From assembly GCA_031423355.1 (NCBI GenBank), contig JANPFJ010000012.1, positions 7,640 to 71,639 on the forward strand: a stretch of 64,000 nt of DNA, written 5' to 3'. Source of the stretch: Gemmatimonadaceae bacterium (GTDB lineage: Bacteria > Gemmatimonadota > Gemmatimonadetes > Gemmatimonadales > Gemmatimonadaceae). Positions 1 to 64,000 of the stretch are shown in pieces. Numbering within the stretch: the first letter of the stretch is position 1; every line of letters starts with the position of its first letter. The notes under the pieces are model-generated. The model saw only the letters and a list, made by a program, of their open reading frames with translations. It was not told where the DNA came from and ran no database searches. The translations under genes and the position numbers were made by a program.

Positions 1-363
1 CACGACGCCGCGGACTACGAGTGGTCGAGCTTTCGCCGCCTTGCACACGGCACGCCAGATGCCCTCGTGCATCCGCACGGTGAGTACCTCAACCTGGGTG
101 TGACCGACGTCGATCGCCGCGCAGCGTATCTGGCGTTCTGCGCGTCGGCGGTCGGCCACCGCACACGCGAAGCGATTCGCCGCGCCACGCGGAGCAACGC
201 CGTGATCGGCGACGATGGTTTTGCCGAGCAACTCGAGGCATCGCTCCACCGTCGCGTCACGCGAGGGTGGGTCGGCGGCAACCGAAAGCTCCATCGCTCA
301 GGGAACGTTGGTGCTCTCGGCCCAGTCCGCGTCACGCACGTCGGAGGGGATGAGCGTACATGA
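1..363 (+). CDS. REP-associated tyrosine transposase (RAYT, IS200-like Y1 family), C-terminal part; the 5' end lies outside the window
   Basis: Frame 1 is open from nt 1 (HDAADYEWSSFRRLAHGTPDALVHPHGEYLNLG..RAAYLAF..IRRATRSNAVIGDDGFAEQLE) to TGA at 361-363. This matches the conserved tail of COG1943/RAYT proteins (Y-x-WSS, DAL-x-PH-x-YL-x-LG, AAY). REP-like repeats start 4 nt after the stop. Confidence 0.6.
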   Translation, partial: HDAADYEWSSFRRLAHGTPDALVHPHGEYLNLGVTDVDRRAAYLAFCASAVGHRTREAIRRATRSNAVIGDDGFAEQLEASLHRRVTRGWVGGNRKLHRSGNVGALGPVRVTHVGGDERT

Positions 364-366
364 GCT

Positions 367-443
367 CACGAACTCCGTCCCCATCACGGGACGAACTCCG
401 TCCCCATCAGCTCGCGGACTCCGTCCCCATCAGTCCCCGTCAC
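367..443. repeat. REP-like repeat cluster: 3 tandem copies plus 1 partial of ACGAACTCCGTCCCCATCA
   Basis: Copies are cacgaactccgtccccatca (367-386), acgaactccgtccccatcag (391-410), cggactccgtccccatcag (415-433) and a partial tccccgtcac (434-443). The cluster fills the gap between two convergent CDS. Confidence 0.85.
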
Positions 444-1249
444 GGGATCGCTGCCTCGCGCTCCGCTGCCGCAACCCTCGACCCACCATAGTTCACCACC
501 GCGCGCAGCCGGTACGTGCCCGTGAGGCTCGCCGGCAGCGCAACCCGCGCCGTCATCGCGGCGCCGGGAAGGGTCTGCAGGTCGGGCAAGGGGAGCGTCG
601 TGAGCACGCGGTCGTCGGCGTCACGCACTTCGATGCGACCCTCGCCGCGCAGATGCCGCTCACCGGTGTTCCGGAACGTCACCGCTGCGACCAGCGACCC
701 ACCGGCCACCGCACCGCTGTGCGCTGCCTCAGACGTCTCGAGCTCGACCTCACTCACTTCACCCAGCGCACGCGAGTCCGATGGCTCCGCGTACACCTTG
801 AGGCCCATCCGCACCAAGGCCAGCACGAGCTGTCCGGTCTCGTCCCGCACCCGCTCCACCGTCTCCACCAGCACGAGACTCCAGCAGGCCGAGTTGACCA
901 CACCGTCGACGCCGATCTGCACGGCGCGACTTTCACCGGGAGCGAGGGTGAATGCCAGCGGTGCGATCAAGAGCACACTGGCACAGCTGCCCGGCTGTGT
1001 GCCGGCATCGTAGAAGCGATGCGTACCATCGGCGCCGCGATCCCAGTCTTGCACGCGAATGATCGCCTCCGTCGTCGACCGTCCGGTGTTCCGCACGATC
1101 ATCACCCCGCTCCGTTGTGCCACGCTGTCGGGGCGCAGCACGAGCTCACGTCGGTCGAGGCTGATCTGCGCCTGCGCCGTCGTGCCGATGAGGAGCGCCG
1201 CGAGCGCGACGGTCAGGCGGAGGACGCGATGCGGTGTGCTGAGCGGCAT
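440..1249 (-). CDS. secreted beta-rich protein; a PapD-like or Ig-like chaperone fold is suspected
   Basis: Lies in ORF 440..1528. The internal ATG at 1247-1249 gives the signal peptide MPLSTPHRVLRLTVALAALLIGTTAQAQ. The fold guess is by eye only. Confidence 0.55.
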   Translation of the reverse strand: MPLSTPHRVLRLTVALAALLIGTTAQAQISLDRRELVLRPDSVAQRSGVMIVRNTGRSTTEAIIRVQDWDRGADGTHRFYDAGTQPGSCASVLLIAPLAFTLAPGESRAVQIGVDGVVNSACWSLVLVETVERVRDETGQLVLALVRMGLKVYAEPSDSRALGEVSEVELETSEAAHSGAVAGGSLVAAVTFRNTGERHLRGEGRIEVRDADDRVLTTLPLPDLQTLPGAAMTARVALPASLTGTYRLRAVVNYGGSRVAAAEREAAIP

Positions 1250-1707
1250 GGCAGGATCTCGACGGCGGCGGGGAACGGGATACACCGATCCACAGGCGAG
1301 TCGTGGACCACCATCCTGAGACGTCGATGCGGTCGTACGGCGGCAGTGTAACGTGCTTCGCTGCAGGGACTTACCGCCCCGGCGCATCGCGACCGATGGC
1401 GACGGGGACGGTGGCACGCTCCCTGCGACGCCGGCGCAAGTGCCACACGCGCGCGACGGGTCGTCACCTGTTTCCGACACCCCGCTGGCGGGCCATTTCA
1501 GCTCAGGGAGCACGACGCCGTGACGCACCGAGCCGCGACTGCGTCCCGAACTTCGTCGTCAGGCCACTACCGCGCGCGGCATGTCCTTGCCGTGCATTCC
1601 GTGCATCATCAATCCATGCGTGCCGCGCGGGACCGGCCGTGTGCCGGAGCGCACGCCGCATGGCTGCAGTGGTGCGGAACGCTCAGGGCGCGTGCCGTCA
1701 GCGTTCC

Positions 1708-2049
1708 TCAGAGCGCGATCGGCTGTCGCGCACGACACGAGGAACGATCCCGCGCCGAAAGCGCACCGGCGCGGCGCAGCACCAGCGATGCATCGAGCGT
1801 GAAGAGCTTCCATCGCACGATCGACGGCGAGGGCAACCCGTTCGGCGCGAGATCCCGGATCGCCACGTCGCCCGGCCACTTCTTGTGCGATACGGTGGTG
1901 ATCATGGCCAGCACGAGGTGATGCGAGCTGTGATTGAATGCGACCGATGAGCAGACCAGTGCCGGCCGGCGCTTGGACGCGTCGCGATCGGAGAACGGGA
2001 ACGGCACGACCACCACATCGCCGGGGCTATAGGTCGGAATAGGCGGCAT
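1708..2049 (-). CDS. type II toxin, PemK/MazF family
   Basis: Starts at the internal ATG 2047-2049. MPPIPTYSPGDVVVVPFPFSDRDASKRRPALVCSS...LAMITT is the classic MazF/PemK N-terminus. It overlaps the upstream antitoxin gene. Confidence 0.8.
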   Translation of the reverse strand: MPPIPTYSPGDVVVVPFPFSDRDASKRRPALVCSSVAFNHSSHHLVLAMITTVSHKKWPGDVAIRDLAPNGLPSPSIVRWKLFTLDASLVLRRAGALSARDRSSCRARQPIAL

Positions 2050-2251
2050 CGTCCCGGGCCGAGTCCCACTCGGGGGCGAGCGTGGCTTCGAGCTCCTGCA
2101 ATTCGGCCGCGGCCGGCAGCGCGCGTCGGACGCGCACGCCATCGGGCGCGATGATGAACTCGATGCGATCACCCGCGCCGAGGGATAGCGCGTCGCGCAC
2201 GGCGGGCGGAACGGTGGCCTGGTCCTTGGACGTCAGGGTGGACACGGGCAC
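2027..2251 (-). CDS. AbrB/MazE/SpoVT-family antitoxin
   Basis: VPVSTLTSKDQATVPPAVRDALSLGAGDRIEFIIAPDGVRVRR is a swapped-hairpin AbrB fold motif. A GTG start at 2249-2251 sits behind GGAGGAG. It overlaps the MazF-like gene by 23 nt. Confidence 0.7.
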   Translation of the reverse strand: MPVSTLTSKDQATVPPAVRDALSLGAGDRIEFIIAPDGVRVRRALPAAAELQELEATLAPEWDSARDDAAYSDL

Positions 2252-2384
2252 GCGACTCCTCCGCGATACGCACACGAGGTAATACGTATTGCGGTAATGG
2301 ATATGGTGAGCAGCTGCCCGTACTCGTGAGTGTCATGATCACACCGCTCCCGGCCATTACCGTCACCGAACGACTGCACGAGCT

Positions 2385-2444
2385 CACGCACTCCGTCCCC
2401 ATCACCGGAGGAACTCCGTCCCCATCACCCCGCGTCCCCATCAC
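2385..2444. repeat. REP-like repeat cluster (2 copies plus 1 partial)
   Basis: Copies are cacgcactccgtccccatcac (2385-2405), ggaactccgtccccatcac (2410-2428) and gcgtccccatcac (2432-2444). Same motif and orientation as at 367-443. Confidence 0.85.
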
Positions 2445-2585
2445 CCCGAAACGATTCGGACTGTCTGTCGCCCCCAGGCCTGCACAAAGACCATGACGAC
2501 GCTCGAACGCCTCACTGCCGCCGTCGCCGCTTGATCCAGCGCGAGGCATCACTAGACTTAGTCCAACACCCTTAGTCCGAAAATC

Positions 2586-2825
2586 ATGATCACCGTCAAT
2601 ATCCACGAAGCCAAGACGCAGCTGTCCAAGCTGGTCGATCAGGCCGTCAAGGGCGAAGCGTTCGTCATCGCCAAGGCCGGCAAGCCCTTGGTCAAGGTCG
2701 CCGGGCTGGACGCGCCGGATGCGCCGCAGCGTGTGGGCTTTCTTGCGGGCGAGATCATCGTGCCCAAGGACTTCGATCGCATGGGCGACGCGGACATCGC
2801 CGCATTGTTCGGTCTCGGCGCGTGA
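2586..2825 (+). CDS. Phd/YefM-family type II antitoxin
   Basis: MITVNIHEAKTQLSKLVDQAVKGEAFVIAKAGKPLVKV is a typical Phd/YefM N-terminus. It has a 4-nt GTGA overlap with the PIN gene. Confidence 0.85.
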   Translation: MITVNIHEAKTQLSKLVDQAVKGEAFVIAKAGKPLVKVAGLDAPDAPQRVGFLAGEIIVPKDFDRMGDADIAALFGLGA

Positions 2826-3208
2826 AGCTGCTGCTCGACACGCAGGTATTGCTCTGGGCGGCTGGCAACTCCAGGCGGCTCACCGCCAGCGCGCGCAAGC
2901 TGCTGAACGATCCGGCCAATGAGCTGGTTTTCAGCGCTGCGAGCCTCTGGGAAATCACGATCAAGAACTCGCTCGGCCGCAAGGACTTCCGCGTGGAACC
3001 GCGGGTGCTCCGTCGCGGCCTGCTGGACAACGGGTACACGGAACTGCCGGTCACGAGCCAGCACGCGGTGGGGGTCGACGGGTTGCCGGACATCCACCGG
3101 GATCCGTTCGACCGCTTGCTGCTGGCGCAGGCGCTGAGCGAAGGCATTACGCTAGTCACGGGCGACGCCGTGTTGGCGACCTATCCCGGGCCCATTCGAA
3201 AGATCTGA
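2822..3208 (+). CDS. vapC: PIN-domain ribonuclease toxin VapC
   Basis: LLLDTQVLLW...SAASLWEITIK...HRDPFDRLLLAQA...LVTGD shows the PIN acidic residues in canonical spacing, and the gene is paired with a Phd antitoxin. Confidence 0.85.
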   Translation: MKLLLDTQVLLWAAGNSRRLTASARKLLNDPANELVFSAASLWEITIKNSLGRKDFRVEPRVLRRGLLDNGYTELPVTSQHAVGVDGLPDIHRDPFDRLLLAQALSEGITLVTGDAVLATYPGPIRKI

Positions 3209-3212
3209 TGCC

Positions 3213-3329
3213 ATGATTGACAGGCTCACCGTCGCACTCGCCGACCGCTACCGCATCGAGCGCGAACTCGGCGCTGGCGGCATGGCCGCCGTGTACCTCG
3301 TGAACGATCTCCCGACCCGTGCCGAGTAA
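3213..3329 (+). pseudogene. 38-codon relic of a Ser/Thr kinase N-terminus
   Basis: MIDRLTVALADRYRIERELGAGGMAAVYLVNDLPTRAE then a stop. It has the glycine loop only and shares an identical 50-nt block (3237-3286) with the kinase genes at 4464-4513 and 7212-7261. Confidence 0.75.
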
Positions 3330-3364
3330 CTGGTCACCCGATATCCGATCAGATATACTAACTC

Positions 3365-3904
3365 ATGAACCCCGTGCTCCAGCTCCGCATGGCCGCAGGC
3401 CTGACCCAACGGGAACTCGCCGAGCTGGCGGGCACGTCGCAGTCCGCCATCGCGGCCTATGAAAGCGGTGGCAAGAGTCCGACCTGGCGCACGGTCGAGC
3501 GCCTGGCCCACGCGGCGGGATGCGAGGTCGACGTGCGGTACATGCGTCCACTCACACGCGAGGACCGGCGATCACTGGCGCTGCACGCGGCCGTGGCCGC
3601 GCGACTGGGCGAGCAGCCGGACGTCGTGCTCCCGAAGGCGCGGGCATCGCTCGCGCGGATGCGCGCACTGCACCCAGGGGCGCGGCCGCTGCTCGACGAA
3701 TGGCGACTGCTGTTGCGTCGCCCGATCGACGCGCTGATCCCGGTGCTCACCGATCCCATGCCCTGGGCGCGCGAGCTGCGCCATGTCACGCCGTTCACCG
3801 GCATTCTTTCCGCTGCCGAGCGTGCGCAGGTGTATCGGGCGTTCGCGCAGCGCGAACTGGCCGCGAGAATGTCGCAGCCAGACTCGCTGGAGCGTGCGTC
3901 GTGA
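3365..3904 (+). CDS. XRE-family helix-turn-helix protein (antitoxin-like partner of the DUF6036 NTase)
   Basis: LRMAAGLTQRELAELAGTSQSAIAAYESGGKSPTWRTVERLAHA is an HTH_3/XRE motif. Its stop overlaps the next start (GTGA at 3901-3904). Confidence 0.75.
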   Translation: MNPVLQLRMAAGLTQRELAELAGTSQSAIAAYESGGKSPTWRTVERLAHAAGCEVDVRYMRPLTREDRRSLALHAAVAARLGEQPDVVLPKARASLARMRALHPGARPLLDEWRLLLRRPIDALIPVLTDPMPWARELRHVTPFTGILSAAERAQVYRAFAQRELAARMSQPDSLERAS

Positions 3905-4428
3905 CGCGCGAACAGTTCGAGCACGCCATCCGTGCCGCCGGCGCCGTGCTTGGCGTCTCGGAGCTGCTGGTGATCGGGAGCCAGGCGGTACATGGAAGTA
4001 TGGCGGGCGCATTGCCGATCGAAGCAACGCGATCGGTCGAAGTCGACGTCGCGATCCGTGGCGACGTGGAAGGCCGCTTGGCGGACCTGATCGACGGCTC
4101 GATCGGCGAGGCGTCGATGTTCCACGATACCTTTGGCTACTACGCGCAGGGTGTGGTGGAGTCCACCGCGCAGCTGCCGGCGGGCTGGCAAGCGCGACTC
4201 GTGCCGTTCGACACACCGGGGACGCGCGGGGTCACGGCATGGTGTCTCGAGCTCCATGATCTCTGGATCTCGAAAGCAGTGGCCGGCCGTGACAAGGATC
4301 GCGAGTTCTGTCAAGCACTGCTGGCGCGCGGCGTCGTCGCGACAGACGTGCTGCGCTCGCGGCTTGAGACCGTGCCGGCACTCGATGCGCGCGTCCGGAG
4401 CGCCGTCGCAGGATGGATTCCATCGTGA
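3901..4428 (+). CDS. DUF6036-type nucleotidyltransferase-fold protein
   Basis: The GTG start is in frame with ORF 3520..4428. VTREQFEHAIRAAGAVLGVSELLVIGSQAV...VEVDVAI...FHDTFGYYAQGV...LHDLWISKAVAGRDKDREF resembles the DUF6036 NTase family as I remember it. Confidence 0.65.
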   Translation: MTREQFEHAIRAAGAVLGVSELLVIGSQAVHGSMAGALPIEATRSVEVDVAIRGDVEGRLADLIDGSIGEASMFHDTFGYYAQGVVESTAQLPAGWQARLVPFDTPGTRGVTAWCLELHDLWISKAVAGRDKDREFCQALLARGVVATDVLRSRLETVPALDARVRSAVAGWIPS

Positions 4429-7148
4429 CGAGCAATTCGACGATCCCGCGCCTGACTGCCGCCCTCGCCGACCGCTACCGCATCGAGCGCGAACTCGGCG
4501 CTGGCGGCATGGCGACGGTGTACCTCGCGCACGATATCAAACACGATCGCCAGGTCGCCATCAAGGTGCTCAAGCCCGAGCTCGCGGCGGTGCTGGGTGC
4601 CGAGCGGTTCGTGCAGGAGATCAAGACGACGGCGGCGCTGCAGCATCCGCACATCCTGCCACTGTTCGACAGCGGCGCAGCGGATGGCTTCCTGTACTAC
4701 GTGATGCCGTTCATCGACGGCGAAACGCTGCGGGCGAAGCTTGATCGAGAAACGCAGCTGGCCGTCGACGACGCGGTGCGTATCGCGCGCGAAGTCGCCG
4801 ATGCACTCGACTACGCGCACACGCGCGGTATTGTGCATCGCGATGTGAAGCCCGAGAACATCATGCTGCACGGCGGGCACGCGCTGGTTGTCGATTTCGG
4901 CATCGCGCTGGCGGTGAGCGCCGCGGCCGGTGGACGCATGACGGAGACGGGCCTGAGTCTCGGCACACCGCACTACATGAGCCCCGAGCAGGCCACCGCG
5001 GAGAAGGAGATCACCGCCCGCAGCGACATCTACTCGATCGGCTCCGTCCTCTACGAGATGCTCGCAGGCCAACCGCCACATCTCGGCGGCTCGGCGCAGC
5101 AGATCGTGATGAAGATCATCGCCGACGTGCCGCGCCCGTTGCCTGAGCTGCGCAAGTCGGTGCCGCCCAACGTCGCGGCGGCGGTGGCCACATCGCTGGA
5201 GAAGATTCCCGCCGACCGTTTCGCGACGGCCGCCGAGTTTTCGCGCGCGTTGGCGAATTCCTCGTACCGGCGCGCGGACAGCGATGCACCGGGCGCGACC
5301 GCCCGATGGCGCGGACACACGATGCAAGTTGCCTCGCTGGTTGGCGTGGCGGCCCTCGCCATCGGTGTGGTGAGCGCGCGACTGCTGTGGCGTGATGAAC
5401 CGGTGCCGCAGCGCGCGGCGCGCGTGATGTTGGCGTTTCCTGTGGGCCAGGAGCCGCTGTTCGCCGACCTGTCCGTCGGATCCACGCTGACGCAAATGCC
5501 CGACGGGAGTGGGCTGTTGTATTGGGGCGCGGGCACGACGACCACCGGTGCGTTGCTCTCGCGTGAGTGGGACCGGCTCGCCCCAACACGCACGCCGCTC
5601 GCCGTCGAAGAAGGATGCTGCGTAGCGGTCTCGCCGAGTGGCGATTCGATCGCGTACCTCACCAGTCCGCACAAGCTCGTGGTCGTGCCACTGGCGGGCG
5701 GGCGGGCGATGACGGTCGCGGATTCAGGAATGACGGCGATGACGACCGTGGGCGGCGGTGTGGACTGGGCCAGCAACGGGTGGATCTATGCGAGCGGCAC
5801 AACCGGGCTGGTTCGCGTCCGTCCGCAGGGTGGCGCCGTCGAGCGCGTGTCGACCCTCGATACGACCCGGGGAGACGGGGGTCATTTATGGCCGTCCGTC
5901 CTGCCGGGCGCCCGCGCCGCGCTGCTCACGGTGGCTCCGAGACAGGAAAGCGCCGACCTCTCGCGGCGGTCGATCGGCGTGGTGGATTTCGCGACCAGAC
6001 GCGTGGACATCCTGTCGCAGGGCATCCGTGCGCTGTATTCGCCATCGGGCCATCTCATCGTCGTGAAATCGAACGGCGTGGTGTGGGCGGTGCCATTCGA
6101 TGTGCAAACCCACCGCGTAACCGGACGCGAGATCGAACTCGCGGATACCGTGGCCGTGAGGGGCGTGACAGTCGGGACCGCCGACATCTCCCTGTCGTCA
6201 TCCGGAACCGCGGTATACAGCAAAGGCGTGACGCAGTCGCAGGTGGCCGTCTGGGTGGATCGCACCGGAGCCACCACGCCAGTGTCACCTGACCTCGCCG
6301 ACCATGTGGTGGCGGCACTCACCCTGTCCCCCGATGGACGCCGGGTGGTGGTCGGCATGGGCGGAGCGGACGGCACGGTTCATCTCTGGACCAAGACACT
6401 GGGCGGTGGACCCAGGTCGCGCTTCACCTTCGACGGCGTCACCAATGTTCGCGCCGCATGGCGCCCCCGAACCAACGCCATCTCGTATTCCGCCAACCGT
6501 GACGACCTGGGTCGTATGGTCCTTGTCGAACGCAACGCCGATGGAACAGGTGAGGTTCGCAGGCTGACAACCGGTGACCGGCGCGGCATCCCGCACCATG
6601 TCTGGTCACCCGACGGACGGTGGCTGGTTTTTCGCACCGACGATCAGGAGGCGGGCAACGCCGATATCATGGGCATCCGGCCCGGCATCGACAGCGTGGC
6701 GCGCCCGTTGGTGGCGACACCCGCCGAGGAACTCTCGCCGGCGATCTCACATGACGGGCGCTGGCTTGCGTACACTTCCAACGAGACCGGCCCTCGTGAG
6801 GTGTATGTACGGCCGTTTCCCGAGACGGGTAGCGGGCGGTTTCAGGTCTCGACGACCGGCGGCACCACGCCCGTGTGGGGCCGCGACGGCCGCGAGATGT
6901 TCTACATCGACCGCGTGGGCAACATGGTCGCGGTCCCACTCGTGTCCGGCCCGACCTTTCAGGTTGGCGCTGCGAAGGTACTGTTTTCGGCGTCGGCGTA
7001 CGCGTTGAATGCCTTCGCCCGTCAGTTCGACGTCACGCCGGACGGCACGCGGTTCCTCATGTCGCGCGGCGTGAGCGATGGCCAGGTGCACGTGGTGGTG
7101 GTGTTCAATTTCGTCGAGGAACTGAAGCGCCTCGTGGCACGGCCGTGA
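4413..7148 (+). CDS. Ser/Thr protein kinase with a TM segment and a C-terminal TolB-like (PD40/WD40-like) beta-propeller
   Basis: Kinase motifs are GAGGMATVYLA, AIKVL, HRDVKPENIML, DFGIA and SPEQ. The tail has WSPDGRWLVFRT and ISHDGRWLAYTSNETGPREVYVRPF repeats. A GTG at 4425 (GTGA overlap with the upstream stop) is an alternative start. Confidence 0.9.
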   Translation: MDSIVTSNSTIPRLTAALADRYRIERELGAGGMATVYLAHDIKHDRQVAIKVLKPELAAVLGAERFVQEIKTTAALQHPHILPLFDSGAADGFLYYVMPFIDGETLRAKLDRETQLAVDDAVRIAREVADALDYAHTRGIVHRDVKPENIMLHGGHALVVDFGIALAVSAAAGGRMTETGLSLGTPHYMSPEQATAEKEITARSDIYSIGSVLYEMLAGQPPHLGGSAQQIVMKIIADVPRPLPELRKSVPPNVAAAVATSLEKIPADRFATAAEFSRALANSSYRRADSDAPGATARWRGHTMQVASLVGVAALAIGVVSARLLWRDEPVPQRAARVMLAFPVGQEPLFADLSVGSTLTQMPDGSGLLYWGAGTTTTGALLSREWDRLAPTRTPLAVEEGCCVAVSPSGDSIAYLTSPHKLVVVPLAGGRAMTVADSGMTAMTTVGGGVDWASNGWIYASGTTGLVRVRPQGGAVERVSTLDTTRGDGGHLWPSVLPGARAALLTVAPRQESADLSRRSIGVVDFATRRVDILSQGIRALYSPSGHLIVVKSNGVVWAVPFDVQTHRVTGREIELADTVAVRGVTVGTADISLSSSGTAVYSKGVTQSQVAVWVDRTGATTPVSPDLADHVVAALTLSPDGRRVVVGMGGADGTVHLWTKTLGGGPRSRFTFDGVTNVRAAWRPRTNAISYSANRDDLGRMVLVERNADGTGEVRRLTTGDRRGIPHHVWSPDGRWLVFRTDDQEAGNADIMGIRPGIDSVARPLVATPAEELSPAISHDGRWLAYTSNETGPREVYVRPFPETGSGRFQVSTTGGTTPVWGRDGREMFYIDRVGNMVAVPLVSGPTFQVGAAKVLFSASAYALNAFARQFDVTPDGTRFLMSRGVSDGQVHVVVVFNFVEELKRLVARP

Positions 7149-7169
7149 TGAGCACGCGACAGCGGCCGG

Positions 7170-9878
7170 ATGATCATCATGTCTGACGTGCTGCCTCGCC
7201 TCAGTGTCGCCCTCGCCGACCGCTACCGCATCGAGCGCGAACTCGGCGCTGGCGGCATGGCGACGGTCTATCTGGCGCACGATCTCAAGCACGATCGTGA
7301 TGTGGCCATCAAGGTGCTGCATCCACATCTTGGCGCCGCGCTCGGCGGTGAGCGATTCCTGAGCGAGATCAAGACCACCGCACGCCTGCAGCACCCGCAC
7401 ATCCTGCCACTGCTCGACAGCGGTGACGCGGGTGATGGCCTCCTCTACTACGTCATGCCGTTCGTGGCTGGCGAGACGCTGCGCGCGCGACTCGAGCGCG
7501 AGAAGCAGCTCCCGATCGAGGACGCGACCCTCTTCGCGCGAGAGATCGGTGACGCGCTGCAGCATGCACACGCGCAAGGCATCGTGCATCGCGACATCAA
7601 GCCCGAGAACATCCTGCTGCAGGGTGGTCACGCACTGGTGGCCGACTTCGGTATCGCACTCGCCGTGCAGCAGGCCGCAGGCGAGCGCCTGACGCAGACG
7701 GGGATCAGCCTCGGGACGCCGCGCTACATGAGCCCCGAGCAGGCGATGGGCGAGCGCAGTCTCGACACGCGCAGCGACATCTATGCGCTCGGCACCGTCA
7801 CCTATGAAATGCTCACCGGCGACGCGCCATTCACCGGGAGCTCCGCGCAGGCGATCGTCGCCAGGGTCATGACGGAACGGCCGACCGCACCGAGCACGGT
7901 GCGCGACACCATCCCCGCAGGCGTCGAGCGGGCGGTACTCAAGGCGCTTGCCAAGCTGCCTGCCGACCGGCACGCGAGCGCGGCCGAGTTCGTGCGAGCG
8001 ATGCAAGCATCGGTATCGCCGGAGCCCGTCGCCGCCAACGTCGCATCGAGCACTCGTGCATCGCGCCTGCGAGCCGTCGCCAGCGGACTTGCGATCGGCG
8101 CGCTCCTTGGCGCGGGAGCCGCTGCGCTGGCGTTGTGGCCGCGCACGCGCGCGGCTTCGAGTCAGGCCGCGCTCCCCACGCGGCAACAGATCACATTCTC
8201 GGGCCTTGCCCGACGGCCCGCGATCAGTGATGACGGAAGCGTGGTCGCCTACGTCGAGCGTCGATGCACGCCATCAGGCTATGCCGAATCCGGCGAGGAT
8301 GGCACGGGTTCACACTGTCGTTCCTCGCTCATCGTGCAGGACACAGGCGGATCGGCACCGGTCCGTACCATCGACAACGTGCCTGAGATTTCCAACGTGC
8401 GTTGGGCCTCGAATGGCACCGCGCTGGTCGTGGAGGCGAAGCTGGATTCGCTGCGCGAGGGACTGTTCGTCGTCCCACGCCTTGGCGGGACCGTGCGCTC
8501 CCTCGGTGCCGGCGGCGCGATGGACGTCGACTGGTCATCCGACACGATCGTCGTGCTCCGCACGAGCAACGCACCGGAACGAACATCGTTCGCCGTCATG
8601 ATCCCGATTGCCGGCGGTGTTCCGACGGACAGCATCAGACTCCCCGCCTACCGCTTCGACGCGGTCGCGTGGTCACCAAACGGCAGGCTGTTCGCGTTGA
8701 AGTCTCCAACGAAAGTGTGGCTCGTTGGACGCGACGGCATCGTGAGTGATACCACCACCGCATATCCTCGAGCCAGGCTACGATGGTCAACTGACGGCCG
8801 CGGCCTGCTCGTGTTCGCGCCACGGCAACGCGAGGATGACCTGGTCCGCTGGCCGATCTCGGGCGATGGCAAGTTCGACGGAGCGCCGCAAGCGCTCGTG
8901 CCCGGTCTCCTGGTGCTGTACCGCGGCGAGTTCGATGTGGCCCGACGCGCTGGCACCATGGTCATCGTCACCGGCGAGCCAAGAAACGACCTCTGGAGTT
9001 TCAGCACGAGCGACGCATCGAACGCGGCACCAGTCCAGATGACTTCAGGCACGACATGGTATTCCGCACCGACCCTGTCGTCTGACGGGCGCACCTTGTA
9101 CGCGCTCCGCAACGACGCATTGGGCGACAATCTGCATCGGTTCAAGATCGGGAACGACAACCAGAACGGTGAGGCATTGACGTCGTACCGTACGCTGACG
9201 GAGAACGAAATCCATCCGGCGCTGTCGTCCGACGACCGGAGCGTCATTTTCGTCGTCAGCGAAGGACACCAGGAGTGGTCGGTTGGCGTTGACGCCGCGA
9301 CGCTGCGATCGACGCGAGCACCCATCGACGTCGGCGCGCTGGGCGGCGGTGTGCTGGCGCCGAGTCTGTCCGGCAAGCGGTCGGTGCTCTGGTCGTGGGA
9401 TACGGGCCGCCTCCTGCTGCTCTCGGGCACTGACGCGCCACGCGCGCTGCCCATCGCGGATTCCGTGTTGATCAATTCGGTGGCCCTCTCCCCGGACGGG
9501 AACCAGCTCGCGGCCGCCGTGGTGAGCGGCGACGTCGTGCGGCTCATCGCGACCACGATCGATCCCTGGCGGCCACGCACCCTCGGGGAGTTCCCGAAGA
9601 CATTGGCAGATCGTCAGCAGTTTGGATACGATATCTCGCCGATCGTCTGGAGCGCGGATGGCAGCCTGTTGGTCGCGCGGTGGGAGAGTGAACGCCAGGA
9701 GCTGGTGCTGTACCGCCTGGATCCGCGTGGCGGTGCCACGCCGGCGCGCGTCCGAGCGCTTCCACAGCGATGCGCCGCACGGGATGTGGCGATAGCAGCG
9801 AATGCGCCCGTTGGCGCGTGTCGCACCTCGGACTTCAGATCCGACTTGTACCTGTTCTCCGCGCCGGCTGCGCGCTGA
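7170..9878 (+). CDS. Ser/Thr protein kinase with a TM segment and a C-terminal beta-propeller-like domain
   Basis: The kinase motifs are complete (HRDIKPENILL, DFGIA). Tail repeats include WSPNGRLFAL, WSTDGRGLLV, LSSDGRTLYAL, LSPDGNQLAAA and WSADGSLLV. Confidence 0.9.
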   Translation: MIIMSDVLPRLSVALADRYRIERELGAGGMATVYLAHDLKHDRDVAIKVLHPHLGAALGGERFLSEIKTTARLQHPHILPLLDSGDAGDGLLYYVMPFVAGETLRARLEREKQLPIEDATLFAREIGDALQHAHAQGIVHRDIKPENILLQGGHALVADFGIALAVQQAAGERLTQTGISLGTPRYMSPEQAMGERSLDTRSDIYALGTVTYEMLTGDAPFTGSSAQAIVARVMTERPTAPSTVRDTIPAGVERAVLKALAKLPADRHASAAEFVRAMQASVSPEPVAANVASSTRASRLRAVASGLAIGALLGAGAAALALWPRTRAASSQAALPTRQQITFSGLARRPAISDDGSVVAYVERRCTPSGYAESGEDGTGSHCRSSLIVQDTGGSAPVRTIDNVPEISNVRWASNGTALVVEAKLDSLREGLFVVPRLGGTVRSLGAGGAMDVDWSSDTIVVLRTSNAPERTSFAVMIPIAGGVPTDSIRLPAYRFDAVAWSPNGRLFALKSPTKVWLVGRDGIVSDTTTAYPRARLRWSTDGRGLLVFAPRQREDDLVRWPISGDGKFDGAPQALVPGLLVLYRGEFDVARRAGTMVIVTGEPRNDLWSFSTSDASNAAPVQMTSGTTWYSAPTLSSDGRTLYALRNDALGDNLHRFKIGNDNQNGEALTSYRTLTENEIHPALSSDDRSVIFVVSEGHQEWSVGVDAATLRSTRAPIDVGALGGGVLAPSLSGKRSVLWSWDTGRLLLLSGTDAPRALPIADSVLINSVALSPDGNQLAAAVVSGDVVRLIATTIDPWRPRTLGEFPKTLADRQQFGYDISPIVWSADGSLLVARWESERQELVLYRLDPRGGATPARVRALPQRCAARDVAIAANAPVGACRTSDFRSDLYLFSAPAAR

Positions 9879-9970
9879 TGATCGACGTCCTCGCCCGCCT
9901 TTCCGCCGCCCGCGCTACCGCATCCTGCTCCGCGACGAATTCCACTGACGCATCCTTCCTCTGAGCAGCC

Positions 9971-11464
9971 ATGATCACTCGTCACCGATCCCTCGTCCCA
10001 TCCAGCACCCGGTTCACCGCGCCCCTGCTGCGCACGGCGTGCCTGGTCACGCTGCTTGCCGCCGCACCGTGCGCGCACGCGCAGGGTGCCGCTCCGCCCC
10101 TCAACGCAGTGGCCACGAACGCCGAGGTGCTCGGTGCCGAACGCCTCTTCTCGGCGTGGATGGAAGGGCAGCTCGCGTATCGCGGGATACCGGGTGTGGC
10201 CGTGGGCGTGGTGTACGATCAGCAGCTGGTGTGGTCGCAGGGGTTCGGCTTTGCCGATGTGAAGAACCGCGTGCCCATGACGCCGCAGGTGAAGTTCCGC
10301 ATTGCGTCGCACAGCAAGATGTTCGCGGCCATCGCCATCATGCAGCTGCGCGAGGAGGGGAGGATCCGGCTGGATGATCCGGTCGAGAAGTATCTCCCCT
10401 GGTTCAAGGCGAAGCCGGCGGGCGACGACGATGGCGTGGTCACCATCGAGCAACTGTTGTCGCACACATCGGGGTTGCAGCGTGAAGCGGGGGATCACTG
10501 GACCTCGTACAACTTTCCCACCGAAGACGAGATCAAGCGGCTGTACAGCGATCGTCAGGCGGCTTTCGCGCCCAACGTGCGGTGGAAGTACTCCAATCTG
10601 GCCTTTGCCGTGGCGGGGCTGGTGGTCGAGCAGATCACCGGCCAGAAGTGGGCCACCTACGTGCAGCAGCAGATGCTTGCCCCGCTCGGCATGACCGCCA
10701 CCAGCGTCGATCAGAACGTAGCGGGACTGACGGTGCCGTACATGCGACGCCTGCCCGACGGATCGCGCGATGTATTGCCCTTCGTGGACGCACGCGGCAT
10801 GGCGGCCGCGACGGGAATGACGTCCACGGTGGACGATCTCGCGAAGTTCGTCTCGGCGCAGTTCCGGCGGGGACCGCGAGGTGGCGCGCAGATTCTCAGC
10901 GCGGGGTCATGGCGTGAGATGCACCGCGTGCGAGCCGTTGACGAAACGTGGCAAAGCGGCAGCGGACTGGGATTCGATTTTCTTCGTGTCGACAATCGCA
11001 CCTGGGTCGGCCACGGTGGTGGCTATCCGGGCAATACCACGCACACGCTGTTTCAGGTGAACGACAAGGTTGGCGTGATCGTTCTCACCAACACCAACGA
11101 CTCCGACCCGCGACAGATCGCCGAACAACTGATCGCGACGGTCGGTGCCGCTGTGAAGAAGGCCATACCGGCACCACCGCCGACGATTGCCTGGGACCCG
11201 TCGTGGGCGCGCTTTGCCGGCTGGTACCGCAACTCATCGGGCGATTCGCGGGTCGTGTTGCTGAACGAGAAGCTGGTCATGATCTCGCCGACGTCGACCA
11301 CCGTCGGGACACCATCCACCCTCGAGCCCCTTGGCGGCGGTCGCTTCCGACTGATGGCCGCGGGCGGCGGCAGCGCCATCGGTGAAGTGGTGCGTTTCGT
11401 GGAGACGAACGGTGCGGTGACCCGCATGTACGTCGGCGACGGGTATCAGACGCGGCTGCCATAG
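9971..11464 (+). CDS. serine hydrolase, class C beta-lactamase / PBP4* family
   Basis: Has a signal peptide, the S-x-x-K motif in FRIASHSKMF, and a YSN motif (WKYSNLAF). Confidence 0.85.
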   Translation: MITRHRSLVPSSTRFTAPLLRTACLVTLLAAAPCAHAQGAAPPLNAVATNAEVLGAERLFSAWMEGQLAYRGIPGVAVGVVYDQQLVWSQGFGFADVKNRVPMTPQVKFRIASHSKMFAAIAIMQLREEGRIRLDDPVEKYLPWFKAKPAGDDDGVVTIEQLLSHTSGLQREAGDHWTSYNFPTEDEIKRLYSDRQAAFAPNVRWKYSNLAFAVAGLVVEQITGQKWATYVQQQMLAPLGMTATSVDQNVAGLTVPYMRRLPDGSRDVLPFVDARGMAAATGMTSTVDDLAKFVSAQFRRGPRGGAQILSAGSWREMHRVRAVDETWQSGSGLGFDFLRVDNRTWVGHGGGYPGNTTHTLFQVNDKVGVIVLTNTNDSDPRQIAEQLIATVGAAVKKAIPAPPPTIAWDPSWARFAGWYRNSSGDSRVVLLNEKLVMISPTSTTVGTPSTLEPLGGGRFRLMAAGGGSAIGEVVRFVETNGAVTRMYVGDGYQTRLP

Positions 11465-11510
11465 GCCGTGCCACTCGTGACCGAGGCCCGCCATCAGTAC
11501 TGTTCCTCAC

Positions 11511-11765
11511 ATGCCCACCCGCGTGACAACTCCCAGAGTCAGCCTCGACGACCTGTACGGCGAGGAAGCCGCCGAGTGGATGCGGCTCACACCGCAGCAA
11601 CGGTGGGCGGAGAGCGTTCGCCTGGCGACGTGGTTCCACGCCCTCGGAGGCACCAGTGATCCCGATCCAGATCCTTCGAGTCCTTTCTACGATCCGTCGC
11701 TTCGACGTGCCCGCCCTGTTGATGGGAGGCCAGGCCTGCGTGTTGTACGGCGCGGCCGAGTATAG
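11511..11765 (+). CDS. small hypothetical protein (possible antitoxin-like partner of the following NTase-like ORF)
   Basis: An 84-aa ORF (SLDDLYGEEAAEWMRLTPQQRWAESVRLATWFHALGG). It overlaps the next ORF by 110 nt, so either its 3' end or the neighbour's start is uncertain. Confidence 0.35.
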   Translation: MPTRVTTPRVSLDDLYGEEAAEWMRLTPQQRWAESVRLATWFHALGGTSDPDPDPSSPFYDPSLRRARPVDGRPGLRVVRRGRV

Positions 11766-12183
11766 TCGAGATCTGGATCTCGCCGTGCCCGCCACCGACA
11801 GGGCGCTGCCACGATTGACCGACGCGCTGCAGGCGTTGCGCGCCACCGTGATTGCGGTCCCGCGCTTCGAACAGGACCACCTCGTGCGCGGCCATGCCGT
11901 GCACTTCAGCGTCCCGCCTGACGCCGACCTCGGCGCCGTGCCTCCGCTGCGAGTGGACATCATGAGCCACATGCGTGGCGTTGCCCCGTTCGAGGAGCTG
12001 TGGGAACGTCGGACGACCATCGCGCTCGCCGATCCGTCGTCGCCGGAGGAGATCCTGGTGGATCTCATGTCGTTGGGTGATCTGGTGCACGCCAAGAAGA
12101 CCCAGCGTGACAAGGACTGGCCGATGCTTCGGCGCCTCGTGGACGCATCGTACGCCAGCGGACGACCACCAGACGGGTCACGC

Positions 12184-14234
<2,051 letters not shown>

Positions 14235-14430
14235 CAGTCCCGAGGGGCAGAGTCGAAAACATCGCGCTCAGACCAGGCGCAACAGATTGGCAATTCGATT
14301 GACAATCTGGCGGCATGGCCGCCGTTCATGGGGCCAGAGTCCCCGCGCGCTCCTCGACTCCGACCTGATGAATGGCCCCATCACGACAAAACCCAACTGC
14401 TCAAGGACTCTCTGACTCGGGCGCGCTCCG

Positions 14431-14805
14431 CTACCGCTTCGGATTCACTTCGTATCCCATGCCCAAGGATCCGACGTCGCCCGTCACCTTGATCGCGACC
14501 GTCGCCGTCTGTGTCGGCGACGTGTTCATGAACACGGCCATCGCAGCCTTGGGGAACCGTGCGTCCACGGGCTCGCCAGGTGCCAGTGTCAGCAGGCTGT
14601 CACGCTTGCCGGCCACTTCGGAAAAGACGACGACGGCCACGGAGCCGGCATTCGTCCCACGCACCACGAACGCGCCCGGCTGTCCGCCGCCCAGCCGGAA
14701 CGCTTTGCCCGGCTCGATCATCGTGGTGCTGGTCAGCGACGTGCAGGCCGTGACGGCGGGGACGGTCGCGAGGAGCAGAGCGCGGCGGATGCAGAAGGCA
14801 GACAT
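14431..14805 (-). CDS. small lipoprotein, unknown function
   Basis: MSAFCIRRALLLATVPAVTAC is a lipobox signal peptide, and the 124-aa ORF has normal composition. Confidence 0.65.
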   Translation of the reverse strand: MSAFCIRRALLLATVPAVTACTSLTSTTMIEPGKAFRLGGGQPGAFVVRGTNAGSVAVVVFSEVAGKRDSLLTLAPGEPVDARFPKAAMAVFMNTSPTQTATVAIKVTGDVGSLGMGYEVNPKR

Positions 14806-14890
14806 GGCGAATTCCGGAAGCGAGGAGAACGGCGCGTTGTATCAACCTGTTCGCGGCGGCGTCGCCGGTGGATGCAGCCCCCGTCCGGAC

Positions 14891-14946
14891 ATCGGTGACA
14901 GTGCACTTTTGCTATCGGTGACAGTGCACTTAGGATATCTGTCACC
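14891..14946. promoter_or_regulatory. repeated motif ATCGGTGACAGTGCACTT (2 direct copies plus 1 inverted half) in a divergent promoter region
   Basis: Direct copies lie at 14891-14908 and 14914-14931, with the inverted half ctgtcaccg at 14938-14946. The region lies between the divergent genes 14431..14805(-) and 14982..16208(+). The same motif recurs as a hairpin at 36513-36559. Confidence 0.45.
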
Positions 14947-14981
14947 GGCGTTCCTGCCGACACTTTTCTCTGACGGCCCTC

Positions 14982-16208
14982 ATGTTCCGACGATCCTCGA
15001 TGCTGTTGACCATGCTCGTCGCCACGAGCACGCTTGTCGCGCAGACACCATCCGACCCCGCACTGGTGCGTGCCCGTCGAATCCTCCGCACATCGCCCCT
15101 GATCGACGGACACAACGATCTCGCGTGGGTCATCCGGGCAGACACGCGGGCGCCTCGGGACGTCGAGGCCTATGACCTGCGGAAGCGGACCCGCGGCGAT
15201 ACCGATCTCCAGCGACTGCGGAGCGGGCAGGTGGGCGCGCAATTCTGGTCCGTCTTCATTCCGGGCGACATCAAGGATTCCGGCTACGCGAGGGTGCAGC
15301 TGGAGCAGATCGACATCGCACGCCGCGTGATCGAGCGCTACCCCGAGGCGCTGTCGCTCGCCACCACGTCCAGCGACGTGACTGTCGCCTTTCGCAACGG
15401 CAGGATCGGCTCGCTGCTTGGGATGGAAGGCGGTCACGCGATCGAGAACTCCCTCGGAGCGCTGCGGTCGTACTACCGACTCGGCGTGCGGTACATGACG
15501 CTCACCCACAACGTGACCCTCGACTGGGCCGACGCGGCGATGGACGTACCGCGGCACAACGGCCTGACGCCGTTCGGTAAGGAAGTGGTGCGCGAGATGA
15601 ATCGGCTTGGCATGATCGTCGACATTTCGCATGTCACGCCGAAGGTCATGCACGACGTCCTCGACGTGGCTGAGGCGCCGGTGATGTTTTCCCACTCATC
15701 CGCCAAGGCACTCACCGAACATCCGCGGAATGTCCCTGACGACGTGCTGCGTCGCCTCGGGAAGAACGGCGGCGTGGTGATGGTGACGTTCATTCCCGCG
15801 TTCGTGTCGCAGTCGGTCGCGACGTGGGAGCTCAGGCTTGACGAACTCACCATGGGCAAGCCCCCCGCGGAGGCGGCGCGACTTCGTGTGGAGTATGCCA
15901 GCGCGACGCCGAAACCCGTTGCGACGCTGAAGGATGTAGCCGACCACATCGACTACGTCCGCAAGACGGCCGGGGTCGATAATGTCGGCATCGGGAGCGA
16001 TTTCTGGGGCGATCCCGAGATGCCCACGGGACTCGAGGATGCATCGCGGTTTCCATACCTGTTTGCGGAGCTGATCCGGCGGGGCTGGTCCGATGCCGAT
16101 CTGGTCAAGCTGGCCGGCGGGAACATCCTGCGCGTGATCCGGGGCGCTGAAGTCGCAGCAGCACGGATCCAACGGCAGCGGCCGGCTTCGACGGCGACGT
16201 TCGACTGA
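14982..16208 (+). CDS. membrane dipeptidase (peptidase family M19)
   Basis: Signal peptide, then PLIDGHNDLAW, QFWSVF, GMEGGH, YMTLTHN, DISH and HSSA, which are M19 renal-dipeptidase signature blocks. Confidence 0.9.
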   Translation: MFRRSSMLLTMLVATSTLVAQTPSDPALVRARRILRTSPLIDGHNDLAWVIRADTRAPRDVEAYDLRKRTRGDTDLQRLRSGQVGAQFWSVFIPGDIKDSGYARVQLEQIDIARRVIERYPEALSLATTSSDVTVAFRNGRIGSLLGMEGGHAIENSLGALRSYYRLGVRYMTLTHNVTLDWADAAMDVPRHNGLTPFGKEVVREMNRLGMIVDISHVTPKVMHDVLDVAEAPVMFSHSSAKALTEHPRNVPDDVLRRLGKNGGVVMVTFIPAFVSQSVATWELRLDELTMGKPPAEAARLRVEYASATPKPVATLKDVADHIDYVRKTAGVDNVGIGSDFWGDPEMPTGLEDASRFPYLFAELIRRGWSDADLVKLAGGNILRVIRGAEVAAARIQRQRPASTATFD

Positions 16209-16852
16209 TTGGGGACGCGACTGATTGGGGACGGAGTCCGTGACGTGTTGGGGACGGACCCCGTGCCAAGTTCTCGAGCGCCACTGTCGCGTTTCGTCTG
16301 AGCCCCGCCAGCTTGGCCCGTTTCATCGGCGACTTCAGGAACGCGTCCTGCTTTACGCTCACGAACTCCGTCCCCAAGTACACAGGCATCGCGGCACGCC
16401 GATGCGCGTGAGCTGGGCGACCACGGCCTGTGCTCGACCCACCCCGGTAGAACGTCCTTCTCCGTGACCGATGGGGACGGAGTTCCTGACGTGATGGGGA
16501 CGGAGTTCCGGACCGCAGTGCGGTCGGCGGTACTGCCAGGGTTGGCGACGTGGCGCAGGGACGTGTGCGGCGCGAGAGCCAGCCGGTCACGAAACGCTGA
16601 GAAGTTGTTTGGTCAGGCTCTCTGGGTATGATCGGCGTGTCAGCTGAACGCAACCGTTCAAGAACGATTGCCCGATGAAGGCCCCCGTGCAGCATTCTCG
16701 AGCACGACCGCCGCGTTTCGCTGCAGCCCCCGGAGCTTCGCCCGCGTCATCGGCGACTTCCGGAACACCGCGCTGAACGCGTCCTGCGCCACGTTCACGA
16801 ACTCCGTCCCCATGAAATCACGAACTCCGTCCCCATGACCGGTCCCCATGAC
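16206..16852. repeat. BIME-like mosaic: four REP clusters in alternating orientation interleaved with two short QueG-like repeat copies
   Basis: GGGGACGGAGT-orientation REPs lie at 16206-16266 and 16470-16513. ACTCCGTCCCC-orientation REPs lie at 16358-16376 and 16795-16852. QueG-like pieces (SPMKRAKLAGLRRNATVALEN and SPMTRAKLRGLQRNAAVVLEN on the minus strand) lie at about 16267-16360 and 16690-16795. Confidence 0.85.
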
Positions 16853-16998
16853 CGGTGACACCGAATCCGCGAGCCCTGATACGGCAGACGCACCGCTCAG
16901 CCCTGCCAGTACGCCAGACACGACAAAGCGCCCGACGAGGCTCACGCTCGCCATTGTCGCTCGGATCGCCGCCGGCGTAGCCGTTGGCGAAGACCTCC

Positions 16999-18333
16999 CT
17001 ACTCCGGCCCCTCCCACTGCAACACCTTCATCAACGAGGCCTGCGGCGACGACCGGAGATCGTTCTCCGACCGCATGCGCTGCGTCGATCCCATGTACAG
17101 CGCCTTCCCGAAGCGCGGGGACATCTCCTCGTCGGCCCGGCGCAGCAACAGCACCAGTTCGGCGAGCAGCGGCTCGACACCCGGCAGGTCGCGCGCGTAG
17201 TGCTCCATCCACTTGAGTTCGCGCTTGAGATAGTGCTTGGCGCCGCGACGGTCGCCTTCGACGTTGAAGGTCACGGTGCGACGCATGGCATCAGCTTGCC
17301 AGGCGATGAAGGCCGCAACGCTGCGATCGACGTCGCGCCGCTGTGTCTTGTTCTCAGACGACTCGGCAAGGAGCAACTCCGCTTCGGCGGCGGCGGCGTT
17401 TACACTGCCGGTGCCATCGGGACGCATGCCGAACGCGGTGGCCGAGAGCGGGATCCGCATGCCGACAGCGCCCGCGGGGCAGTGCAGTCGCACCACCACC
17501 CGCTTGGGATTCGCCGTGAGCAATGTGCCGACCATCACGTCGATCGCGCCAGGCAGCACGGTGTGCGACCACGACCCCACGACCTCGGCGCGCACATTGG
17601 CGGGCACGACGACGCGGAGGGCGACGCGTTCGAGCAGCGCGCTGCGCCCCTCGATGAGTTCGCCGAGCACCACCTCGCTGATCTCCTCGGCGTGTTCGGC
17701 GTCGTGGAGGCGCCCACCGCCTGCTTCTGCGATGGCGCCGAGCACGGCTTCGTCGTAGTCGTTTCCGATGCCGACGGCGGAAGTGATGATCCCGCGCGCG
17801 AGTGCCTCGCCGGCGTGGTGCGCGAGGTCGCGTGGGGCAGTGGTGCCCTGGTTGGCCTGTCCGTCGGAGAGGATGAGCACGCGATGTGAGGCCTTGGCCG
17901 AGTCGCGCATGGCGGTGGCGACGCGCTCGCCGGCCAGGAGCCACCCCTCCCAGAGATTGGTGTTGCCCTCGGACTCCAGGCGCGCGATCGCCTGGAGCGC
18001 GTCACGCCGACCGGCGTCGTCCATGACGCGGGCGTCGAGGAGGAGCGTGGCCGCGTTGCTGAAGGCGACAGTGGTGAGGCGGTCACGTGCGGTGAGGGCG
18101 CGCGTCACCGCGCTCGCCGTATCGCGTGCCGCGACCAGCTTCTCGCCCGCCATGGAACCGGAGACATCGATCGCGAGTGCGAGGTTGATCGCGGGCGGCG
18201 TGACGTCGCTGGCCACCGTGCCGCTCGCGTCCAGGTCGGCGACGAGGTAGCGCACGGAGCCGCCGGCGTCCCACGCGAGGGCGCGGTCGAGGCCGATGCG
18301 GAGTGTGAGTGCGGTGCGTGTCGAGGTGGGCAT
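16999..18333 (-). CDS. von Willebrand factor A (VWA) domain protein with a ~200-aa C-terminal extension
   Basis: Starts at ATG 18331-18333 (TAATG overlap with the upstream MerR-like gene). The MIDAS motif is LAIDVSGSM, followed by TNLWEGW and ILSDGQAN. Confidence 0.8.
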   Translation of the reverse strand: MPTSTRTALTLRIGLDRALAWDAGGSVRYLVADLDASGTVASDVTPPAINLALAIDVSGSMAGEKLVAARDTASAVTRALTARDRLTTVAFSNAATLLLDARVMDDAGRRDALQAIARLESEGNTNLWEGWLLAGERVATAMRDSAKASHRVLILSDGQANQGTTAPRDLAHHAGEALARGIITSAVGIGNDYDEAVLGAIAEAGGGRLHDAEHAEEISEVVLGELIEGRSALLERVALRVVVPANVRAEVVGSWSHTVLPGAIDVMVGTLLTANPKRVVVRLHCPAGAVGMRIPLSATAFGMRPDGTGSVNAAAAEAELLLAESSENKTQRRDVDRSVAAFIAWQADAMRRTVTFNVEGDRRGAKHYLKRELKWMEHYARDLPGVEPLLAELVLLLRRADEEMSPRFGKALYMGSTQRMRSENDLRSSPQASLMKVLQWEGPE

Positions 18334-18980
18334 TAGTCTCTCCCTGTGAGGATGTCGCGCATGAGCTCTGCGCAGCGCTCGAGCCGAGCGCGTTGTTCCG
18401 GGTCGAGTTGTCCGCGGACGGAGAGTTCGACGTCGGGGGTGATACCGATGGTGATCCACTGTTCGCTCCGCGCCTTGCCGGTGGCGGGGGAGCGGGCGCC
18501 GGTCTCCATGAGTCGGCGTTCGAGGGCTTCGAAGCCGGAGGCGGGTCGCTTGTGCGGTGGATTGGTGACGTCGGACGACGTCAGCGCGTTGGCGGAGTGC
18601 GCGATGCCGAACATGGCCTGCGACGCCACGGACCGGAGTGAGTGGAAGTAGTCGAGGGCGGCGCCGGGGTCGGATGGGGCGTGCAGCGCCGAGGAGAGAG
18701 GCAGTTCGGGTGCGATGTCGACGGCTTTGTCGGCCCAGGCTTGGATCTGCTCCGCGGTCGCGACGAGGAGTTCGCGTCGAATGTCGGTGAGTGACATGCC
18801 GAGGAGGTCTTTCATTACACGGATGGCGCGAATGCGCTCGAGCTGGTCGGCGGGGTAGCGGGCGAGTGGGCCGCGGGTGAGGGGCCCTGGGAGGAGGCCC
18901 TGGGCGACCCAGGACCGGATGGTTCGGGACTGCAGGCCCGAGGCGTCGGCGAGATCGGCGAGGGTCAGCTCCTGTTGCAT
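18333..18980 (-). CDS. MerR-family HTH protein with an uncharacterised C-terminal domain
   Basis: LTLADLADASGLQSRTIRSWVAQGLLPGP...YPADQLERIRAIRVMKD is a MerR-type winged HTH. The gene is translationally coupled to the VWA gene. Confidence 0.75.
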   Translation of the reverse strand: MQQELTLADLADASGLQSRTIRSWVAQGLLPGPLTRGPLARYPADQLERIRAIRVMKDLLGMSLTDIRRELLVATAEQIQAWADKAVDIAPELPLSSALHAPSDPGAALDYFHSLRSVASQAMFGIAHSANALTSSDVTNPPHKRPASGFEALERRLMETGARSPATGKARSEQWITIGITPDVELSVRGQLDPEQRARLERCAELMRDILTGRD

Positions 18981-19076
18981 GCGCCGGAAGCTAGAGTCGA
19001 CATATCACCATGTCAAGATGTCGAGTAGGCGCGAGATCCCACTGACGGTCTGGGCAATGACCGTGCGACCCGCGTA

Positions 19077-19106
19077 CCTGTTGGTGCCTGTTGGTGCCTG
19101 TTGGTG
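19077..19106. repeat. 10-bp tandem repeat, cctgttggtg x3
   Basis: Read directly from the sequence; it lies just downstream (lower coordinates) of the IstB relic. Confidence 0.8.
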
Positions 19107-19148
19107 CCGGTGGTCCTCATTGTGCGCGTGGCGCGCCTCGCCGCGACC

Positions 19149-19331
19149 AGTGTCGATCAGCGCGCCGGCCATGACGTCATCACGTAAGATCTCGCCCCAC
19201 GCCTCGAAGCCCTTGTTGCTGGTGAGCACCGTGGAGGCGCGTTCGTAGCGCCGACTCATCAGCTGGTAAAACAATTGCGCGCCGGTCCGTGAGATGGGGA
19301 GATACCCGATCTCACCGATCACCATCAATTC
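19149..19331 (-). pseudogene. IS21-family IstB helper ATPase, ~60-aa internal relic
   Basis: LMVIGEIGYLPISRTGAQLFYQLMSRRYERASTVLTSNKGFEAWGEILRDDVMAGALID matches the Walker B/sensor region of IstB. No N- or C-terminal parts are present. Confidence 0.75.
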
Positions 19332-19540
19332 CCGACACCGTGACTGGTGTCGAGACTCGCAAGCGCGCCTGTCGTTTACACCGTGATTCCAGGCGATCCT
19401 TGCCAGCGTCGTCGTGCCGCTCGATCTTCGCTGCGTCGTGCTCGTAGCTGCCCGATCCGTTCGCCATGCGTGACACTCGATGAAATGAGGGAGGTGGCTA
19501 CCGTGAAACGCCGCATCATGCACTCGTTCCGCGGTACCGA

Positions 19541-20812
19541 ATGAGCGCCAGCTCCACGAAGTCGACCGCATCGATCCCGCCGAGCCAAACCGCATGGCCG
19601 GCGTGGTACACCGTCGTCCTGCTCTGCAGCGCGGCGGTCTTCATCGCCTATATCGACCGCACCAACATCTCGGTCGCGTCGATTGCGATGCAGGAGCAGT
19701 TCCACTGGACCGAGACGACGAAGGGTTACGTACTCTCGTCGTTCTTCATCGGGTACCTGATCCTGCAGGTCGCGAGTGGCACACTGGCCAACCGGTACGG
19801 TGGAAGAATCGTGCTGGGCGTGGCTGTGTTCTGGTGGTCGCTGTTCACGATCGTGACGCCCCCTGCCGCGCTGCTGTCGTTTTCGGCGCTGATCGCCGCG
19901 CGAATCGCGCTCGGCCTCGGTGAAGCCGCGGTCTTTCCCGCATCGATCAACATGATCGGCCGCTGGGTTCCGCCAGCCAAGCGGTCGCGCGCGGTGGCGA
20001 TCTGCATCAGCGGCCTCTCCCTCGGCACCGTGGTCTCGCTGCCGCTGACTGGTGCACTGGTGAAATCGCAGGGATGGCCAGCACCGTTTTACGTCTTCGG
20101 TGTGGTCGGGCTGGTGTGGACGGTGATCTGGTTCATGAGTGTGCGGTCCGGGCGGGCGAGCGTCGATGACGAAGCGGATGAGGCGCCGGTGGCGCGGGGC
20201 GGTATTCCGTATGCGCGCATCGTCCGCACGCCCGCGGTGTGGGCGATCATCGCCTGCCACTTCGCCAACAATTGGATTCTCTACCTGTTGCTGGCGTGGC
20301 TGCCAAGCTACTTCAAGTCGACGTTCGGCGTCTCATTGACCAACGCTGGGCTCCTCTCCGCCGCACCGTGGCTCTGCACCTTCGTGACGGCGAACATCTC
20401 CGGGGTTGCGGCGGATCGGATGATCGCCGCCGGCCGCAGCGCGGGATTCACGCGCAAGCTGCTGCAGACCCTTGGTACGGGCGGCTCCGCCTGCGTGCTA
20501 CTGCTGCTGCCGCACGTGACCACGGCCGGCGCGGGTGTCGCGGTGATGTGCTGCGCGTCGGGGCTGCTGGGACTCTGTCAGGCAGGGTTCGCCGCGAACG
20601 GCTTCGACATCGCGCCGCGGTATGCTGATGTCATCTGGGGGATCAGCAACACCTTCGGCACCATTCCGGGGATCGTGGGCGTGGCCATCACCGGGTGGCT
20701 GGTGGATCGTACCGGCAGCTACGACACGCCATTTCTGGTGAGTGCCGGTATCGGTTTCGCGGCGACGGCGATCTATCTCTGGCTCGGTTCGGGCGTGCGG
20801 CAGATCGACTGA
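19541..20812 (+). CDS. MFS transporter (anion:cation symporter / ACS-like)
   Basis: A 423-aa protein with about 12 hydrophobic spans. FIAYIDRTNISVA, LANRYGGR and RIALGLGEA are ACS-family motifs. Confidence 0.85.
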   Translation: MSASSTKSTASIPPSQTAWPAWYTVVLLCSAAVFIAYIDRTNISVASIAMQEQFHWTETTKGYVLSSFFIGYLILQVASGTLANRYGGRIVLGVAVFWWSLFTIVTPPAALLSFSALIAARIALGLGEAAVFPASINMIGRWVPPAKRSRAVAICISGLSLGTVVSLPLTGALVKSQGWPAPFYVFGVVGLVWTVIWFMSVRSGRASVDDEADEAPVARGGIPYARIVRTPAVWAIIACHFANNWILYLLLAWLPSYFKSTFGVSLTNAGLLSAAPWLCTFVTANISGVAADRMIAAGRSAGFTRKLLQTLGTGGSACVLLLLPHVTTAGAGVAVMCCASGLLGLCQAGFAANGFDIAPRYADVIWGISNTFGTIPGIVGVAITGWLVDRTGSYDTPFLVSAGIGFAATAIYLWLGSGVRQID

Positions 20813-20825
20813 GCCGCCGAGGCCC

Positions 20826-21167
20826 TCAGCGGACCTTGCCGAGGTGATACTGAATGCCGATGCTTTTCACGTTTGTCAGGTGAAGCACTCGACCGCACTG
20901 GACCGACTCGAAGTGCACCGCGAACGTGTCGCTCGCCCCCTGGTAACGGTTCGTCCGGGTCAGTTCCCACAGGCCGTTCATGCTCCAGCGCCCGCGATAC
21001 TCCGATTGGTAGACACGCATCGGTCCATTCACTCTGTCGATCACACCGGTGCTCTTGCTCGTGTAGGTCCCGTCGGCGTGGAACGTGAACTGGTCACTCG
21101 AGGCCGTCGAGTTTGTACCCGCACTATCCGCCGGTGGTGGTGTAGTACATGTCGACGCCGGTGGCAC
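20826..21167 (-). CDS. hypothetical protein, probably the 3' part of a frameshifted and 5'-truncated gene
   Basis: The 113-aa ORF has plausible composition (FTFHADGTYTSKSTGVIDRVNGPMRVYQSEYRGRWSMNGLWELT). A protein-like reading (VIDPRRRIAKVFRLDGTVDTLNEHDSLVVGAWSASGATGVDMYYTTT) continues upstream in another frame to about 21290, where it abuts the IS91 end motif. Confidence 0.4.
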   Translation of the reverse strand: MPPASTCTTPPPADSAGTNSTASSDQFTFHADGTYTSKSTGVIDRVNGPMRVYQSEYRGRWSMNGLWELTRTNRYQGASDTFAVHFESVQCGRVLHLTNVKSIGIQYHLGKVR

Positions 21168-21304
21168 CGCTCGCGCTCCATGCTCCCACCACGAGACTGT
21201 CGTGCTCGTTGAGTGTGTCGACCGTCCCGTCGAGGCGAAAGACTTTCGCGATGCGTCGTCGCGGGTCGATCACCCAAACGAGTTTTTTGTGCCCACGGCC
21301 AGCC

Positions 21305-21715
21305 AGTCAGCCACCTTCCCCTTCGGGATAGGAACTTCAATCATGGCGGGTTGACGATCCGTCGAGCATCCGGCGCGATCGCCGACCTCGCCAGCGCCGC
21401 GTGACGGGCGTCGGCGTGCGTGACGTGCCCCGGCTCGCGGGGGCCCGCGTCGATGGGGGGCTCCGCGCGCCGGCGTGAGTCGCGGCGCGGAGACTATCGC
21501 GGACGGCCCGTCGGCTGCCGTCGGCTGCGCTTTCCCCGTTTGCCGCGGGGGGCGGTTGCCATACCAGCCACAGTATCGCGTGATGACGTGGCCCATGTCG
21601 GGGATGTGCACCCGCACCCGGGCCAGGAACTCCAGCGGGTCCACGGTCTCCGTGCCCCCCGTCGGACCCTCCGACTTGTCGGAGCGATAGGTCACGCTGA
21701 AGCCGCTTTCGCAGC
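21305..21715 (-). mobile_element. IS91-family (Y2 rolling-circle) transposase relic: C-terminal part with an internal deletion, plus the end motif
   Basis: TYRSDKSEGPTGGTETVDPLEFLARVRVHIPDMGHVITRYCGWYGNRP...HAGARSPPSTRAP is parallel to the fuller copy at 37860-38300. The end motif gattgaagttcctatcccgaa (minus strand) lies at about 21310-21335. Confidence 0.75.
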
Positions 21716-21876
21716 CTGATGAACGCAGACATCGTTGGACAGTGCGTCGACATCCAACGGGTGTCGTGTCGGCACCGACCGCACGCGTTACACTTCGAGC
21801 GTGTGGACGCGTATGAGTCCGGGAGTACCTTTCGATTCGCCGTTATCCCCAACCGTGTGCCGAGGCTTCGCACGTC

Positions 21877-22251
21877 ATGCCGAAGATTCTGCTCATCGAA
21901 GACAACGAAATGAACCGCGACATGCTCTCGCGCCGACTGATCAAGCGCGGCTACGAGGTCGTGATTGCGGAAGATGGACAGGTCGGAGTCGATTTGGCGC
22001 GGCGTGAGATGCCGGCCGTGATCCTGATGGACATGAGCTTGCCGGTGATCGATGGATGGCAGGCGACGAGAATGCTCAAGGCGGACGAGACGATGCGGCA
22101 TATTCCGATCATCGCGCTTACCGCGCATGCCATGACGGGTGACGAGCAGAAGGCCCGTGAGGCCGGCTGCGACGACTTCGATACGAAGCCTGTCGATCTG
22201 GCCCGGTTGCTTGGCAAGATCGAGGCATTCCTCGGCCCCGCCGCCTCGTAA
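21877..22251 (+). CDS. single-domain response regulator (CheY-like receiver)
   Basis: KILLIEDNEMNRDML...VILMDMSLPVIDGW...IIALTAHAM...DFDTKP carries the D-D-K receiver residues. Confidence 0.9.
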   Translation: MPKILLIEDNEMNRDMLSRRLIKRGYEVVIAEDGQVGVDLARREMPAVILMDMSLPVIDGWQATRMLKADETMRHIPIIALTAHAMTGDEQKAREAGCDDFDTKPVDLARLLGKIEAFLGPAAS

Positions 22252-22269
22252 ACACCTGAGGGGGCACGC

Positions 22270-24210
22270 ATGCTCGCGCCAGACGCCGTAGCGGAATTGC
22301 GACACGATTTGCGCACGCCGGTGAACATCATCAGCGGATACGCAGAGATGATTCTCGAGGACGTCGGCGGCGAGGATGCCGATTCGGCGCTCGTCGGCCC
22401 TCTGCGAGCGCTTGGAGGGGAGATGCGCGACATCCTCCGACTCGTCGGCACTGTCCTGCCACCATCGGCCGCCGCCGTGTCGATGCACGACGTGCTGGGA
22501 TTGCGCGCACAGCTGCGAACCAATCGGGATCGGGTGGTCGCGCTGCTCAGCGCCGCGGCGGCCGCACCGGCGGCCGCGCGGGAAGACGTCGCTGCCGACC
22601 TGCGTCGGATGCAGGCCGCCGCCGCCAACATCGCCGGCGCGATCAGTGATCCGGTCGACGCCACGCCGCGGAGCGCCGACGTCATCCCGTCCGGCGTTAC
22701 CGCCCGCGCGGACGCGATCGCACCGGCCGACATTCTCGTCGTCGACGACGTCGAGGACAATCGGGTCGTTCTTGGCCGGCGACTCGAGCGGTTGGGCCAC
22801 CGTGTCACCACGGCATCGAACGGGATTGAAGCGCTTGCGTGCACGACGGTCACGTCATTCGACCTGATCTTTCTGGACGTGATCATGCCGGGTATGGACG
22901 GCTTCGAAACGTTGACGCGCCTGAAGGCGCGTGAGGACACGCGCGAAATCCCCGTGGTGATGATTTCCGCCCTCGACGACCTGGCCAGCGCGACGCGTTG
23001 CATCGCAGCGGGCGCGGAGGATTATCTCCCGAAGCCGTTCGACCCGCAGATCCTGCGCGCCCGTGTCGGCGCATCGCTCGAACGCAAGCGACTCCGCGAC
23101 CGCGAGCACGATTTTCTCGCGCAGACGATGCGCGTCATCGATGCCGCGCGGGCGGTCGAGGAGGGGTGTTATGTCTCCGATGTGCTGGCAGACGTCGGCA
23201 CACGCGGTGACGAACTCGGTCGGCTTGCTCGCGTCTTCGACAACATGGCGTGCGAGGTTCGTACCCGCGAAGCGCGACTGCAGCAGCAACTGCGCGATTT
23301 GCGACGTGAGATCGATGCCGTCCGCCGTGCCACGTCTCCGCCCCGCGCACCCGTCCGGCCCGAGTTCGACACCACCGTGACGTCCAGCGCGACGCTCCAG
23401 ATCGGCCGAGTCATCGGAGGGCGATACGAAGTTTTCGAGATCGCCGGCGTCGGCGGTATGGGCAGCGTCTTCCGCGCCACCGACCGTGAACTGGGGGGCG
23501 AGGTCGCCTTGAAGGTCGTGCGGCTGGATCTGCTGGAGAACGACCCGGCACTGCTGGAGTGGCTCAAGAGCGAGATTCGGCTCAGTCGGCGCATCACGCA
23601 CCCCAACGTCGTGCGCACGCATGATTACGTCGAGGCCGACGGCCTGTCGTTCATCACGATGGAGTATGTCGCGGGGGTGTCGTTGCGTGGCTTGATCGAC
23701 TCGCGCGGCGCGATCGCACCGAGCGCTTGCATCGCCTTGGGAGCACAGCTGTTCCGTGCGTTGCACGCCGCGCACGAGCAGGGTGTCGTGCACCGCGACG
23801 TGAAGCCGGACAATGTGCTCCTCTCCGACGACGGCGTCCTCAAGGTCATGGACTTCGGCATTGCGCGGCTCGTGCAGACAAGCGACACCGCCAGCCTCGA
23901 CCATGCAGGCACTCTGGCCTACATGGCGCCGGAACAGATTCTCGCCGAGCCGCTCGATGGCCGCACCGACTTGTATGCCGCAGGGGTGGTGTTGTACGAG
24001 GCGCTCACGGGACGGCTCCCCTACAGCGAGTCGAGCCCGATGGCGCTCTTCGCGCGCATGATGACCAGCAAGCCGCCCGATGCGGCCGAACTCAGGCCAG
24101 ACGTGTCACCGGCGCTTTCCGGGCTGCTGATGTCGTTGATGGCGGTCACGCCGGATGACCGCCCGTCATCCGCACGCAAGGTCGAGATCGCCCTCGAAGG
24201 GATGCGCTGA
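22270..24210 (+). CDS. multidomain signalling protein: DHp (HisKA-like H-box, no ATPase domain), receiver, HAMP-like linker and Ser/Thr kinase
   Basis: The H-box is ELRHDLRTPVNIISGYAEMILED. REC is ILVVDDVEDNR...FLDVIMPGMDGF...MISAL...DYLPKPF. The linker is DELGRLARVFDNMACEV. Kinase motifs are GVGGMGSVFRA, ALKVV, HRDVKPDNVLL, DFGIARL and APEQ. Confidence 0.85.
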   Translation: MLAPDAVAELRHDLRTPVNIISGYAEMILEDVGGEDADSALVGPLRALGGEMRDILRLVGTVLPPSAAAVSMHDVLGLRAQLRTNRDRVVALLSAAAAAPAAAREDVAADLRRMQAAAANIAGAISDPVDATPRSADVIPSGVTARADAIAPADILVVDDVEDNRVVLGRRLERLGHRVTTASNGIEALACTTVTSFDLIFLDVIMPGMDGFETLTRLKAREDTREIPVVMISALDDLASATRCIAAGAEDYLPKPFDPQILRARVGASLERKRLRDREHDFLAQTMRVIDAARAVEEGCYVSDVLADVGTRGDELGRLARVFDNMACEVRTREARLQQQLRDLRREIDAVRRATSPPRAPVRPEFDTTVTSSATLQIGRVIGGRYEVFEIAGVGGMGSVFRATDRELGGEVALKVVRLDLLENDPALLEWLKSEIRLSRRITHPNVVRTHDYVEADGLSFITMEYVAGVSLRGLIDSRGAIAPSACIALGAQLFRALHAAHEQGVVHRDVKPDNVLLSDDGVLKVMDFGIARLVQTSDTASLDHAGTLAYMAPEQILAEPLDGRTDLYAAGVVLYEALTGRLPYSESSPMALFARMMTSKPPDAAELRPDVSPALSGLLMSLMAVTPDDRPSSARKVEIALEGMR

Positions 24211-24239
24211 CCACGAGCGCCGGCCGGTTCATCCGGCCG

Positions 24240-26468
24240 TCACGGTGTCTGGTAGCTCCGCAAATGCTCGAGCAGCGTGCTCGTGTCCGTGCCGTGTTTC
24301 GTCACCAGATCCGTGATGTGGCCACCCAGGCGTTCACGATCCTCGATCGTCAGGTCCTTCGCGGTGAGGACGATGACGGGGACAACCGAAAATTCCGGTC
24401 GCAGCCGAAAGGCTTCGAGGAAATCGAAGCCGTCCATGACAGGCATGATCAGGTCGAGCAACACCAACGCCGGTGTTTCGGCGGTCGCCACTGCCAACGC
24501 CTCGGCCCCGTTGGTCGCCGTGCGCACCGTCCAGCCGCGCTCCGTCAGCGTGCGCTCCAGCTGCTCGCGCATGGCGGCATCGTCGTCCACGACGAGCACC
24601 GTCCCACCCGGCTGCAGCACGCGACCGTGCATGCGATGCAGGACGGCGCTGAGGCGATCCCAGTCGACCGGCTTCTGCAAGTAGTCGTAGACGCCAAGGG
24701 CGATGCCGAGATCCCGGCTGTCCGTCACGGTGACCAGGATCACCGGAATGTCCGCCGTGGCTGCGTCGGCCTTCAGCGCCGCGATCACGGCCCAACCATC
24801 CATCCCTGGCATCATGATGTCGGTGATGACGGCGATCGGACGCAGGGTCTTGGCCAGCGCCACGCCCTCGGAACCGTTGCTCGCGGTATACACCGCAAAG
24901 CCCTCGCGCGTGAGGAACCGCACCATCAGATCGAGCAACGCGGGATCGTCATCGATCGCAAGCACCGTGGGCCCGCTCAACGGCGTGACGGTCGCAGATT
25001 GCCCGCCGACGACTGGTCCGCGCCCGGGCACCGTTGCCGGAAGATTGACGGTGAAGACCGAGCCGACCCCGGGTGTACTCGTCACCGCGATGTCACCGCC
25101 GAGGAGCTGGCAGAACTTGCGGCTGATCGCGAGCCCGAGCCCGGTGCCACCATACTTGCGAGTCGTGGATTCGTCCGCCTGCGCGAACGCCTGAAATACC
25201 CCGGACAGCTGCTCCGGCGTCATGCCGATGCCGCTATCCTCGACGGTGAATTGCACCCAGTCGCCGTCGGCGCGCGTGGTACGCGTCACGGTCAGCGCGA
25301 TGCGACCTCCCTCCGTGAACTTGCTGGCGTTGCTCAACAGATTGAACAGCGTCTGCCGCAGCTTCGTCAGATCAGTGTGCATCGATCCCGCCGATGACGC
25401 ACCGGTGATCTCGAGACGATTCCCGCTCTTCCGGACCAGCGGGGCCACCGTCGCTTCGACGTCGCGCAGCATGGTGGCCACGTCGACCGATTCGGTGTAG
25501 ATGGTCATCTTGCCCGCCTCGACCTTCGAAAGATCGAGCACGTCGTTGATCAGCGACAGCAGGTGCCTCCCCGCTCCATTGATCTTCTTGAGATCGCTTG
25601 CCAGCGCCTCGGCACCGTCGTCGTCCGCATCGTCGGCCAGCATTTCGCTGTAGCCGATGATCGCATTGAGCGGCGTGCGCAGTTCGTGGCTCATGTTCGC
25701 CAGGAACGTGCTCTTGGTCCGGTTTGCGGACTCCGCGTCCTCCTTGGCACGCAGCAAGCCGTCGCTGAACTCGACGTTCCGCGCCCGCAGATGCAACAGG
25801 GAATCACGCAGTTGCGCGAAGGCCTGCGTCAGCTGGTCGATCTCGGTGGAGTGCCATGCGGTCGTGATCTTCACGTCGTACCGTTCGTCACGCAAGGCGT
25901 TGGCGACCACCGTCAGCTCACGCACTGGTTGCGACACCGTCCGGACGATGAGGAGCAGCGCGCCCAGCGCCACCACGACCAGACCGCCCAGCGTCTGATA
26001 CAACGGCCGGTTGAGCCTCGCGATCTGCGCGTCCAGCCGCGCGCGCGATGCCGCCACGACAACGTACCCCGTCAACGGTTCAGTCTTCACGGTCGCCTGC
26101 GCGTACAACAACGCGTCGTTCGCGCGGCGCAACACCGCCGTCGAGTCGACCGTTCGCGGGTTCACCGCGAACACACTTTCACCGCCCTGATCGTCGCGTT
26201 GCACGACTGCGACGTACTCGAAGTCGTTCGTCGACGTAGTCACCTCGATCGTTCGCGCCAGTGCCTTGAAGTCCTCGCGCGTGATCGACAGCTCGATGCT
26301 GAGCGCCGTGATGCGCGCCAGTTCCTGCATGCGCTGCTCGGTGTTCGCGCGGAACAATCGGGTCTGACGCTGCGGGTAGTAGACGCCCAGGGCCGAGAGC
26401 GAGACCGTGAGCAGGATGGCCAGCGGGAACCAGATCCGAAAGCCGATCCCGTTGATGAGCGCGCGCAT
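24240..26468 (-). CDS. hybrid sensor histidine kinase (TM sensor, HAMP, HisKA, HATPase, two receiver domains)
   Basis: Motifs are [35 protein letters not shown]1 VLAIDDDP...[11 protein letters not shown] and REC2 VLVVDDDA...[11 protein letters not shown]. Confidence 0.9.
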
Positions 26469-26473
26469 CCGCG

Positions 26474-27007
26474 TTACCGAACCTGGATCACGAGTTCCTT
26501 CGGGACGTCGCTCCTGGCCGGCACCATTGCGACGGTGCCCGGGGTGCGCTTGACGAACGCGATCACGTCGTCCGCTGTGTCGAGGAACACGGGCGGATTG
26601 GCGCGGCCCTGGAACACCAGCGCCAACCAGTACTTCTGCATCGCCATCCGCGTCATGTCCAGCGCAACCCGCGCGAAATCTTCCGCATAGTCGGCGCGAC
26701 TCGACGGCAGGACGATGATCACTGTCTGCTTCGACGCCCAGATGGATCGCTCACCACGGAAGATCGCGTGCAGTGCGGCGGCGTCCACGTCGGACGCGCC
26801 GGTGCGGTTGCCGATCAACACGAACTCGGCTTTCTGCGCGCGGGCATGCGCGTCAACGGAGTCATGGCTCGTCGTGACCTGTCCCGGCGTCTCGGCACGC
26901 ACCACGCGTGGCAGCGAGCACATTGCCCCAACCATTGCGACGAGCAGCAGCGCCAGGTGCGTCAGCGCTGCGATTCGCACCAAGGGGACCTGGCGTGTCG
27001 GCCGCAT
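26474..27007 (-). CDS. periplasmic substrate-binding-like (PBP2/phosphate-binding-like) protein
   Basis: A 177-aa protein with a signal peptide. [21 protein letters not shown]...[14 protein letters not shown] resembles small PstS-like proteins often encoded next to sensor kinases. The stop/start junctions with both neighbours are tight. Confidence 0.55.
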
Positions 27008-28107
27008 CAGAAACCGTACGCCAGCTGCATGCGCAATCCCAGCGTCTGCGCACGCGTGATCGGCAGCGATGCCGTGGGGCTGTTCACCGGGTAGCGCGAA
27101 TATTCGTACTGGTGCTCGATCTGCGTCTTGATGCTCACCATCGCGCTGATCTCGAACCGCATGCCAGCCGCGACCTTGCGCTTGTCGAGCGGATACACAT
27201 GGAGGTCGTTGTCGGCGACGCGGATGTAATCGGCAAGCGCGTACGGAGTGACACGTTCACTGACGCGCACGCCCAGGTATATGAAGTTTGAGAGGTTGTG
27301 TGCCGTGCCCAGGCTGTCCGTGTGGCTCTGGCCGACGCTCAGTTCATTCAGCACCTCGATGCGATGGCCAAACCACGCCAGCGACGCGCTCTCCATCTGG
27401 TAGTTGAGTGGACCAGTGTAGAGCGTTGCCGAATGCCTCGCGGACAGCGTCTGGCCCGAGTGCGGATCAGTGCCGTTGCGCGACATGTAGTCCCGGTAGT
27501 ACGACGCTCCGATGCGTAGGCCTACGACCGGCTTCACATGAAATGCCACGGTGACTGCAGGCGTCACGCCGGCGTCCGAGACGTCGGTCGATGACAGGCC
27601 GTTCCCGACCACCACGTCGTAGCCGAACTTCGCGCGGCCGAGGTTCTGCCCCTGCGCCTGCACGCCGAGCGTGTGCAGTGGCACGATCGAGGTGAAAGCG
27701 TACGGGCGGTCCACCACCGGGAAGAACAAGCGACCATGGTGGTACACATCATTCCAGTAGTTCACCGGTGTATGCACCTTGCCGGCGATGATCGAATGAT
27801 TGTTCAGATAGCTGTACCGGACGAGCGCTCGCTCGATGCTCGGCAGGTAGCCGGTGGCCGACGACCCACTCGGCTTGATCACGGCCTCGCCCAGAAACGT
27901 CAGCCGGTCACTCAATGACGAGAACACCGTCAGGACGTGTTCACCAACCGTGAAATAGCCGTCGGTGCGGTCCGTCTTGCTGACGGTCGATTCGAGATAT
28001 CCGAACCCATTCGCCTGCGTTCGGTGCTGCGCCGCGAGACGCGACGGCAGGATGGTCACGCCCAGCGCGGCCGCAACAGCAAGGGATGTCACGACGGCAC
28101 GCTTCAT
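27007..28107 (-). CDS. outer-membrane beta-barrel porin-like protein
   Basis: Starts at ATG 28105-28107, giving MKRAVVTSLAVAAALGVTILPSRLAAQ. It has an alternating amphipathic pattern and the C-terminal motif QLAYGF. Confidence 0.7.
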   Translation of the reverse strand: MKRAVVTSLAVAAALGVTILPSRLAAQHRTQANGFGYLESTVSKTDRTDGYFTVGEHVLTVFSSLSDRLTFLGEAVIKPSGSSATGYLPSIERALVRYSYLNNHSIIAGKVHTPVNYWNDVYHHGRLFFPVVDRPYAFTSIVPLHTLGVQAQGQNLGRAKFGYDVVVGNGLSSTDVSDAGVTPAVTVAFHVKPVVGLRIGASYYRDYMSRNGTDPHSGQTLSARHSATLYTGPLNYQMESASLAWFGHRIEVLNELSVGQSHTDSLGTAHNLSNFIYLGVRVSERVTPYALADYIRVADNDLHVYPLDKRKVAAGMRFEISAMVSIKTQIEHQYEYSRYPVNSPTASLPITRAQTLGLRMQLAYGF

Positions 28108-28239
28108 CGGCGATGCGTCTCGGACAAGGGTGTTCCGACTTTCAGGCCACGAGGGCAAAACTAGCGGACGCTCTCAGCATTGGTAGGCGAGCGAGGCAAG
28201 GACTGCCGAGGCCTTGCCTCGCCTCCGTACTGGTCCTGC

Positions 28240-28674
28240 CTAGCGCTGTGCACCGTCCCAGAAACTGCGAAGCTGACGGAGTCCGCGAGACCGCACACCG
28301 TCCAGCGATGCGAGGTGCTCCTTCCAGCGCGCGGTCGAGAGATTCAGGAGCTCAGAGGCCGCCGGTTGCGCGAAGCCCATGTCCCAGTCGTCGAAGCTGC
28401 GCACCGTGATGGGTTCATCGAGGAGGATCATGATGCCATGGTGGCGCCTGCTGGCCTGAATCCGGTCGAAGACTTGGCGCACACCTTCAGCAGGCCCCTC
28501 GAGACACTGCACAATGTTGCCGTCATTGTGCAGCAGCACCCCGGTCACGCCAAGCGCACGATTGTTCCGACGAATGTTATCCAGCAGAATCTCCAGCTCC
28601 GCCTCGCTCAACGGGCGAGTTGCGGAGCTCAGATAGACAAGCGTCCGGAGCGCAGGTTCGGTCGTCACGCTCAC
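28240..28674 (-). CDS. BLUF-domain blue-light FAD photoreceptor (stand-alone)
   Basis: LRTLVYLSSATRPLSEAELEILLDNIRRNNRALGVTGVLLHNDGNIVQCLEGPAEGVRQVFDRIQASRRHH carries the BLUF signature (Y, Q and M/W context). It has a GTG start. Confidence 0.8.
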   Translation of the reverse strand: MSVTTEPALRTLVYLSSATRPLSEAELEILLDNIRRNNRALGVTGVLLHNDGNIVQCLEGPAEGVRQVFDRIQASRRHHGIMILLDEPITVRSFDDWDMGFAQPAASELLNLSTARWKEHLASLDGVRSRGLRQLRSFWDGAQR

Positions 28675-28731
28675 GAACCTATCGCGTGGTAGCACGATTG
28701 GCGTCCCGCCACCACGGCACGGTATCGGCCG

Positions 28732-28865
28732 TCGGGTGCGTGACGTGCCCCGGCTCGCGGGGGCCCGCGTCGACGGGGGGCTCCGCGCGCCGGCGTGTGC
28801 CGGCCGCGCAGCACGGGTGCGGAGGTGGGTGAGGATCTGGTCGATCACCGCCGTCTGCGTGGCAC
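28732..28865 (-). mobile_element. IS91-family transposase relic (extreme C-terminal ~45 codons)
   Basis: TQTAVIDQILTHLRTRAARPAHAGARSPPSTRAPASRGTSRT. The nucleotides at 28737-28797 nearly duplicate 21418-21478. Confidence 0.7.
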
Positions 28866-28987
28866 CAGTGTGGTCCAGCTGTCTGACGTGGCGGCAGCGG
28901 CGGCGGCGCGGAACCCGGCGCTTTACGAATTGCTCGCACTGGTTTTTGCCGTGCGTGCCAGTATTCAGTGCGCGGGCATCGCGCCGC

Positions 28988-29329
28988 GCGCTGGCTGCGC
29001 AACCCAAGTTGTACTTCGCCGACACGGGAATCGCTGCGGCGTTTCGGCCAACGGACAGCGCACGGGTCGCCCCGGACGCCATCGGTGCGGCCCGCGAAGG
29101 GCTGGTCTATCAGCAGCTCGCGGCGTGGTGCGAGGCGGACCGCGATGCACGACTCTCGACGTGGTGCACCACCGGCGGCGTCGACGTGAATTTCGTCGTC
29201 GAAACGCCAACCGGTCTGAGCGCGGTCGAGGTGAAGGGCGGTCACACGCTACGGCGCGCTGATCGTCGTGGGCTGCCGGCGTTTCACGACGAGTTCCCTG
29301 AGGCGCGGCTGGTGGCACTGACTGACTGA
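28988..29329 (+). pseudogene. DUF4143 (AAA-ATPase-associated) C-terminal fragment
   Basis: QPKLYFADTGIAAAF...GLVYQQLAAW...GGVDVNFVVETPTGLSAVEVKGG matches the DUF4143 tail. The AAA N-terminal part is absent. Confidence 0.6.
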
Positions 29330-29609
29330 ATGACGTATCGCTGCTTCCGGCCTGACGCCGCGTCCCGAGGGGGTGGTTTGCGCACCAGCCATCGTTCCGC
29401 GCAGTGCACGAAAGTCGCGTCGGGCCAGCGCCGCGGTTGATGACCGGACTGCGCAAAGTGTGGATACTGGGTGTGATACGAGCAGGTTGGTGGCTTCCCC
29501 AATCCGTATGAACCGGTCATCGCCCCAAGCCGGAGCCGAGACGATGGCCAGCGCGCCGGACCAGACCGCGCATACGCGCACGGCCTGCCGTCGCGCTGAC
29601 GGCATTTGG

Positions 29610-30287
29610 TCAGTTGAGCGTGACGGTGAAGGCGACGGCAAGGTCTTGAATCGTGCTGGTCGCACCACTGGGTGAGACACAAACGGCTGTTCCCCCAGTC
29701 TGCGAGGCCACGCTCCAGCTGGTCGCGGAAACGCGCGTGACTAACACTTGGGAGCCGCCTGCGTTTCCGCCGAAGGACAGGCTGCTGCAGCGGGCGGCAG
29801 TACCTGCGATCCGAACGCCCATCGAGCGCAGCTCAGGTGAACCGGACGCGACCGTGCCCATGTTGGCCACATTGACACCGCCTGTGTTCGTCTGCGTGAC
29901 TCCGTCCGGATACCGGACAGAGAGCTTGCGCGGGTAGGCAGCGATGCCGAAGGATACGCACTTCCGGTCCAGGGCCCGCGAGTTGTCGAGCTGGAGGTTG
30001 CCGTCGAGATAGGTCGGGTCCAGGAAGAACACCCGGGCGGTCACGCCACAGACAGTATCCCGGTACTGACCTCCGCCCACGCCGTCGCTACTGAGGCCCG
30101 TGCCGGCGACATCGACGAAGTCGAAACGCGCCGACACAGGCCCCTGCGTTGCCGGCTTGGCCGCCACCATGATTACATCGGGTGCCGTTACCGCATCGGC
30201 CGGCGAGCAACCTGCGAGAGCGATCGCAACCAGTATGGCCAGACCGAGTGTTCCATGCCGACCAGGGATGTTCGCGCTGCGCTGCAT
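29610..30287 (-). CDS. lipoprotein, unknown function
   Basis: Starts at ATG 30285-30287, giving MQRSANIPGRHGTLGLAILVAIALAGC (lipobox). The mature part is beta-rich. Confidence 0.65.
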   Translation of the reverse strand: MQRSANIPGRHGTLGLAILVAIALAGCSPADAVTAPDVIMVAAKPATQGPVSARFDFVDVAGTGLSSDGVGGGQYRDTVCGVTARVFFLDPTYLDGNLQLDNSRALDRKCVSFGIAAYPRKLSVRYPDGVTQTNTGGVNVANMGTVASGSPELRSMGVRIAGTAARCSSLSFGGNAGGSQVLVTRVSATSWSVASQTGGTAVCVSPSGATSTIQDLAVAFTVTLN

Positions 30288-30545
30288 TGTATTCCTCTCC
30301 GAAAGTGGGTTGGGCGTCGTGCCCGTGCGCTTGCCTGGCGAAGATGCCGGGCCACACGCCGACAACGCTGACGCCCCCGTCTTCCGCAGCTCTTCCTCAG
30401 GTCTTCCCGGAGGCAAATCCAGGCTCGTGAGGCCCACTGGGTGGACTTGTTGACGACCCGGTCACAACCCGTAAGTTGTTGAAAAATTGCGTCTTGGATT
30501 GATTGTTGCGACCATGGATCCTCTCGATCGACCAGCAGGGGCGTC

Positions 30546-33173
30546 ATGATCAGATTTCAGCTGTTCGGCGTTCCCGACCTGCGCACCGACGGCGGTGCGA
30601 AGGCTTTCACCGTGCTGGCGCAAGCCAAACAGGTGGCCATGCTGGCCATTCTGTGCGTCGCGCGTGACGGCTCGATGCGGCGCGACCGGCTCCTGCCCCT
30701 GCTGTGGCCGGATCTCGACGAGTCGCGTGCGCGGAACAGCCTGAGCAAGGCGATCCACAATTGCCGTCGGGCTTTGGGGGACGGCGCAATCGGGGGACGG
30801 TTCGCGGAGGAAATTGCGCTCGACGTGTCGGCATGGTCATGCGACCTGTGGGACTTCGACGACGCCCTTGCCCGCGGCGATCGCGAAGTGGCGCTCCGCA
30901 TTGCCATGACGGGTGAGTTTCTCGACGGACTACTGGTGCCCGACAGCGCGGCGATGGAGCACTGGCTCGACGGCGAGCGAGCCCGCGTTCGGCGCAAGGC
31001 CGTCGAGTCGGCGTCAGCGTTGGCCGAGTGCGACGAGGCGAACGGCGACCTTGAGCACGCCGCCGAGTACTTGCGTGTCGCGAGCACGTTGAGTCCGCTC
31101 GACGAACGGATACTCCGGCGTCGCATTACCCTCATCGACCGCCTCGGTGACCGTGCTGGAGCGCTGGATGCCGTCGCCGAATTCAGGCTCCTGCTGCACC
31201 GCGAACTGGATGTCGACGCCTCCCCCGAGACGCTCGCGCTGGTGGAAACACTTCGGCGGCGTGAGCTGCTTCCCGCCCGCCTTGCCGTCGCGCCGCCGCC
31301 CTCACCTCCTGCGCCGCTGCCTGCGCTCCCGACAGCGACTCCGGAGCCGGCCGCCGATCGCGCTGCCGAGCTGCTCGCGGACACCATTGCGCTCGCACCC
31401 TCGAATCCATCGACGCCGAAGGCGGAAAGCAGCGTGCAGCTGCCTCCACGCCGACGGGTCCAGCTGCTGGCCGCAGCGCTGGTGTTGGCCCTGGTGCTCG
31501 GATCGGCGGTGGCGTCGCGAGCGCTACAGAAACCTGCGACCAAGGCGCCGAGCCGCGTGATCGTCGCACCGTTCGTGAACCAGACCAACGACAGCACACT
31601 GGCCGCGATCGGCGAGCTCGCCGCGGACCTGCTATCGGCAGCGCTCTCTCGCGCCGGCGTGGCGGAGGTGGCCGACACGCGCACACGAATACGCAAGGGA
31701 CTGACCGTGGCCAGTCCGGCGAACGGCGGCGATACCGACGAACTCGCCGATCGTGCCAGCCGAGCCGGATACAGCACGATCATCACCGGTCGCTACTATC
31801 TCGCGAACGGCGCGCTGATCGTCATTGCCCAGATCCGGTCGGCCGATGCGAACACCGCCGTCGTGCGCTTCGCCGAGGAGCAGGGTCCGATCACCGATCC
31901 GGTGCAGGTGTTGCGCAGGGTTGAGCAGCGGCTGATGGGCGCCTTTGCCACATTGCAGGGCGGGCGCATCGCAGCCGCGTCGACCGCATCGGCGACGGCC
32001 CCGACGTATGCGGCCTACCTCGAGTACCTCGCCGGGCTCAAGCGGTGGATTGACGGTGATGTCAAGGCTTCCGCCGCACACTTCGAGCGTGCATTCCGCC
32101 TCGATACCAGCTTCGTGTCGGTCGTCCCGTTCCTCTACGAGGCGTGGATGAGCTCGAACAGACGCGACAGTGCGGACTCGCTGTTGGCCGGGTTCGCCAC
32201 CCGACGTCATCTGCTTGCGCCGTACGATCAGGCGCAGCTCGCGTACATCACCGGATTCCACACCGGGGACCGCGAGGCGATGTACGACGCCACGCAGCAG
32301 ATGGTGCGCCTCGCGCCACAGTCGCCGGATGCCCAATGGTCGCGCGGTTTTGCCTCAGCCACCACCAACCGGTTCACGGAAGCGGTCGAGGCATTCACGG
32401 CGGCCGAAGTGGACCGCTGGTGGACGCGCGACAAACTGTTTGCCGCCATCCACTGGCAGTCCATTTCCTTGCACCTGCTTGGTCGGCATGCCGACGAACT
32501 GGCACTGGTGCGTGCCGTCACCGCGCAACACCCGTTCGAGGCTGATGCCTGCATGTACGAATTGCGAGCGCTCGCGCCGCGCGAATCGCGTACCGGAATC
32601 GAACGTGTCCTCGATGGCTGCATCCAGGCGTCGGGCGGAGCTGATACGGCGTGGCTGGCGAATGCTCGCCTGATGGTCGCGGCCGAGATGCGCACGCACG
32701 GACGCGCGAGCGAGGCGGCGCACTTTGCGACATCGGCCGTGTCGTCGTTTCGCGCCGCCCTGCTGCGTGACAGCAGCTCGCCGCCGCTTCGCGAGGGCCT
32801 CGCCACGGCGCTGATGGAGCTGGGTGAGTGGACGGCGGCGCTCGGACTGCTGGAACCGGCGGCGCGGGCACTGCCGAACAACCGCCCGCCGCGGTTCGCC
32901 GCGAACACTGCAATCGTCGCCGCGAAGCTTGGTCGCACTGCACTGGGCAACGAAATGTTCGCCAGACTCAGTGACAGCACACCGACGCTGGCATTCCACC
33001 TCCAGCGTGCCCGTGTGCTGGCGCACCGTGGCCGGCCTGACGACGCCATCGCCGAGCTACGCCTCGCGATAGCCAAGGGCCTCGCCGCGACGGAATTGTT
33101 TCACGCCAATTTCGGCCTCGAGCCATTGCGTCAATACCCAGCGTACGACGCGCTCGTCAGGCCGCGGCCGTAG
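30546..33173 (+). CDS. SARP/BTAD-family transcriptional regulator with a TM segment and a TPR-like C-terminal region
   Basis: The N-terminus is an OmpR/PhoB-type winged helix (FQLFGVPDLR...LLWPDLDESRARNSLSKAI) followed by a BTAD (FLDGL...HWLDGERARV). A Pro/Ala linker and a hydrophobic span lie at about aa 310-330. Confidence 0.8.
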   Translation: MIRFQLFGVPDLRTDGGAKAFTVLAQAKQVAMLAILCVARDGSMRRDRLLPLLWPDLDESRARNSLSKAIHNCRRALGDGAIGGRFAEEIALDVSAWSCDLWDFDDALARGDREVALRIAMTGEFLDGLLVPDSAAMEHWLDGERARVRRKAVESASALAECDEANGDLEHAAEYLRVASTLSPLDERILRRRITLIDRLGDRAGALDAVAEFRLLLHRELDVDASPETLALVETLRRRELLPARLAVAPPPSPPAPLPALPTATPEPAADRAAELLADTIALAPSNPSTPKAESSVQLPPRRRVQLLAAALVLALVLGSAVASRALQKPATKAPSRVIVAPFVNQTNDSTLAAIGELAADLLSAALSRAGVAEVADTRTRIRKGLTVASPANGGDTDELADRASRAGYSTIITGRYYLANGALIVIAQIRSADANTAVVRFAEEQGPITDPVQVLRRVEQRLMGAFATLQGGRIAAASTASATAPTYAAYLEYLAGLKRWIDGDVKASAAHFERAFRLDTSFVSVVPFLYEAWMSSNRRDSADSLLAGFATRRHLLAPYDQAQLAYITGFHTGDREAMYDATQQMVRLAPQSPDAQWSRGFASATTNRFTEAVEAFTAAEVDRWWTRDKLFAAIHWQSISLHLLGRHADELALVRAVTAQHPFEADACMYELRALAPRESRTGIERVLDGCIQASGGADTAWLANARLMVAAEMRTHGRASEAAHFATSAVSSFRAALLRDSSSPPLREGLATALMELGEWTAALGLLEPAARALPNNRPPRFAANTAIVAAKLGRTALGNEMFARLSDSTPTLAFHLQRARVLAHRGRPDDAIAELRLAIAKGLAATELFHANFGLEPLRQYPAYDALVRPRP

Positions 33174-33311
33174 CGCTGGTGGCGCCGTACCAGTGGCCAC
33201 GCGCGGATGTCGATTCGCGCTGTGCCGGTATCCCCGTTGTGAATTCATCCTCGCCACGGAGCGCCGGATTTGCGCTCGTGCGCCCCCGTCTCACGCTTCA
33301 TACGGTCATGC

Positions 33312-33479
33312 ATGGACACCATTTCCGTCCATGAACTGCGCAACAACGGTGGCCGCGTCCTTCAACGCGTCTTTCAACGCGTCCTTCAACGCGTCGCCGG
33401 CGGCGAGACGCTCACGATCACCACGGATGGCCACCCCATCGCCGAACGACGGCAATTCGGTAGTCACGCGCGCTGCTGA
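33312..33479 (+). CDS. orphan Phd/YefM-like antitoxin carrying a 12-bp x3 in-frame repeat
   Basis: MDTISVHELRNNGGRVLQRVFQRVLQRVAGGETLTITTDGHPIAE. The repeat gcgtc(c/t)ttcaac x3 lies at 33355-33390. No intact toxin lies downstream. Confidence 0.5.
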   Translation: MDTISVHELRNNGGRVLQRVFQRVLQRVAGGETLTITTDGHPIAERRQFGSHARC

Positions 33480-33817
33480 TGTCCTTCCCGATGAGGTACG
33501 TGGCAACAAGACCGCGATGCCCTCCGGCGCTCCCGGTGCCGCGATCGACGCGCTGGATGCGGTGCCATTCGTCTTCCACGCGGCACGACGGCGCCGGAAC
33601 GCAGCCCAGGTGCTGCAAGCCGACGGTGACACGCTCGGCGCGGCGCGTGAACTTGGCGTGCGCTTGCCGTCGCGCCCCGGCGCGGACTGGGCACGGCCGG
33701 CAGGATTGACGCTGAGCTGGGCAATCGGCGAGGCCCGCCGGCGCGAGTGACCCCCGCGCACGCCACGGCCTCCCGCGCAGCGGCGTGATCTTCCTCCGCG
33801 GACCGTCACACCCTGCC

Positions 33818-34735
33818 TCACCGCCGCTTCCGCCCGTAATTCCACACGAAGTTCACGCTCGGAAAGCAGCACGCCACGGTGCCTGCCCCCACACCGCCGA
33901 TCAGGCCGAGGTCACTCGTGAGTCGGTCGCCGATGAATCGGAAGCCGCCGCTGAGAATGCCACCCTGGTCGATGGCACCGGTATAGAACCAATTCTCAGT
34001 CACCAGTTTCACCCGGCGACTGACGCGCGTTTCTCCGCCGAGCACGAGCACCGGCGCACTGCTCAGGTCACCGCCGTCGCTTCCCCAGTTGTACCCCCAG
34101 CCCAGACCGGCGGTAAAGGCGTTGTCCCGGTTGCCCCAGGTGCCAACCCCGTACAGCAGGCCAACCGTGCCGGCCTCCACGTCGTCGGTCAGCCGTAAAC
34201 TGAGCGCGCCGATCGCATACGCAGCCCGCTCGCTCTCGGAAATCGTGTACTTCGGCGCCAGGTAGAAGGCGCGACCGATTACACCCGGCACGATCGGGGT
34301 GCCGCCGGCGATGGTGAAGCGATCGGTGACGCCGTAGGCGACGAACGGCAAGACGACGTAATACATCGAGACGTACCCTTCACCCTTGCCCAGCGAGCGT
34401 CCCGTCGACGTGAAGAGCAGGCGCGTCCCATTCGGATCTTCCGCCCAGAATTCATTGCCGACCAGCCGCCCGCGCGTGCGGGCGATCGAGCTGACCTGCT
34501 CGCGCCGGATGTCGATCTCGAGGCCGCCGACGGTCCGCACACGCAGGCGAGCGGGGTCCTCGGACAGGATGCGTCCGAACAGGACCGACCCGTCACGCAG
34601 CCGGATGATCTTCAGGGTGTCCTGCGTCACGGTGTCGCGCTGGCCGACTGGCGTCGAGTCCTGCGCCTGCGCCGTGAGTGGCGCAACGGTGAGCAGGAGG
34701 ACCGCGAGGGTCACCAGGGAACGGTGGTATGACAT
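33818..34735 (-). CDS. secreted or outer-membrane protein, unknown function
   Basis: Starts at ATG 34733-34735, giving MSYHRSLVTLAVLLLTVAPLTAQAQ. The C-terminal half is Gly/aromatic-rich and beta-barrel-like. Confidence 0.65.
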   Translation of the reverse strand: MSYHRSLVTLAVLLLTVAPLTAQAQDSTPVGQRDTVTQDTLKIIRLRDGSVLFGRILSEDPARLRVRTVGGLEIDIRREQVSSIARTRGRLVGNEFWAEDPNGTRLLFTSTGRSLGKGEGYVSMYYVVLPFVAYGVTDRFTIAGGTPIVPGVIGRAFYLAPKYTISESERAAYAIGALSLRLTDDVEAGTVGLLYGVGTWGNRDNAFTAGLGWGYNWGSDGGDLSSAPVLVLGGETRVSRRVKLVTENWFYTGAIDQGGILSGGFRFIGDRLTSDLGLIGGVGAGTVACCFPSVNFVWNYGRKRR

Positions 34736-34950
34736 GGGGCGTCGGGGAAAGAGTGAGTGCTGCGTGGGGTGCGACGCGGAACTGCTCGCGCTTCCATTCT
34801 CGAGTGCACGTGGCCGAACGCTTTCGTCAACTGTACCCGAGCGCGAGTCGTGACGGGAACTGGGCGACGCCCGACGCCGGGTGATGGTGGGTCGCGTGCG
34901 CACAACTTCCGCGCCAGGCCATGATCGCGCCACCCCGATCAGCCATCCAT

Positions 34951-35106
34951 ACGTCAGATGACGTAGACGAGCGTCGTGTCGAACCGCAGACGGCGCGCGC
35001 GATGGCGACCCGCTCGCACCAGCAAATCGTCCCCGGTTGATCGGCGCTGAAAATCGGCGGGACTTGCCGTCGACTCGCGATGCGCCGCGACTACGTCATC
35101 TGACGT
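34951..35106. repeat. 156-bp segment bounded by perfect 16-bp inverted repeats (ACGTCAGATGACGTAG / CTACGTCATCTGACGT)
   Basis: The two arms, at 34951-34966 and 35091-35106, are exact reverse complements. Each arm is itself near-palindromic (ACGTCA-nn-TGACGT). Confidence 0.8.
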
Positions 35107-35279
35107 ATCGCCGGACTGACACACGTATGCGAGACTCAAGGCAAGCCAGATCCGCACCGGCACTGGCATAGACCAGCACCCAGCGCCCTCCGCGCGGCGC
35201 CCACCTCCGGCCCCCGCGCCACTGATGTTCCGACCTGCCCCGGCGCTCGCTGGCCTTTCTTCCACTTTCAGGACTCGAG

Positions 35280-35942
35280 ATGTCGAACCGTATCTCGCAC
35301 CGCGTGACGTCTGGCCTGCGGTTCGTCCTGTTCGCCACCACGGTCCCGGCGTGCATGAGCTGGAAGCACACCGAACTGGCTCCTGTACCCGACTCGGCCA
35401 GCGCACCCGCAAGGCCGGTGCGCGTCGTCATGCACGCCGGACACAAGATCACGCTCCGCGACGCGCGGGTGCGGAACGATACGTTGCACGCCGTGCGCAG
35501 GAGCCGCGACAGCGACACGCTCGGGAGCAGCATGGCGATCCCGATGTCGCAGCCCTCCGTGCGCCACACCGCGTGCGCTCTTCACTGCCTTGTCCTTGCG
35601 GTGCTGACGACCGCGTGCACGACGCGGCAGCACACCGAGCTCACACCCGTCTCGGCGACGGTGGCAGGATCAGGAAGAATCGCCGAGACTGCAACAATGA
35701 GCGAGGTGCGCGTCCTGATGCGCGACGGGAAGGTGATGACGCTGCAGAGCGCCCGCCTTGCGCTGCGCGACGACACGCTGCACGCCGTCGTCATGAACAA
35801 CGACGCCGGCGCACCAGCAAAAACCATCAGCATGCCGATGGGGGAGGTCGCTGACGTGCAGACGCCACAGCGCAATCGAAACAGGTCGCTCGGGATGTTG
35901 TTCATGGCCCTGACCGTCGCCGGAATGTTTGCCGAGTTTTGA
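35280..35942 (+). CDS. two fused copies of a small lipoprotein module (paralogous to 36030..36446)
   Basis: Module 1 is ...FATTVPAC-MSWKHTELAPV...VRVVMHAGHKITLRDARVRNDTLHAV...MAIPM. Module 2 is ...LAVLTTAC-TTRQHTELTPV...VRVLMRDGKVMTLQSARLALRDDTLHAV...ISMPMGEVADV followed by a C-terminal TM. There is no stop between the modules. Confidence 0.6.
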   Translation: MSNRISHRVTSGLRFVLFATTVPACMSWKHTELAPVPDSASAPARPVRVVMHAGHKITLRDARVRNDTLHAVRRSRDSDTLGSSMAIPMSQPSVRHTACALHCLVLAVLTTACTTRQHTELTPVSATVAGSGRIAETATMSEVRVLMRDGKVMTLQSARLALRDDTLHAVVMNNDAGAPAKTISMPMGEVADVQTPQRNRNRSLGMLFMALTVAGMFAEF

Positions 35943-36029
35943 GGGATATCGCGGCGCACTCTCGCACGACGTCACTCGCGTTCTCCCCCGCTCACGCCAT
36001 CTGCGTCACTTGCAGCCCCTGGAGTTTCC

Positions 36030-36446
36030 ATGTCGCCCCTCTTTTCGCATCGAAGCGCGTCCGCCCTGCTCTACGCCGTCAGCGCCACACTCTGTACTGG
36101 CTGCATGTCGTGGCAGCGCATCGAAGTCGCACCGATGTCGGCGTCCGCTGTGGCATCGGGTGACGTGTCCGACATCAAACCGGCTCGGGTGGTGCGCGTC
36201 GCGATGCGCAGCGGCTCGGTGATGACACTGCAGAACGCACGCATGCTCCTCCGGAACGACACCCTGCAGGCCGTGCTCACGACCAGTGCCGGCGGCGCAC
36301 CGGTACGGACCATCGCGGTGCCGTTCGCGGACGTTGCAGACATACGCACGAGGAAGCTCAGCGTGGACCGGTCGATTGGGGCATTTCTGCTGGGCTCGGG
36401 CGCTTTCATCTGGCTCTTCACTTTCCTCCCACCGCCACCAGGCTGA
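36030..36446 (+). CDS. small lipoprotein with a C-terminal TM anchor (third paralogous module)
   Basis: LYAVSATLCTGC-MSWQRIEVAPM...VRVAMRSGSVMTLQNARMLLRNDTLQAV...IAVPFADVADI followed by a hydrophobic tail. Confidence 0.65.
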   Translation: MSPLFSHRSASALLYAVSATLCTGCMSWQRIEVAPMSASAVASGDVSDIKPARVVRVAMRSGSVMTLQNARMLLRNDTLQAVLTTSAGGAPVRTIAVPFADVADIRTRKLSVDRSIGAFLLGSGAFIWLFTFLPPPPG

Positions 36447-36512
36447 CTGTACGGCAGCGCACAACCTTCGCGGCAGTGTCCAGCGCCGCGTCCGCACGAT
36501 GCCACGGATCAA

Positions 36513-36559
36513 ATCGGTGACAATGCACTCAATTCATGAAACGAAGTGCACTGTCACCG
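36513..36559. repeat. hairpin built from the CGGTGACA(A/G)TGCACT motif
   Basis: atcggtgacaatgcact (36513-36529), then a 14-15-nt loop, then agtgcactgtcaccg (36545-36559). Same motif as at 14891-14946, 67 nt downstream of a CDS. Confidence 0.7.
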
Positions 36560-36720
36560 CAACTCCTCAGAGGGGACAGCGTCAGCCTGTTCGACGCACA
36601 CAACGCTCCGTGCCCGGGAGTGAACGTCGAGTCCTGCGACTGATCATCAGGCTGCGGAACGGTCTCGTGTGGCGATGTGACGTCGAACCGGACGATCGTC
36701 AGCGTTCGGCGTTGGTGGTC

Positions 36721-36985
36721 TGCACCACCGCCGCATTCCGCTACAGCCCCGCCGGTTTCGCCCGCTTCATCGGCGACTAGCGGCACGCCGCGCTGAATTG
36801 CTCCGCATCCAGCGCCAGGATATCCCGCGCCAGTGTCACCGCGTCTTTCCCGGCGCTCAAGTCCCGCGCCTGAAACGGCGAATCGTCCGCCAACGCCCGC
36901 GAGAACTTCACATTCCACGGACACACACTCTGGGAGATGTGTCGGTATACCCGTTTTGAGGTCGTGCTCTCGACCGGTGGCCTCA
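36721..36985 (-). repeat. QueG-like dispersed repeat, long copy 3 (degenerate, contains stops)
   Basis: The minus strand reads ..RPPVESTTSKRVYRHISQSVCPWNVKFSRALADDSPFQARDLSAGKDAVTLARDILALDAEQFSAACR*SPMKRAKPAGL*RNAAVV. It directly abuts the IS91 transposase relic. Confidence 0.85.
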
Positions 36986-37089
36986 CTCTTGGAAAGGCAA
37001 GCGTTTGTCCTTCAGCGAAGCGGCCGGCGCCACGTGGCTCTTGCGTCGGCATCGCCCGTCGCGCAACGAAACGGTGACGGGCCGCGCCC

Positions 37090-38625
37090 GCGACGGACCA
37101 CCTGCACCGAATGCAGACGGTCTACGACGAGCGCTTCGCGCGCGAATTATGGTCCATGGCGCCCCGTCGTCACACAGGTCGCTGACAAGTCTCTCGCCTT
37201 CGGCGTGCTCGATCACGGGTTCGCGCGCATCCGCTGCGACGCGTGCACGCACGAGTATCTGCTGGCCTTCTCGTGCACGTGCCGCTCCTTCTGCCCGAGC
37301 TGTCACGCCAAGCGCCTCGCGATCTGGACCGAGTGGCTCGACACCAGACTCCTCGCGCCGGTTCCGCACCGGCCGGTGGTGCTCACCATCCCCAAGCGGC
37401 GCCGCGTCTACATGTCTTTACGGCCGCCGCCTGCTCGGCACGATCGCCCGCGTCGCCGCCCGCACCGTCACCGCCGCCATCCGCACACTGACGGGCGAGC
37501 GTGACTTCGCCGTCGGCATCGTGGCGTGCCTGCGGACGCATGGCTCCCGTGCGAACTGGCATCCGCATCTGCACCTCCTCGTGACCGACGGCGGGTTCCG
37601 GCCGGACGGGACCTTCGTGTCGTGGCCGGTGCACGATACTGCGCGCTTAACCGAGGCGTTTCGCCGCGTCGTGCTCCGGTTGTTCGTGCGGCTCGAACTC
37701 TTCGACGCAGATCAGGCCGCAGGCATGCCCATGTGGCCGCACTCCGGGTTCCATGCCCACACCGCCGTGTGGGTACCCGAGCTGGATCGCGCCTTCGCCA
37801 CCCGGCTCGCCCGGTTCTGCGCGCGGAGTCCCGTCGCGCTCGAGCGGCTGACATGCGACCGAGCCACCAAGGCGGTGATGTACCGGTCGGACGAGTCCTA
37901 GTGGCCAACGGCAGGCACCGAGACTGTGGACCCGCTGGAGTTCCTGACGCGCGTCCTTGTGCACATCCCGGACAAGCGACACGTCACCACGCGCTACTAC
38001 GGCTGGTACGCCAACCGCCCGCGGGGCATGCGGGGGAAGGCGGCGCCGGCAACCGCGGACCGGCCGCCCGCGATCGTTCCCGCACCACGACTCGCGCCCA
38101 CGGAGGACACCCGCCGGTGGGCAACCCTGCTCCAGCGCTCTTCGAGGTCGGCCCGCTTGCGTGGCCGACGTGTCGCGGGCCCATGCGGATCATCGCGTTC
38201 ATCACCCAGGCGTCGGTGATCGACCAGATGCTCACCCACCTCCGCTGCCGCGCGGCCCACGCCGGCGCGCGAAGTCCCCCCTCGACGCGGGCCCCGCAAG
38301 CCGAGGTGTGTCACGCGCCCTACGCCCGTCTGCCGCCGCCTGTACCGTCCCGTGAGTACGCCCCCCTCGCGCCCCGCGACCACGCGGGGCAGTTTGGAAC
38401 GCGCGGCCGTCCGAGCACCGCGTCACCGTCGTCCCAGCCAGCCCCCGGGCACCCGCTCGGCCCCCACGCCGAACGGCCCGCAAGGCACACGGCGCGCGCG
38501 GTGGCGGGTGCTCCGTCGCCCGTTCACGGGTGCTCGCAAGGCAAGGCAAGGCAAGGGACCGGGGCCTGTACTCAGCCCACCCCGATTGAAATTCCTATTC
38601 CCGTGAAATTCCTATCCCGACACAA
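37090..38625 (+). mobile_element. IS91-family (Y2, rolling-circle) insertion sequence, most complete copy; the transposase is a pseudogene
   Basis: The Zn-binding N-terminus is GFARIRCDACTHEYLLAFSCTCRSFCPSCHAKRL. The catalytic part is HPHLHLLVTDGGF...DPLEFLTRVLVHIPDKRHVTTRYYGWYANR. The reading frame changes at least 3 times and there is a TAG at 37899-37901. A (gcaag)x4 microsatellite lies at 38536-38555, and the end motif gattgaaattcctattcccgtgaaattcctatcccgac lies at 38583-38621. Confidence 0.8.
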
Positions 38626-38976
38626 CAAATATTCGGGCGCTCTTTCCGTCAGACTGGAGCAACGGAAACACGGACTGACCCGGAGCCATCAGAATTAGGT
38701 CCTCAATGACAGTCATCAAGCTTGACAAGCGATATTCGTTGCGGTCGCTCTTGTAAGTTTTGCACCAAGCGAACAAGTCGCGCGGAGGGTAGCGACCGGG
38801 CAATTTTGCCAGCCCGCCCTCTCGCGGCCCCACGCACGACTAAGATTTGATTTTTTGCCCATCTGGCCGCCGACCCGCCTTGAGAGAATTGAAGCGGCAC
38901 AAAGCCATCCGACGGATTGGTCGAGATGGAAAGGTAAAGTCCAGATGAACTTTGTACGACAGGAGAGTTTTTCGGT

Positions 38977-40041
38977 ATGTACCGACCATATATACCCACG
39001 TTGAACGGGTGGCGCGCCATTGCGGTTTCGCTAGTCATCGCGGCTCATTCCACGGTCATGCTTCAGAATAGCGGGACCAACATCGGGGCCAGAGCCGCCG
39101 CGATGTTTTCCCACGCGGGCATTGGCGTCGATATCTTTTTTGCTATCAGCGGCTTTTTGATATGCACGCTGCTGCTGAACGAGAAGAATCAGACGGGATC
39201 AATCGGGCTGAAAAGCTTCTACATTAGACGCACGTTCCGAATTCTACCACCGCTCTATGCGTATCTTGCGACTCTAACGGTGTTCCGGCTGAGCGGTCTG
39301 ATACCGGCCATCGAGCCCGGCGAAATACTGACATCTGCCCTGTTTGTGAGGAACTATTTCCCGGCAGGCTTTTGGTACACGGGACATTTTTGGACGCTCG
39401 CCATCGAAGAGCATTTCTACATTTTTGTGCCGATCGTCCTCTCCAGGCTTTCGAGGAAGGCGGGACTTAGGTTTGCGATTGCGGTTGCAGTCTGTTGCGC
39501 GCTTATACGTTGGGTAGAATTTGAATTTGTTTTCTCGGCAGAGAGAATGATTGAATTCAGAACAGAAGCTCGTATCGACGCTATCATGTACGGCGCGATA
39601 GGAGCTTTCCTTGTCTACCACTCCAGAGCAGCAGTCGAGCGCCACCTGACAGGCCTTCGGACAATCGGCATACTTATCGCAATCGTCTTAGCATGTTATT
39701 TTTTCCCTGCCATGCCCGTGCGACGTACTCTCATGGCCATGGCGATGCCTATCCCAATAGTCTTTACGGTCCTGCATGCGGAAACGGCGCTGGCCAAGAT
39801 ACTCGAACTGCGTCCAATTCAATGGATCGGCAGACTTTCGTACAGCTTGTACATCTGGCAGATGATGTTTTTGGTACCTTACGACCGGCCACTTGGAATT
39901 TTCCAGAGCTTTCCCATAGCATTTATCTGCGCTATCGCCTGTGCCGCTGGTAGTTATTATCTGATCGAGCGCCCGTCTATCAGGCTGGGGCACAGATTGA
40001 CACACGACGTCCACGTGTCAAAGCAAAACGCGGTCGCATAA
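38977..40041 (+). CDS. acyltransferase family 3 (OafA/YrhL-like O-acyltransferase) inside a low-GC insert
   Basis: YIPTLNGWRAIAVSLVIAAHS, about 10 TM spans, and WTLAIEEHFY. Local G+C is about 48-53% against about 68-70% in the flanks. Confidence 0.85.
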   Translation: MYRPYIPTLNGWRAIAVSLVIAAHSTVMLQNSGTNIGARAAAMFSHAGIGVDIFFAISGFLICTLLLNEKNQTGSIGLKSFYIRRTFRILPPLYAYLATLTVFRLSGLIPAIEPGEILTSALFVRNYFPAGFWYTGHFWTLAIEEHFYIFVPIVLSRLSRKAGLRFAIAVAVCCALIRWVEFEFVFSAERMIEFRTEARIDAIMYGAIGAFLVYHSRAAVERHLTGLRTIGILIAIVLACYFFPAMPVRRTLMAMAMPIPIVFTVLHAETALAKILELRPIQWIGRLSYSLYIWQMMFLVPYDRPLGIFQSFPIAFICAIACAAGSYYLIERPSIRLGHRLTHDVHVSKQNAVA

Positions 40042-40102
40042 GACGCCACCAGGATCAAGCCGCTTGGTCCAATAAGAGTGTCTAGTGGATTGTCTCTCAA
40101 GT

Positions 40103-40237
40103 TCATGTAGCACGGATCCGATGGGATGGATCACTGTACGCCCATCGGATCGGCTGGCAGGATTTGTTATGCAGGCGGATGTACTGCATCAGTTTCCGCC
40201 GCAGCTGACGTAGACGCGTGATCAGCGTGCCAACACT
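40103..40237 (-). pseudogene. IS630-family transposase, C-terminal ~40-codon relic
   Basis: SVGTLITRLRQLRRKLMQYIRLHNKSCQPIRWAYSDP matches the IS630/Tc1 transposase tail (..I..YI..HN....PF.W.Y). Confidence 0.55.
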
Positions 40238-41238
40238 GGCCGGTCCATCGACGCAAAGAAGTCCTTGAAGATTGCGTCGCGGTCGAAGTTCTCCCACAGG
40301 ACGATGCTGCGCTTGTTGTCCGGCCGGGCAATCCACTTGCTATCGACCAGGCGTGGCGCGGGAATGCGGACCGCATGTGCCCAGGCCGGATTCTTCACGA
40401 TCGCGACCGCCGCCATGTCGAACAACGCGCGCGCTGGCGGATCACCATTCAGATCGATGTGCTCGAACAGGTCGATCGAGTAATCGCCGAACGTCGTGAA
40501 CTGACCGCCGTGGCGACCGACGACAGGGTCTGATATCCGCGGACCCTTGCCCGGCATCCTCGACCTCATCTCCTCTCGCGTGACGCGCACCGCAGCCGTG
40601 CCCGGTGGTGTGCCACCCCAGCGCACCAGGACGACCTCGAATGGCACGTCCACGTCGAGGACGTACGAGAGCGCGCCCTCGTCGTTCTCCTGGTTGTATT
40701 CGCCGGGCTCAGGATAGTGGGAGCCGAGCCAGACGATTCGCACACGTGACGCGATCGACGGATCCTTCTTCAGCGCCAGCGCGACGTTGGTGAGCTTGCC
40801 GACCGCCAGCAGCACCAGCGGCCGCACGCTGGGATCATGCGCGCGCTGGATGATGAGATTCACCGCGGCAGCCCCGTCGAAAGTACTCTCACCAATGTGC
40901 GGAGCGATCTCGGCGAATGACCCATTGGCGCCGCGAATCACGCTGAACCGCTTCTCGAGGCCGGCGAGCTTCACGATCCGCTCGGCCTCCTTGGCCTGGC
41001 TTTCGACGTCGCCACCGCCGCGCGTGCGGTTGACGGTGATGCCGGCGACGTCGAACACGTCGCCGTTGAACAGCATGTAGGCGATGGCGTGCTGGTCATC
41101 AACCTCGTTGTTCGCATCGGTGTCGAGCAAGACGCGAATCCGTCCATCCTCGACGGTGCCACGCAGCGACGCGCACGCGGAGGCGAGCAAGAGAAGAAAG
41201 ACGGTTGTGATGCCGGTCGCTCGTCGTTGCGCAGTCAT
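40222..41238 (-). CDS. secreted nucleoside hydrolase (IUNH family)
   Basis: The start at 41236-41238 gives the signal peptide MTAQRRATGITTVFLLLLASACA. RVLLDTDANNEVDDQHAIAYML is the IUNH aspartate cluster. Confidence 0.8.
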   Translation of the reverse strand: MTAQRRATGITTVFLLLLASACASLRGTVEDGRIRVLLDTDANNEVDDQHAIAYMLFNGDVFDVAGITVNRTRGGGDVESQAKEAERIVKLAGLEKRFSVIRGANGSFAEIAPHIGESTFDGAAAVNLIIQRAHDPSVRPLVLLAVGKLTNVALALKKDPSIASRVRIVWLGSHYPEPGEYNQENDEGALSYVLDVDVPFEVVLVRWGGTPPGTAAVRVTREEMRSRMPGKGPRISDPVVGRHGGQFTTFGDYSIDLFEHIDLNGDPPARALFDMAAVAIVKNPAWAHAVRIPAPRLVDSKWIARPDNKRSIVLWENFDRDAIFKDFFASMDRPVLAR

Positions 41239-41456
41239 CCCATTTTTCCGAATGCCTTCGAGAGACATCGTATCAGTATCGCGTGAGCTGCCTTTGTCAG
41301 GCTGACTGCAGCCGCTGGCACATACGTCAGAACCAGGCGGGTTTCCTTGCGTAGAGAATCGCAGTCTTTTCGTTCCAGCGCCACTGGCGGTCTCGTATTT
41401 GATGCCGTGTCTCGTGACAGGATTCTCGGGAAAGGGAAGCACTGCTATTTCATCTC

Positions 41457-41800
41457 ACGTGGCCGGTGCACGATACTGCGCGCTTGACCGAGGCGTTTCG
41501 CCGCGCCGTGCGCCGGTTGTTCGTGCGGCTCGAACTCTTCGACGCAGACCAGGTCGCCGGCATGCTCTTCTGGCCGCATTCCGGGTTCCACGTGCACACC
41601 GCCGTCGGGGTCCCAGAGGACGATCGCACGTTCGCGACGCGCTTGGCGCCGACAGAGGCCGCCCGCCGGTGAGCGGCGCTCCTCCAGCAGATCTTCGAGG
41701 TCGACCCGCTGGCGTGTCCGTCCTGCTGGCGCGTCCGATTGGTCCCTGCCGGGATCGCCCCTCCCACCTGGACCGCCGTGCTCACGGCGCTCACAGCGCT
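41457..41800 (+). mobile_element. IS91-family transposase relic (internal fragment, direct repeat of 37617-38170 with deletions)
   Basis: WPVHDTARLTEAFRRAVRRLFVRLELFDADQVAGMLFWPHSGFHVHTAV..LLQQIFEVDPLACPSC. It shows near-identical nucleotide runs to 37617-37735. Confidence 0.8.
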
Positions 41801-42107
41801 CGAGCGCGATGGAAGGCGCGCCACCGGCCGTCCCGCGGCGCTGGCGTTGAGGTGAGCACGTATCGGCCGCACTCCGACTCTCGCAGACACTGCGTGCACA
41901 CTTGCCGCATGGCAACTGCCTCCGTCGTGCTGAGGGCACGCCCCTTCCTGAAAGCCAGCGGCGCCGCGAAGCGCTTCCGGTTAGCGTCAAACACGCCGGC
42001 GCGTGCGGGCAGCATCGGGCTGCGCAGGCGCCTCGCTGTTCGTCACCGCCGGATCGCAGGATGGTGGGGGAGATGCCCGCCAGCTAGCGACCCCCGAAGT
42101 TGTTTAG

Positions 42108-42325
42108 CATCACCGCCGCATTCCGTCGCAGCCCCGCCAGCTTCGACCGCTTCATCGGTAACTTCCGGAACGCCGCGCTGAGCGCGTCCGTAAGCTTCCC
42201 GCGCCCGGAACGGCGGATCGTCCACGAGTTCAACCGAGAACTTCACATTCCACGGACACACGCTCTGGGAGGTGTGTCCGTACAACCGTTTTGAGATCGT
42301 GCTTGCGACGGGCCTGCGAACGCTG
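42108..42325 (-). repeat. QueG-like dispersed repeat, long copy 4 (internal ~55-bp deletion)
   Basis: RRPVASTISKRLYGHTSQSVCPWNVKFSVELVDDPPFRARE...SPMKRSKLAGLRRNAAVML. It contains a perfect 9-bp-stem hairpin, cggacacac-N10-gtgtgtccg, at 42253-42280. Confidence 0.85.
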
Positions 42326-42382
42326 AACCCTGCCAACGCCTGACTTCGGGCCGTGCGCCACGATGCGGCACCCGCCGCACGG

Positions 42383-42796
42383 TCATTCCAGCAGCGCGCG
42401 CGTCCGTGCGAGAACCTGCGCGACCACGGCCGCCGGCAGTACCGCCGCGTGTTGAGCGTGCCGGGCTCGCCAGTCCAGACACTTCACCTGATCGGCGAAT
42501 GCCACGCCTTGGACCGGGCAGTCGGCAGGGAGTGTGACTTCGAATGGGTACCCTTTGGCCTTCGCGGTCACTGGCACGCAGAGCGCCCGACCCGTCGGTG
42601 CGTTGTAGCTGGCCGGTGAGAGCACCACGGCGGGCCGGCGACCCGCCTGCTCCCGGCCCGCCTGCTCCCGGCCCGCCTGCTCCCGGCCCGCCTGCTCCCG
42701 GCCCGCCTGCTCCCGGCCCGCCTGCGGATCGAACTCGAGCCAGACGACATCGCCACGGTCCGGCACCCACTCCACGACGACCGGTGGTGTCACCAC
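42383..42796 (-). CDS. mazF: MazF/PemK-family toxin with a 20-aa repeat expansion in the GxEQxGxRP loop
   Basis: VPDRGDVVWLEFDPQAGRE(QAGRE)x4QAGRRPAVVLSPASYN...CVPVTAKAKGYPFEV...FADQVKCLDW shows the MazF hallmarks apart from the expansion. Confidence 0.8.
   Translation of the reverse strand: MVTPPVVVEWVPDRGDVVWLEFDPQAGREQAGREQAGREQAGREQAGREQAGRRPAVVLSPASYNAPTGRALCVPVTAKAKGYPFEVTLPADCPVQGVAFADQVKCLDWRARHAQHAAVLPAAVVAQVLARTRALLE
42642..42725. repeat. 15-bp tandem repeat, cccgcctgctcccgg x5.6, in frame inside mazF
   Basis: Units start at 42642, 42657, 42672, 42687 and 42702, with a partial unit at 42717-42725. All full units are identical. Confidence 0.95.
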
Positions 42797-43020
42797 AGCT
42801 CGCCGCCACGTGGCACGTCATCCTCGTCGATGGCGGGGAGGTTCGCGGCGGTGATGCCGGCGACCAGTTCGGCCAGTGAGAGCACCGGGACGATCACCAG
42901 CTGGCCCTCCCGGATGGTCACGTCCACTTCGGCGCCCTCATGCAGGTGCGCGTCCTCGGCCAGCGCGCTCGGGATCCGCACCCCGAGGCTGTTGCCCCAC
43001 TTCCGGATTCTGGTCCGCAT
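42790..43020 (-). CDS. mazE: MazE (AbrB/SpoVT-type) antitoxin
   Basis: Starts at ATG 43018-43020. MRTRIRKWGNSLGVRIPSALAEDAHLHEGAEVDVTIREGQLVIVP is a canonical MazE. It overlaps mazF by 7 nt. Confidence 0.85.
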   Translation of the reverse strand: MRTRIRKWGNSLGVRIPSALAEDAHLHEGAEVDVTIREGQLVIVPVLSLAELVAGITAANLPAIDEDDVPRGGELW

Positions 43021-43419
43021 CGGCGCCTCCCTTTGGTATACACATAGTATATCCGGCGGACGCTGCGTCCGCCAGCTAGGGATGGCGCGCACTGCGAGAC
43101 AGCGACGAATGCGACATCCGGCAGCCGCACCGCCGTCGTGCGCGAGGTGCTCGGTCCCGACGCCGGCCAAGTCCGAGGAGCTAGTCGATTCTGAGAGATG
43201 GATGTCGAACGCGACCATGTATAAGGATTGCGCCATGGCGCGTTCGTCACGCGAGCCTCTCGACTTCTACGAACTGCTGCAGGAATGCCGCTCAGCCGCA
43301 ATTGGCCTCGGTCGGCGCGGGGTCGACCACGGGCGGCGTCTTCGGCGGCACGCGCTCCGAATGGGGGGAAATCAAGACCTGGTTTCGCTTCAGTGGTGCC
43401 GCGGCGGTGCGTGCATGCG

Positions 43420-43540
43420 ACGGGGCGAGGTCGCGCCGTCGCCTGCACACCGGTTCACTCGCGAGGCGGGGGACCGAAGCCAATACTCAGCACGCCCTGA
43501 TTGAGATTCCTTTCCCGAAATTCCTCTCCCGACTGCAAGC
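43420..43540 (+). mobile_element. solo 3' end relic of the IS91-family element
   Basis: ggggaccgaagccaatactcagcacgccctgattgagattcctttcccgaaattcctctcccgac is parallel to 38555-38621. No transposase coding sequence is attached. Confidence 0.65.
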
Positions 43541-43583
43541 CAGCCGAACAGGCCAAGCGCCTTGAACGTGCGTGCTCTGGGCG

Positions 43584-44117
43584 TCATCGCGTCGGGTCGT
43601 GTGTCGCGGAGGGCTTTGCTGGTGACTTCTTCACGGGCGACTTCATGGCGGTCTTCGTCGCGGTCTTCGTGGCGGTCTTCGTGGCGGTCTTCGTGGCGGT
43701 CTTCGTGGCTGTCTTCGTCGTGGGTCGCGCGGCCGCGGAAGTGGTGGACGTCCGCGCCGGTGTCTTCGCGGCTGTCCCTGCCGATGCCTTCGATTTCGCT
43801 GGCGCCTTCGCCTTGGGCGTCGGCATCGCCTCGGCTGTCAGGAGCAAGACTCGCTGGAGCAGTTCACGGTCGTCGAGCTGCTCGGTGATGCAGAAGTGTG
43901 GCTTGGCACCCGGATAGGGCGGCTGCAGGTCGACCACACCAAGCAATGCGGCTCCCATGGGTGTCGGCTTCACGAACAACGTGTCATCACAGACGAGTGC
44001 GGCGACCTTGCCATCCACGTAGAGCGCATACTCACCGAACATCTTCCGGGCAGTGATGCGCTGCGCGAGGCCGGACTGCGCACAGATGAAATCGACGGTT
44101 TGCGGGGTTGTGGCCAT
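43584..44117 (-). CDS. TfoX/Sxy N-terminal-domain protein with a Lys/Ala/Thr-rich histone-H1-like tail
   Basis: ITARKMFGEYALYVDGKVAALVCDDTLFVKPT is a TfoX_N motif. The tail is PKAKAPAKSKA...(TKTA)x6...KSPVKKSPAKP. Confidence 0.75.
   Translation of the reverse strand: MATTPQTVDFICAQSGLAQRITARKMFGEYALYVDGKVAALVCDDTLFVKPTPMGAALLGVVDLQPPYPGAKPHFCITEQLDDRELLQRVLLLTAEAMPTPKAKAPAKSKASAGTAAKTPARTSTTSAAARPTTKTATKTATKTATKTATKTATKTAMKSPVKKSPAKPSATHDPTR
43647..43718. repeat. 12-bp tandem repeat, (g/c)gc(g/t)gtcttcgt x6, in frame in the TfoX tail
   Basis: Units start at 43647, 43659, 43671, 43683, 43695 and 43707. They encode (TKTA)x6 on the minus strand. Confidence 0.95.
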
Positions 44118-44189
44118 GCGCTACAAAGTAGGGCCTCTCGTGCCTATCCGGAATTCGAGTGACCACCGATTCCCGCCGCTGAGCGCCGC

Positions 44190-44510
44190 TCACACGCGAA
44201 TCGTCTCCCTGAACACACGCGACGCCTGGTACGAATCCGCGCCGTTGTGATACACGAACACCGTATCGTACCGCCGGTCGCAGCGGAACGCGCCGCCACG
44301 CGCGCGAATGCTGGACGGAGTCTGCACCCAGCTCGACGTCTTGCGGTCGCACTCGCCACGCAGCTGCAGCGCGCGGCTCTGTTCCTCACGCAGCAGGTCG
44401 ATGCCCATCGTCGACGCCGTCTCGACGGCATGATGACATCGAGCGACTTCGTACGCGCTGCGCACCACGGTGCGAAATGCTCTGCACACGGCAAAGGGCC
44501 ACCACGTCGA
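44190..44510 (-). pseudogene. DUF4256-family protein, C-terminal ~100 aa only, fused in frame to a QueG-like repeat
   Basis: AVCRAF...ASTMGIDLLREEQSRALQLRGECDRKTSSWVQTPSSIRARGGAFRCDRRYDTVFVYHNGADSYQASRVFRETIRV resembles the DUF4256 tail as I remember it (TSSWVKTP..IR.LGGA.FCDRRY..VFVYHNGA.SY). The N-terminal half is missing. Confidence 0.55.
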
Positions 44511-44535
44511 ACCGTAATGGCGTCTACGCTCATTG

Positions 44536-44800
44536 TTGAGCACGACCACTGCATTCCGCCTGAGCCCCGCCAACTTCGCCCGCTTCATCGCGACTTCCTG
44601 AACGCCGCGCTGAACTGCTCCTGATCGCGCGCCAGGATCTCAGTCGCCAGTGTCACCCCGTCCTTCCCCGTGATGAACTCCCGCGCCCGAAACGGCGAAT
44701 CGTCCGGCAATACCTGCGAGAACTTACCATTCCATGTACACACACTCTGGGCGATGTGTCGGTATACCCGTTTTGAGATCGTGCTCGCGACCGGTGGCCG
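44536..44800 (-). repeat. QueG-like dispersed repeat, long copy 5
   Basis: RPPVASTISKRVYRHIAQSVCTWNGKFSQVLPDDSPFRAREFITGKDGVTLATEILARDQEQFSAAFRKSRMKRAKLAGLRRNAVVVLNN. Confidence 0.85.
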
Positions 44801-44820
44801 AACTCCTGGAAATGCCTAAG

Positions 44821-44850
44821 TCGTGGGTTCGATTCCTTTTTCCGGCACCA
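44821..44850 (+). other. tRNA- or tmRNA-like 3' stub (T-loop plus GCACCA end), a possible att remnant
   Basis: tcgtgGGTTCGATTCCtttttccgGCACCA has a canonical T-loop and a discriminator-CCA-like end. No complete cloverleaf can be built upstream. Confidence 0.35.
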
Positions 44851-45226
44851 CGCCAGACAGCACTGCGATAGCAACGACGGTGAATGAGCCGTTTCAAGCA
44901 AGAGCCCAAGCCAAGGGGGCTTTCGTTTCTTGCGCTACCTCGCGCTGTGGTGCGGTTTGCTGCGGCGGCGCCACCTCAATCTTTTTGTCGAGGTCATTCC
45001 AGCCTGTCTGCAGTCGAGCATCTTCTTCGTCAAGTCCTTTCGTCGGCCATGGCCGTATCCCTTGCGTCTGGATCGAAATGATGGGGATGCAGGCGCGATC
45101 CAGTCTGTCGCTGCTCTCGCCCATCGTGCGGATACGCACAGTGGCCCGGCAGCATCTGAATGCCCGAAATCGCCCGCTGCCACCGAAGTCCTTTACAGTT
45201 TATATAAGCTGTTATATGATGGAGCC

Positions 45227-45691
45227 ATGAAACCGGGACTCGGCACCCAACTCGCCCACCTGCTCGAACAACTCGATAGCGCTGTGCAGGCGGCGTACAC
45301 CAGCGCGGGGCTCACGATGCGGCCGCGTTATACGCCGGTGATTCGCGCGCTGATCGAACACGAGCCCTCCATGATCGGCCAGATCGCTGCAATGGCTGGT
45401 ATCTCCCAACCGGCGGCGACGCAGACGATTGCACTGATGGTGAAAGACGGCCTGATCTCGTCGACGGCAGGTCCCGACGATGCCCGACAACGCCTGATCC
45501 GGTTTACCCAAAAAGGGCGGGATCTGCTGCCTGAAATACAGACCACCTGGGCGGCAACGAAGCAAGCCGCCGACAGCCTCGACAACGACCTGCGCCTGCC
45601 CTTGTCGGACGTGCTGGCGGAGGCCATCGCGGCCCTCGAAAAGAAATCGTTTGAACAACGCATATCCGCGGCACGCACGCGTCGTCCCTGA
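45227..45691 (+). CDS. MarR-family transcriptional regulator
   Basis: PRYTPVIRALIEHEPSMIGQIAAMAGISQPAATQTIALMVKDGLISS...DARQRLIRFTQKGRDL is a MarR winged HTH. An AT-rich palindrome (tttatataagctgttatat) lies just upstream. Confidence 0.85.
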   Translation: MKPGLGTQLAHLLEQLDSAVQAAYTSAGLTMRPRYTPVIRALIEHEPSMIGQIAAMAGISQPAATQTIALMVKDGLISSTAGPDDARQRLIRFTQKGRDLLPEIQTTWAATKQAADSLDNDLRLPLSDVLAEAIAALEKKSFEQRISAARTRRP

Positions 45692-45700
45692 GCGGTGAGT

Positions 45701-46810
45701 ATGGAAATGAAGAAAACAACGGTCCTGAAAATCACGGGCGCCGGCGCTGCCCTGTTCCTGACCGCCGCGCTGCTGGTGACGCTGCATGTCCTGCCCTCGC
45801 CGATGGATCTGGCGAGGCACGGGTCACCGCAAAAAGACCTCGTCATCGACCATGCCATGCGCGACCAGGTGCTCGAGAGCCTGATCGCGAACCTCAATGC
45901 CACTTACGTCTTTCCCGACAAGGCCAAGGCGATGGAAACCGCGCTGCGCAGCAGGCAGCAGCGCGGCGAATACGAGAAAATCGCGAGTGCGGAGGAATTC
46001 GCGGCAACCTTGACCGACGATCTGCGCCGCGTCAGCGATGATCGCCATCTCGATGTCGGGTACAGCGAGAAACCGATCCCGATGCCGCAGGTCGGCGTAG
46101 ACCCTGATGCCATGTCCATCGAGCAAGTCGAGGAAATGATTCACCACAACTACGGCATCGAAGCCGTACAGCGCTTGCCGTTCAATATAGGCTATCTCGA
46201 CCTGCGCGAGTTCGCTCCCGCCGATCACGTCGCCGGCCGGCTTGGCGCCGCGATGACCCTGTTGTCGCAGACCGACGACCTGATCATCGATTTGCGTTCC
46301 AACAACGGCGGCGATCCGAAGACCGTGGAATTGCTCGCCAGCTATCTGTTCGACGCACGAACTCGTTTGAACGACATCTACCTGCGCCCGGACAACCGGA
46401 CGGAGCAGAGTTGGACACATGATCGGCTGTCAGGTCCAAGATACGGCGGCAAGCGGAAGATCTATCTGCTGACCAGCCGGGATACGTTTTCCGCGGGCGA
46501 GGATTTCGCGTACGCGCTGAAGAATCTCAAGCGCGCCACGCTGATCGGCGAGGGTACAGGCGGAGGTGCGCATCCCGGCTCGGCTGTCAGGTTGAACGAA
46601 CACTTCGGTGCCATCGTGCCCAGCGGCCGCTCGATCAGCCCGATCACGCACACCGACTGGGAAGGCGTCGGCGTCGTGCCCGATATCGCCATGGACGCCG
46701 ACGATGCGCTGGACCACGCCCAGGTGATGATCATCAAGGACCGCCTGCGTACCGAGAGGGATGCTTTCAAGCGCGATCGTCTGCTGGCTGGCCTCGCCAG
46801 GTTCGACTGA
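45701..46810 (+). CDS. S41-family peptidase (IRBP/tail-specific-protease-like), secreted
   Basis: N-terminal hydrophobic segment, then LIIDLRSNNGGDP and KIYLLTSRDTFSAGEDFAYALKNLKRATLIGEGTGGGAHPG. It is paralogous to the C-terminal half of 53636..56470. Confidence 0.85.
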   Translation: MEMKKTTVLKITGAGAALFLTAALLVTLHVLPSPMDLARHGSPQKDLVIDHAMRDQVLESLIANLNATYVFPDKAKAMETALRSRQQRGEYEKIASAEEFAATLTDDLRRVSDDRHLDVGYSEKPIPMPQVGVDPDAMSIEQVEEMIHHNYGIEAVQRLPFNIGYLDLREFAPADHVAGRLGAAMTLLSQTDDLIIDLRSNNGGDPKTVELLASYLFDARTRLNDIYLRPDNRTEQSWTHDRLSGPRYGGKRKIYLLTSRDTFSAGEDFAYALKNLKRATLIGEGTGGGAHPGSAVRLNEHFGAIVPSGRSISPITHTDWEGVGVVPDIAMDADDALDHAQVMIIKDRLRTERDAFKRDRLLAGLARFD

Positions 46811-47249
46811 GAAGACGCTGCGGCGGCGATATGCGCACCCCAGTATGTGGCGGTGGGGCGAGTTGCGCGGCGATCGCCTCATCACCATTCTGTCGTCGTG
46901 TGTCTCCGACGAGTATCTCACCACGCTTCGCGACACTGGTGTCTCGTACATCCTGGCCGCCACTGATGACGTCGATCTCGCCGCCGTCATGCAGCAACTT
47001 GACTCGCGCTTCGGTGTGCGGACGCTGATGCTCGAGGGTGGTGCCGGGCTCAATGGCGCTATGCTGCAGGCGGGGCTCGTGGATGAGATCAGCGTGTTGG
47101 TCGCGCCCGTCGTTGACGGACGGAGCGGCATCGCGACGCTCTTCGATCAGCCTCCACTTGTCGGCGCCGCGCACCGAGTGCGTTTGCAGCGCGTGGATCG
47201 TGTTACAGACGATGTGCTCCACCTGCGGGATGAGGTGCTGCGGGGCTGA
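46761..47249 (+). pseudogene. RibD_C / dihydrofolate-reductase-like family protein, N-terminally truncated
   Basis: Only the C-terminal ~130 aa are recognisable (YILAATDDVDLAAVMQQLDSRFGVRTLMLEGGAGLNGAMLQAGLVDEISVLVAPVVDG). The region before about 46830 overlaps the peptidase gene. Confidence 0.55.
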
Positions 47250-47446
47250 GTTCGCCGCATTCGTAACCTTTGCAGCAGGCATGGCCGCCGCGGTGTGGCA
47301 GACCACGCGGTCGGATGTGGCCGAAGAAATCGCGCTCGCGAACGCACTGCGCACGCCACAGCGGCGCTTGAGTCGATCCGGCTAAGCCAGGTGTTTCGGC
47401 AAGCCGGTACGGCACGGTCATGGCGCGTCGTGACGTTCAAGGTCGC

Positions 47447-47712
47447 TCAGCACCAACGCGGCATTGCGCTTGAGCCCCGCCAGCTTCGCCCGCTTCATCG
47501 GTGACGTCCGGAACGCCGTGCTGAACGCCCCCTGATCGAGCGCCAGAATGTCCGTCGCCAGCGTCACCGCATCCTTCCCCGCAATGAACTCCCGCGCCCG
47601 GAACGGCGAGTCCTCCGCCAGTTCCTGCGAAAACTTCACGTTCCACGGACAGCAGGTCTGGGAGATGTCTCGGTATAACCGCTTTGCGATCCCGCTCACG
47701 ACGGGGCGGGGC
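47447..47712 (-). repeat. QueG-like dispersed repeat, long copy 6 (uninterrupted reading frame, ORF 47418..47741)
   Basis: RPVVSGIAKRLYRDISQTCCPWNVKFSQELAEDSPFRAREFIAGKDAVTLATDILALDQGAFSTAFRTSPMKRAKLAGLKRNAALVLSD. It lacks the N-terminal two thirds of a real QueG. Confidence 0.85.
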
Positions 47713-47820
47713 ACCCTCAGCGCAGGAGGGCGTCCCGGCACTCGTCGCGACGCCCTGACGGTGTGACCTTAGTCACAGATACTGAATGGTCGGCTGCGTG
47801 TCTCCATCTCCGGGATCCCG

Positions 47821-48053
47821 ATGGCGATTCTCGTCAGCAAGACCCGAGCACAGGGCGCCTCAGTCGTCAGAACGCTCCCCGCCGAGGTCGCGCGCCGCCT
47901 GTCGGTGACGCCTGGGCAGGAACTCGAGTGGATCGAGGACGGCATGGGCGGCTTCCGTGTGGTGCCCCCCCCCCCGAGACCGCCGAGGCGCTGGTCGTGC
48001 ACGAGAAGATCATGACCGAATACGACGCGGTGTTTCGCGCGCTCACTCGGTAG
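47821..48053 (+). pseudogene. AbrB/SpoVT-type antitoxin of a Doc module, frameshifted at an 11-C homopolymer
   Basis: MAILVSKTRAQGASVVRTLPAEVARRLSVTPGQELEWIEDGMGGFRVVP, then C x11 at 47965-47975. The expected tail ETAEALVVHEKIMTEYDAVFRALTR is in the neighbouring frame and ends at TAG 48051-48053. Confidence 0.65.
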
Positions 48054-48062
48054 GCACGATCA

Positions 48063-48335
48063 GTGAAACCGGAGCCGCGCTGGCAAACGGACACCACGCT
48101 GCTCGCAATCCATGCGCAGCAGATCGAACGGCGTGGCGGTGAGCACGGTGTTCGCGATCAGCACATGGTGCTGTCAGCGCTGGCGCGACCTAAGCAGCGC
48201 TGGCACTACGATGCGTCGGCCGATCTCGCCGACGTGGCAGCGTTGTATCTGGTTGGCCTGCCGCAGGCGCAGGGGTTCGTCGACGGGAACAAGCGCACGG
48301 GGCTGGCCCGGGCGTTGGTGTTCCTTGCGCTCTCG
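48063..48335 (+). pseudogene. doc: Doc/Fic-family death-on-curing toxin, truncated and with the catalytic His replaced
   Basis: LLAIHAQQIERRGGEHGVRDQHMVLSALARP...AALYLVGLPQAQGFVDGNKRTG. The Fic motif reads QGFVDGNKR instead of H-x-F-x-D-G-N-K-R. Homology ends at about 48335, where an opposite-strand RHH gene begins to overlap. Confidence 0.65.
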
Positions 48336-48474
48336 CCGCCGCGTCCTGCCGAATCGCCTCGGCCACGATCCCGCTGCGCGAGCGACCATGCTGCGCCGCG
48401 CGTTCGTCGGCGGCGCGCAGTGTTCCGGGCGGCAGCGGAATGCCGATGCGGGCGATGGGGGGCTTGCGGTCCAT
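48190..48474 (-). CDS. ribbon-helix-helix (CopG/Arc-like) protein; the tail beyond ~50 aa is probably non-native
   Basis: MDRKPPIARIGIPLPPGTLRAADERAAQHGRSRSGIVAEAIRQDAAARA has the RHH pattern. The rest of the ORF runs antisense through the Doc relic. Confidence 0.45.
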   Translation of the reverse strand: MDRKPPIARIGIPLPPGTLRAADERAAQHGRSRSGIVAEAIRQDAAARAQGTPTPGPAPCACSRRRTPAPAAGQPDTTLPRRRDRPTHRSASAA

Positions 48475-48517
48475 GGAGAATCACACTCGGTGACACTGAA
48501 TGTGACACCCTCCTCTC

Positions 48518-51172
48518 TCACGTCCGGCCCCTCAACCCCACGAGTCCCCCCATCTCCACCCCCACCCGCCCCGCGAGCTCGAGAATTTCCACCACCTGCC
48601 CCTTCTTCAGCGCTCCCCGGCTGTAGTGTCCCTCGCGCCCCGACAGCCCCAACGTGATCGTCTCCGCGAGGCACGCATAGATCTGTCCCGTGGGCAGCGG
48701 CATCCACCCCGTCGCCAGCGCCTGTCTCTCGGGAAGTTGCGCCAGCGAGCCGTGATACGCCGCCACATCGGGGCGCTCCGTGAATACCGCGGGGGCGATG
48801 TTGGAAGGCACCGAAATGTCGAGAATCACGGCTCCCCACTTCAGGATGTCCGAGGTGATGAGAACGTCGGTCGTGCTGGTGCCAAGCACGATCGCATCGC
48901 AATCGATCAACGCGCCCACGTCGTCGCTCACCCGCACTGCCGCCGCGTCGATCGCCGAGCCCTGGAGGATGCGCGTGCGCGCCAGCTCCATGCGCCGAGC
49001 CGCATCATCCCCCCGCCGGTGGATCAACGTCATCGCCGCGGCATGGTCGCCGATGAGCTGCGCCAGGACGTTGCAGATGTTGCCGGCTGCCCCTACCACT
49101 CCCACTCGGCACTCCTTCAACGCGCGACCGCGCTCGCGAAGCGCACGACGCAGCGTCTCGAAGGCGAAGCCGGCGGTGAGGCTGTTGCCTGTCGTGATCG
49201 ATGGCCCGTATTCGCTGACGAGCAGTCCGTTGCTGGAGACGATGCTCGTGTACTGCCCAAGCCCTGCCAAGGCGCACCCACGGCGCCCGGCGAGCGTGAC
49301 GGCGCGTCGCACTTCCTCCAGCGCGGCAAAATCGCGGCGCTTGAGCGACTGCTCGAAGAACTCCGTCGTCCGCATGATGCCGTACACCTCGAGTTGGATG
49401 CGCTCGCCCGTCGCCGATTCGATCTCCTGCTCCAGGTAGACCACCGGATCGGCGACATCGCCAAAGGTGTCCATGAAGCGGCGACGCTCGCCCGCGCTCA
49501 GCGCGGCCAGTGCGGCGTCCATGTTGCCGGCGTTGGCCTGGTCGATGACATGCGTGACGAAGGCCACTCGGCGCGCCCCGTGACGCCCGTTCGAACGCGC
49601 CCGCACGAGCGGGGCCGAGCGTACCTCGAGCGCATCGGGTGGGAGGTTGTCGTGCCAAAGGTCGCGCGTCAGCTGCAACAGCTGGCGGTTGCGGATCAGT
49701 ACGCAGAGTTCGCGCAGCGCCGCCAGCGTGCGATCGACCTCCACATCGCTCACGTATACACTTGGCTCGATGCGCAGTACCGTCGTGCGGCTCAGCGTCA
49801 CCCCCACACGAATGCCATGGCGCGTCAGCAGGTAGCTCATGAAGAGGTACGAGCCAAGCCCTGCGTCGGTCGCCGTCTTGAGAAAGAGCGGGATCTCGAC
49901 GGCGTCACCCGCGAGGTCGAAGTCGAGACCCAGGAGAAAGCCGCGTCCGCGTACGTCCGCGATGTACCGTCCCACCTCTTGCTGGATCGCCGCGATCCCC
50001 TCGCGCATGCGCGCCTCGAAGCGCCGCGCGCGCTCACTCACGGATGGCGTGAGCGACTCCACCTCATCGATCGCCGCCAGCGCCACCAGGCACGACGGCT
50101 CGTCCTCGGCGAAGGTCGAGCTGTGCATCCACCCGAACTCCGCGACGTACCGGTCAGCTGCAATGCATGTCGCCGAGAGCTTTGACAGGCCGCCACCCAG
50201 GCTCTTGCCGAGCAGGATGTAGTCCGGCTGGAGTGCGAGGTGCTCGCAGCAGAGGAAGCGGCCCGTCCGGAAGAAGCCGGACTGGATCTCGTCGGCGATG
50301 AGCGGCACGCCGAGCGCGCCACGCACGCCTTCCATCCAGCGGGCGAAGGGCTCAGGGAGCGGGAACATCCCCCCCTCGCACTGGAGCGGTTCGAAGATGA
50401 TCCCGACGATCGGCGAGATCTTCCCCAGGCCGACAGCGCCCGCATCGATCGTGAGCGACCGAACCACCTCGTCGCAGCCAGCGGTGTCGGACGCGTCAAG
50501 GAAGAGCGTGTCGACCGGGGCGCGGTCGAACATCGACCGGAAGGCGGGGTTCGAGGTCGCCGACAGGGCGCCCGCCGTCTTGCCGTGGTAGCTCCCCTGC
50601 ACCGCGAGGAGGATCGGCGCCTGGCGCTCGACCGCTTCCTTGAGCGCGCGAAGCGGTGCGACTGACGGATCCTCCGGACGCTGGTCCAGGCACTCCAGGA
50701 GCATTTTGTCGATGGTCGTGGTCCAGTGCCGTCGACGCGCGCCGTGCTCCATGAGCGCATGCTTGATCGCCGCCTCGACTGCCTCGGTCCCCGTGCTGGA
50801 GAAGTGGACGAGGTGTCCGTCGCTCGAGGGGAGCGCGCTCCGCAGAAGTCCACCCAACCGTTCAGCGAGTGTCGCGGCCGGCTCGCGCACCGACCCCTGC
50901 ACATTGGTCGGGACGCCGGCCGCGTACGCGTCGCACAGCGTCTTCACGAGGCGCGGATGGTTGTGACCGAGCAAGGTCGAGCCGTAGCCGCCGAGTAAGT
51001 CGAGCACCTCGCGGCCGTCAGCGTCGGTGAGGAGGTCACCCTCTGCCCGCGTGTAGACGCGGTCGATCGCCAGCAGTCGCAGGAGCCTGGCGATGTAGGG
51101 CTTGACGTGCCGTTCGTACCGCGCGGTCGCGTCGGCGGTCTCTGCGGCGAGGGTGGTGTCGGAGTGTGCCAT
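48518..51172 (-). CDS. fusion protein: class-III PLP aminotransferase (N-terminal ~540 aa) plus acyl-ACP reductase (AAR)-like NAD(P)H domain (C-terminal ~340 aa)
   Basis: Starts at ATG 51170-51172. Aminotransferase motifs are LLGGYGSTLLGHNHP, VQGSYHGKTAGALS, IADEIQSGFFRTGRF and the PLP-Lys context ILLGKSLGGG. The reductase-like part has VAFVTHVID, LAGLGQYTSIV, ITTGNSLTA, VGVVGAAGNICN, VILDISVP and YACLAETITL, parallel to cyanobacterial AAR (GLIGHLTS, ALGGFTSII, FTTGNTHTA, VAVVGATGDIGS, VLIDGGYP, FACFAEAMLL). Confidence 0.8.
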   Translation of the reverse strand: MAHSDTTLAAETADATARYERHVKPYIARLLRLLAIDRVYTRAEGDLLTDADGREVLDLLGGYGSTLLGHNHPRLVKTLCDAYAAGVPTNVQGSVREPAATLAERLGGLLRSALPSSDGHLVHFSSTGTEAVEAAIKHALMEHGARRRHWTTTIDKMLLECLDQRPEDPSVAPLRALKEAVERQAPILLAVQGSYHGKTAGALSATSNPAFRSMFDRAPVDTLFLDASDTAGCDEVVRSLTIDAGAVGLGKISPIVGIIFEPLQCEGGMFPLPEPFARWMEGVRGALGVPLIADEIQSGFFRTGRFLCCEHLALQPDYILLGKSLGGGLSKLSATCIAADRYVAEFGWMHSSTFAEDEPSCLVALAAIDEVESLTPSVSERARRFEARMREGIAAIQQEVGRYIADVRGRGFLLGLDFDLAGDAVEIPLFLKTATDAGLGSYLFMSYLLTRHGIRVGVTLSRTTVLRIEPSVYVSDVEVDRTLAALRELCVLIRNRQLLQLTRDLWHDNLPPDALEVRSAPLVRARSNGRHGARRVAFVTHVIDQANAGNMDAALAALSAGERRRFMDTFGDVADPVVYLEQEIESATGERIQLEVYGIMRTTEFFEQSLKRRDFAALEEVRRAVTLAGRRGCALAGLGQYTSIVSSNGLLVSEYGPSITTGNSLTAGFAFETLRRALRERGRALKECRVGVVGAAGNICNVLAQLIGDHAAAMTLIHRRGDDAARRMELARTRILQGSAIDAAAVRVSDDVGALIDCDAIVLGTSTTDVLITSDILKWGAVILDISVPSNIAPAVFTERPDVAAYHGSLAQLPERQALATGWMPLPTGQIYACLAETITLGLSGREGHYSRGALKKGQVVEILELAGRVGVEMGGLVGLRGRT

Positions 51173-51716
51173 TGGGCGCCGTAACCTTGAGAGGGGAGTC
51201 TCGCGCTCCGAACGGAGCGCGAGGACAACCTCGGCGTTCCGGCACCGGCGCCCCATCCGTCAAGTGACGTAGATGGCTGGGGTTGATGACGTATGCATGG
51301 CACGGTGTGGAAATCGCGTGCATCGCCGTCGCCTGGCGCCGACACGGGGGTCAGTGGCCAGCGCGGCCCCGCGGTGGGGCAGCCGCAACGGTACGGTACC
51401 CCCCCGCCACCGCGCGAACGCACACACTGGAGCGATCCCTACTCCCGTGAGAGAGTCAGGCGCGTGGGATTTGACCCTCGGAGCAGGGGAGTGCAGCGCC
51501 ACAAATGCGGCGGGCAAGCGATGACTGCAGGCCTCATCGCACTCATCACGGACGCACTGGCCGCGGCCACGTCGACCTGCACCGCGACCACCCAGCCGCC
51601 GCGCGTCTTTGCGGAGCGGACCTGTCAGACGCTCGACAGCTGGACGTGCGTACGCCGCGTGGTCGCCAGCACACCACTCCGGCGGCCACAACTTCACCCG
51701 TGGTGAATACTCCAGG

Positions 51717-51845
51717 CTAGCGGAACATGTCCATGTTACCCAGCAACCACCACAACACCAGAAAGATCAGCACGGTGCTGAAGCAGCCGCCTCCCAGCTT
51801 CTTGGCACCATATCCGGCGGCCAGCCCACGCAGCAGCTTGCTCAT
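51717..51845 (-). CDS. 42-aa small membrane protein (below the ORF-track cutoff)
   Basis: MSKLLRGLAAGYGAKKLGGGCFSTVLIFLVLWWLLGNMDMFR, from ATG 51843-51845 to TAG 51717-51719, with one clear TM helix. Its coding status is unverified. Confidence 0.35.
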   Translation of the reverse strand: MSKLLRGLAAGYGAKKLGGGCFSTVLIFLVLWWLLGNMDMFR

Positions 51846-51988
51846 TGCGTCACTCCTTCACACAGGTAAGGCTCGCGCGATGCGAGCTGAACGCTGGAAT
51901 GCCGCCAATCGCACCGACGGCCCGCACGTTGCATGTAATGAACGGTGTTCGCTCACGGCAGTCATCGCGTCCAGCACGGAGTCGTCCC

Positions 51989-52741
51989 ATGTCGTACGGC
52001 ATTCGCCACAGGCAGGATTCGATTCCTGTCGTGTTTCCTCTTCTGCTCGCCACCGGAGCGCTGAGCCTGCTCGCGATCGTGTGGCGGCAGCGCAGTGCAC
52101 CCCGGCACGAACGCAATCTGCTGCCGAACGCCGCCTCACGCCGACTTCGTCGTGCCAGCGAACGTCTCGACACCGGTGACGGTACGCAGCTGGCGAGCGG
52201 TGGCAGCGGCGCACTGATTCATCGCCGGTACGAGATTGCACTCCCCAATAGCGCCGTCAGCCACGACATCGTCCTGCGGTTGATGCAGCTGCATCTCACC
52301 GAGTTCGCACCCGCCACGCTCGCACGATTCGAGAAGCGCGTGGGCAGTGATCAGCTATTCCGCGTCGGGGACGAGTACGAAATCACGATGCTCGGACCTT
52401 GGAACGGTCGCGTTCGCGTCGCCGAGATGACGCAAGACAGCTTCACGCTCGTGACGCTCGAGGGACATCCGGAAGCCGGTCACATCACGTTCTCCGTGCA
52501 GGATGACACCAACTCGGCGGGACAGCTGCTGGTGCGCATCGAGTCACTGGCCCGGTCACGTCATGCGATCGTGGCGGCGGCCGACGGAGCGCTGCGCGTC
52601 GGCAAACGGGTGCAGACCGAGGTGTGGATCACGTTCCTTCAGCGGTTTGCCCTGCTCGCCGGCGTCAGCACACGCCCGGAAGTCGGCATCACAACCGAAT
52701 CACTGCCCGACGCGACCACCGTTCCGCCGCGTGACGCCTGA
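51989..52741 (+). CDS. DUF1990-domain protein with an N-terminal TM segment
   Basis: Starts at ATG 51989. IHRRYEIALP...FRVGDEYEITMLGPWNGRVRVAEMTQDSFTLVTLEGHPEAGHITFSV has the DUF1990 pattern. Confidence 0.65.
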   Translation: MSYGIRHRQDSIPVVFPLLLATGALSLLAIVWRQRSAPRHERNLLPNAASRRLRRASERLDTGDGTQLASGGSGALIHRRYEIALPNSAVSHDIVLRLMQLHLTEFAPATLARFEKRVGSDQLFRVGDEYEITMLGPWNGRVRVAEMTQDSFTLVTLEGHPEAGHITFSVQDDTNSAGQLLVRIESLARSRHAIVAAADGALRVGKRVQTEVWITFLQRFALLAGVSTRPEVGITTESLPDATTVPPRDA

Positions 52742-53122
52742 TTCTGCCGCGCTCGACGCGGCGCTGGTGAAGCGACTGGCCGAGATCGGGCTGATGGAAC
52801 CAACGATCGATCTCGCGCAGCGCGACAGCTACGTCGCTGCCGCCGGATGGCACGTGGACTCGCGAGAGGCACCCTCGCCGGCCACCCCGAGCGCGGCGAG
52901 ATCACGTTCGAGCTCGTGAAGCAGCAGGCCACCGGTGCGGTGGCGTTCCGCATCCATTCGTTCTCGCAGACGGGCCACATCGCCAACCTGCTGCATCGCA
53001 TCGGCTTCCGGCTCGTCGGACGTCGGCTGCAACGACGTTTTGCGGAAGAATCATTGGCCAACATGCAACGGGTGGTGGGCGCCGAGGTCGCCGCTCGCGG
53101 CCACGTTGCCGAGCGCGAATGA
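52731..53122 (+). pseudogene. second, short DUF1990-like gene with a frameshift near 52860
   Basis: A GTG at 52731 overlaps the upstream stop. VTPDSAALDAALVKRL...AAAGWHVDSRE then continues in another frame as LAGHPERGEITFELVKQQATGAVAFRIHSFSQ (ORF 52847..53122). Confidence 0.4.
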
Positions 53123-53344
53123 GCGAGACCCGTGGTGGGACGACCGCGCGCCACGCTCATCACCCGTGCGTCATGGGACGACGTTACGTCCGGTCACGAG
53201 ACCGACGATCATCGCAATGTCGGCGACGACGACGAAGACCACGAACAACGTCTTCGCGATAGCCCACGACGCGGTGGCGATGCCGCCGAAGCCGGTCGAT
53301 GCGTGGCGTGCTTCGTACTCGTTCACCTCGCGCTCCACCTCGTC

Positions 53345-53595
53345 GCAACCGTCGCATTCCGCTGTAACCCGCGCCGCTTCGCGCGTTTCATCGGCGAGTT
53401 CTCGAACGCCACGCTGAACGCCACCTGATCCAACGCCAGAATGTCTCGCGCCAGCGTCACTGCGTCCTTCGCCGTGATGAACTTACGGGTTGCGAATGGT
53501 GAGTCTTCACCAGCGCGTAGAAGCACTGCACAGTTCACGGACACACGCTCTGGGAGACGTGTTGGTATGACCGTACCGAGATTCCGCTGAGCACT
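53345..53595 (-). repeat. QueG-like dispersed repeat, long copy 7 (frameshifted)
   Basis: ..SQSVCP(frameshift)..GEDSPFATRKFITAKDAVTLARDILALDQVAFSVAFENSPMKRAKRRGLQRNATVA. Confidence 0.85.
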
Positions 53596-53635
53596 GGATC
53601 GCTCACGATCAACCGGTGAAAGTGCTCACTGATGG

Positions 53636-56470
53636 TCACGGCGCGCGCCCGACCCGCCGCAGTGCCGTTGCGAGCGACTCCCCTGCCGGAACCGTCACGT
53701 CCGGCACGACGCCGACGCCCTCCCAGTTCGTCAGCGTCACCGGGTTCACTGGGCGAGCGAACGGCACGGCCATCAGGAAGTGGTCGTCAATCCGGTGACT
53801 CGCCATCGGGTGCGCGCCCCCGCCGGTGATCTCTCCGATGATGGTCGCTCGTTTCAGTTGCTGCAGGTCGTACGCGAATTCCTCGCCGCCAGAGAAGGTG
53901 CGCGACGACGTGAGCACGTACACCGGCCTCGCACCACCGAAGCGCAGGCCAGGCACACTGTCTCGCGTCCAGAACTCTTCGGTCGTGCCAGTGCGGCGCG
54001 TCCAGAGATCGTTGAGGTGCGTGCGCCCGTCAAAGAGGTAGGACGCGACGTAGGACACCATCGCCGGCTCTCCGCCGCCGTTGTCGCGCAGGTCGAGGAT
54101 GAACTCGCGCGTACCGGCGATGGCAGTCATCGCCGCCGATGCCGAGGCACCGCAGAATTCGGGATCGGCGAACATGTCGAGCTTGATGTAGCCGACGTTT
54201 CCGGACAGCACCTCGACCTTGTCGAAGCCACACTTGATCCCGTCCAACCGCGCCTGCTCTCGCGCTGCGGCTTCGGCTGAGCGCACGGCTGACATGTGTG
54301 AGTCAGGCGGTAGCACCTCCACGCTGTAGATCAGGTGCAAGTGCTTGTCGCGCGTCAGTTCAGCCAGGTCGTCGTCGAGGCGCATCGCGAATGAGACCCC
54401 GTTGCCGAACAGGCCATACGCGCCACGCGCACTCCGGACGCGCAGCGTATCCCCCACGTGCTTCGCCACGTCCGGCGACACGTAGAACGTGTCGAGCAGC
54501 GCCGCGGTGGCGGCGACCGTCCGCGCTCGCGTCGCGGCATCGAGGCGCAGTGCGGCGGCGGTGACGTTCGCTCCGAGCGGTTGAAAGCGCCGCATGCTGA
54601 CGTGGTGCGGCGCGGCGGCAGACACGTCGATCACTCCGTACGCCGTCATCGGGCTCCTGCGCTCGCGCACGATGAACTCCACGCGCCGTGGGCCGCTCCG
54701 CTCGATGCTGAGCAGCTCGAAACCGCCCGTCTGCTCGCGGAATCCGAGCTCGTCCCCGACGACGACGTTTGGCTCGAAGCGCCGAGCGTAGGCGGCGACG
54801 CGCGCGCTGTCAGCGCTGTTGAACGCGGCGATCCAGGCCCGCAGTGCGTCGCCAGCCAGCGTTCGGGGAATCGCTGGATCGATTCCCGACGTCGTCGCGT
54901 GCGTCGTCGATTGCCGGATGGTCGGCGCCTTCGCTGCGATACGTGCACTCAAGGACGCCTGCGCGCTGGCCGGCGTGGGAACGGCGACGGCGAGCAGGGG
55001 TGCGAAGAACAGAACTCGGAGGCGCATTGCGAGATTCCCGTGTTGTATGCCACGATGCGACAGGTATGCGATCAGGAGGGCACAGAGGATCAGCAGCGCA
55101 CCGAAGGCGAACGTGACGCGCATGCCGGTCGCGATCGCTGCGGGATGGGCGGTCACGACGTTGATCGCCCCCGTCGCCCGCGCGAACAGCGCGCCCATCA
55201 CCGTCACACCCGTGATGAGACCGAGATTGCGTGACAGGCCGAGCAGACCGGAGATGACACCGACTCCGTCCGGACGAGTACTCGTCATCACGGCCGTGTT
55301 GTTGGCGGCCTGGAACAGTGAGTACCCTGCGGTGATCACGACCAGCGGCGCCACATACCCTGCAATGCCGACGCTCATCGGAGACACAGCAATGCCAGCG
55401 CAGCCGGCCACCATTCCGATCAGACCGGCAATCGTTGCGACACTGGCGCCGAATCGATCCACGACGCGGCCGCCCGGCGCGCTCGTCAGTGCCGCGACGA
55501 TCGGACCCGATGACATCACGAGTCCGACGTGAGCCGCGTCGAGTCTCAGCGCGCCGGCGAGATAGAACGGGCCAACCACCAGCGTGGCCATCACCACGGT
55601 CGTGACGAGGATGCTCATCACGAAGCCCGCACCCAGTGCGGCGCCCCGGAGCATGGACAGGTGGACCAGCGGCGACTCGGCCTTCGACTCCGCGAACGCG
55701 AACAGCCCACCGCTGACCAGGGCGCCGAACAGCAAGCCCACGTTCAGCACACCGAAACTCCCGCGGCCGATCGTCATGGCGAGTGCATACGACGCGATCG
55801 TCAGCGTGAGGAGTACCGTACCGAGGACGTCGAACGCGGCACGGTCCGACGTCAATTCGTCGGAATCGGCTGGCAGGAACCGATGCGCCAGCAGGAGTGC
55901 CAGAACGCAGAGCGGTACGCACGCGAGAAAGATGGCCCGCCAACCGAAGGACGTGATCAGTACGCCGCCGAGCGCTGGGCCGAGCGCCGTGCCGACGGCA
56001 GACATCGTGCCGAGCAATCCCATTGCGCGGCCCGTCTTCTCTTTCGGGATCGTCTTCGCAACGAACGCGATGGTCAGGGCCATCATGATCGCTGCACCGA
56101 GACCCTGGAGCGCGCGGGCGACAACCAGCGTCCAGAGCGACGGCGCACCACCGCACAGCACTGATGCCACGGTGAACAGGCTCATCCCCGAGAGGAGCAG
56201 CCGTCGTCGGCCAATGATGTCGCCCAACCGTCCAACGCTGACGATCAGTGTCGTGATCGCGAGAAGATACGCGAGCACGATCCATTGCACGCTCTGAAAA
56301 GGCGCATTGAACGCCTGCGCCAGTGTCGGCACGGCGACATTCGCGATGTTGGTGCCAAGCGACGAGAGCAGCATCGAGAGAGAGAGGCTGACCAGTATGC
56401 CTCGCTCCGACCGGCCGCGTCGCGAACGGTCAGTCCTGTTCGGGTCTGGTCTTGCGGCGGCCGTTGTCAT
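53636..56470 (-). CDS. single 944-aa ORF joining a 14-TMS MFS (DHA2/EmrB-like) transporter to a signal-peptide-bearing S41 peptidase
   Basis: The MFS part covers aa 1-~480 (GRLGDIIGRRR, ARALQGLGAA). Then LSHRGIQHGNLA-MRLRVLFFAPLLAVAVPTPASAQ follows with no stop (internal ATG at 55025-55027). The S41 part has FILDLRDNGGGEP and VYVLTSSRTFSGGEEFAYDLQQLKRATIIGEITGGGAHP. Confidence 0.8.
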   Translation of the reverse strand: MTTAAARPDPNRTDRSRRGRSERGILVSLSLSMLLSSLGTNIANVAVPTLAQAFNAPFQSVQWIVLAYLLAITTLIVSVGRLGDIIGRRRLLLSGMSLFTVASVLCGGAPSLWTLVVARALQGLGAAIMMALTIAFVAKTIPKEKTGRAMGLLGTMSAVGTALGPALGGVLITSFGWRAIFLACVPLCVLALLLAHRFLPADSDELTSDRAAFDVLGTVLLTLTIASYALAMTIGRGSFGVLNVGLLFGALVSGGLFAFAESKAESPLVHLSMLRGAALGAGFVMSILVTTVVMATLVVGPFYLAGALRLDAAHVGLVMSSGPIVAALTSAPGGRVVDRFGASVATIAGLIGMVAGCAGIAVSPMSVGIAGYVAPLVVITAGYSLFQAANNTAVMTSTRPDGVGVISGLLGLSRNLGLITGVTVMGALFARATGAINVVTAHPAAIATGMRVTFAFGALLILCALLIAYLSHRGIQHGNLAMRLRVLFFAPLLAVAVPTPASAQASLSARIAAKAPTIRQSTTHATTSGIDPAIPRTLAGDALRAWIAAFNSADSARVAAYARRFEPNVVVGDELGFREQTGGFELLSIERSGPRRVEFIVRERRSPMTAYGVIDVSAAAPHHVSMRRFQPLGANVTAAALRLDAATRARTVAATAALLDTFYVSPDVAKHVGDTLRVRSARGAYGLFGNGVSFAMRLDDDLAELTRDKHLHLIYSVEVLPPDSHMSAVRSAEAAAREQARLDGIKCGFDKVEVLSGNVGYIKLDMFADPEFCGASASAAMTAIAGTREFILDLRDNGGGEPAMVSYVASYLFDGRTHLNDLWTRRTGTTEEFWTRDSVPGLRFGGARPVYVLTSSRTFSGGEEFAYDLQQLKRATIIGEITGGGAHPMASHRIDDHFLMAVPFARPVNPVTLTNWEGVGVVPDVTVPAGESLATALRRVGRAP

Positions 56471-56525
56471 CGTACGAAGCGTCTGCGACGACAGTCGTGA
56501 CCTGGTCCGATTGCTGGTGCGGTGT

Positions 56526-57197
56526 TCATCGTCTCGCCGGCGTGAGGGTGACGGTTGCCTGATGTGGTCGCGCCCTGCGGATGATGCATTCCGCCACGAT
56601 CACGTTGATCACCCACCCCGCGCCCATCAGCACTGCCCGTACCGATTCGTCCGGCCGGCCGACGAGCACGTAGTACGGCAGATGCGTCAGCACCTGCGTG
56701 CCCGCACCCATCCCGATCGCATACGCGCGGAGCATCCATTCACCGTGTGCGGTGAAGTTGCGTTGCCGGATCGCGTTGATCGCCAGCAGCATGGAGATCA
56801 GCATGCCGGTGCCGAACACCAGGCGTTCGATGTAGAGCGCCTCGCCGTCACCCGCAGGCCAGGGATAGACCAGCGTCATCCAGAGCCCCGATACCGCGGC
56901 GATGAGGCCGCATACCACCACCACCCGCCCCGATGCGCGGTGCCACGCGTGGTGACGTGACCTGAACGCCGGCGCGAACTGCAGCGCGCCGAGGATGCTG
57001 AACGGAATGACGGCGAGAATGTGCAGCACCACCGGCAGCGGCATCGCGACGAACCGCGCGTTGGCGGCGGTGACCGCGGCACCGCGCGCCAGTTCGCTGA
57101 GTCGTGCCGTGCCGGCCAGCGCCGGCACGGCACTCAAGGCGACCAGCGCCGCAAGGATCTTCCAGTCCGATAGGCGTTGGCCGCGTTGCGTTGACAT
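56526..57197 (-). CDS. DUF2306-family membrane protein
   Basis: A 223-aa protein with 5-6 TM spans. VLHILAVIPFSILGALQFAPAFRSRHHAWHRASGR has the DUF2306-like pattern. Confidence 0.65.
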   Translation of the reverse strand: MSTQRGQRLSDWKILAALVALSAVPALAGTARLSELARGAAVTAANARFVAMPLPVVLHILAVIPFSILGALQFAPAFRSRHHAWHRASGRVVVVCGLIAAVSGLWMTLVYPWPAGDGEALYIERLVFGTGMLISMLLAINAIRQRNFTAHGEWMLRAYAIGMGAGTQVLTHLPYYVLVGRPDESVRAVLMGAGWVINVIVAECIIRRARPHQATVTLTPARR

Positions 57198-57199
57198 GA

Positions 57200-57859
57200 T
57201 CAGCGCGTCGCGATGCGGAAGCCGCCCATCAGGCTCACATCATTGCGCCGGACCGTGGCGCCCTTCGCCGTCAGTGGGGCAAAGCCGGTCACGTAGTCGC
57301 GGGCTTCGACGCGAAACCGGATGCGACGGTAGCCGAGTTCTCCGCCGGCGCTGCCGTACGCCGCCAGATTGTGGGTCGCGTCCACGTCCAAACTGCGATA
57401 GTTGTAGCTCCGGCCGCCCGCACCGGCGCCAGCAAACGGCGTGAACGTCAGCGCGTGTCCTGACAACCAGCGATCGGCGCGCAGCTCGGCGCCGACATCG
57501 TACGTGAACACATTCAACTTCGGCGTGTTGACGCTCGCGATGTCGCGAGTCCGGGCCCAGCCCATCGAGGTCGTCACGGCTAGGTATGGCCGGACGGCGT
57601 ACGACAACTGCGCGAGGTTCATCCGGGCGTTCTTGAGCGCATCGCGCTGGTCGCCCGTCGGCAGCAGGGCGCCGTCCGAGACGATGAACTCGAATCGCGA
57701 GCGCACCGAGGGACGTGCGTCGGCGGTTTGCGCGTTGGCGGTGCTGGCCGCGGCGACGAACATCACGGCTGCCAGGGCAGCCGGGGCGATGGAGGTGGCG
57801 CCGACGCGGCGGATCCGGCGGTGGGCGGCCGTGGTGGGTGCTGCAGTGGTCTGTGACAT
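57200..57859 (-). CDS. outer-membrane beta-barrel protein (OMP_b-brl-like)
   Basis: Signal peptide ...AAASTANAQ, alternating beta strands, and an aromatic-rich C-terminal strand (MGGFRIATR). Confidence 0.65.
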   Translation of the reverse strand: MSQTTAAPTTAAHRRIRRVGATSIAPAALAAVMFVAAASTANAQTADARPSVRSRFEFIVSDGALLPTGDQRDALKNARMNLAQLSYAVRPYLAVTTSMGWARTRDIASVNTPKLNVFTYDVGAELRADRWLSGHALTFTPFAGAGAGGRSYNYRSLDVDATHNLAAYGSAGGELGYRRIRFRVEARDYVTGFAPLTAKGATVRRNDVSLMGGFRIATR

Positions 57860-57964
57860 TGTGTCGCTCCGGAAGGTGGGTTATGTTTACGTCATACACT
57901 GTTACGAGTATACGATATACACAGTTTCGGGTCTGTCAATAGTTAGACCGAAAAAGGGAGCGAG

Positions 57965-58837
57965 ATGGCAGGACGCCCTGCAGCAAAGCCGCGGAAGAGC
58001 GGCGGTGGAAAAGCCACGAAGCAGACGAAGGCCGAGTCACTGCCCGCTGCCTCGTCCGGCGTCGCGTTCGATAGCGCGGACATCGCGCGGCGCAGCGAGT
58101 TGTTGTGGGAGGCGCCGGCGAAGCCGACGCGTGGACCGAAGGCGGCGCTGACCCGCGAGGACGTGGTGGCAGCCGCGATCCGCGTGGCAGACGCGGGCGA
58201 TCTGGCCGCGCTCACCATGCATGCCGTCGCCTCGGAGCTCGGCTACACGCCGATGGCGCTCTACCGCTACTTCCCGAACAAGGAAGCGCTGGTCGATGCC
58301 GCCGTCGATGCCGCGCTCGGCCGCCCACCGGCCCGCCCCGGTCCGCACGAAGGCTGGCGCGCCGAGATCCGGCACTGGGCGTATGCCAAGCGTGCGATGT
58401 TGTGTGCGCGCCCCTGGCTCGCGGAACTGCCGTTCGTCGCAGCGCCCCACGGCCCCAACTGGCTCAGCTGGCATGAGGCGTTCCTGCGCACCATCGCGCA
58501 CACCGGCCTCAGCCCCGAAGACATGATGGATGTGCTCAGCGTCGTGCACGGCTATGTGCATGGCAGTTCGGACACGATCATTTCGCTGGCGCGCGCCACG
58601 GCCCGCGGCGTGACGCCAGAGCAATGGGCGCAGGCGGTGGGTGCCGATCTCTGTCGGGCGATCAACGATCCGCGGTATCCAATGCTCTCCGGTATCCTGA
58701 CCTCAGGCTCCGGTGGGATCACGCCCGATTCACCGTTGCCCACGAAGCAGGGCAAGCCACGCACCATGGACGAGAGTTTCGACTGGGGGCTCGAGCGGGT
58801 GTTGGATGGGATCGCACTGTATCTGGAACGGAAGTGA
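57965..58837 (+). CDS. TetR/AcrR-family transcriptional regulator, divergent from the OMP-DUF2306-MFS/S41 operon
   Basis: LTREDVVAAAIRVADAGDLAALTMHAVASELGYTPMALYRYFPNKEALV is a TetR HTH. An AT-rich divergent intergenic region lies at 57860-57964. Confidence 0.85.
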   Translation: MAGRPAAKPRKSGGGKATKQTKAESLPAASSGVAFDSADIARRSELLWEAPAKPTRGPKAALTREDVVAAAIRVADAGDLAALTMHAVASELGYTPMALYRYFPNKEALVDAAVDAALGRPPARPGPHEGWRAEIRHWAYAKRAMLCARPWLAELPFVAAPHGPNWLSWHEAFLRTIAHTGLSPEDMMDVLSVVHGYVHGSSDTIISLARATARGVTPEQWAQAVGADLCRAINDPRYPMLSGILTSGSGGITPDSPLPTKQGKPRTMDESFDWGLERVLDGIALYLERK

Positions 58838-59030
58838 GGATGGCGCAGTCGATGTCGGTGTCATGACGTAACACCACACGGTGCCGCCGCCCTTGGCCAA
58901 CTGAGCAGCCGGCGTCGTCGTGGCTCGCAGATCACGCTGCAAGTGCGACGCAAACGCGATGTGGCGCGTCCCCACGGGGCGCGCCACATCGCGTAAATGC
59001 GCCATCGATCGCATCGCGCGGCACCGACAC

Positions 59031-59195
59031 TCAGGCCGCGGCACCGCTGCAGGCGCAGGACGAGCAGGAGCATGAACTGCCGCACGAGCAACTTGTCGCC
59101 GAGTCGTTGCGGACCTCTTGCGTTCCCGTACCGCAGGTGCAGATGGTGCAGTTGCAGATCGTGCAGACGCAGGATGAAGTCGTTTCGGTATTCAT
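59031..59195 (-). CDS. 54-aa cysteine-rich, metallothionein-like peptide
   Basis: MNTETTSSCVCTICNCTICTCGTGTQEVRNDSATSCSCGSSCSCSSCACSGAAA has 12 Cys in two 6-Cys clusters. Starts at ATG 59193-59195. Confidence 0.5.
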   Translation of the reverse strand: MNTETTSSCVCTICNCTICTCGTGTQEVRNDSATSCSCGSSCSCSSCACSGAAA

Positions 59196-59494
59196 GGCAA
59201 ACCTCGGAACTGGGATTGTGACACGACGGTCCGGCCTCTCCGGACTCCGCACTCGCCGGATGCGTGTGCGCTGGTCGTCGTGAAGTGGAGATTAGGCCCC
59301 AGCACCAGGTCCGGATTGAACGAAGAGGCTGAAGATCCGCCGAACGATTCGTAGCTGGTATGTCGCGATTCAGCCTCTCCGTTCAATGCAGCCGTCGCAC
59401 CGCGCACGAGACTTGAGCCACACCTGACGACGGCTCGGCGCACTGCCGCAGACCTTCGCACACAACAAGTCACCGTTCATTCTCGGAGCAGATC

Positions 59495-60229
59495 ATGTTT
59501 GCACCATCGTTGCGTCGCACTGCGATTCTCGTCGCCGTCGCCGTGTCCACCGCCGCCGCGCAGGGCACCTCAGGCGCCGCTCGTCCCGACGACACATTCA
59601 CAATCAGGAGTCGCAGCTCATTGAGCCTCTCCATGATCCAGAGCCGACCGCAGGGCGCGTTTGGACGCAACATCGGCCTCGGGTACGGACTGGATGGCGC
59701 CTATCTCCTCCGGCTGGACAGGGCCGGCATCTGGAGTCTGCGCGCCAGCGCCGGCGTGGCGAGCTACGGCAACGAATCGCGGCGCACCGCACTGAGCGAG
59801 ACCGTGGGAGGCCGAGTCGCGGTGAACGTCACGACCACGAACTATCTCGTGCCGATCAGCGTCGGGCCGCAGCTGAGCTGGCCCACCGGTGTGTTCCGCC
59901 CATACGTCAACGTCGGCGTCGGCGCGCAGGCCTTCTTCACCGAGAGTCGAGTGCAGGGCACAGCGAGTCCCGTCGTGCTGGCCAGCACCACCAATCACTC
60001 CACGGCCGTCGCATCCTGGTCGTTCGGTGGTGGTGTGTATCTCCCGCTCTACGCCGGGAAGACGCGCGTCGACCTCGATCTCGGTGCGCAGTACGTCGCT
60101 GGTGGCAGTACGCGCTACCTCGCCGCAGGCAGCATCGTCGACCTGCCCGCCGCGCAGATCTCCGTGACACCAGTCGAGAGCCGCACCCACATGGCCGTCA
60201 TCCGCATCGGTGCGCGAGTGCGGCCGTGA
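59495..60229 (+). CDS. outer-membrane beta-barrel protein
   Basis: Signal peptide MFAPSLRRTAILVAVAVSTAAAQ, beta-strand periodicity, and the C-terminal strand AVIRIGARVRP. Confidence 0.65.
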   Translation: MFAPSLRRTAILVAVAVSTAAAQGTSGAARPDDTFTIRSRSSLSLSMIQSRPQGAFGRNIGLGYGLDGAYLLRLDRAGIWSLRASAGVASYGNESRRTALSETVGGRVAVNVTTTNYLVPISVGPQLSWPTGVFRPYVNVGVGAQAFFTESRVQGTASPVVLASTTNHSTAVASWSFGGGVYLPLYAGKTRVDLDLGAQYVAGGSTRYLAAGSIVDLPAAQISVTPVESRTHMAVIRIGARVRP

Positions 60230-61245
60230 GTAGCAACTTCAACACAGCGCTCCGGTCAGCTGGCCGGGGCGCTGTTGCGCTGCTCGCCGTGCTTGTCCTG
60301 CTTGGCTCGGCGTATGAGCGAGTGATGCGCTCGCGCGGCACTGCGGATTTTCCGCCCCCCGGCCGGCTCGTGAGCATCGGTGATGGTCGCCACCTGCAGA
60401 TCGATTGCCGTGGCGCTGGCTCGCCGACGGTGATTCTCGAGTCCGGGCTGGACATCCTGGGGTCTCTCAGCTGGATGGCCATCCACGACTCGATCGCGCG
60501 CACGACGCGGGTGTGTGCATACAGCCGGGCGGGCATCATGTGGAGTGAGCCGACCGGTGCGCGCTTTGACAGTCGTCTGGCCGCGCGAGACTTGCACACC
60601 GCGTTGTCGGCGGCCGGTGAGGCATCGCCGTTCGTGGTCGTGGGGCATTCGATCGGCGCGGCGTATGCCATGCGTTTCACCGCGGACTACCCGGCCGAGG
60701 TGGCGGGCCTCGTGCTCGTCGATCCATCACATCCGAATCAGTTCGCCGAGTTCAGACGAGTAACGGGGAAGTCGCTGGAGCCATCGGGTAACGTCGAGCG
60801 GGCTGCCGCAACTCTCTCGTGGACCGGAGTGCTTCGGCTGCTGCCCGACGAGAATCCGCAATCGTGGCCAATGTCATTGCGCGCTGCTGCCCTGGCGTTT
60901 CTTCCGACCTCACTCGCTGCCGCGGCTGAGGAGGCTCGCGCGATCGTGGCAACGCAGGGGGACGCCGCGACCATCCGTGACTTCGGTGCCCGGCCTCTGG
61001 TCGTGCTCAGCGCGGCCGGCGAACACCCGTCGACCACGCTGAAGATGATGGGGTTGACGCGTGAGCAGGGTATTCGCCTGCAGGCGACGCAGCACCGGCT
61101 TCATGTCGCGCTCGCGTCGATGTCCCGTAGCGGCCGGTACGAGCTCGTCCCACGCAGCTCTCACTACATTCAACTCGACCGACCAGGCATCGTAATCAGC
61201 GCCATTGGTGCGGTGGTCGCTGCGGTCCGCTCGACACACCAGTAG
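60226..61245 (+). CDS. alpha/beta-fold hydrolase
   Basis: The nucleophile elbow is VVGHSIGAAYA, with HG-type oxyanion context (VILESGLD), a C-terminal His (SSHYIQLD) and an N-terminal TM/signal segment. Confidence 0.8.
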   Translation: MSSNFNTALRSAGRGAVALLAVLVLLGSAYERVMRSRGTADFPPPGRLVSIGDGRHLQIDCRGAGSPTVILESGLDILGSLSWMAIHDSIARTTRVCAYSRAGIMWSEPTGARFDSRLAARDLHTALSAAGEASPFVVVGHSIGAAYAMRFTADYPAEVAGLVLVDPSHPNQFAEFRRVTGKSLEPSGNVERAAATLSWTGVLRLLPDENPQSWPMSLRAAALAFLPTSLAAAAEEARAIVATQGDAATIRDFGARPLVVLSAAGEHPSTTLKMMGLTREQGIRLQATQHRLHVALASMSRSGRYELVPRSSHYIQLDRPGIVISAIGAVVAAVRSTHQ

Positions 61246-61360
61246 CGACTGCAGAAGCCGCGTAGTCAGCAAGACGCCGATGGGAGCTTTCTCTCCCATC
61301 GGCGTCAATCGTTGTATCAAATCGCAGGTCACGCGCTCGAAGCGTTGCATTCACGACCCG

Positions 61361-62017
61361 TCACGACGCGCACCCACTCTTCGGGCGCTGATAGTCGCAC
61401 GTGCAGCTCCCCTCCGCGCATGCCATCCCGGCTCGGCCTGCCTTCACACACCGCCAGCACGGCGCCAGCGGCTCGTTCGACTCACGCAGGCCGAGCACGC
61501 GCGAAGCGATGGTGGCACCGCCGGGAGCCATGGCGTGCAGGGCGGGCCTGCCGGTGACGTCGAACGACATCTCCGCCAGCGTCGTGAACCCAGCCTTGGT
61601 GATGCCGGAGCCGGAGGCATGATTCTCCGGGGCGTAGGCTATCCAGAATCGCTCGGCCTCCTCGGACTCGGCGCGCAGGATGGCTTGCAGCAGCTGTGGA
61701 TAGATGCCGATACCTCGATGCGTGGGGAGTGTCACGAAGTTCCAGAGATACCGCTCGCCCTCGGCAATCGGGAATACCGCACCCACTTCGCCGATCTCGG
61801 CCATCGTGGTGGCGACCCATCCCCACGCGGCAGGTGCACCAGCCAGCCACGCTACGTACGCGCGGTGACCGGCCTCGAATCGCCTGGTCATCTCGGCAGG
61901 GTGTCTGCCTTGCAGCGCCGCCATGGAGTCAGCATCGAGCTCTCGGCGAACGGCGAAGGACGGCAGTGATGGCAGGACTGCCATCGAGTCATCACGGTGA
62001 CGCATGGCGAATGGCAT
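61361..62017 (-). CDS. GNAT-family N-acetyltransferase with a Cys-rich C-terminal tail
   Basis: FVTLPTHRGIGIYPQLLQAIL is the acetyl-CoA-binding motif A (R/Q-x-x-G-x-G/A). The tail is CWRCVKAGRAGMACAEGSCTC. The exact start is uncertain. Confidence 0.7.
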   Translation of the reverse strand: MPFAMRHRDDSMAVLPSLPSFAVRRELDADSMAALQGRHPAEMTRRFEAGHRAYVAWLAGAPAAWGWVATTMAEIGEVGAVFPIAEGERYLWNFVTLPTHRGIGIYPQLLQAILRAESEEAERFWIAYAPENHASGSGITKAGFTTLAEMSFDVTGRPALHAMAPGGATIASRVLGLRESNEPLAPCWRCVKAGRAGMACAEGSCTCDYQRPKSGCAS

Positions 62018-62097
62018 TGGTGGCCTCAGGGAGTTGATGTTGGTCGGCGGGGGATCGTAGATCGTGAGCGGGCACGAACGCGCCTGGCGGTGCGAGG

Positions 62098-63420
62098 TTA
62101 TCGTGGCATCGGCGGAGGGTCGAGATAGCCGGCTGGCGCTGCCAACGGGCCGCTCAGCGTGCGCATGAAGGCCACGAGCTGCCCTTGCTCCCTGCTCGAA
62201 AGCTTGAGTGCCTTCAGTTCGGAATGACCGAACGGTGCGCGCGGTGCGGTGTTGTAGTGCCTCAGCACATCTTCCAGTGTTCCGAGCTGCCCCGCGTGCA
62301 TGTACGGCGCCCGGTTCGTGACATTGCGCAGCGACGGAGTCTTGAAGGCGCGTACGAGTTCCGGGCCGTCCACGACGGCGAAGCGCAGTTCGCTGCAGTC
62401 ATCTGGCTTGGCGTCGCTGTAGCGGCTCGTACAGCTGAATTCCCCGGCGACGGCTTGCCGCGCGCCCGCGGCGCGTCCGCTGTCAGGCGCCACGACCTCG
62501 GTCGACGCCGGAACGCCGGTATTGTGAAAGTGGTCGTCGGTGAACCGTGGTCCGTTGTGGCAGTTGACGCAGCTCCCCTTGCCGATGAACAGCCGCAATC
62601 CGGCCACTTCATCGGGCGAGAGCGCACCGTCCGCCGCGCGTGAATCATCGGCCAGTTCGGCGGCTACATAGCGATCGAAGCGCGACGGCGCGTAGGTGAT
62701 CTGTCGCTCGTAGGCGGCAATCGCCTTGCCGAGATTGGCGTACACACGCGTGATGTGCTGCTGTCGTACGGAGGGGATGTGTTCCCACGCGTCGCGCCAC
62801 GCTGAATCCGGGACAGGGCCGGCATTCTGCGGCAGACCGGCAAGATCGGGGAGCCGTCCGAAGACGGACTCGTATTGGGCGCGATAGTGCCGCGCCACGA
62901 CGTGCGCGTAGAGTGTCCTGCTGCCGCCGTGCTCCGCCGCGCTCTCGAGCGGCCCGAGTGCCTGCGCCCACTGACTGTCGGCGCGGCCATCCCAGAACAT
63001 CCACGGGCTGTGCGCCGTGGCCGCCACCGGCATCGTCCTGCGCGCAGTGGTCCCGACGCCGATGGCGAGGGCCCGCGCGTCCTGAAAATCCCTGGCAGGC
63101 AGATGGCAGGAGGCGCACGAGATCTTGCCGTTGCCGCTGAGGCGCGTCTCAAAGAACAGCTGTCGTCCGAGCGCCGCTGCCTGTCGGTCATCGGCGTACT
63201 CATTTGAAGGATCGGCGCGCAACGTTTCGAGACTGCCAAGTGACAGTGACCGAAGCGTCGCGCGCTCCTCGGCTGACCAGCGCGGCGTCATGCCGGCCCA
63301 GGCCACCGAGACGATAACGATTCCCAGCATGCTCGCCGCCAGGCGGATCCTCGACGTGAAGATCGTATTGACGCGCAGACGGCTGATGGCGGATTGGACG
63401 GAACGGAAGCGTGAGGTCAT
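62098..63420 (-). CDS. di-haem cytochrome c peroxidase / MauG-family protein
   Basis: Two CxxCH motifs (CASCH and CVNCH), with FFETRLSGNG, PSLRNV and YMHAG blocks. Confidence 0.9.
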   Translation of the reverse strand: MTSRFRSVQSAISRLRVNTIFTSRIRLAASMLGIVIVSVAWAGMTPRWSAEERATLRSLSLGSLETLRADPSNEYADDRQAAALGRQLFFETRLSGNGKISCASCHLPARDFQDARALAIGVGTTARRTMPVAATAHSPWMFWDGRADSQWAQALGPLESAAEHGGSRTLYAHVVARHYRAQYESVFGRLPDLAGLPQNAGPVPDSAWRDAWEHIPSVRQQHITRVYANLGKAIAAYERQITYAPSRFDRYVAAELADDSRAADGALSPDEVAGLRLFIGKGSCVNCHNGPRFTDDHFHNTGVPASTEVVAPDSGRAAGARQAVAGEFSCTSRYSDAKPDDCSELRFAVVDGPELVRAFKTPSLRNVTNRAPYMHAGQLGTLEDVLRHYNTAPRAPFGHSELKALKLSSREQGQLVAFMRTLSGPLAAPAGYLDPPPMPR

Positions 63421-63461
63421 GGCTCGTCGCGTTGGAGTGAACGCCGGATCTCAGGTATGGA

Positions 63462-63917
63462 TCAGAGCTTCAGGTTGAACACGATGGAGTCACGTCCCGT
63501 GGCGCTGTTCACGCGGAACTTCACGACCCACCAACCGCCCATGTTGAACTTCATCCCCTCGACGAGATGGTCACCGTTGCCGAGCGCACGCGTGACCTGC
63601 GGCCTGGTCGGAAGCCCGTGACCATGCTGCGGCATGCCGCCGTTCACCGTCAGCGTTGCGCTGTCCACCGGAGTGCCCGCCGCCGTTACGAGGTGCAGGG
63701 TCCACTGCTGCAGCTTGCTCTTGGGGATCGAGTCGCCCTGCGGGTGAATCGTCGCGACGTAGAGCCCGGCCTCGCTCGTGCGGGTTCGCGAGTAGTCCAG
63801 GTCTCTCGGGGCCTTGGCGAACATCATGCAGCCCGTCAACAGGCCGAGGGCAGCGATGGTGCCGAAGCGTGTGATCAAGCGGCCGGGAGTGCGGCGGACG
63901 TCGGTGCGGGTGCGCAT
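63462..63917 (-). CDS. FixH/YtkA-like lipoprotein
   Basis: Lipobox LGLLTGC, then LTVNGGMPQHGHGLP...GMKFNMGGWWVVKF is FixH-like. It lies upstream of the peroxidase gene in the same orientation. Confidence 0.7.
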   Translation of the reverse strand: MRTRTDVRRTPGRLITRFGTIAALGLLTGCMMFAKAPRDLDYSRTRTSEAGLYVATIHPQGDSIPKSKLQQWTLHLVTAAGTPVDSATLTVNGGMPQHGHGLPTRPQVTRALGNGDHLVEGMKFNMGGWWVVKFRVNSATGRDSIVFNLKL

Positions 63918-64000
63918 TGGATCCTCGAGGAGGGATGGTTGGACACGGAAAGGCCACGTCCGGTGGACGTGGCCTCAGGTTATGCTCGCGGGGAGATGCC

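Follow-up and report, generated by a model that had tools for sequence, protein, structure and literature searches.

A one-directional cassette array marked by queG-derived repeats in Gemmatimonadaceae

Why do copies of one piece of queG, which encodes a tRNA-modification enzyme, recur, all facing the same way, between unrelated genes in a Gemmatimonadaceae contig? Repeat finding, MAFFT alignment and nhmmer searches with profiles of the copies recovered seven of them in the 64,000-nucleotide stretch analyzed here (the window), all on the minus strand, with E values from 1e-17 to 1e-86. They are alike at the DNA level, not in protein alone, and lie where a preliminary description had placed seven co-oriented copies; an eighth, 48-nt relic had been missed in that description, as had the part of the repeat that does not come from queG. 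The repeat is bipartite. Part Q corresponds to queG over about 215 nt, starting at the C-P-W-N codons and ending with R-N-A-A-V-V-L-x-N; behind it come a short private tail and a stop codon. Part E comprises about 55 nt that are absent from queG and terminates in a near-invariant block, GATCTCAAAACGGTTATACCGACACATCTCCCAG. The copies are as follows:

16268–16350 (−), copy 1: 3′ part of Q only, last ~85 nt; nhmmer E value 3e-17
16692–16809 (−), copy 2: 3′ part of Q only, last ~120 nt; profile positions 168–285, nhmmer E value 2e-26
33221–33268 (−), relic of part E: 48 nt, upstream part of the repeat only; profile positions 12–59, nhmmer E value 5e-4
36714–36994 (−), copy 3: full E and Q, two in-frame stops; E/Q junction ~36929; nhmmer E value 7e-81
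42096–42327 (−), copy 4: E and Q with a ~55-bp internal deletion; E/Q junction ~42264; nhmmer E values of the halves 8e-35 and 1e-23
44531–44806 (−), copy 5: full E and Q, 1-nt deletion causing a frameshift; E/Q junction ~44746; nhmmer E value 1e-80
47442–47720 (−), copy 6: full E and Q, open reading frame; E/Q junction ~47657; nhmmer E value 5e-86
53344–53613 (−), copy 7: full E and Q, strongly decayed with several stops; E/Q junction ~53549; nhmmer E value 1e-63

The proposed QueG origin holds: copy 6, whose reading frame (47418–47741, 107 aa) is identical to database protein P0001, matches positions 227–307 of the 337 in NCBIfam TIGR00276 with an E value of 2.4e-6. Translation shows stops or frameshifts in copies 3, 5 and 7. 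Pairwise identity among the intact long copies 3, 5, 6 and 7 is 71–84%, so that an earlier estimate of roughly 80% was slightly generous; pairs with copy 4 fall to 65–67% over the full length because of its deletion. In all copies, the low-coordinate boundary is sharp, directly after the VVLxN codons, as had been described. Copy 1 is flanked on both sides by an inverted pair of the motif GGGGACGGAGTTCGT, and clusters of the same motif replace the remainder of the repeat in copy 2. The relic at 33221–33268 has the orientation of the seven copies and adjoins a small ORF at 33243–33476 (+), relatives of which overlap E by 26 nt in seven other loci, as found by ORF clustering. A stem-loop reported for four long copies is significantly stable only in copy 4 (z = −3.76; −0.2 to −1.0 in the other four), and its arms display no co-variation across 98 copies. 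The hairpin is not a conserved structure, which the preliminary description had overlooked.

No intact queG was found inside the window by tblastn. Copy 7 is the most upstream copy, no queG 5′ part lies beyond it, and the next gene upstream is an MFS–S41 fusion (53639–56599, minus strand; Pfam). We surveyed 152 related loci, nearly all of which were assigned by binning to Gemmatimonadaceae or Gemmatimonadales; together they hold 299 copies. None of these copies is inverted, the 147 additional copies all being co-oriented. In each of the 38 loci with a queG 5′ part, the most upstream copy is an intact queG, so that the head of the array is a live gene, a feature missed earlier. The match to the repeat profile begins only at about position 55 in these head genes, but at about position 3 in downstream copies. 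Most head genes stop a few codons past VVLxN, and a native-type queG tail follows 16 copies, spread over 14 loci. The genes preceding the head queG are housekeeping genes. Downstream, the arrays reach at least 45–51 kb in units of 0.6–10 kb, with a median cargo of 2.7 kb that is often multi-gene, has genes in both orientations, includes toxin–antitoxin pairs, kinases and regulators, and is shuffled between genomes. Viral contigs yielded no copy of the repeat. This type of array is integron-like, widespread in Gemmatimonadaceae and, in the ~1.2 Mb of arrays and flanks searched, has no recombinase gene of its own.

The reading that we favor, and consider fairly probable, is that the window is an inner stretch of a large one-directional cassette array, and that the arrays of its relatives start inside the chromosomal queG. 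The seven copies would then be former queG 3′ ends that have been displaced, most of them already decaying. For the genome of the window, which holds no head gene, anchoring in queG is suggested by the sequences of these relatives.

Comparison of loci shows that the unit exchanged is Q, short tail, cargo and E, with the crossover at the E/Q junction. Loci L034 and L003 are collinear, with 81% identity over 2.2 kb downstream of queG, and L034 contains an extra unit of ~790 bp (Q, tail, DUF4160, DUF2442 and E) placed exactly at the C-P-W-N core, its native Q and native HEAT-repeat tail having moved behind E. After this one-unit insertion, the live queG joins the native 5′ part to the Q that has arrived, and the former Q lies downstream, behind E, as a pseudogene-like copy. 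The crossover lies within ~33 nt around the C-P-W-N-V-K codons. Linkage agrees with these borders: cassettes alike at the cargo 5′ end are also alike in the upstream Q (identity 0.875; background, 0.738) but not in the E that precedes this Q, and cassettes alike at the cargo 3′ end are also alike in the variable portion of the downstream E (+0.10 to +0.23) but not in the Q that follows this E. Loci L013 and L015 are ~96% identical through the cargo end and variable E and agree at 31 of 34 positions of the E block up to CCCAG, past which identity is ~88% in Q and absent beyond Q. For L035 and L055, the break falls at profile position 92. Units recur across genomes in differing orders.

Of the two origins suggested in the preliminary description, the first, in which a single recurrent sequence serves for serial insertion or recombination, is supported by the unidirectional arrays, the queG heads and the exchange at the C-P-W-N codons in L034. 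We propose that small gene cassettes would be inserted serially at one spot inside queG, each giving the gene a new 3′ end and shifting the old one downstream. The cassettes would move as circles in which E joined to Q forms an attP-like site, and a site-specific recombinase recognizing the E block and the queG core would catalyze insertion and excision, the array growing as further units enter at its head or at any E/Q junction inside it. Q would stay translatable in cassette lineages, since a cassette arriving with a broken Q would inactivate queG. Such an enzyme would have to be encoded outside the array and act in trans, since ~1.2 Mb of arrays and flanks contain only one tyrosine-recombinase fragment (L071, 2325–2717), not adjoining a repeat, in a search with seven seeds, a small HMM and two regular expressions that could miss divergent enzymes, XerD failing to detect IntE. 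No circular or empty-site molecule was observed.

The same anatomy could also arise with no dedicated recombinase, a possible but rather unlikely alternative in which the 275-bp repeats would act as portable homology for RecA-dependent recombination or gene conversion. E would have been born once, in a single founder event; exchange between repeats would lead to gain, loss and shuffling of cassettes, for instance when foreign array DNA has been taken up; and crossovers would cluster in the longest nearly identical tract, the E block plus core. The lack of a recombinase gene in or beside the ~1.2 Mb of arrays fits this account, as does the linkage between Q and downstream cargo, which climbs gradually and without a step over the first ~70 nt, or first third, of Q. 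Direct repeats alone account for co-orientation, and concerted evolution would likewise make the E block and core the most conserved stretch. Homologous recombination indeed contributes, or could even be the main process, because in the high-identity pair L004/L042 the break lies just before E and not at the core. However, outside the ~30-nt core, the incoming and resident Q of L034 are by eye only ~55–60% alike, a poor substrate for RecA, yet the exchange took place exactly at the core, and the repeats are only 65–84% identical overall. Moreover, a single junction was used in 38 head genes of diverse species, and E is nearly invariant over more than 150 copy clusters (50% protein identity), which would be unexpected for neutral homology arms.

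The E block has no codon periodicity, as expected for a DNA-level site, while Q displays third-position relaxation (1.44/1.50/1.09 bits). The variable part of E shows codon-like conservation, with Pro (CCN) in 95 of 98 copies and Val (GTN) in 85–87 of 98, every synonymous codon being in use at these positions. A pure DNA site would not predict this codon-like conservation.

Could E and Q together then be chiefly a gene? It would encode a ~95-aa protein made of the QueG C-terminal domain with a new N-terminus, V-R-x-P-V-x-S-x-I-S-K-R-L-Y-R-H-I-S-Q, kept in many copies for some role in the array or its cargo, and the array structure would be a by-product of recombination between paralogs and queG. 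We consider this quite improbable. In its favor, the Pro and Val codons of E, in frame with Q, show variation of a synonymous type, and 55 of 98 distinct copies are open through both parts; between displaced orthologous copies, most differences fall on third positions (8/3/13 and 5/2/13 for codon positions 1/2/3), and gene callers predict hundreds of such short proteins. These proteins, however, have no conserved start codon or ribosome-binding site, their predicted starts falling at four different codons, and only one of the window's five long copies is unbroken. The context of the single remaining Cys is unable to bind an Fe-S cluster, and the AlphaFold model is poor (pLDDT 60). Conservation of the E block at all three codon positions points to a DNA-level constraint, a wobble-matched antisense frame fits the periodicity equally well, and the periods that Q spends as the live 3′ end of queG already account for the selection on it.

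The cargo between the copies, much of which had been named from the sequence, was recovered with Pfam and NCBIfam:

47721–53343, between copies 7 and 6: DUF1990, 51782–52738 (+); aminotransferase–dehydrogenase fusion, 48521–51259 (−); Fic/Doc, 48054–48623 (+); small partner ORF, 47772–48059 (−) (Pfam)
44807–47441, between copies 6 and 5: tRNA 3′ stub, ~44811–44860 (+); MarR, 44888–45688 (+); S41 peptidase, 45692–46807 (+); truncated RibD_C, 46731–47246 (+) (the last three by Pfam)
42328–44530, between copies 5 and 4: 5′-truncated DUF4256, 44193–44435 (−); TfoX_N, 43587–44120 (−); MazE/toxin pair, 42383–43266 (−) (Pfam)
36995–42095, between copies 4 and 3: nucleoside hydrolase, 40225–41454 (−); low-GC acyltransferase, 38938–40038 (+); IS91 transposase (Y2_Tnp) relic, 36960–37898 (+) and beyond; second IS91 fragment, 41418–41669 (+) (Pfam, NCBIfam)
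16810–36713, between copies 3 and 2, 20 kb, composite: VWA, MFS, response regulator, kinase, histidine kinase, BLUF and BTAD-TPR genes (Pfam); AAA_14/DUF4143 ATPase relic, ~28950–29326; E relic at 33221

Related genomes differ in the order and presence of such blocks. Those of the window with Fic/Doc, truncated DUF4256, MazEF, nucleoside hydrolase and M19 peptidase occur elsewhere at 81–93% identity with other neighbors and in other order. The Fic/Doc end with its E recurs in L022, L019, L006, L009 and L002; the block 47721–53343 would move together with Q from copy 7 and E from copy 6. Identity is 93% between the MazEF block and L004, L025 and L020, and likewise 93% between the nucleoside hydrolase and L038 and L074. 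The Q of copy 5, its tail and the truncated DUF4256 form one recurring unit, 85% identical over 577 nt to L074–L077, L043 and L027 from the E boundary. The junction of the copy 1 Q end with an M19 peptidase recurs in L016 behind a full repeat (86% over 1364 nt). The 20-kb block also has homology to L052 and to ATPase genes in L007, L011 and L026; it probably represents several fused cassettes with decayed repeats. The tRNA stub was read from the sequence, and ARAGORN finds no whole tRNA there.

The IS91 relic is directed away from copy 3 and begins ~100 nt from the E boundary of that copy, and the preliminary description had offered one-ended IS91/ISCR transposition as its second origin, the repeat being the terminal part of a rolling-circle transposon with a captured piece of queG. 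This origin is extremely improbable and is contradicted by several observations: the relic is unique to the window, with no homolog in the 77 other array loci then compared; every array head is an intact queG having only the Q part in common with the repeat; and the one-cassette insertion in L034 contains no transposase. The gene that does recur beside the repeat, in seven other loci, is ~410 aa long; the Pfam table of one member (L078) assigns its cluster to the AAA_14/DUF4143 ATPases. Most simply, the IS91 material is secondary cargo, because the acyltransferase (GC is 0.52 at 39–40 kb), together with the hydrolase, sits between the long relic and the second, short fragment.

In the literature searched, we found no description of queG-anchored cassette arrays, but several known systems resemble them in part. 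Like the queG cassettes, e14 and phage 21 integrate inside a protein-coding gene, icd of E. coli, and bring their own in-frame gene end. In K-12, e14 replaces the last 165 bp of icd, compared with ~215 bp of queG here, and the old end stays at the far junction as the icdC pseudogene, just as displaced queG ends do. In contrast to this single 15-kb element with integrase and excisionase, dozens of 0.6–10 kb units are stacked here without an integrase, the replacement end is truncated and lacks the last HEAT repeat, and every unit is marked by a conserved 55-nt non-gene arm.

In staphylococci, the RNA-modification gene rlmH (orfX) has SCC elements at its 3′ end that form composite islands of several like-oriented cassettes. 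The islands contain Ccr serine recombinases, and pseudo-SCC units without recombinase genes rely on enzymes in trans. The queG arrays are alike in their composite, same-orientation islands at such a gene end and in having recombinase-less units; however, SCC direct repeats are shorter than 20 bp and no large coding segment is replaced, whereas the queG arrays replace one, and no resolvase-type protein was found in the arrays sampled.

Build-up of the queG arrays also resembles the tandem accretion of integrative elements, tycheposons among them, at tRNA genes, where new arrivals at one site displace older ones into the island, leaving partial target copies and degraded remnants (preprint 10.1101/2020.12.28.424599). 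That study identified tycheposons as integrase-carrying elements; in the queG arrays, by comparison, the piece duplicated is 5–10 times longer and comes from a protein-coding target gene, and the sampled arrays lack integrases.

Chromosomal integrons differ from the queG arrays in having IntI, which is not found beside the queG array head, and attC-type folded hairpins, which the queG-array repeats are not. The entry site here lies within a housekeeping gene that is repaired by each cassette, and the cassettes are larger, often multi-gene and carry genes in both orientations. Both nevertheless have long one-directional arrays of small, diverse, shuffled cassettes, a single family of recombination-site repeats, a fixed entry point at the head, frequent toxin–antitoxin cassettes, and internal sites that are hybrids of two adjacent cassettes. 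We judge the queG array to be a new form of integration at a gene 3′ end combined with tandem accretion.

All seven queG-derived repeats that the preliminary description had reported in a single orientation were recovered on the minus strand of the window by repeat finding, alignment and nhmmer searches with profiles built from the copies (E-values 3e-17 to 5e-86). An eighth relic, in the same orientation as the others, was located by nhmmer and retains the upstream 48 nt only.

Repeat copies in the window, with coordinates from nhmmer
16268-16350, minus strand: copy 1, truncated
16692-16809, minus strand: copy 2, truncated
33221-33268, minus strand: relic of the upstream part (E, see below)
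36714-36994, minus strand: copy 3, with stops or frameshifts
42096-42327, minus strand: copy 4, with a deletion of ~55 bp
44531-44806, minus strand: copy 5, with stops or frameshifts
47442-47720, minus strand: copy 6, reading frame open
53344-53613, minus strand: copy 7, with stops or frameshifts

Identity among the intact long copies is 71-84%, and the deletion in copy 4 lowers it to 65-67% for pairs that include this copy. The minus-strand translation matches the QueG family TIGR00276 at model positions 227-307 of 337 (E 2.4e-6), in agreement with the proposed QueG origin, and with 20-27 bits the window copies stay far short of the curated cut-off of 200 for full-length QueG: they are QueG fragments. 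The domains QueG_DUF1730 and Fer4_16 are present in the intact genes at the start of the array (head queG) of L002 and L076, two of the related loci from other genomes or metagenomes that we number from L001. No head queG was found within the 64-kb window; it may lie beyond either end or have been lost. All seven copies are onetime queG ends that now lie inside an array, and most of them are decaying.

The family extends well beyond this contig. For the open copy 6, the protein collection contains at least 552 relatives, and the best 120 of these are all 87-164 aa long. A profile search of a 50%-identity library gave 1109 matches, of which the best 150 are nearly all 70-270 aa; among these 150, no full-length "source" gene containing the upstream part of the repeat was found in this representative library. 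Most of the short "epoxyqueuosine reductase" proteins, which number in the hundreds in metagenome catalogues, are array repeats rather than enzymes. For comparison of the DNA, 71 loci were taken from genomes, almost all of them Gemmatimonadaceae or Gemmatimonadales MAGs, 80 from metagenomes and several more through exact-protein look-ups; removal of duplicate stretches left 152 loci with 299 copies. None of the 299 is inverted within its own locus, the 147 additional copies all matching the first of their locus in orientation, which excludes scatter of a MITE or REP family in both orientations. An intact queG 5' part is present in 38 loci. No other copy lies upstream of that gene in any of the 38, and 19 of these loci have further copies downstream. 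On two long contigs the arrays span at least 45 kb and at least 51 kb.

Head genes match the repeat profile from about position 55 onward, whereas downstream copies match it from about position 3. The repeat therefore consists of two parts: E, some 55 nt that are absent from queG, and Q, about 215 nt of queG from the C-P-W-N to the R-N-A-A-V-V-L-x-N codons. Conservation over 98 distinct copies peaks in the final 34 nt of E, GATCTCAAAACGGTTATACCGACACATCTCCCAG, referred to here as the E block. It lacks codon periodicity (1.43/1.35/1.41 bits in the 98 copies), in contrast to Q, in which third codon positions are relaxed (1.44/1.50/1.09 bits). Conservation ends sharply right after the Asn codon of VVLxN. 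Most head QueG proteins, 311-324 aa long, stop a few codons past VVLxN with unrelated tails; the canonical HEAT-repeat end is kept by L059, L003 and L063. Inspection of the consensus revealed no evident similarity between the two ends of the repeat, and no Rfam family matches it at E-values up to 1.

Because this boundary is so sharp, the 3' end of Q was considered first as the insertion point. The alignment of L003 and L034, together with linkage tests, rules this out. From the C-P-W-N codons onward the two loci are collinear at 81% identity over 2.2 kb, and the queG segment before the L034 insertion (5' part plus Q) is 75.5% identical. L034 carries one extra unit of ~790 bp. Its head gene is native up to the region of the C-P-W-N codons at the junction of E and Q (the core) and then continues with a cassette-type Q and a short tail; there follow a DUF4160/DUF2442 pair and E, after which the locus returns to native sequence (Q, tail and downstream DNA). 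The switch from native to cassette sequence falls within ~33 nt spanning the C-Q-x-C-C-P-W-N-V-K codons. Native-type tails stand behind 16 copies in 14 loci, and no conserved synteny was found downstream of them.

Linkage between repeats and the genes they enclose (the cargo) leads to the same place. Cassettes that share a cargo 5' end also share the upstream Q (identity 0.875 versus a background of 0.738), and where the cargo 3' end is common to two cassettes, the downstream E is more alike in its variable part (+0.10 to +0.23); neither linkage passes across the junction. Pairs at 93-98% identity provided three informative breakpoints. L013 and L015 are ~96% alike through the cargo end and variable E, match at 31 of 34 positions of the E block up to CCCAG, and drop to ~88% in Q. 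The L035/L055 breakpoint lies at profile position 92, and that of L004/L042, just ahead of E, is an exception. Taken together, the L034 insertion, the linkage and these breakpoints show that the exchanged or mobile unit has the form Q - tail - cargo - E, and each repeat within an array is a hybrid of two neighbouring cassettes. Of the mechanisms raised in the preliminary description, recombination or serial insertion at one recurrent sequence is the one that agrees with these data, and the insertion and the linkage place the exchange at the core. The main rival to a dedicated recombinase is RecA-dependent exchange between the repeats. It is favoured by the L004/L042 exception and by linkage that is graded over the first third of Q, and on these grounds homologous recombination contributes at least in part.

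Read in frame with Q, the variable part of E displays a codon-like signal, for example at window 47658-47720 on the minus strand. Pro (CCN) is found in 95 of the 98 copies and Val (GTN) in 85-87, in each case with all four synonymous codons in use. Both E and Q are open throughout in 55 of the 98 copies, and in two pairs of displaced copies tied to shared cargo the differences fall mainly at third positions. There is, however, no conserved start codon for E+Q, and the AlphaFold model of its product is poor (pLDDT 60), both of which count against translation. The periodicity is equally compatible with a wobble-matched antisense frame.

Cargo is 0.35-9.4 kb long (median 2.7 kb), with 109 ORFs directed with queG and 181 against it. 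Recurrent pairs resembling toxin-antitoxin (TA) systems are DUF4160/DUF2442, HTH_31/DUF6036, MazE/PemK and Fic/Doc; Ser/Thr kinases, BTAD regulators and an AAA_14/DUF4143 ATPase also recur. Pfam agrees with the cargo listed earlier for the window. The window blocks with Fic/Doc, DUF4256', MazEF, the nucleoside hydrolase and the M19 peptidase (at copy 1) have counterparts of 81-93% identity in other MAGs, where their neighbours differ; the hydrolase, for instance, lies upstream of DUF4256' in L074 and downstream of it in the window. The AAA_14/DUF4143 gene was found in seven loci (L004 14982-16319, L007 2717-3940, L011, L026, L031, L047 and L058) and as a relic at window 28950-29326. In five of the seven, 22-140 nt separate it from the E boundary, and it points away from that boundary. 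The gene does not belong to the known recombinases, but its fixed placement is striking.

Several further features of the window were observed. Four Ser/Thr kinase genes at 3225-13704 are paralogues with a common N-terminal segment (84-89% identity; LADRYRIERELGAGGMA...), and array cargo of other genomes often includes members of this family too. The MazEF/TfoX cassette contains two short tandem arrays, one at 42624-42740 with six copies of a 15-nt unit (CGGCCCGCCTGCTCC) and one at 43616-43735 with ~7-9 repeats of a 12-nt unit. The E-only relic at 33221-33268 sits in a 20-kb block, which probably represents several fused cassettes, and adjoins a small ORF; in seven other loci, relatives of this ORF have a 26-nt overlap with E. 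The same block holds a 67-nt direct repeat (21416-21482 and 28736-28802, 96% identical, 7.3 kb apart). ARAGORN's call of a 95-nt tRNA-Arg at 22698-22792, inside a kinase gene, is probably spurious.

A second repeat, GGGGACGGAGTTCGT, occurs nine times in the window within one mismatch, versus 0 expected.

Sites of GGGGACGGAGTTCGT in the window, in short tandem clusters
368-405: GGGGACGGAGTTCGT
2386-2423: GGGGACGGAGTTCGT
16227-16241: GGGGACGGAGTTCGT
16361-16375: GGGGACGGAGTTCGT
16473-16487: GGGGACGGAGTTCGT
16797-16834: GGGGACGGAGTTCGT

Inverted pairs of it bracket the truncated copies 1 and 2, in place of E and the front of Q. Among 163 fetched loci, exact copies were found elsewhere only in L058, a contig of MAG VAR_34_metabat_498 whose positions 1-3789 match window 11465-15253 at 99.3% identity. 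Toward lower window coordinates the two diverge completely, and L058 carries other kinases and a repeat copy without E. L058 comes from a very close relative in which the arrangement beside the array differs.

The alternative mechanism in the preliminary description, one-ended IS91/ISCR transposition with capture of a queG piece, does not hold: the transposase is not regularly linked to the repeat, and the relic is present in the window only, with no homolog in any of 77 related loci. The relic itself occupies 36960-38695, and a second fragment of 184 nt (41418-41669), 87% identical and in direct orientation, lies beyond it; between them are a low-GC (0.52) acyltransferase gene (38938-40038) and the nucleoside hydrolase. 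This stretch looks like a secondary arrival within one cassette.

For the stem-loop described for four long copies, folding is significant in copy 4, but not in the other window copies among the five tested. RNAalifold on the 98 copies gave no consensus structure on either strand, and the arms of the sole candidate hairpin do not co-vary (C-G in 44 copies versus C-C in 44). Conservation in the repeat is that of sequence, not structure. The absent co-variation and the folding controls rule out a conserved attC-like or HUH-type hairpin.

We searched for a tyrosine or serine recombinase, as had been proposed, in 8731 six-frame ORFs from ~1.2 Mb, using seven seeds (IntE, lambda Int, XerD, FimB, FimE, PinE and phiC31 Int), a small tyrosine-recombinase HMM and two motif patterns. 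Within the limited reach of these probes, a single tyrosine-recombinase fragment was obtained (L071 2325-2717, 131 aa, FimE jackhmmer E 4e-23); it lies 3.8 kb upstream of a repeat copy, neither beside the repeat nor at a head gene. No integrase was detectable in 76 distinct cassettes or any flank, and none is listed in the Pfam tables of seven loci, some overlapping (L001, L002 and L074-L078). Within 10 kb upstream of head queG, the conserved neighbours are housekeeping genes (phosphodiesterase, LOG-like, DAO, SIMPL and a small conserved ORF), with no recombinase gene found. Neither the repeat protein nor the E-block DNA pattern is present in IMG/VR viral contigs, which rules out a phage-borne attP. 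Since no IS91 link, recombinase gene, viral site, Rfam match or conserved hairpin emerged, we infer that a recombinase supplied in trans works on the E block together with the queG core. A bolder reading is conceivable, though we consider it improbable: the arrays could form a cassette-capture platform distinct from integrons, with one entry site in queG and 275-bp composite sites through which each insertion restores the gene. Its recombinase would then belong to an unrecognised family or be a host enzyme drawn in by the invariant E block, and the in-frame E+Q product might itself act, e.g., as a site-binding or directionality factor.

By the defining features tested, the arrays are not integrons, IS91 elements, MITEs or self-encoded integrative elements. 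MITE and REP copies are scattered in both orientations and have terminal inverted repeats or a palindromic core, whereas the array copies all lie downstream of queG where a head gene is in view; IS91/ISCR elements have an HUH Y2 transposase regularly linked to a conserved end, which the arrays lack. Integrons are the textbook system for the storage and reshuffling of small gene cassettes at a single chromosomal site in bacteria, and the queG arrays resemble them in scale and cassette turnover. However, an integron has an IntI-type tyrosine recombinase adjoining the entry site, and none was found beside head queG; its attC sites are imperfect palindromes that fold as single-stranded hairpins of conserved structure, whereas in the array repeats it is the sequence that is conserved; and its cassettes are short, mostly single-gene, promoterless and oriented with the array, whereas those of queG span 0.35-9.4 kb and carry genes in both orientations. 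Tycheposons accrete in tandem at tRNA genes (10.1101/2020.12.28.424599), and the queG arrays share this tandem accretion. Such elements have a tRNA target and tyrosine recombinases; here the target is queG, integrases were not found, and the one tRNA-like piece in the window, a stub, sits within a cassette.

Among known systems, the nearest in logic are e14 and phage 21 in icd, where an in-frame substitute end is supplied to the gene and the old end is kept at the distal junction. We verified the e14 replacement end and the old end surviving as a pseudogene in E. coli K-12 icd. The queG arrays follow this pattern, as seen in a three-way alignment of L003 with both L034 copies (head and distal), in the downstream collinearity and in the 16 native-tail copies. 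The difference is that e14 and phage 21 have their own integrase beside the attachment site, whereas none is detectable in the arrays. We found no description of queG-anchored cassette arrays in open-access literature on queG/epoxyqueuosine reductase, integrative elements or Gemmatimonadota integrons. Gemmatimonadota are common in soils, and the arrays, which reach at least 45-51 kb and are filled with TA pairs, kinases, regulators and small enzymes, seem to make up a large part of the flexible genome of Gemmatimonadaceae. They do a job comparable to that of integrons in a different phylum, at a site that differs in kind, composed of a 55-nt arm of its own and a substitute end for a housekeeping gene. 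The enzyme, if found, would define a new site-specific system with a long att site already mapped to ~33 nt, and would show whether cassette platforms evolved more than once.

Follow-up and report, generated by a model that had tools for sequence, protein, structure and literature searches.

How could a protein that begins with a histidine-kinase phosphoacceptor motif, carries no ATPase domain, and ends in a Hanks-type Ser/Thr kinase receive a signal and pass it on? Such a hybrid protein is encoded in a 64,000-nucleotide stretch of DNA from a Gemmatimonadaceae bacterium (GCA_031423355.1 JANPFJ010000012.1:7640-71639; hereafter the window). Its gene lies between one for a single-domain, CheY-like receiver and a convergent gene for a hybrid histidine kinase (HK). 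ORF coordinates and Pfam matches bear out this three-gene arrangement and the domains that the original prediction had assigned to it (Table 1).

Table 1. Features of the locus, in window positions
Feature	Position	Strand	Basis or remark
IS91-type (Y2 transposase) relic, just upstream of CheY	21270..21695	-	Pfam Y2_Tnp, C-terminal part only
Single-domain receiver, CheY-like, 124 aa	21877..22251	+	Pfam Response_reg, 82.7 bits
Spacer, 18 nt, with Shine-Dalgarno-like GAGGGGG run ahead of the hybrid-gene ATG	22252..22269	+	sequence reading
Hybrid protein, 646 aa: double DHp, linker, REC, HAMP and coiled coil, linker, Hanks Ser/Thr kinase	22270..24210	+	
DHp hairpin A, aa 4-62; H-box ELRHDLRTPVN; candidate phospho-acceptor His12, codon 22303-22305	22279..22455	+	
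DHp hairpin B, aa 72-118; duplicate without His, degenerate LRxP (LRTN in the window), invariant D110	22483..22623	+	
Flexible tether, aa 127-148, double DHp to receiver	22648..22713	+	pLDDT <50
Receiver, aa 154-258; acidic pair D159/D160, phospho-acceptor D203 (codon 22876-22878), S233, Y252, K255	22729..23043	+	
Long helix aa 259-298 from the last REC helix, HAMP, coiled coil aa 315-355	23044..23334	+	AlphaFold
Hanks-type Ser/Thr kinase domain, aa 386-646	23425..24207	+	Pkinase, 171 bits
Convergent membrane hybrid HK: 2 transmembrane segments, HAMP, HisKA, HATPase, REC, REC	24240..26468	-	Pfam

The hybrid protein begins with two tandem DHp hairpins

The H-box at the start of the hybrid protein had been noted to resemble that of the neighboring HK, and this resemblance is not due to chance. 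Residues R11, H12, R15, T16, P17, N19, G23, and E30 were invariant among 119 homologs that are ~47-60% identical overall, H12 was also invariant in an alignment of 50 sequences, and the His, Arg, and Pro of the H-box were kept across four output classes. Pfam detected HisKA at residues 7-36 (28.1 bits; cut-off 26.9), a match to the profile's first helix only. With hhalign, residues 5-72 aligned with both helices of the whole DHp (dimerization and phosphoacceptor) domain of the partner kinases described below (probability 99%, E 8e-18, 34% identity), and a second run comparing hairpin A with the partner-HK DHp gave an E value of 2e-22. An AlphaFold monomer model contained helices at residues 4-32 and 39-62 with pLDDT >90. 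By both hhalign and AlphaFold, hairpin A is a complete two-helix hairpin of the HisKA/DHp type (PF00512). Counting from the His, helix-1 positions H+7, +11, and +12, which we took as the DHp specificity positions, are identical (N, G, Y) in the module and the partner HKs.

Hairpin A is followed by a degenerate copy of itself. Comparison of the two halves of the module with hhalign gave a probability of 90-91% and an E value of ~1e-6, the score being 32.5 compared with a maximum of 13.0 over 40 column-shuffled controls, and the second half matched the HK DHp at 87% probability. On this evidence, residues 1-120 comprise a tandem pair of DHp hairpins, of which only the first has kept the His. The earlier "DHp-only" label was thus right about a DHp without an ATPase domain and wrong about a single hairpin. 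In the AlphaFold monomer model, residues 1-120 consist solely of helices, four in number, packed into a compact bundle (pTM 0.87), and the best Foldseek shapes were up-down helical bundles (TM ~0.5, E >0.05). The tandem hairpins probably fold as a single-chain four-helix bundle, for which a domain-swapped dimer may be an alternative. The tether behind them is variable and gapped in the family alignment, differing between members in both length and sequence.

No ATPase domain follows, as had been predicted. Pfam found no HATPase_c match after the DHp of the hybrid protein, Foldseek found no ATPase fold for the module, and hhalign gave a probability of only 0.4% for a match of residues 67-126 to the HK ATPase domain. 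The all-helix AlphaFold model, together with Foldseek and hhalign, excluded the cryptic ATPase fold that had been named beforehand, for residues 70-150, as a finding against this reading. Since the hybrid protein lacks an ATPase domain, its own chain cannot phosphorylate H12. A Pfam scan to E 0.01 detected no Hpt domain (PF01627) in the hybrid protein, while the same model found six elsewhere in the genome, each within a large open frame (525-1676 aa). Hpt structures were not among the top Foldseek matches of the module, and a PDB sequence search with a limit of E 1 listed neither Spo0B nor ChpT.

The receiver and Ser/Thr kinase look active

The receiver (Pfam match at residues 155-266, 95.2 bits) has D159, D160, D203, S233, and K255 invariant in the 119 homologs, with Y252 at least 90% conserved. 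The kinase region matched Pkinase at residues 386-635 (171 bits) and a PknB-type NCBIfam model (269 bits), and its characteristic residues are K415, E435, HRD (508-510), N515, DFG (528-530), T548, PE (554-555), D567, and R631. Among the 119 sequences, K415, E435, H508-R509-D510, N515, D528-F529-G530, P554-E555, and R631 were invariant. Judged by these residues, the receiver and the Hanks kinase both look active, and the Pfam matches agree with the receiver and complete Hanks-type kinase originally described.

The linker between these domains had been called HAMP-like. Residues 288-327 matched PF00672 with 22.6 bits, just below the cut-off of 25. Residues 288-345 aligned at 42% identity with the HAMP domain (47 bits) of a dCache-HAMP-kinase paralog (L007), and several orthologs have a precomputed PF00672 match. 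This alignment confirmed the HAMP assignment. As the HAMP-kinase half occurs elsewhere behind a periplasmic dCache sensor, HAMP is a genuine input port of the Hanks kinase. Helix, HAMP, and coiled coil presumably form a dimeric, signal-transmitting stalk.

A CheY and one HK subfamily accompany the hybrid gene

In 49/49 loci, a CheY gene lies directly upstream of the hybrid gene on the same strand. The paired genes often overlap by 4 bp at other loci, and those in the window are probably co-transcribed. A search for a sigma-70-like promoter found none. The window CheY keeps the acidic pair, the phospho-Asp (D52), the Thr, and the Lys. In a receiver tree, the CheYs of these pairs form a separate clade (support 100/99), as do the internal receivers of the hybrid proteins (support 100/96). 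The two nevertheless have in common a distinctive DHp-contacting helix 1, DNxxNRxxLxRRL: identity between CheY and the internal receiver is 56% in helix 1 versus 35% overall, and between CheY and the HK receivers it is only 32%. A common helix 1 is expected if a single His module has to dock both receivers.

The convergent HK has, by Pfam, HAMP, HisKA, HATPase_c, and two REC domains and no Hpt match, in line with the original prediction. Its core is 55-63% identical to HKs linked with the CheY-hybrid pair in other genomes and at most 46% identical to any other HK of its own genome. Compared with an operon HK, identity was 54% over the transmitter and both receivers (next best, 34-42%), and in the receiver tree its two receivers group with those of the partner HKs, in the REC1 and REC2 clades. 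It is the only member of the partner subfamily in its genome. A survey of co-occurrence, which had been proposed as a check, revealed an HK of this subfamily beside the pair in 47/49 loci; both exceptions are contigs ending within ~1 kb upstream. The HKs at these loci often have PAS/GAF sensors and often stand in tandem, and many partner HKs have their own receivers. Pfam scans of ten partner-subfamily HKs gave no Hpt match, and the genes called at the loci that we inspected showed none. The convergent HK is likely the phosphate source for a relay. Across the loci, it is CheY, rather than the position of the HK, that is the constant partner of the hybrid gene. Some operons (L163, L167) hold only one non-hybrid HK, CheY, and the hybrid gene, the minimal set for a KinA/Spo0F/Spo0B/Spo0A-type relay.

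A candidate phosphorelay with a Ser/Thr kinase output

Domain anatomy, the duplication, the conserved chemical residues, and the conserved gene partnership are direct observations. The fixed partnership with CheY and one kinase subfamily suggests a built-in phosphorelay that switches a eukaryote-type kinase. We lean, though only slightly, toward a model in which CheY, the hybrid protein, and the convergent HK form one multistep, Spo0F/Spo0B/Spo0A-like phosphorelay with a Ser/Thr kinase as its output. The membrane HK would autophosphorylate the His of its own DHp and pass the phosphate to the Asp of the stand-alone CheY, and possibly also to its own receivers. The phosphate would then move to His12 of the ATPase-less double DHp, serving as a functional analog of Hpt or Spo0B, and from there to the tethered receiver that follows, at Asp203. 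Phosphorylation of this receiver would act through the last REC helix, HAMP, and the coiled coil to alter the activity of a dimeric Hanks kinase, which would phosphorylate itself and its substrates. We infer each phosphotransfer step and its direction, as well as the oligomeric state and the on/off effect of phosphorylation on the kinase.

The comparative evidence fits the elements of such a relay that had been anticipated: the ATPase-less DHp is a candidate His-phosphotransferase, with H12 and the H-box invariant across the family; the Hpt-less hybrid HK that could feed it is the sole co-travelling subfamily member in the genome; and control of a Ser/Thr kinase as the end point is consistent with an active-looking receiver and kinase. 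The unfailing presence of CheY fits as well. As a mere dimerization relic would be expected to lose its His, the invariance of H12 and the H-box supports function. Transfer from Asp to His onto a kinase-type DHp has precedents in RedD to RedE His24 (PMC2755868) and in MrrA to LovK/PhyK (PMC5964349). As a counterpoint, the model gives the HK's own two receivers no explained role.

The conserved H-box would fit a phosphatase equally well, as the HisKA phosphatase motif (H-E/D-x-x-T plus N19) is intact. If so, the HK would phosphorylate CheY and/or D203 directly, and the double DHp would be a phosphatase or gate that dephosphorylates its own receiver or CheY, setting the lifetime of the signal. 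The critical residues (D/E at H+1, T16 at H+4, and N19) are invariant, and the partner HK DHp, with the same helix-1 contact residues, could serve D203 directly and leave H12 dispensable. RedE, which is HK-like and does not autophosphorylate, dephosphorylates RedF~P independently of its His (PMC2755868). However, this activity needed ADP and hence an ATPase domain (PMC2755868), which is absent from the hybrid protein. HisKA phosphatase activity is not strictly His-dependent, yet H12 is invariant in all members and output classes examined, and a phosphatase alone leaves the constant presence of a separate CheY unexplained. We regard this explanation as unlikely, if plausible enough to keep in view.

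The closeness of hairpin A to the partner-HK DHp, with the same H-box, and the co-inheritance of the partner subfamily with the CheY-hybrid pair would also suit a split kinase. The ATPase domain of the partner HK would phosphorylate His12 in trans, H12 would pass the phosphate to D203, and CheY would either compete for phosphate as a sink or belong to a branch of its own. In EnvZ, the DHp and ATPase domains can complement each other in vitro when separated. In normal kinases, however, a tether joins the ATPase domain to its DHp, and it is unusual for a foreign protein to be phosphorylated efficiently in trans. A split kinase also leaves unexplained both the strict pairing and translational coupling with CheY and the helix 1 common to CheY and the internal receiver, and we consider it quite improbable. 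Least credible is a module without phosphoryl chemistry, a remnant of a hybrid HK kept for structure or docking, which would hold the receiver in place or recruit partners; the hybrid protein would then be a receiver-regulated Ser/Thr kinase that the HK phosphorylates directly. Pseudo-kinase DHp domains with regulatory roles exist in DivL and RetS, both among the closest solved sequences to the module in a PDB sequence search, but the His is usually gone from DHp remnants, as in DivL, where Tyr takes its place. In this family, the His is invariant together with seven more H-box residues at ~50% overall identity, and the His, Arg, and Pro hold in all four output classes. Hairpin B has lost these residues, which shows relaxed selection within the same protein, unlike in hairpin A.

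Relation to known phosphotransfer systems

The phosphorelay that we favor would have the same order as the Bacillus subtilis sporulation phosphorelay (KinA-E, Spo0F, Spo0B, Spo0A), namely sensor kinase(s), a single-domain receiver, an ATPase-less DHp-type His phosphotransferase, and a REC-output protein, and the gene set of the locus (HKs, CheY, ATPase-less His module, REC-output) maps onto it one to one. In contrast to the B. subtilis relay, the phosphotransferase and terminal response regulator are in one polypeptide, and many partner HKs bring receivers of their own. The module consists of a tandemly duplicated DHp and, in the AlphaFold model, lacks the alpha/beta pseudo-ATPase domain found in Spo0B; its sequence similarity to Spo0B is undetectable beyond the general DHp type; and the output, reached via HAMP, is a Hanks Ser/Thr kinase rather than the DNA-binding domain of Spo0A. 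ChpT of the Caulobacter CckA-ChpT-CtrA/CpdR pathway is likewise a DHp-derived His phosphotransferase; it draws phosphate from a hybrid HK without Hpt, at the receiver, and hands it to terminal receivers. ChpT forms a homodimer and has a degenerate ATPase-like domain, whereas the hybrid protein lacks such a domain and supplies the second hairpin within one chain. The module would resemble Hpt domains (PF01627; ArcB, Ypd1, LuxU) in predicted shape and role, as a probable one-chain four-helix bundle with one His, presumably exposed, that shuttles phosphate between receivers. Unlike in Hpt domains, the His of the module lies in a classical HisKA H-box and its origin is a DHp duplication, so the likeness would be convergence, not membership.

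Two-component domains and Hanks-type kinases also meet in other proteins. Cyanobacterial HstK has a complete histidine kinase, and rice CHARK also has a receiver domain, in a domain order different from that of the hybrid protein. To our knowledge, neither has an ATPase-less DHp ahead of a receiver. CHARK is a CHASE-domain receptor Ser/Thr kinase (PMC7814049). Like HstK, it unites both kinds of domain in one protein and so links His-Asp to Ser/Thr signaling. RedE of Myxococcus xanthus RedCDEF is a kinase-type DHp protein that works with a stand-alone receiver and takes phosphate from RedD on its His; in contrast to the hybrid protein, it keeps its ATPase domain, is mainly an ADP-dependent phosphatase, and is unfused to a receiver or output (PMC2755868).

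A widespread family with several outputs

The hybrid protein family was present in 44/301 sampled Gemmatimonadota genomes and in >100 metagenome clusters, with H12, the receiver D203, and all Hanks catalytic motifs invariant. By these counts, the architecture is a large conserved family, not a one-off. Together with the duplicated DHp and the constancy of CheY, the size of this family goes beyond the original prediction. A literature search found no published description of a double-DHp/REC/HAMP/Ser-Thr-kinase family.

Elsewhere, the same double-DHp and REC cassette stands ahead of PP2C, cyclase, and HK outputs. We tentatively propose, with somewhat more doubt than conviction, that the tandem-duplicated, ATPase-less DHp could be an unrecognized, widespread class of single-chain histidine phosphotransfer module, a DHp-derived equivalent of Hpt that forms, with its tethered receiver, a portable relay-receiver cassette. 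If so, this cassette would plug multistep phosphorelays into many outputs: here a eukaryote-type Ser/Thr kinase under direct His-Asp-His-Asp control, and elsewhere PP2C phosphatases, nucleotide cyclases, and histidine kinases of a second tier.

Genes downstream of the hybrid gene are not conserved across loci. In the window, IS relics stand in place of the region upstream of the CheY-hybrid pair, and synteny with a relative (L085, 85% identical) starts only from position 21810. We take the IS91-type relic to be the mark of a rearrangement that took away the ancestral upstream neighbors.

The hybrid gene lies between CheY and a convergent histidine kinase

The original prediction had described three open reading frames, encoding a single-domain receiver (CheY, 124 aa), a 646-aa hybrid protein and a convergent 742-aa hybrid histidine kinase (HK), and all three were found where it had placed them (see table). 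Pfam assigned HAMP, HisKA and HATPase_c domains to the convergent HK and also, as proposed, two receiver domains and no Hpt domain. The CheY stop codon and the ATG of the hybrid gene are separated by an 18-nt spacer containing a GAGGGGG run. Scanning upstream of CheY for sigma-70-like promoters gave no site, a result that carries no information in this phylum.

Features of the locus, with domain positions in residues of the hybrid protein
Feature	Position	Strand	Source or score
CheY	21877-22251	+	ORF
Hybrid protein	22270-24210	+	ORF
Convergent hybrid HK	24240-26468	-	ORF
HisKA fragment	residues 7-36		Pfam, 28.1 bits (cut-off 26.9)
Receiver	residues 155-266		Pfam
HAMP-like stretch	residues 288-327		Pfam, 22.6 bits (below cut-off, 25)
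Protein kinase domain	residues 386-635		Pfam, 171 bits
IS91-type Y2-transposase C-terminal relic, upstream of CheY	21270-21695	-	
IS21 IstB fragment, upstream of CheY	19005-19595	-	
dCache_3-HAMP-Ser/Thr kinase paralog, related locus L007	8852-11056	+	HAMP, 47 bits

Directly upstream of the convergent HK and on its strand are two genes (26474-28158, minus strand) whose stop and start codons are adjacent or shared. One product (383 aa, ending in AYGF) resembles outer-membrane proteins and the other (177 aa) looks secreted; neither has a Pfam match. These genes and the HK may form a three-gene sensing operon. Two genes past it, an ORF at 28240-29082 (minus strand) encodes a protein with a BLUF domain for blue-light sensing (Pfam, 94.5 bits).

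Gene order is shared with the closest relative, locus L085, only from 21810 onwards, 67 nt before the CheY start. With the two transposase remnants upstream of CheY, we read this as a rearrangement linked to IS elements. The PAS-HK-REC kinase gene upstream in L085 has a 77% identical copy on another contig of the window's genome (G000:C530:15501-17402).

The N-terminal module is predicted to be a duplicated DHp hairpin

Profile-profile comparison aligned residues 5-72 of the hybrid protein with both DHp helices of the partner HKs, the kinases found beside CheY-hybrid pairs (probability 99%, E 8e-18). Thus, a full DHp is present, more than the H-box alone. In an AlphaFold model built with 119 sequences (mean pLDDT 86.6), the module consists of helices at 4-32, 39-62, 72-97 and 100-118, followed by a disordered tether (127-148), the receiver (154-258), a long helix extending the last helix of the receiver (259-298), a further helix (315-355), a second disordered linker and then the kinase domain. 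Residues 1-131 modelled alone gave a pLDDT of 94.4 and a pTM of 0.87. Foldseek returned no significant PDB match for these residues, the nearest shapes being up-down helical bundles (talin R4, pectin-methylesterase inhibitor and the copper-storage protein Csp). The absence of a HATPase domain from the hybrid protein, claimed from the sequence at the outset, was borne out, as only helices were modelled up to residue 120 and Foldseek detected no ATPase fold; a cryptic fold at residues 70-150 was sought by both approaches and not found.

The two halves of the module, residues 3-66 and 67-126, aligned in register over 52 columns (probability 90-91%, E about 1e-6), with a score of 32.5 compared to a maximum of 13.0 among 40 column-shuffled controls. 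With a second, less diverse alignment the match was weaker (46%, E 2e-4). The LRTP of the H-box aligns with a conserved LRxP in helix 3, in which conservation does not extend to the His, and the invariant D110 aligns with the invariant Asp of the kinases' DLxKI. A PDB profile match to HK853 that extended beyond the DHp had raised the possibility that residues 73-120 are a vestigial ATPase stub. Direct profile comparison led us to reject it, as the second half matches the partner-HK DHp at a probability of 87% (E 4e-6) and the ATPase domain at one of 0.4%. Judged from these profiles, the second helix pair is a duplicated DHp hairpin.

The hybrid protein is conserved in part of the phylum

A word-indexed protein search recovered more than 120 full-length clusters of relatives (47-85% identity), and nearly all named clusters were from Gemmatimonadota MAGs. 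NCBI annotates them only as "protein kinase" and JGI as "CheY-like". Most hits of a kinase-motif pattern search of genome contigs were unrelated Ser/Thr kinases, and no more than 6 were relatives of full length. Full-length orthologs occur in 44 of 301 sampled genomes of the phylum, all within four families; three belong to the window's order and the fourth, represented by a single genome, shares only its class. In alignments of 34 and 119 relatives, invariant residues include R11, H12, R15, T16, P17, N19, G23 and E30 of the H-box; D159, D160, D203, S233 and K255 of the receiver; and the Hanks motifs K415, E435, HRD 508-510, N515, DFG 528-530, PE 554-555 and R631.

Sixty further sampled genomes carry only a paralog sharing residues about 286-646, a dCache_3-HAMP-kinase receptor that is 42% identical to the hybrid protein across HAMP and kinase. 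This identity and the strong HAMP score of the paralog confirm the HAMP assignment in the hybrid protein. Among the sampled genomes the paralog is commoner than the DHp-REC form, which suggests that the DHp-REC cassette took the place of a membrane sensor. A full-length ortholog is missing from genome G287, which belongs to the window's genus and carries the HAMP-kinase paralog alone; thus, the system is patchy even inside one genus.

CheY and a partner kinase accompany the hybrid gene

We examined 49 loci, from 40 species-representative genomes, 8 metagenome contigs and the window. At every one, a single-domain receiver gene lies directly upstream of the hybrid gene on the same strand, often with a 4-bp overlap. 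At 47 loci there is at least one adjoining HK whose transmitter core shares 55-63% identity with the core of the convergent HK in the window; at the other two, the contig ends within about 1 kb upstream. In the main clade, tandem GAF-PAS kinases, one to three of them, are encoded upstream on the same strand, each with no, one or two receivers; none of the ten partner-subfamily HKs scanned with Pfam has an Hpt domain. In the subclade that includes the window, with L085 (85% identity), L086 and L087, the partner is downstream and convergent, and at L089 it is upstream and divergent.

Within its own genome, the closest relative of the window's HK core is at most 46% identical. Searching the window's genome with an operon-type HK from another genome gave the convergent HK as top match (54%, spanning the transmitter plus both receivers), with the runners-up at 34-42%. 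A tree of 90 receiver domains resolved CheYs, internal receivers, first HK receivers and second HK receivers into four clades (each with at least 99/96 support), and the receivers of the window's HK fell within the two HK clades. Together, neighbourhood, HK-core identity and the receiver tree argue that CheY, hybrid protein and partner HK are co-inherited. On sequence grounds, the convergent HK is this genome's form of the partner, with a membrane sensor replacing GAF-PAS.

A relay ending in a Ser/Thr kinase is the favored model

The reading we consider somewhat better than even is that the module is a histidine way-station in a phosphorelay that would run from the partner HK through CheY and/or the receivers of the HK, then H12 and the internal receiver, to the kinase. 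As the hybrid protein lacks an ATPase domain, H12 could be phosphorylated only from outside. H12, D203 and the chemical residues of the kinase are all strongly constrained; that the module is a non-chemical relic is very improbable. The minimal operons, at L163 and L167, comprise one non-hybrid HK, CheY and the hybrid gene, which corresponds to the KinA/Spo0F/Spo0B/Spo0A scheme with the last two components fused. At the DHp helix-1 positions H+7, +11 and +12, which we took as specificity positions, both module and partner HKs have N, G and Y. CheY and the internal receiver have in common a distinctive DHp-contacting helix 1 (DNxxNRxxLxRRL), with 56% identity there compared to 35% overall; CheY and the HK receivers are only 32% identical in this helix. 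A common helix 1 is what a shuttle that docks both receivers would require.

Two other readings keep the module active: H12 could be trans-phosphorylated by the ATPase domain of the HK, which is rather improbable, or the module could serve as a phosphatase or gate, which we regard as unlikely, if less so. For the relay, Asp-to-His transfer onto a kinase-type DHp is documented, from RedD to RedE (PMC2755868). Two further arguments were set aside. Criteria for telling intermediate from terminal receivers (aromatic switch residue, FATGUY motif; PMC9981736) gave no discrimination, and both receivers keep an aromatic residue (CheY F101, internal receiver Y252). A shortage of Hpt domains is a weak argument, as the genome does carry them, though only in large open frames.

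Downstream of D203, the last helix of the internal receiver is predicted to continue straight into HAMP and a coiled coil. This continuity, and the presence of the same HAMP-kinase unit behind the periplasmic sensor of the paralog, make it most likely that phosphorylation of the internal receiver acts on a dimeric kinase by way of the HAMP stalk.

The module precedes several outputs

Histidine way-stations of multistep phosphorelays are thought to be Hpt domains or rare Spo0B/ChpT proteins, and for many hybrid kinases the phosphotransfer partner has not been identified. Between His-Asp and Hanks-type Ser/Thr systems, cross-talk is usually all that is observed. The proposed system would work like the Bacillus sporulation relay and CckA-ChpT, as a variant of the multistep phosphorelay. 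The module lacks the pseudo-ATPase domain of Spo0B/ChpT and has no Hpt profile match, which places it outside both classes on these tests; its sequence is that of a HisKA DHp, but it is no kinase. A full-text search of open-access papers and bioRxiv preprints, in which absence is no proof, found no description of the CheY-hybrid architecture or the tandem DHp module. As a way-station, the module would be a third, independently evolved solution beside Hpt and Spo0B/ChpT and would help to find partners for hybrid kinases that lack an Hpt domain, in Gemmatimonadota and elsewhere. It would also exemplify clearly how a bacterial His-Asp relay can be wired straight into a Hanks-type Ser/Thr kinase. 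The module is invisible to current annotation, which names these proteins only by output domain or a generic two-component label.

Searching 1.84 billion representative proteins with the double-DHp profile recovered the whole module (profile positions about 2-135) from proteins that vary widely in length, one of them encoded by a Betaproteobacteria MAG. In Pfam scans of 20 such proteins, the part behind module and receiver was a HAMP domain only, a SpoIIE/PP2C phosphatase, an entire HisKA-HATPase transmitter or a class III cyclase, the last in some cases together with several tandem hairpins. The helix-1 His and helix-4 Asp are conserved throughout, and a His is absent from helix 3. Three proteins, P0121 (906 aa, six matched stretches), P0125 and P0134, are class III cyclases behind a receiver and several tandem DHp hairpins; thus, hairpin duplication can exceed two copies.

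Two observations concern L086. At about 6967-7692, on the strand opposite the hybrid gene, tblastn detected an HK core of the partner type (65% identity) at a place for which the source gene calls give only small ORFs on the other strand; this HK gene may be broken or miscalled. Near the CheY-hybrid pair, 446-1912 (minus strand) encodes a 488-aa protein with an ATPase-less single-hairpin HisKA (42 bits), a receiver and a SpoIIE/PP2C phosphatase. Its gene adjoins STAS and anti-sigma-kinase-like genes, and it may represent an opposing phosphatase branch.

What the first reader, a model, noticed from the sequence alone, without database searches (positions are those of the whole stretch)
48518..51172. 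Aminotransferase fused to an acyl-ACP-reductase-like domain: a predicted one-polypeptide fatty-amine synthase
The N-terminal ~540 aa have class-III (omega/GABA/acetylornithine-type) PLP aminotransferase motifs: GHNHP, YHGKT, ADEIQSGFFRTGRF and the lysine in LGKSLGGG.

The C-terminal ~340 aa line up, block for block, with the cyanobacterial aldehyde-forming acyl-ACP reductase as I recall it. This includes the Rossmann motif VGVVGAAGNICN and the catalytic-Cys context YACLAE (AAR: FACFAE).

An acyl-thioester reductase makes a fatty aldehyde, and an omega-transaminase would convert that aldehyde to a primary amine. Fusing the two would channel the reactive aldehyde. Reductase plus transaminase pairs are known in polyketide-alkaloid pathways, but I do not know of a characterised AAR-transaminase fusion.

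The gene sits alone, with no PKS or FAS genes, inside a repeat-bounded accessory block next to TA debris and a 42-aa membrane peptide ORF.
Basis: partly seen in the sequence, partly recalled or inferred. Interest (0 to 1): 0.7.

Follow-up and report, generated by a model that had tools for sequence, protein, structure and literature searches.

The report
TamH-type transaminase–thioester reductase fusion enzyme
This gene encodes a two-domain enzyme of an already characterised kind (like TamH of tambjamine and PigE of prodigiosin biosynthesis) that reduces an acyl-thioester to an aldehyde and then aminates it to a primary amine; here it sits alone, without a partner pathway, in a probable Gemmatimonadota genome.

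Summary
It has an N-terminal class-III omega-transaminase domain (Pfam E=3e-61; PLP lysine K323) and a C-terminal acyl-ACP-reductase-like thioester reductase domain. The reductase-domain model matches cyanobacterial AAR at TM 0.81-0.84, and C834 aligns to the AAR catalytic Cys294.

The novelty claim is wrong. This TA-TR architecture was characterised biochemically in PtTamH (ACS Catal 2022: C12-ACP to C12 aldehyde to C12 amine). The reversed order occurs in PigE (RSC Chem Biol 2021).

The family is large: 2,975 reductase-domain cluster representatives across many phyla. In two genomes the unit forms the C-terminus of PKS or PKS-NRPS megasynthases, directly after a carrier domain.

What is particular here is the context. 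No carrier protein, adenylation, ketosynthase or PigC-like gene was detected by tblastn in the 64 kb. The closest relatives (58-97% identity) are equally orphan, and they share a clade-specific upstream motif. Both domains are under purifying selection (dN/dS 0.13). The gene lies between two copies of a queG-3'-end-like repeat, next to a MazE/Doc pair.

Verdict: new member of a known kind. Substrate and physiological role are unknown.

The parts
48518..51172 (-). TA-TR gene: 884-aa bifunctional omega-transaminase / thioester reductase (stop codon 48518-48520)
   Evidence: ORF list. The identical protein is called as 884 aa in four run assemblies. Pfam and NCBIfam hits. Full-length AF2 model pLDDT 90.8, pTM 0.85. 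dN/dS 0.13 against the 89% homologue.
49673..51172 (-). N-terminal class-III (omega) PLP transaminase domain, aa 1-500
   Evidence: Aminotran_3 E=3.2e-61. Foldseek top hits are CrmG 5dds (TMt 0.82), the PigE 4ppm TA domain and putrescine aminotransferase YgjG. Invariant D294, Q297, K323 and T353 in 40 homologues.
50204..50206 (-). Codon of K323, the predicted PLP Schiff-base lysine (LGKSLGGG)
   Evidence: Aligns to the Lys of LAKAIGGG in CrmG, LAKALGGG in YgjG and LGKALSGG in AcOAT. Invariant in A1.
49574..49672 (-). Interdomain linker, aa about 501-533
   Evidence: pLDDT dip at 527-530 and secondary-structure break in the AF2 model. PtTamH has a comparable linker of about 50 aa (PMC9594044).
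48521..49573 (-). C-terminal AAR-like thioester reductase (TR) domain, aa 534-884
   Evidence: Profile against PDB: PigE N-domain 1.4e-36; AAR 6jzu 1.3e-20 over residues 35-334 of 341. Domain model pLDDT 92.9. Foldseek: AAR 6jzy TM 0.81/0.84, E=1.7e-22; carmabin TAD TM about 0.7; other folds TM <=0.43.
49169..49195 (-). TTGNSLTAG motif (aa 660-668), the Thr-Thr-Gly element next to the catalytic Cys in AAR and TAD
   Evidence: T660, G662 and N663 are invariant. It aligns to the TTGN motif of AAR and to TSGN at the same position in PigE. The role of the TTG motif in TAD is described in bioRxiv 10.1101/2024.10.28.620694.
49070..49105 (-). Rossmann dinucleotide-binding motif VGVVGAAGNICN (aa 690-701)
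   Evidence: G694, G697 and N698 are invariant. It aligns to VAVVGATGDIGS of AAR.
48671..48673 (-). Codon of C834 (YACLAE), the predicted acyl-enzyme nucleophile
   Evidence: Aligns to AAR C294 (FACFAE) and to PigE Cys296 as numbered in PMC8341465. C834 and E837 are invariant in 40 homologues.
51251..51293 (-). Clade-specific conserved upstream element TACGTCA-N14-CTACGTCACTTGACGGATGGGG, a candidate promoter or operator
   Evidence: Alignment A4. The pattern TACRT-N16-CTACG has one hit in the window against 0.03 expected. It is present upstream of the gene in all near-clade loci (L001-L004, L086-L090) and absent upstream of the gene in the distant loci.
51200..51223 (-). Perfect 10-bp hairpin (CTCGCGCTCC-GTTC-GGAGCGCGAG) in the 5' leader
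   Evidence: Read directly from the sequence. Partly kept in L001. No Rfam family matches.
47421..47741 (-). Flanking repeat, downstream side: queG-3'-end-like fragment (107-aa ORF)
   Evidence: TIGR00276 QueG positions 220-307 of 337, E=1.1e-6. Repeat family found.
53347..53612 (-). Flanking repeat, upstream side: degenerate queG-3'-end-like fragment, interrupted by a stop or frameshift
   Evidence: tblastn and blastn against the 47.4-kb copy: 72% aa, 74% nt. Weak QueG hit.
47821..48626 (+). Convergent MazE/AbrB-type antitoxin (47821-48015) and Doc/Fic toxin (48063-48626). Context only, not part of the enzyme. The Doc ORF overlaps the 3' end of the TA-TR gene by 109 nt.
   Evidence: Pfam MazE_antitoxin E=1.3e-6 and Fic E=1.9e-12. 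The same pair sits next to the gene in L087.

Best explanation
The gene encodes a TamH-type bifunctional enzyme.

Proposed mechanism:
1. The C-terminal AAR-like domain takes an acyl chain from a phosphopantetheinyl thioester (acyl-ACP, possibly acyl-CoA) onto Cys834.
2. It reduces that acyl-enzyme with NAD(P)H bound at the GxxGxxG Rossmann site and releases an aldehyde.
3. The N-terminal class-III omega-transaminase, probably the dimerisation core, uses PLP on Lys323 and an amino-acid donor to convert the aldehyde into a primary amine.

No dedicated carrier protein, adenylating enzyme, ketosynthase or PigC/TamQ-like condensing enzyme was found in the 64-kb window or next to the closest relatives. 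The most likely acyl donor is therefore a housekeeping pool, fatty acyl-ACP from FAS as for cyanobacterial AAR, which would give free medium- or long-chain alkylamines.

Shown here: domain identities, conservation of catalytic residues, fold, family distribution, purifying selection and the orphan context.

Inferred: direction of the reaction, acyl donor, chain length, cofactor, amino donor and physiological role.
For: **Domains**
- Aminotran_3 E=3e-61.
- The best NCBIfam hit is PigE, with the query's C-terminal half aligned to the PigE N-terminal reductase region.
- AAR model TIGR04058 E=9e-14 over 36-331 of 339.

**Catalytic residues**
- K323, D294, G694/G697, C834 and E837 are invariant in 40 homologues down to 31% identity.
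- C834 aligns to AAR C294. K323 aligns to the Schiff-base Lys of CrmG and YgjG.

**Fold**
- The TA domain matches CrmG, PigE and YgjG, all of which act on terminal aldehyde/amine groups.
- The TR domain matches AAR at TM 0.81-0.84. These are the same two nearest structures reported for PtTamH (PMC9594044).

**Biochemical precedent**
- PtTamH, with the same TA-TR order, converts C12-ACP to dodecanal to dodecylamine.
- PigE reduces a thioester and transaminates the product.

**Family context points to carrier-bound thioesters**
- L011 is KS-AT-DH-ER-KR-ACP-TA-TR. L047 is KS-AT-DH-KR-ACP-C-A-PCP-TA-TR.
- Among neighbours at 36 loci: AMP-binding 8, ketoacyl-synt 7, PP-binding 4.

**The gene is functional**
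- dN/dS is 0.13 overall, 0.13 for TA and 0.105 for TR.
- GC3 is 0.85, like host genes.
Against: - Nothing here was tested biochemically.
- The window protein scores far below the curated cut-offs of both named models: PigE 333 against 850 bits, AAR 51.5 against 449.7. It is neither an equivalog of PigE nor of AAR.
An orphan enzyme may therefore depend on a partner encoded outside the 64 kb.
- The nearest outgroup clade (44-48% identity) is always paired with a PigC/Rph-like gene. The ancestral role may have been natural-product-like rather than bulk fatty-amine synthesis.
- Thioester reduction is reversible, so the direction is not fixed by sequence.
- The partner-gene search was tblastn with a handful of queries, which is insensitive for small ACPs.
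Confidence: 0.7

Rival explanations
1. Same chemistry, but not a free-standing fatty-amine synthase. The enzyme would be one step of a dispersed natural-product pathway. Its true substrate would be a functionalised thioester (for example a keto-acyl chain as in PigE, giving a cyclic imine) delivered by a dedicated carrier protein. Its amine product would be consumed by a PigC/TamQ-like or other enzyme encoded elsewhere in the genome.
For: - Both characterised relatives work inside BGCs.
- The closest outgroup clade is always divergently paired with a PPDK_N-Rph-PEP-utilizer (PigC/TamQ-type) gene.
- In L001/L002 (89% identity) a flavin amine oxidase (the Pfam family I recall PigB belonging to, not tested here) and a P450 lie directly upstream on the same strand.
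- PtTamH is ACP-specific.
- Only 64 kb of the genome was inspected.
Against: - Neighbours are not conserved among six near-clade loci: window, L001/2, L003, L004, L090.
- Synteny with the 89% homologue ends exactly at the gene plus its 155-nt leader.
- No carrier, A-domain, KS, PigC-like, amine-oxidase or P450 homologue is in the window.
- The gene carries its own clade-specific upstream element, which fits an autonomous unit.
Confidence: 0.2
2. The enzyme runs in the catabolic direction. The transaminase would deaminate an environmental alkylamine or polyamine-type compound to an aldehyde. The AAR-like domain would then oxidise the aldehyde with NAD(P)+ onto Cys834 and pass it to CoA or ACP, feeding beta-oxidation.
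For: - CoA-acylating aldehyde oxidation is thermodynamically favourable (established biochemistry).
- Top structural relatives of the TA domain include the catabolic putrescine aminotransferase YgjG.
- The orphan, accessory-island context with no biosynthetic partners fits a scavenging function.
- An amine oxidase neighbour occurs in L001.
Against: - Every characterised member of the AAR/PigE/TamH reductase family works reductively.
- The unit is fused after carrier domains at the release end of megasynthases.
- No beta-oxidation or transporter genes are conserved next to the near-clade genes.
Confidence: 0.07
3. The C-terminal half is a generic NAD(P) dehydrogenase (shikimate DH, amino-acid DH or glutamyl-tRNA-reductase-like) unrelated to thioester reduction, or the gene is a decaying or chimeric remnant in a junk-rich island.
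For: - Pfam sees only a weak Shikimate_DH match: 25.3 bits against a cut-off of 24.3.
- JGI annotates relatives as 'predicted amino acid dehydrogenase'.
- A weak GluTR model hit, E=2.4e-7, is limited to the Rossmann part.
- The surrounding block contains truncated genes.
Against: - The Shikimate_DH match covers only aa 683-796, the Rossmann core.
- The full-length domain matches AAR in sequence (1.3e-20) and fold (TM 0.81-0.84). No GluTR or shikimate DH structure scores E<=1 in the profile search, and other folds reach TM <=0.43.
- The Cys and TTGN motifs are invariant.
- The ORF is intact, dN/dS is 0.105 for this domain, and the identical protein occurs in four independent assemblies.
Confidence: 0.03

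Closest known systems
PtTamH (Pseudoalteromonas tunicata tambjamine YP1 pathway; WP_009837236.1; Richardson et al., ACS Catal 2022, PMC9594044)
   Same: - Same two domains in the same order: N-terminal class-III omega-TA, a linker of about 35-50 aa, then a C-terminal AAR-like TR.
- Same catalytic set: PLP Lys, GxxGxxG and a Cys in the ..AC.AE.. context.
- Same nearest solved structures, CrmG and SeAAR 6JZY.
- Similar size: 884 against 941 aa.
   Different: - TamH sits in the tam BGC with TamA (ANL-ACP) as acyl donor and TamQ to consume the amine. The window gene has none of these within 64 kb.
- I could not obtain the TamH sequence, so identity and phylogenetic position relative to it are not measured.
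- Hits of TamH-like length (930-990 aa) are about 31-35% identical to the window protein.
- Cofactor (TamH is NADH-specific), donor and chain-length preference are unknown here.
PigE (Serratia prodigiosin MAP branch; PDB 4PPM; Couturier et al., RSC Chem Biol 2021, PMC8341465; NCBIfam NF053554)
   Same: - Best-scoring curated family for both halves and best PDB sequence hit.
- Same reductase family with the conserved Cys (PigE C296), and the same class-III TA.
   Different: - Domain order is reversed: TR at the N-terminus, TA at the C-terminus.
- The window protein scores 333 bits against an equivalog cut-off of 850.
- PigE acts on 3-acetyloctanoyl thioester inside the pig cluster, and its product cyclises to H2MAP.
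Cyanobacterial acyl-ACP reductase AAR (S. elongatus Orf1594; PDB 6JZQ/6JZU/6JZY; TIGR04058)
   Same: - Whole-domain fold: TM 0.81-0.84 at 20-22% identity.
- Shared TTGN motif, Rossmann motif and catalytic Cys294 position.
- Uses FAS acyl-ACP without a dedicated carrier, which is the model for how an orphan TA-TR could be fed.
   Different: - AAR is a stand-alone protein of about 340 aa that hands its aldehyde to the deformylating oxygenase ADO to make alkanes. Here the aldehyde acceptor is a fused transaminase.
- 51.5 bits against a 449.7 cut-off, so it is not an AAR equivalog.
CrmG (caerulomycin) and YgjG/PatA omega-transaminases
   Same: - Nearest solved structures to the N-terminal domain: TMt 0.82-0.87 at 23-29% identity.
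- Both interconvert terminal aldehydes and primary amines.
   Different: They are single-domain enzymes with no fused reductase.
Terminal amidation domain, TAD (CarI, carmabin; PDB 9E4S etc.; Rankin et al., bioRxiv 10.1101/2024.10.28.620694)
   Same: - An AAR-related two-lobed fold with an invariant Cys beside NAD(H).
- Sits after a carrier domain at the release end of NRPS lines.
- Second-best fold match, TM about 0.7.
   Different: - Much more distant: profile E=1.8e-6.
- No fused transaminase.
- Its proposed product is a terminal amide and its chemistry is unresolved.
GluTR-GSAM complex (haem pathway), and the non-homologous TabE/TabA and CAR plus omega-TA systems
   Same: They share the logic of an activated carboxyl reduced to an aldehyde and handed directly to a class-III PLP enzyme (PMC8341465). 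TabE/TabA make dodecylamine from C12-ACP in Streptomyces (bioRxiv 10.1101/2025.08.11.669332).
   Different: - GluTR acts on Glu-tRNA. It is only weakly similar, in the Rossmann part alone.
- TabE is an ALDH-type reductase unrelated to AAR.
- These are separate proteins, not fusions.

Membership tests
TamH-type TA-TR didomain enzymes | N-terminal class-III omega-transaminase with a PLP-binding lysine | tested here: met
   Pfam E=3.2e-61. K323 aligns to the Schiff-base Lys of CrmG and YgjG and is invariant. Fold matches CrmG at TMt 0.82.
TamH-type TA-TR didomain enzymes | C-terminal AAR-like thioester reductase with GxxGxxG and a catalytic Cys | tested here: met
   G691-x-x-G694-x-x-G697 lies within VGVVGAAGNICN, and C834 sits in YACLAE. 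G694, G697 and C834 are invariant.
TamH-type TA-TR didomain enzymes | Domain order TA then TR on one polypeptide, joined by a short linker | tested here: met
   TA aa 38-443 and TR aa about 534-884. Linker confidence dips at 527-530.
TamH-type TA-TR didomain enzymes | Direct sequence relationship to PtTamH itself | not tested
   The PtTamH sequence (WP_009837236.1) was not retrievable. The relationship is inferred through PigE, AAR and the architecture described in PMC9594044.
TamH-type TA-TR didomain enzymes | Cognate acyl donor (TamA-like ANL-ACP) and amine consumer (TamQ/PigC-like, MBC genes) in the same cluster | tested here: not met
   tblastn with A-domain, ACP/PCP, KS, AT, KR, C and PigC-like queries found nothing in the window. 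Pfam on neighbours found none.
TamH-type TA-TR didomain enzymes | Acyl-ACP to aldehyde to amine activity | not testable with these tools
   Needs enzyme assays.
PigE (NCBIfam NF053554, equivalog) | Whole-protein score at or above the curated cut-off (850 bits) | tested here: not met
   333.4 bits.
PigE (NCBIfam NF053554, equivalog) | TR N-terminal and TA C-terminal; located in a pig cluster with PigB, PigC and PigD | tested here: not met
   The query's C-terminal half aligns to PigE positions 51-334 and its TA to the PigE C-terminal part, so the order is reversed. No PigC-like gene was found by tblastn, and Pfam on the neighbours showed no other pig-type genes.
Cyanobacterial AAR (TIGR04058, equivalog) | Score at or above 449.7 bits; stand-alone protein of about 340 aa | tested here: not met
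   51.5 bits. The domain is fused to a 500-aa transaminase.
Cyanobacterial AAR (TIGR04058, equivalog) | AAR fold with Cys294-equivalent nucleophile next to the NADPH site | tested here: met
   TM 0.81-0.84 to 6jzy/6jzu. The Cys is aligned.
Cyanobacterial AAR (TIGR04058, equivalog) | Adjacent aldehyde-deformylating oxygenase (ADO) partner | not tested
   No ADO query sequence was available. No ferritin-like or ADO family appeared in the Pfam scans of neighbours.
Terminal amidation domain (TAD) | Close sequence membership; terminal position after a PCP with no transaminase | tested here: not met
   Only E=1.8e-6 and TM about 0.7, clearly weaker than AAR and PigE. A TA domain is present here.
   Pfam Shikimate_DH scores 25.3 bits over the Rossmann core only. 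GluTR scores E=2.4e-7 over residues 143-273 of the C-terminal-half query (about aa 667-797 of the protein) only. No such structure scores E<=1 in the profile search. Foldseek TM <=0.43. The Cys is invariant.

The most novel reading that the evidence does not exclude
The Gemmatimonadota-type orphan clade (window, P0001-P0012) would be a self-sufficient alkylamine synthase. It would draw directly on housekeeping acyl-ACP or acyl-CoA, as AAR does, with no dedicated carrier protein, and release free primary fatty amines as end products or lipid building blocks. It would be switched by a clade-specific regulator acting on the TACGTCA-N14-CTACGTCA element. It would travel as a single-gene unit (gene plus 155-nt leader) between toxin-antitoxin-rich islets bounded by queG-tail repeats. 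That would be the first TA-TR enzyme operating outside a pyrrole-alkaloid BGC, and a natural one-enzyme route from the acyl pool to fatty amines.
Probability: 0.22. Interest if true: 0.55.

Novelty: new member of a known kind. Interest (0 to 1): 0.3.

Why it matters
- **Biocatalysis.** Natural thioester-to-amine enzymes are sought for making fatty amines, and so far only PtTamH has been shown to do it. PtTamH needs its own ACP partner. An orphan homologue that accepts housekeeping acyl-ACP or acyl-CoA would be more useful, and would show that bacteria make free alkylamines outside pigment pathways.
- **Annotation.** The family has about 3,000 clusters at 50% identity. Public databases label members only as 'class III aminotransferase' or 'predicted amino acid dehydrogenase'. 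A correct name could be propagated widely.
- **This locus.** The result is mostly a correction.

Tried and rejected
- **Full-length fold search.** It returned only transaminase hits. The TR domain had to be modelled separately from a truncated alignment.
- **Genome-collection scan with the family alignment.** It returned neither the near clade nor P. tunicata TamH, so no direct TamH comparison or named host came from it.
- **Cluster look-up.** It gave no names for near-clade proteins.
- **Rfam E-value scan of 40-58 kb.** It found nothing in the conserved 5' leader; the only hit was a chance miRNA match.
- **Sigma-70 promoter scan around the gene.** No sites were found. The one terminator-like hairpin lies inside the 42-aa ORF and is within chance expectation.
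- **First motif searches.** I used the wrong spacer (N17) and got zero hits. The corrected N16 pattern worked.
- **tblastn for partner genes in the window.** All negative. Queries were ACP, PCP, A, C, KS, AT, KR, PigC-like, and the amine oxidase and P450 of L001.
- **ARAGORN.** The single 95-nt tRNA-Arg call lies inside a kinase ORF and was dismissed as a likely false positive.
- **The longer 912-aa start at 51256.** I considered and rejected it. The extra 28 residues are not conserved, homologues align at M1 = 51172, and gene callers use 884 aa.
- **PROSITE-style class-III regex.** It does not match, because Tyr follows the Asp of PDY. I judged this irrelevant given the HMM and structural evidence.
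- **Intact queG search.** I looked next to the repeats and found none.

Full report
**1.

The minus strand carries one long ORF, 48518..51256. Three things support that start:
- The N-termini of 40 homologues align there.
- Gene callers give 884 aa for the identical protein in four independent sequencing-run assemblies, L086-L089.
- The 28 extra residues from the upstream ATG are not conserved.

| Motif | Residues |
|---|---|
| GHNHP | 69-73 |
| YHGKT | 195-199 |
| ADEIQSGFFRTGRF | 293-306 |
| LGKSLGGG (K323) | 321-328 |
| VGVVGAAGNICN | 690-701 |
| YACLAE (C834) | 832-837 |

Codon-position GC (GC3 0.85) matches neighbouring genes, and bulk GC shows no anomaly at the gene.

**2. N-terminal domain**

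- Pfam Aminotran_3 matches aa 38-443 at E=3.2e-61.
- The nearest solved sequences and folds are CrmG (TMt 0.82, 28% identity), the transaminase domain of PigE, and putrescine aminotransferase YgjG. All of these interconvert terminal aldehydes and primary amines.
- K323 aligns with the lysine of LAKAIGGG (CrmG) and LAKALGGG (YgjG), which is the canonical Schiff-base position. D294 aligns with the DE(V/I)Q aspartate.
- D294, Q297, K323 and T353 are invariant in 40 full-length homologues down to 31% identity.

**3. C-terminal domain**

Pfam sees only a marginal Shikimate_DH match over the Rossmann core, aa 683-796, at 25.3 bits. Curated and structural comparisons are much clearer:

| Comparison | Result |
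|---|---|
| NCBIfam PigE model, its N-terminal positions 51-334 | E=1.7e-34 |
| NCBIfam cyanobacterial AAR model, positions 36-331 of 339 | E=9.4e-14 |
| 19-sequence domain profile vs PDB, PigE | 1.4e-36 |
| Same profile vs PDB, S. elongatus AAR (residues 35-334 of 341) | 1.3e-20 |
| Same profile, any GluTR or shikimate DH structure | none at E<=1 |

In those alignments C834 (qiyaCLAEti) pairs with AAR FACFAE. Counting along the printed alignment, that Cys is residue 294, the acyl-enzyme nucleophile (role as cited in PMC9594044 and PMC8341465). The TTGN and GxxGxxG motifs align as well.

An AlphaFold model of the domain alone has pLDDT 92.9 and pTM 0.92. Foldseek against PDB gives:
- AAR 6jzy/6jzu first: TM 0.81-0.84, E=1.7e-22.
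- The AAR-related terminal amidation domain of carmabin CarI next: TM about 0.7.
- Then a gap down to generic Rossmann enzymes at TM <=0.43.

The domain is not a different NAD(P) enzyme, the Cys is present, and the fusion is not an assembly artefact.

**4. The architecture is already known**

A literature search found two directly relevant papers.
- *Couturier et al. 2021 (PMC8341465).* PigE, long called a transaminase, has an N-terminal AAR-like thioester reductase domain (Cys296). It converts a 3-acetyloctanoyl thioester to H2MAP through the aldehyde.
- *Richardson et al. 2022 (PMC9594044).* PtTamH is described as a natural N-terminal omega-TA / C-terminal AAR-like TR fusion (K340, G707xxG710xxG713, C887). 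In vitro, with TamA-loaded C12-ACP, NADH and L-Glu, it makes dodecanal and then dodecylamine. It did not use C12-CoA. Its closest structural homologues were CrmG and SeAAR 6JZY, the same two I obtained independently for the window protein.

A 2025 preprint reviews this and describes a non-homologous two-protein equivalent, TabE/TabA. That statement was the main source of the 0.7 interest score.

**5. Family size and contexts**

- A word-indexed search returned 758 proteins at E<=1e-10. Of the 120 listed, nearly all cover 95-100% of the query.
- An exhaustive HMM search with the TR-domain profile found 2,975 representatives of 50%-identity clusters, 1,047 of them at E<=1e-30.
- Among the best 150, most are 820-1,000 aa with the TR at the C-terminus. 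Several are 1,400-3,000 aa. A few are stand-alone at about 390 aa.
- In named genomes the fusion occurs in Proteobacteria, Bdellovibrionota, Planctomycetota, Verrucomicrobiota, Acidobacteriota, Actinomycetota and Bacillota.

Two loci are mechanistically telling:
- In L011 (Maritimibacter MAG) the TA-TR unit is the C-terminus of a KS-AT-DH-ER-KR-ACP protein.
- In L047 (Deltaproteobacteria MAG) it ends a KS-AT-DH-KR-ACP-C-A-PCP line.

In both, the reductase sits immediately after a carrier domain, where reductive chain release is needed.

A bulk Pfam scan of the two genes on each side of 36 fusion loci found AMP-binding in 8, ketoacyl synthase in 7, SDR in 7, PPDK_N in 6 and PP-binding in 4. Per-locus tblastn gave 12 loci with PigC/TamQ-like neighbours, 16 with KS, ACP or A-domain neighbours (L012 has both), and about 20 with none.

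**6. What is particular to this locus**

*No partner genes.* Nothing resembling a carrier protein, adenylation domain, KS, AT, KR, condensation domain, PigC-like enzyme, amine oxidase or P450 is detectable in the 64 kb. Pfam annotation of the neighbours agrees.

*The closest relatives are equally orphan.* They are 58-97% identical (P0001-P0012), and their neighbours differ in every locus:

| Locus | Neighbours |
|---|---|
| L001/L002 | amine oxidase and P450 upstream; ParS/RES downstream |
| L003 | PpoB2, DUF899, AHSA1 |
| L004 | hydrolases |
| L090 | globin, EAL |

*The mobile unit is small.* DNA similarity between the window and the 89% homologue's contig covers only 48517-51328, which is the gene plus 155 nt upstream, at 84.6% identity.

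*A conserved upstream element.* Within that leader all five near-clade loci share TACGTMA-N14-CTACGTCAC..GATGGGG. The pattern TACRT-N16-CTACG occurs once in the window, at 51268-51293, against 0.03 expected. It lies upstream of the gene in every near-clade locus and in none of the roughly 80 distant loci; the one other hit is inside a gene. A perfect 10-bp hairpin follows at 51200-51223. No Rfam family or sigma-70-type promoter matches.

*The next clade out differs.* Homologues at 44-48% identity (L005, L091-L093) are always divergently paired with a PPDK_N-Rph-PEP-utilizer protein. The PigC-like protein of the pig-type cluster in L054 has the same architecture.

*Both domains are under purifying selection.* dN/dS against L001 is 0.13 overall, 0.13 for TA and 0.105 for TR.

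*Host.* A neighbouring M19 dipeptidase is 68-75% identical to proteins named from Gemmatimonadales and Gemmatimonadaceae MAGs. The host is probably a Gemmatimonadota bacterium.

**7. The repeat-bounded block**

The repeats flanking the gene (47421-47741 and 53347-53612, both minus strand) encode a peptide matching the C-terminal part of tRNA epoxyqueuosine reductase QueG: TIGR00276 positions 220-307 of 337, E=1.1e-6.

There are at least seven same-orientation copies between 16.2 and 53.6 kb. Most carry stops or frameshifts. No intact queG lies next to any of them.

The blocks between copies hold truncated genes, regulators and toxin-antitoxin modules. The short contigs carrying the identical protein end close to these repeats.

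The MazE-type antitoxin and Doc toxin next to the gene look intact rather than debris. The Doc ORF runs 109 nt into the 3' end of the TA-TR gene on the other strand.

**8. Most likely mechanism**

1. An acyl group is transferred from a phosphopantetheinyl thioester to Cys834.
2. Hydride transfer from NAD(P)H at the Rossmann site releases an aldehyde.
3. The aldehyde passes to the PLP/PMP site of the fused transaminase and leaves as a primary amine. The amino group comes from an amino acid.

The steps rest on homology to AAR, PigE and TamH and on the conserved residues. They are not demonstrated for this protein.

With no dedicated carrier, the default donor is housekeeping acyl-ACP, as for AAR, or acyl-CoA. 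That would give straight-chain alkylamines.

Rivals:
- **Dispersed pathway (0.2).** A natural-product pathway with partners encoded elsewhere.
- **Catabolic direction (0.07).** The enzyme runs in reverse.
- **Generic dehydrogenase or pseudogene (0.03).** Contradicted.

**9. Verdict**

The enzyme type is already described and assayed. This is a new, contextually orphan member of a large, under-annotated family.

The open questions are its acyl donor, its product and its role. The cis-element and the queG-tail repeat array are side observations that may deserve their own look.

Noticed in passing
window 16249-16383, 16685-16813, 36723-36989, 42079-42321, 44523-44794, 47421-47741, 53347-53612 (all minus strand): At least seven same-orientation copies of a 130-320-nt segment resembling the 3' end of queG (tRNA epoxyqueuosine reductase). 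Most are broken by stops or frameshifts. They are 74-84% identical in DNA to the 47.4-kb copy, and no intact queG is adjacent. They split 37 kb into blocks of 0.3-20 kb holding truncated genes, regulators and TA modules. This looks like serial accretion of islets at a queG-3' attachment site, or a cassette array. No recombinase was identified.
   Followed up: partly
window 51251-51293 and 51200-51223 (minus strand); L001 5272-5297, L003 9877-9902, L004 9889-9914, L090 7904-7929: A bipartite motif, TACGTMA-N14-CTACGTCAC...GATGGGG, followed in the window by a perfect 10-bp hairpin. It is conserved upstream of the TA-TR gene only in the near clade (62-100% protein identity) and absent upstream of the gene in the distant loci. 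No Rfam or sigma-70 match. It is a candidate operator or promoter for an unknown regulator.
   Followed up: partly
L011 3779-12610 (Maritimibacter sp. MAG); L047 2003-12676 (Deltaproteobacteria MAG): The TA-TR unit forms the C-terminus of giant single ORFs: KS-AT-DH-ER-KR-ACP-TA-TR (2,943 aa) and KS-AT-DH-KR-ACP-C-A-PCP-TA-TR (3,557 aa). These are true single-polypeptide synthases that should release their chain as a primary amine. The exhaustive search lists further 1,400-3,000-aa members (P0157, P0176, P0194, P0220, P0237, P0239).
   Followed up: partly
L005 7542-9944 and 12630-14819; L091 2957-5422; L092 5502-7955; L093 5543-7945 and 10630-12825; also L008, L015, L029, L064: In the sister clade (38-48% identity, including Bdellovibrionota-type loci) the fusion is consistently paired with one or two PPDK_N-Rph_4th-PEP-utilizer proteins. 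That is the architecture of the PigC-like protein in L054, and I recall it as the PigC/TamQ condensing-enzyme type. The flanks I inspected contain none of the bipyrrole (MBC) pathway gene types seen in L054. Some loci add acyl-CoA dehydrogenase, sulfotransferase, DAGK_cat and PLD genes. This may be an uncharacterised amine-condensing or lipid pathway.
   Followed up: partly
L001 2632-5124 and L002 967-3459: In the 89%-identical homologue's genome a flavin amine oxidase (Amino_oxidase/NAD_binding_8, which I recall as the family of the dihydropyrrole oxidase PigB) and a P450 lie directly upstream on the same strand. A ParS/RES toxin-antitoxin pair lies downstream. None of these is in the window. 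Both genomes have a TA module right after the gene, but of different types.
   Followed up: partly
window 48063-48626 (+) against 48518-51172 (-): The Doc/Fic toxin ORF is 187 aa, although its Fic domain ends by aa 88. Its tail runs 109 nt antisense into the 3' end of the TA-TR gene (convergent overlap). The tail may be a read-through extension.
   Followed up: no
window 53636-56470 (-) and 45695-46810 (+); inverted repeat 46615-46683 / 53700-53768: There is an unusual MFS transporter fused to an S41 peptidase (944 aa), and a separate paralogous S41 peptidase. Their C-terminal coding ends form a 69-nt, 74%-complementary inverted repeat 7 kb apart that brackets the TA-TR block.
   Followed up: no
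window 43616-43735 and 42624-42740: A 12-nt tandem repeat (about 7 copies) encodes a (TKTA)n tract in the C-terminus of a TfoX_N-domain protein (43584-44117, minus strand). A 15-nt repeat of 6 copies lies inside ORF 42383-42796.
   Followed up: no
window 51845-52741 (+), 52847-53122 (+), 44190-44588 (-), 46761-47249 (+): There are several truncated genes: two DUF1990 pieces, the C-terminal half only of DUF4256, and a RibD_C fragment. They fit a region of repeated insertion and decay around an intact, selected TA-TR gene.
   Followed up: no
public annotations of P0020, P0025, P0097, P0117 and others: Members of this family are annotated only as 'aminotransferase class III-fold PLP-dependent enzyme' or 'acetylornithine.../predicted amino acid dehydrogenase'. 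The thioester-reductase half is systematically unnamed, and Pfam has no model for it beyond a marginal Shikimate_DH hit.
   Followed up: yes
It is called as a gene in the short contigs, but it lies outside the segment conserved with L001. It is therefore not linked to the TA-TR gene. No family hit.
   Followed up: partly
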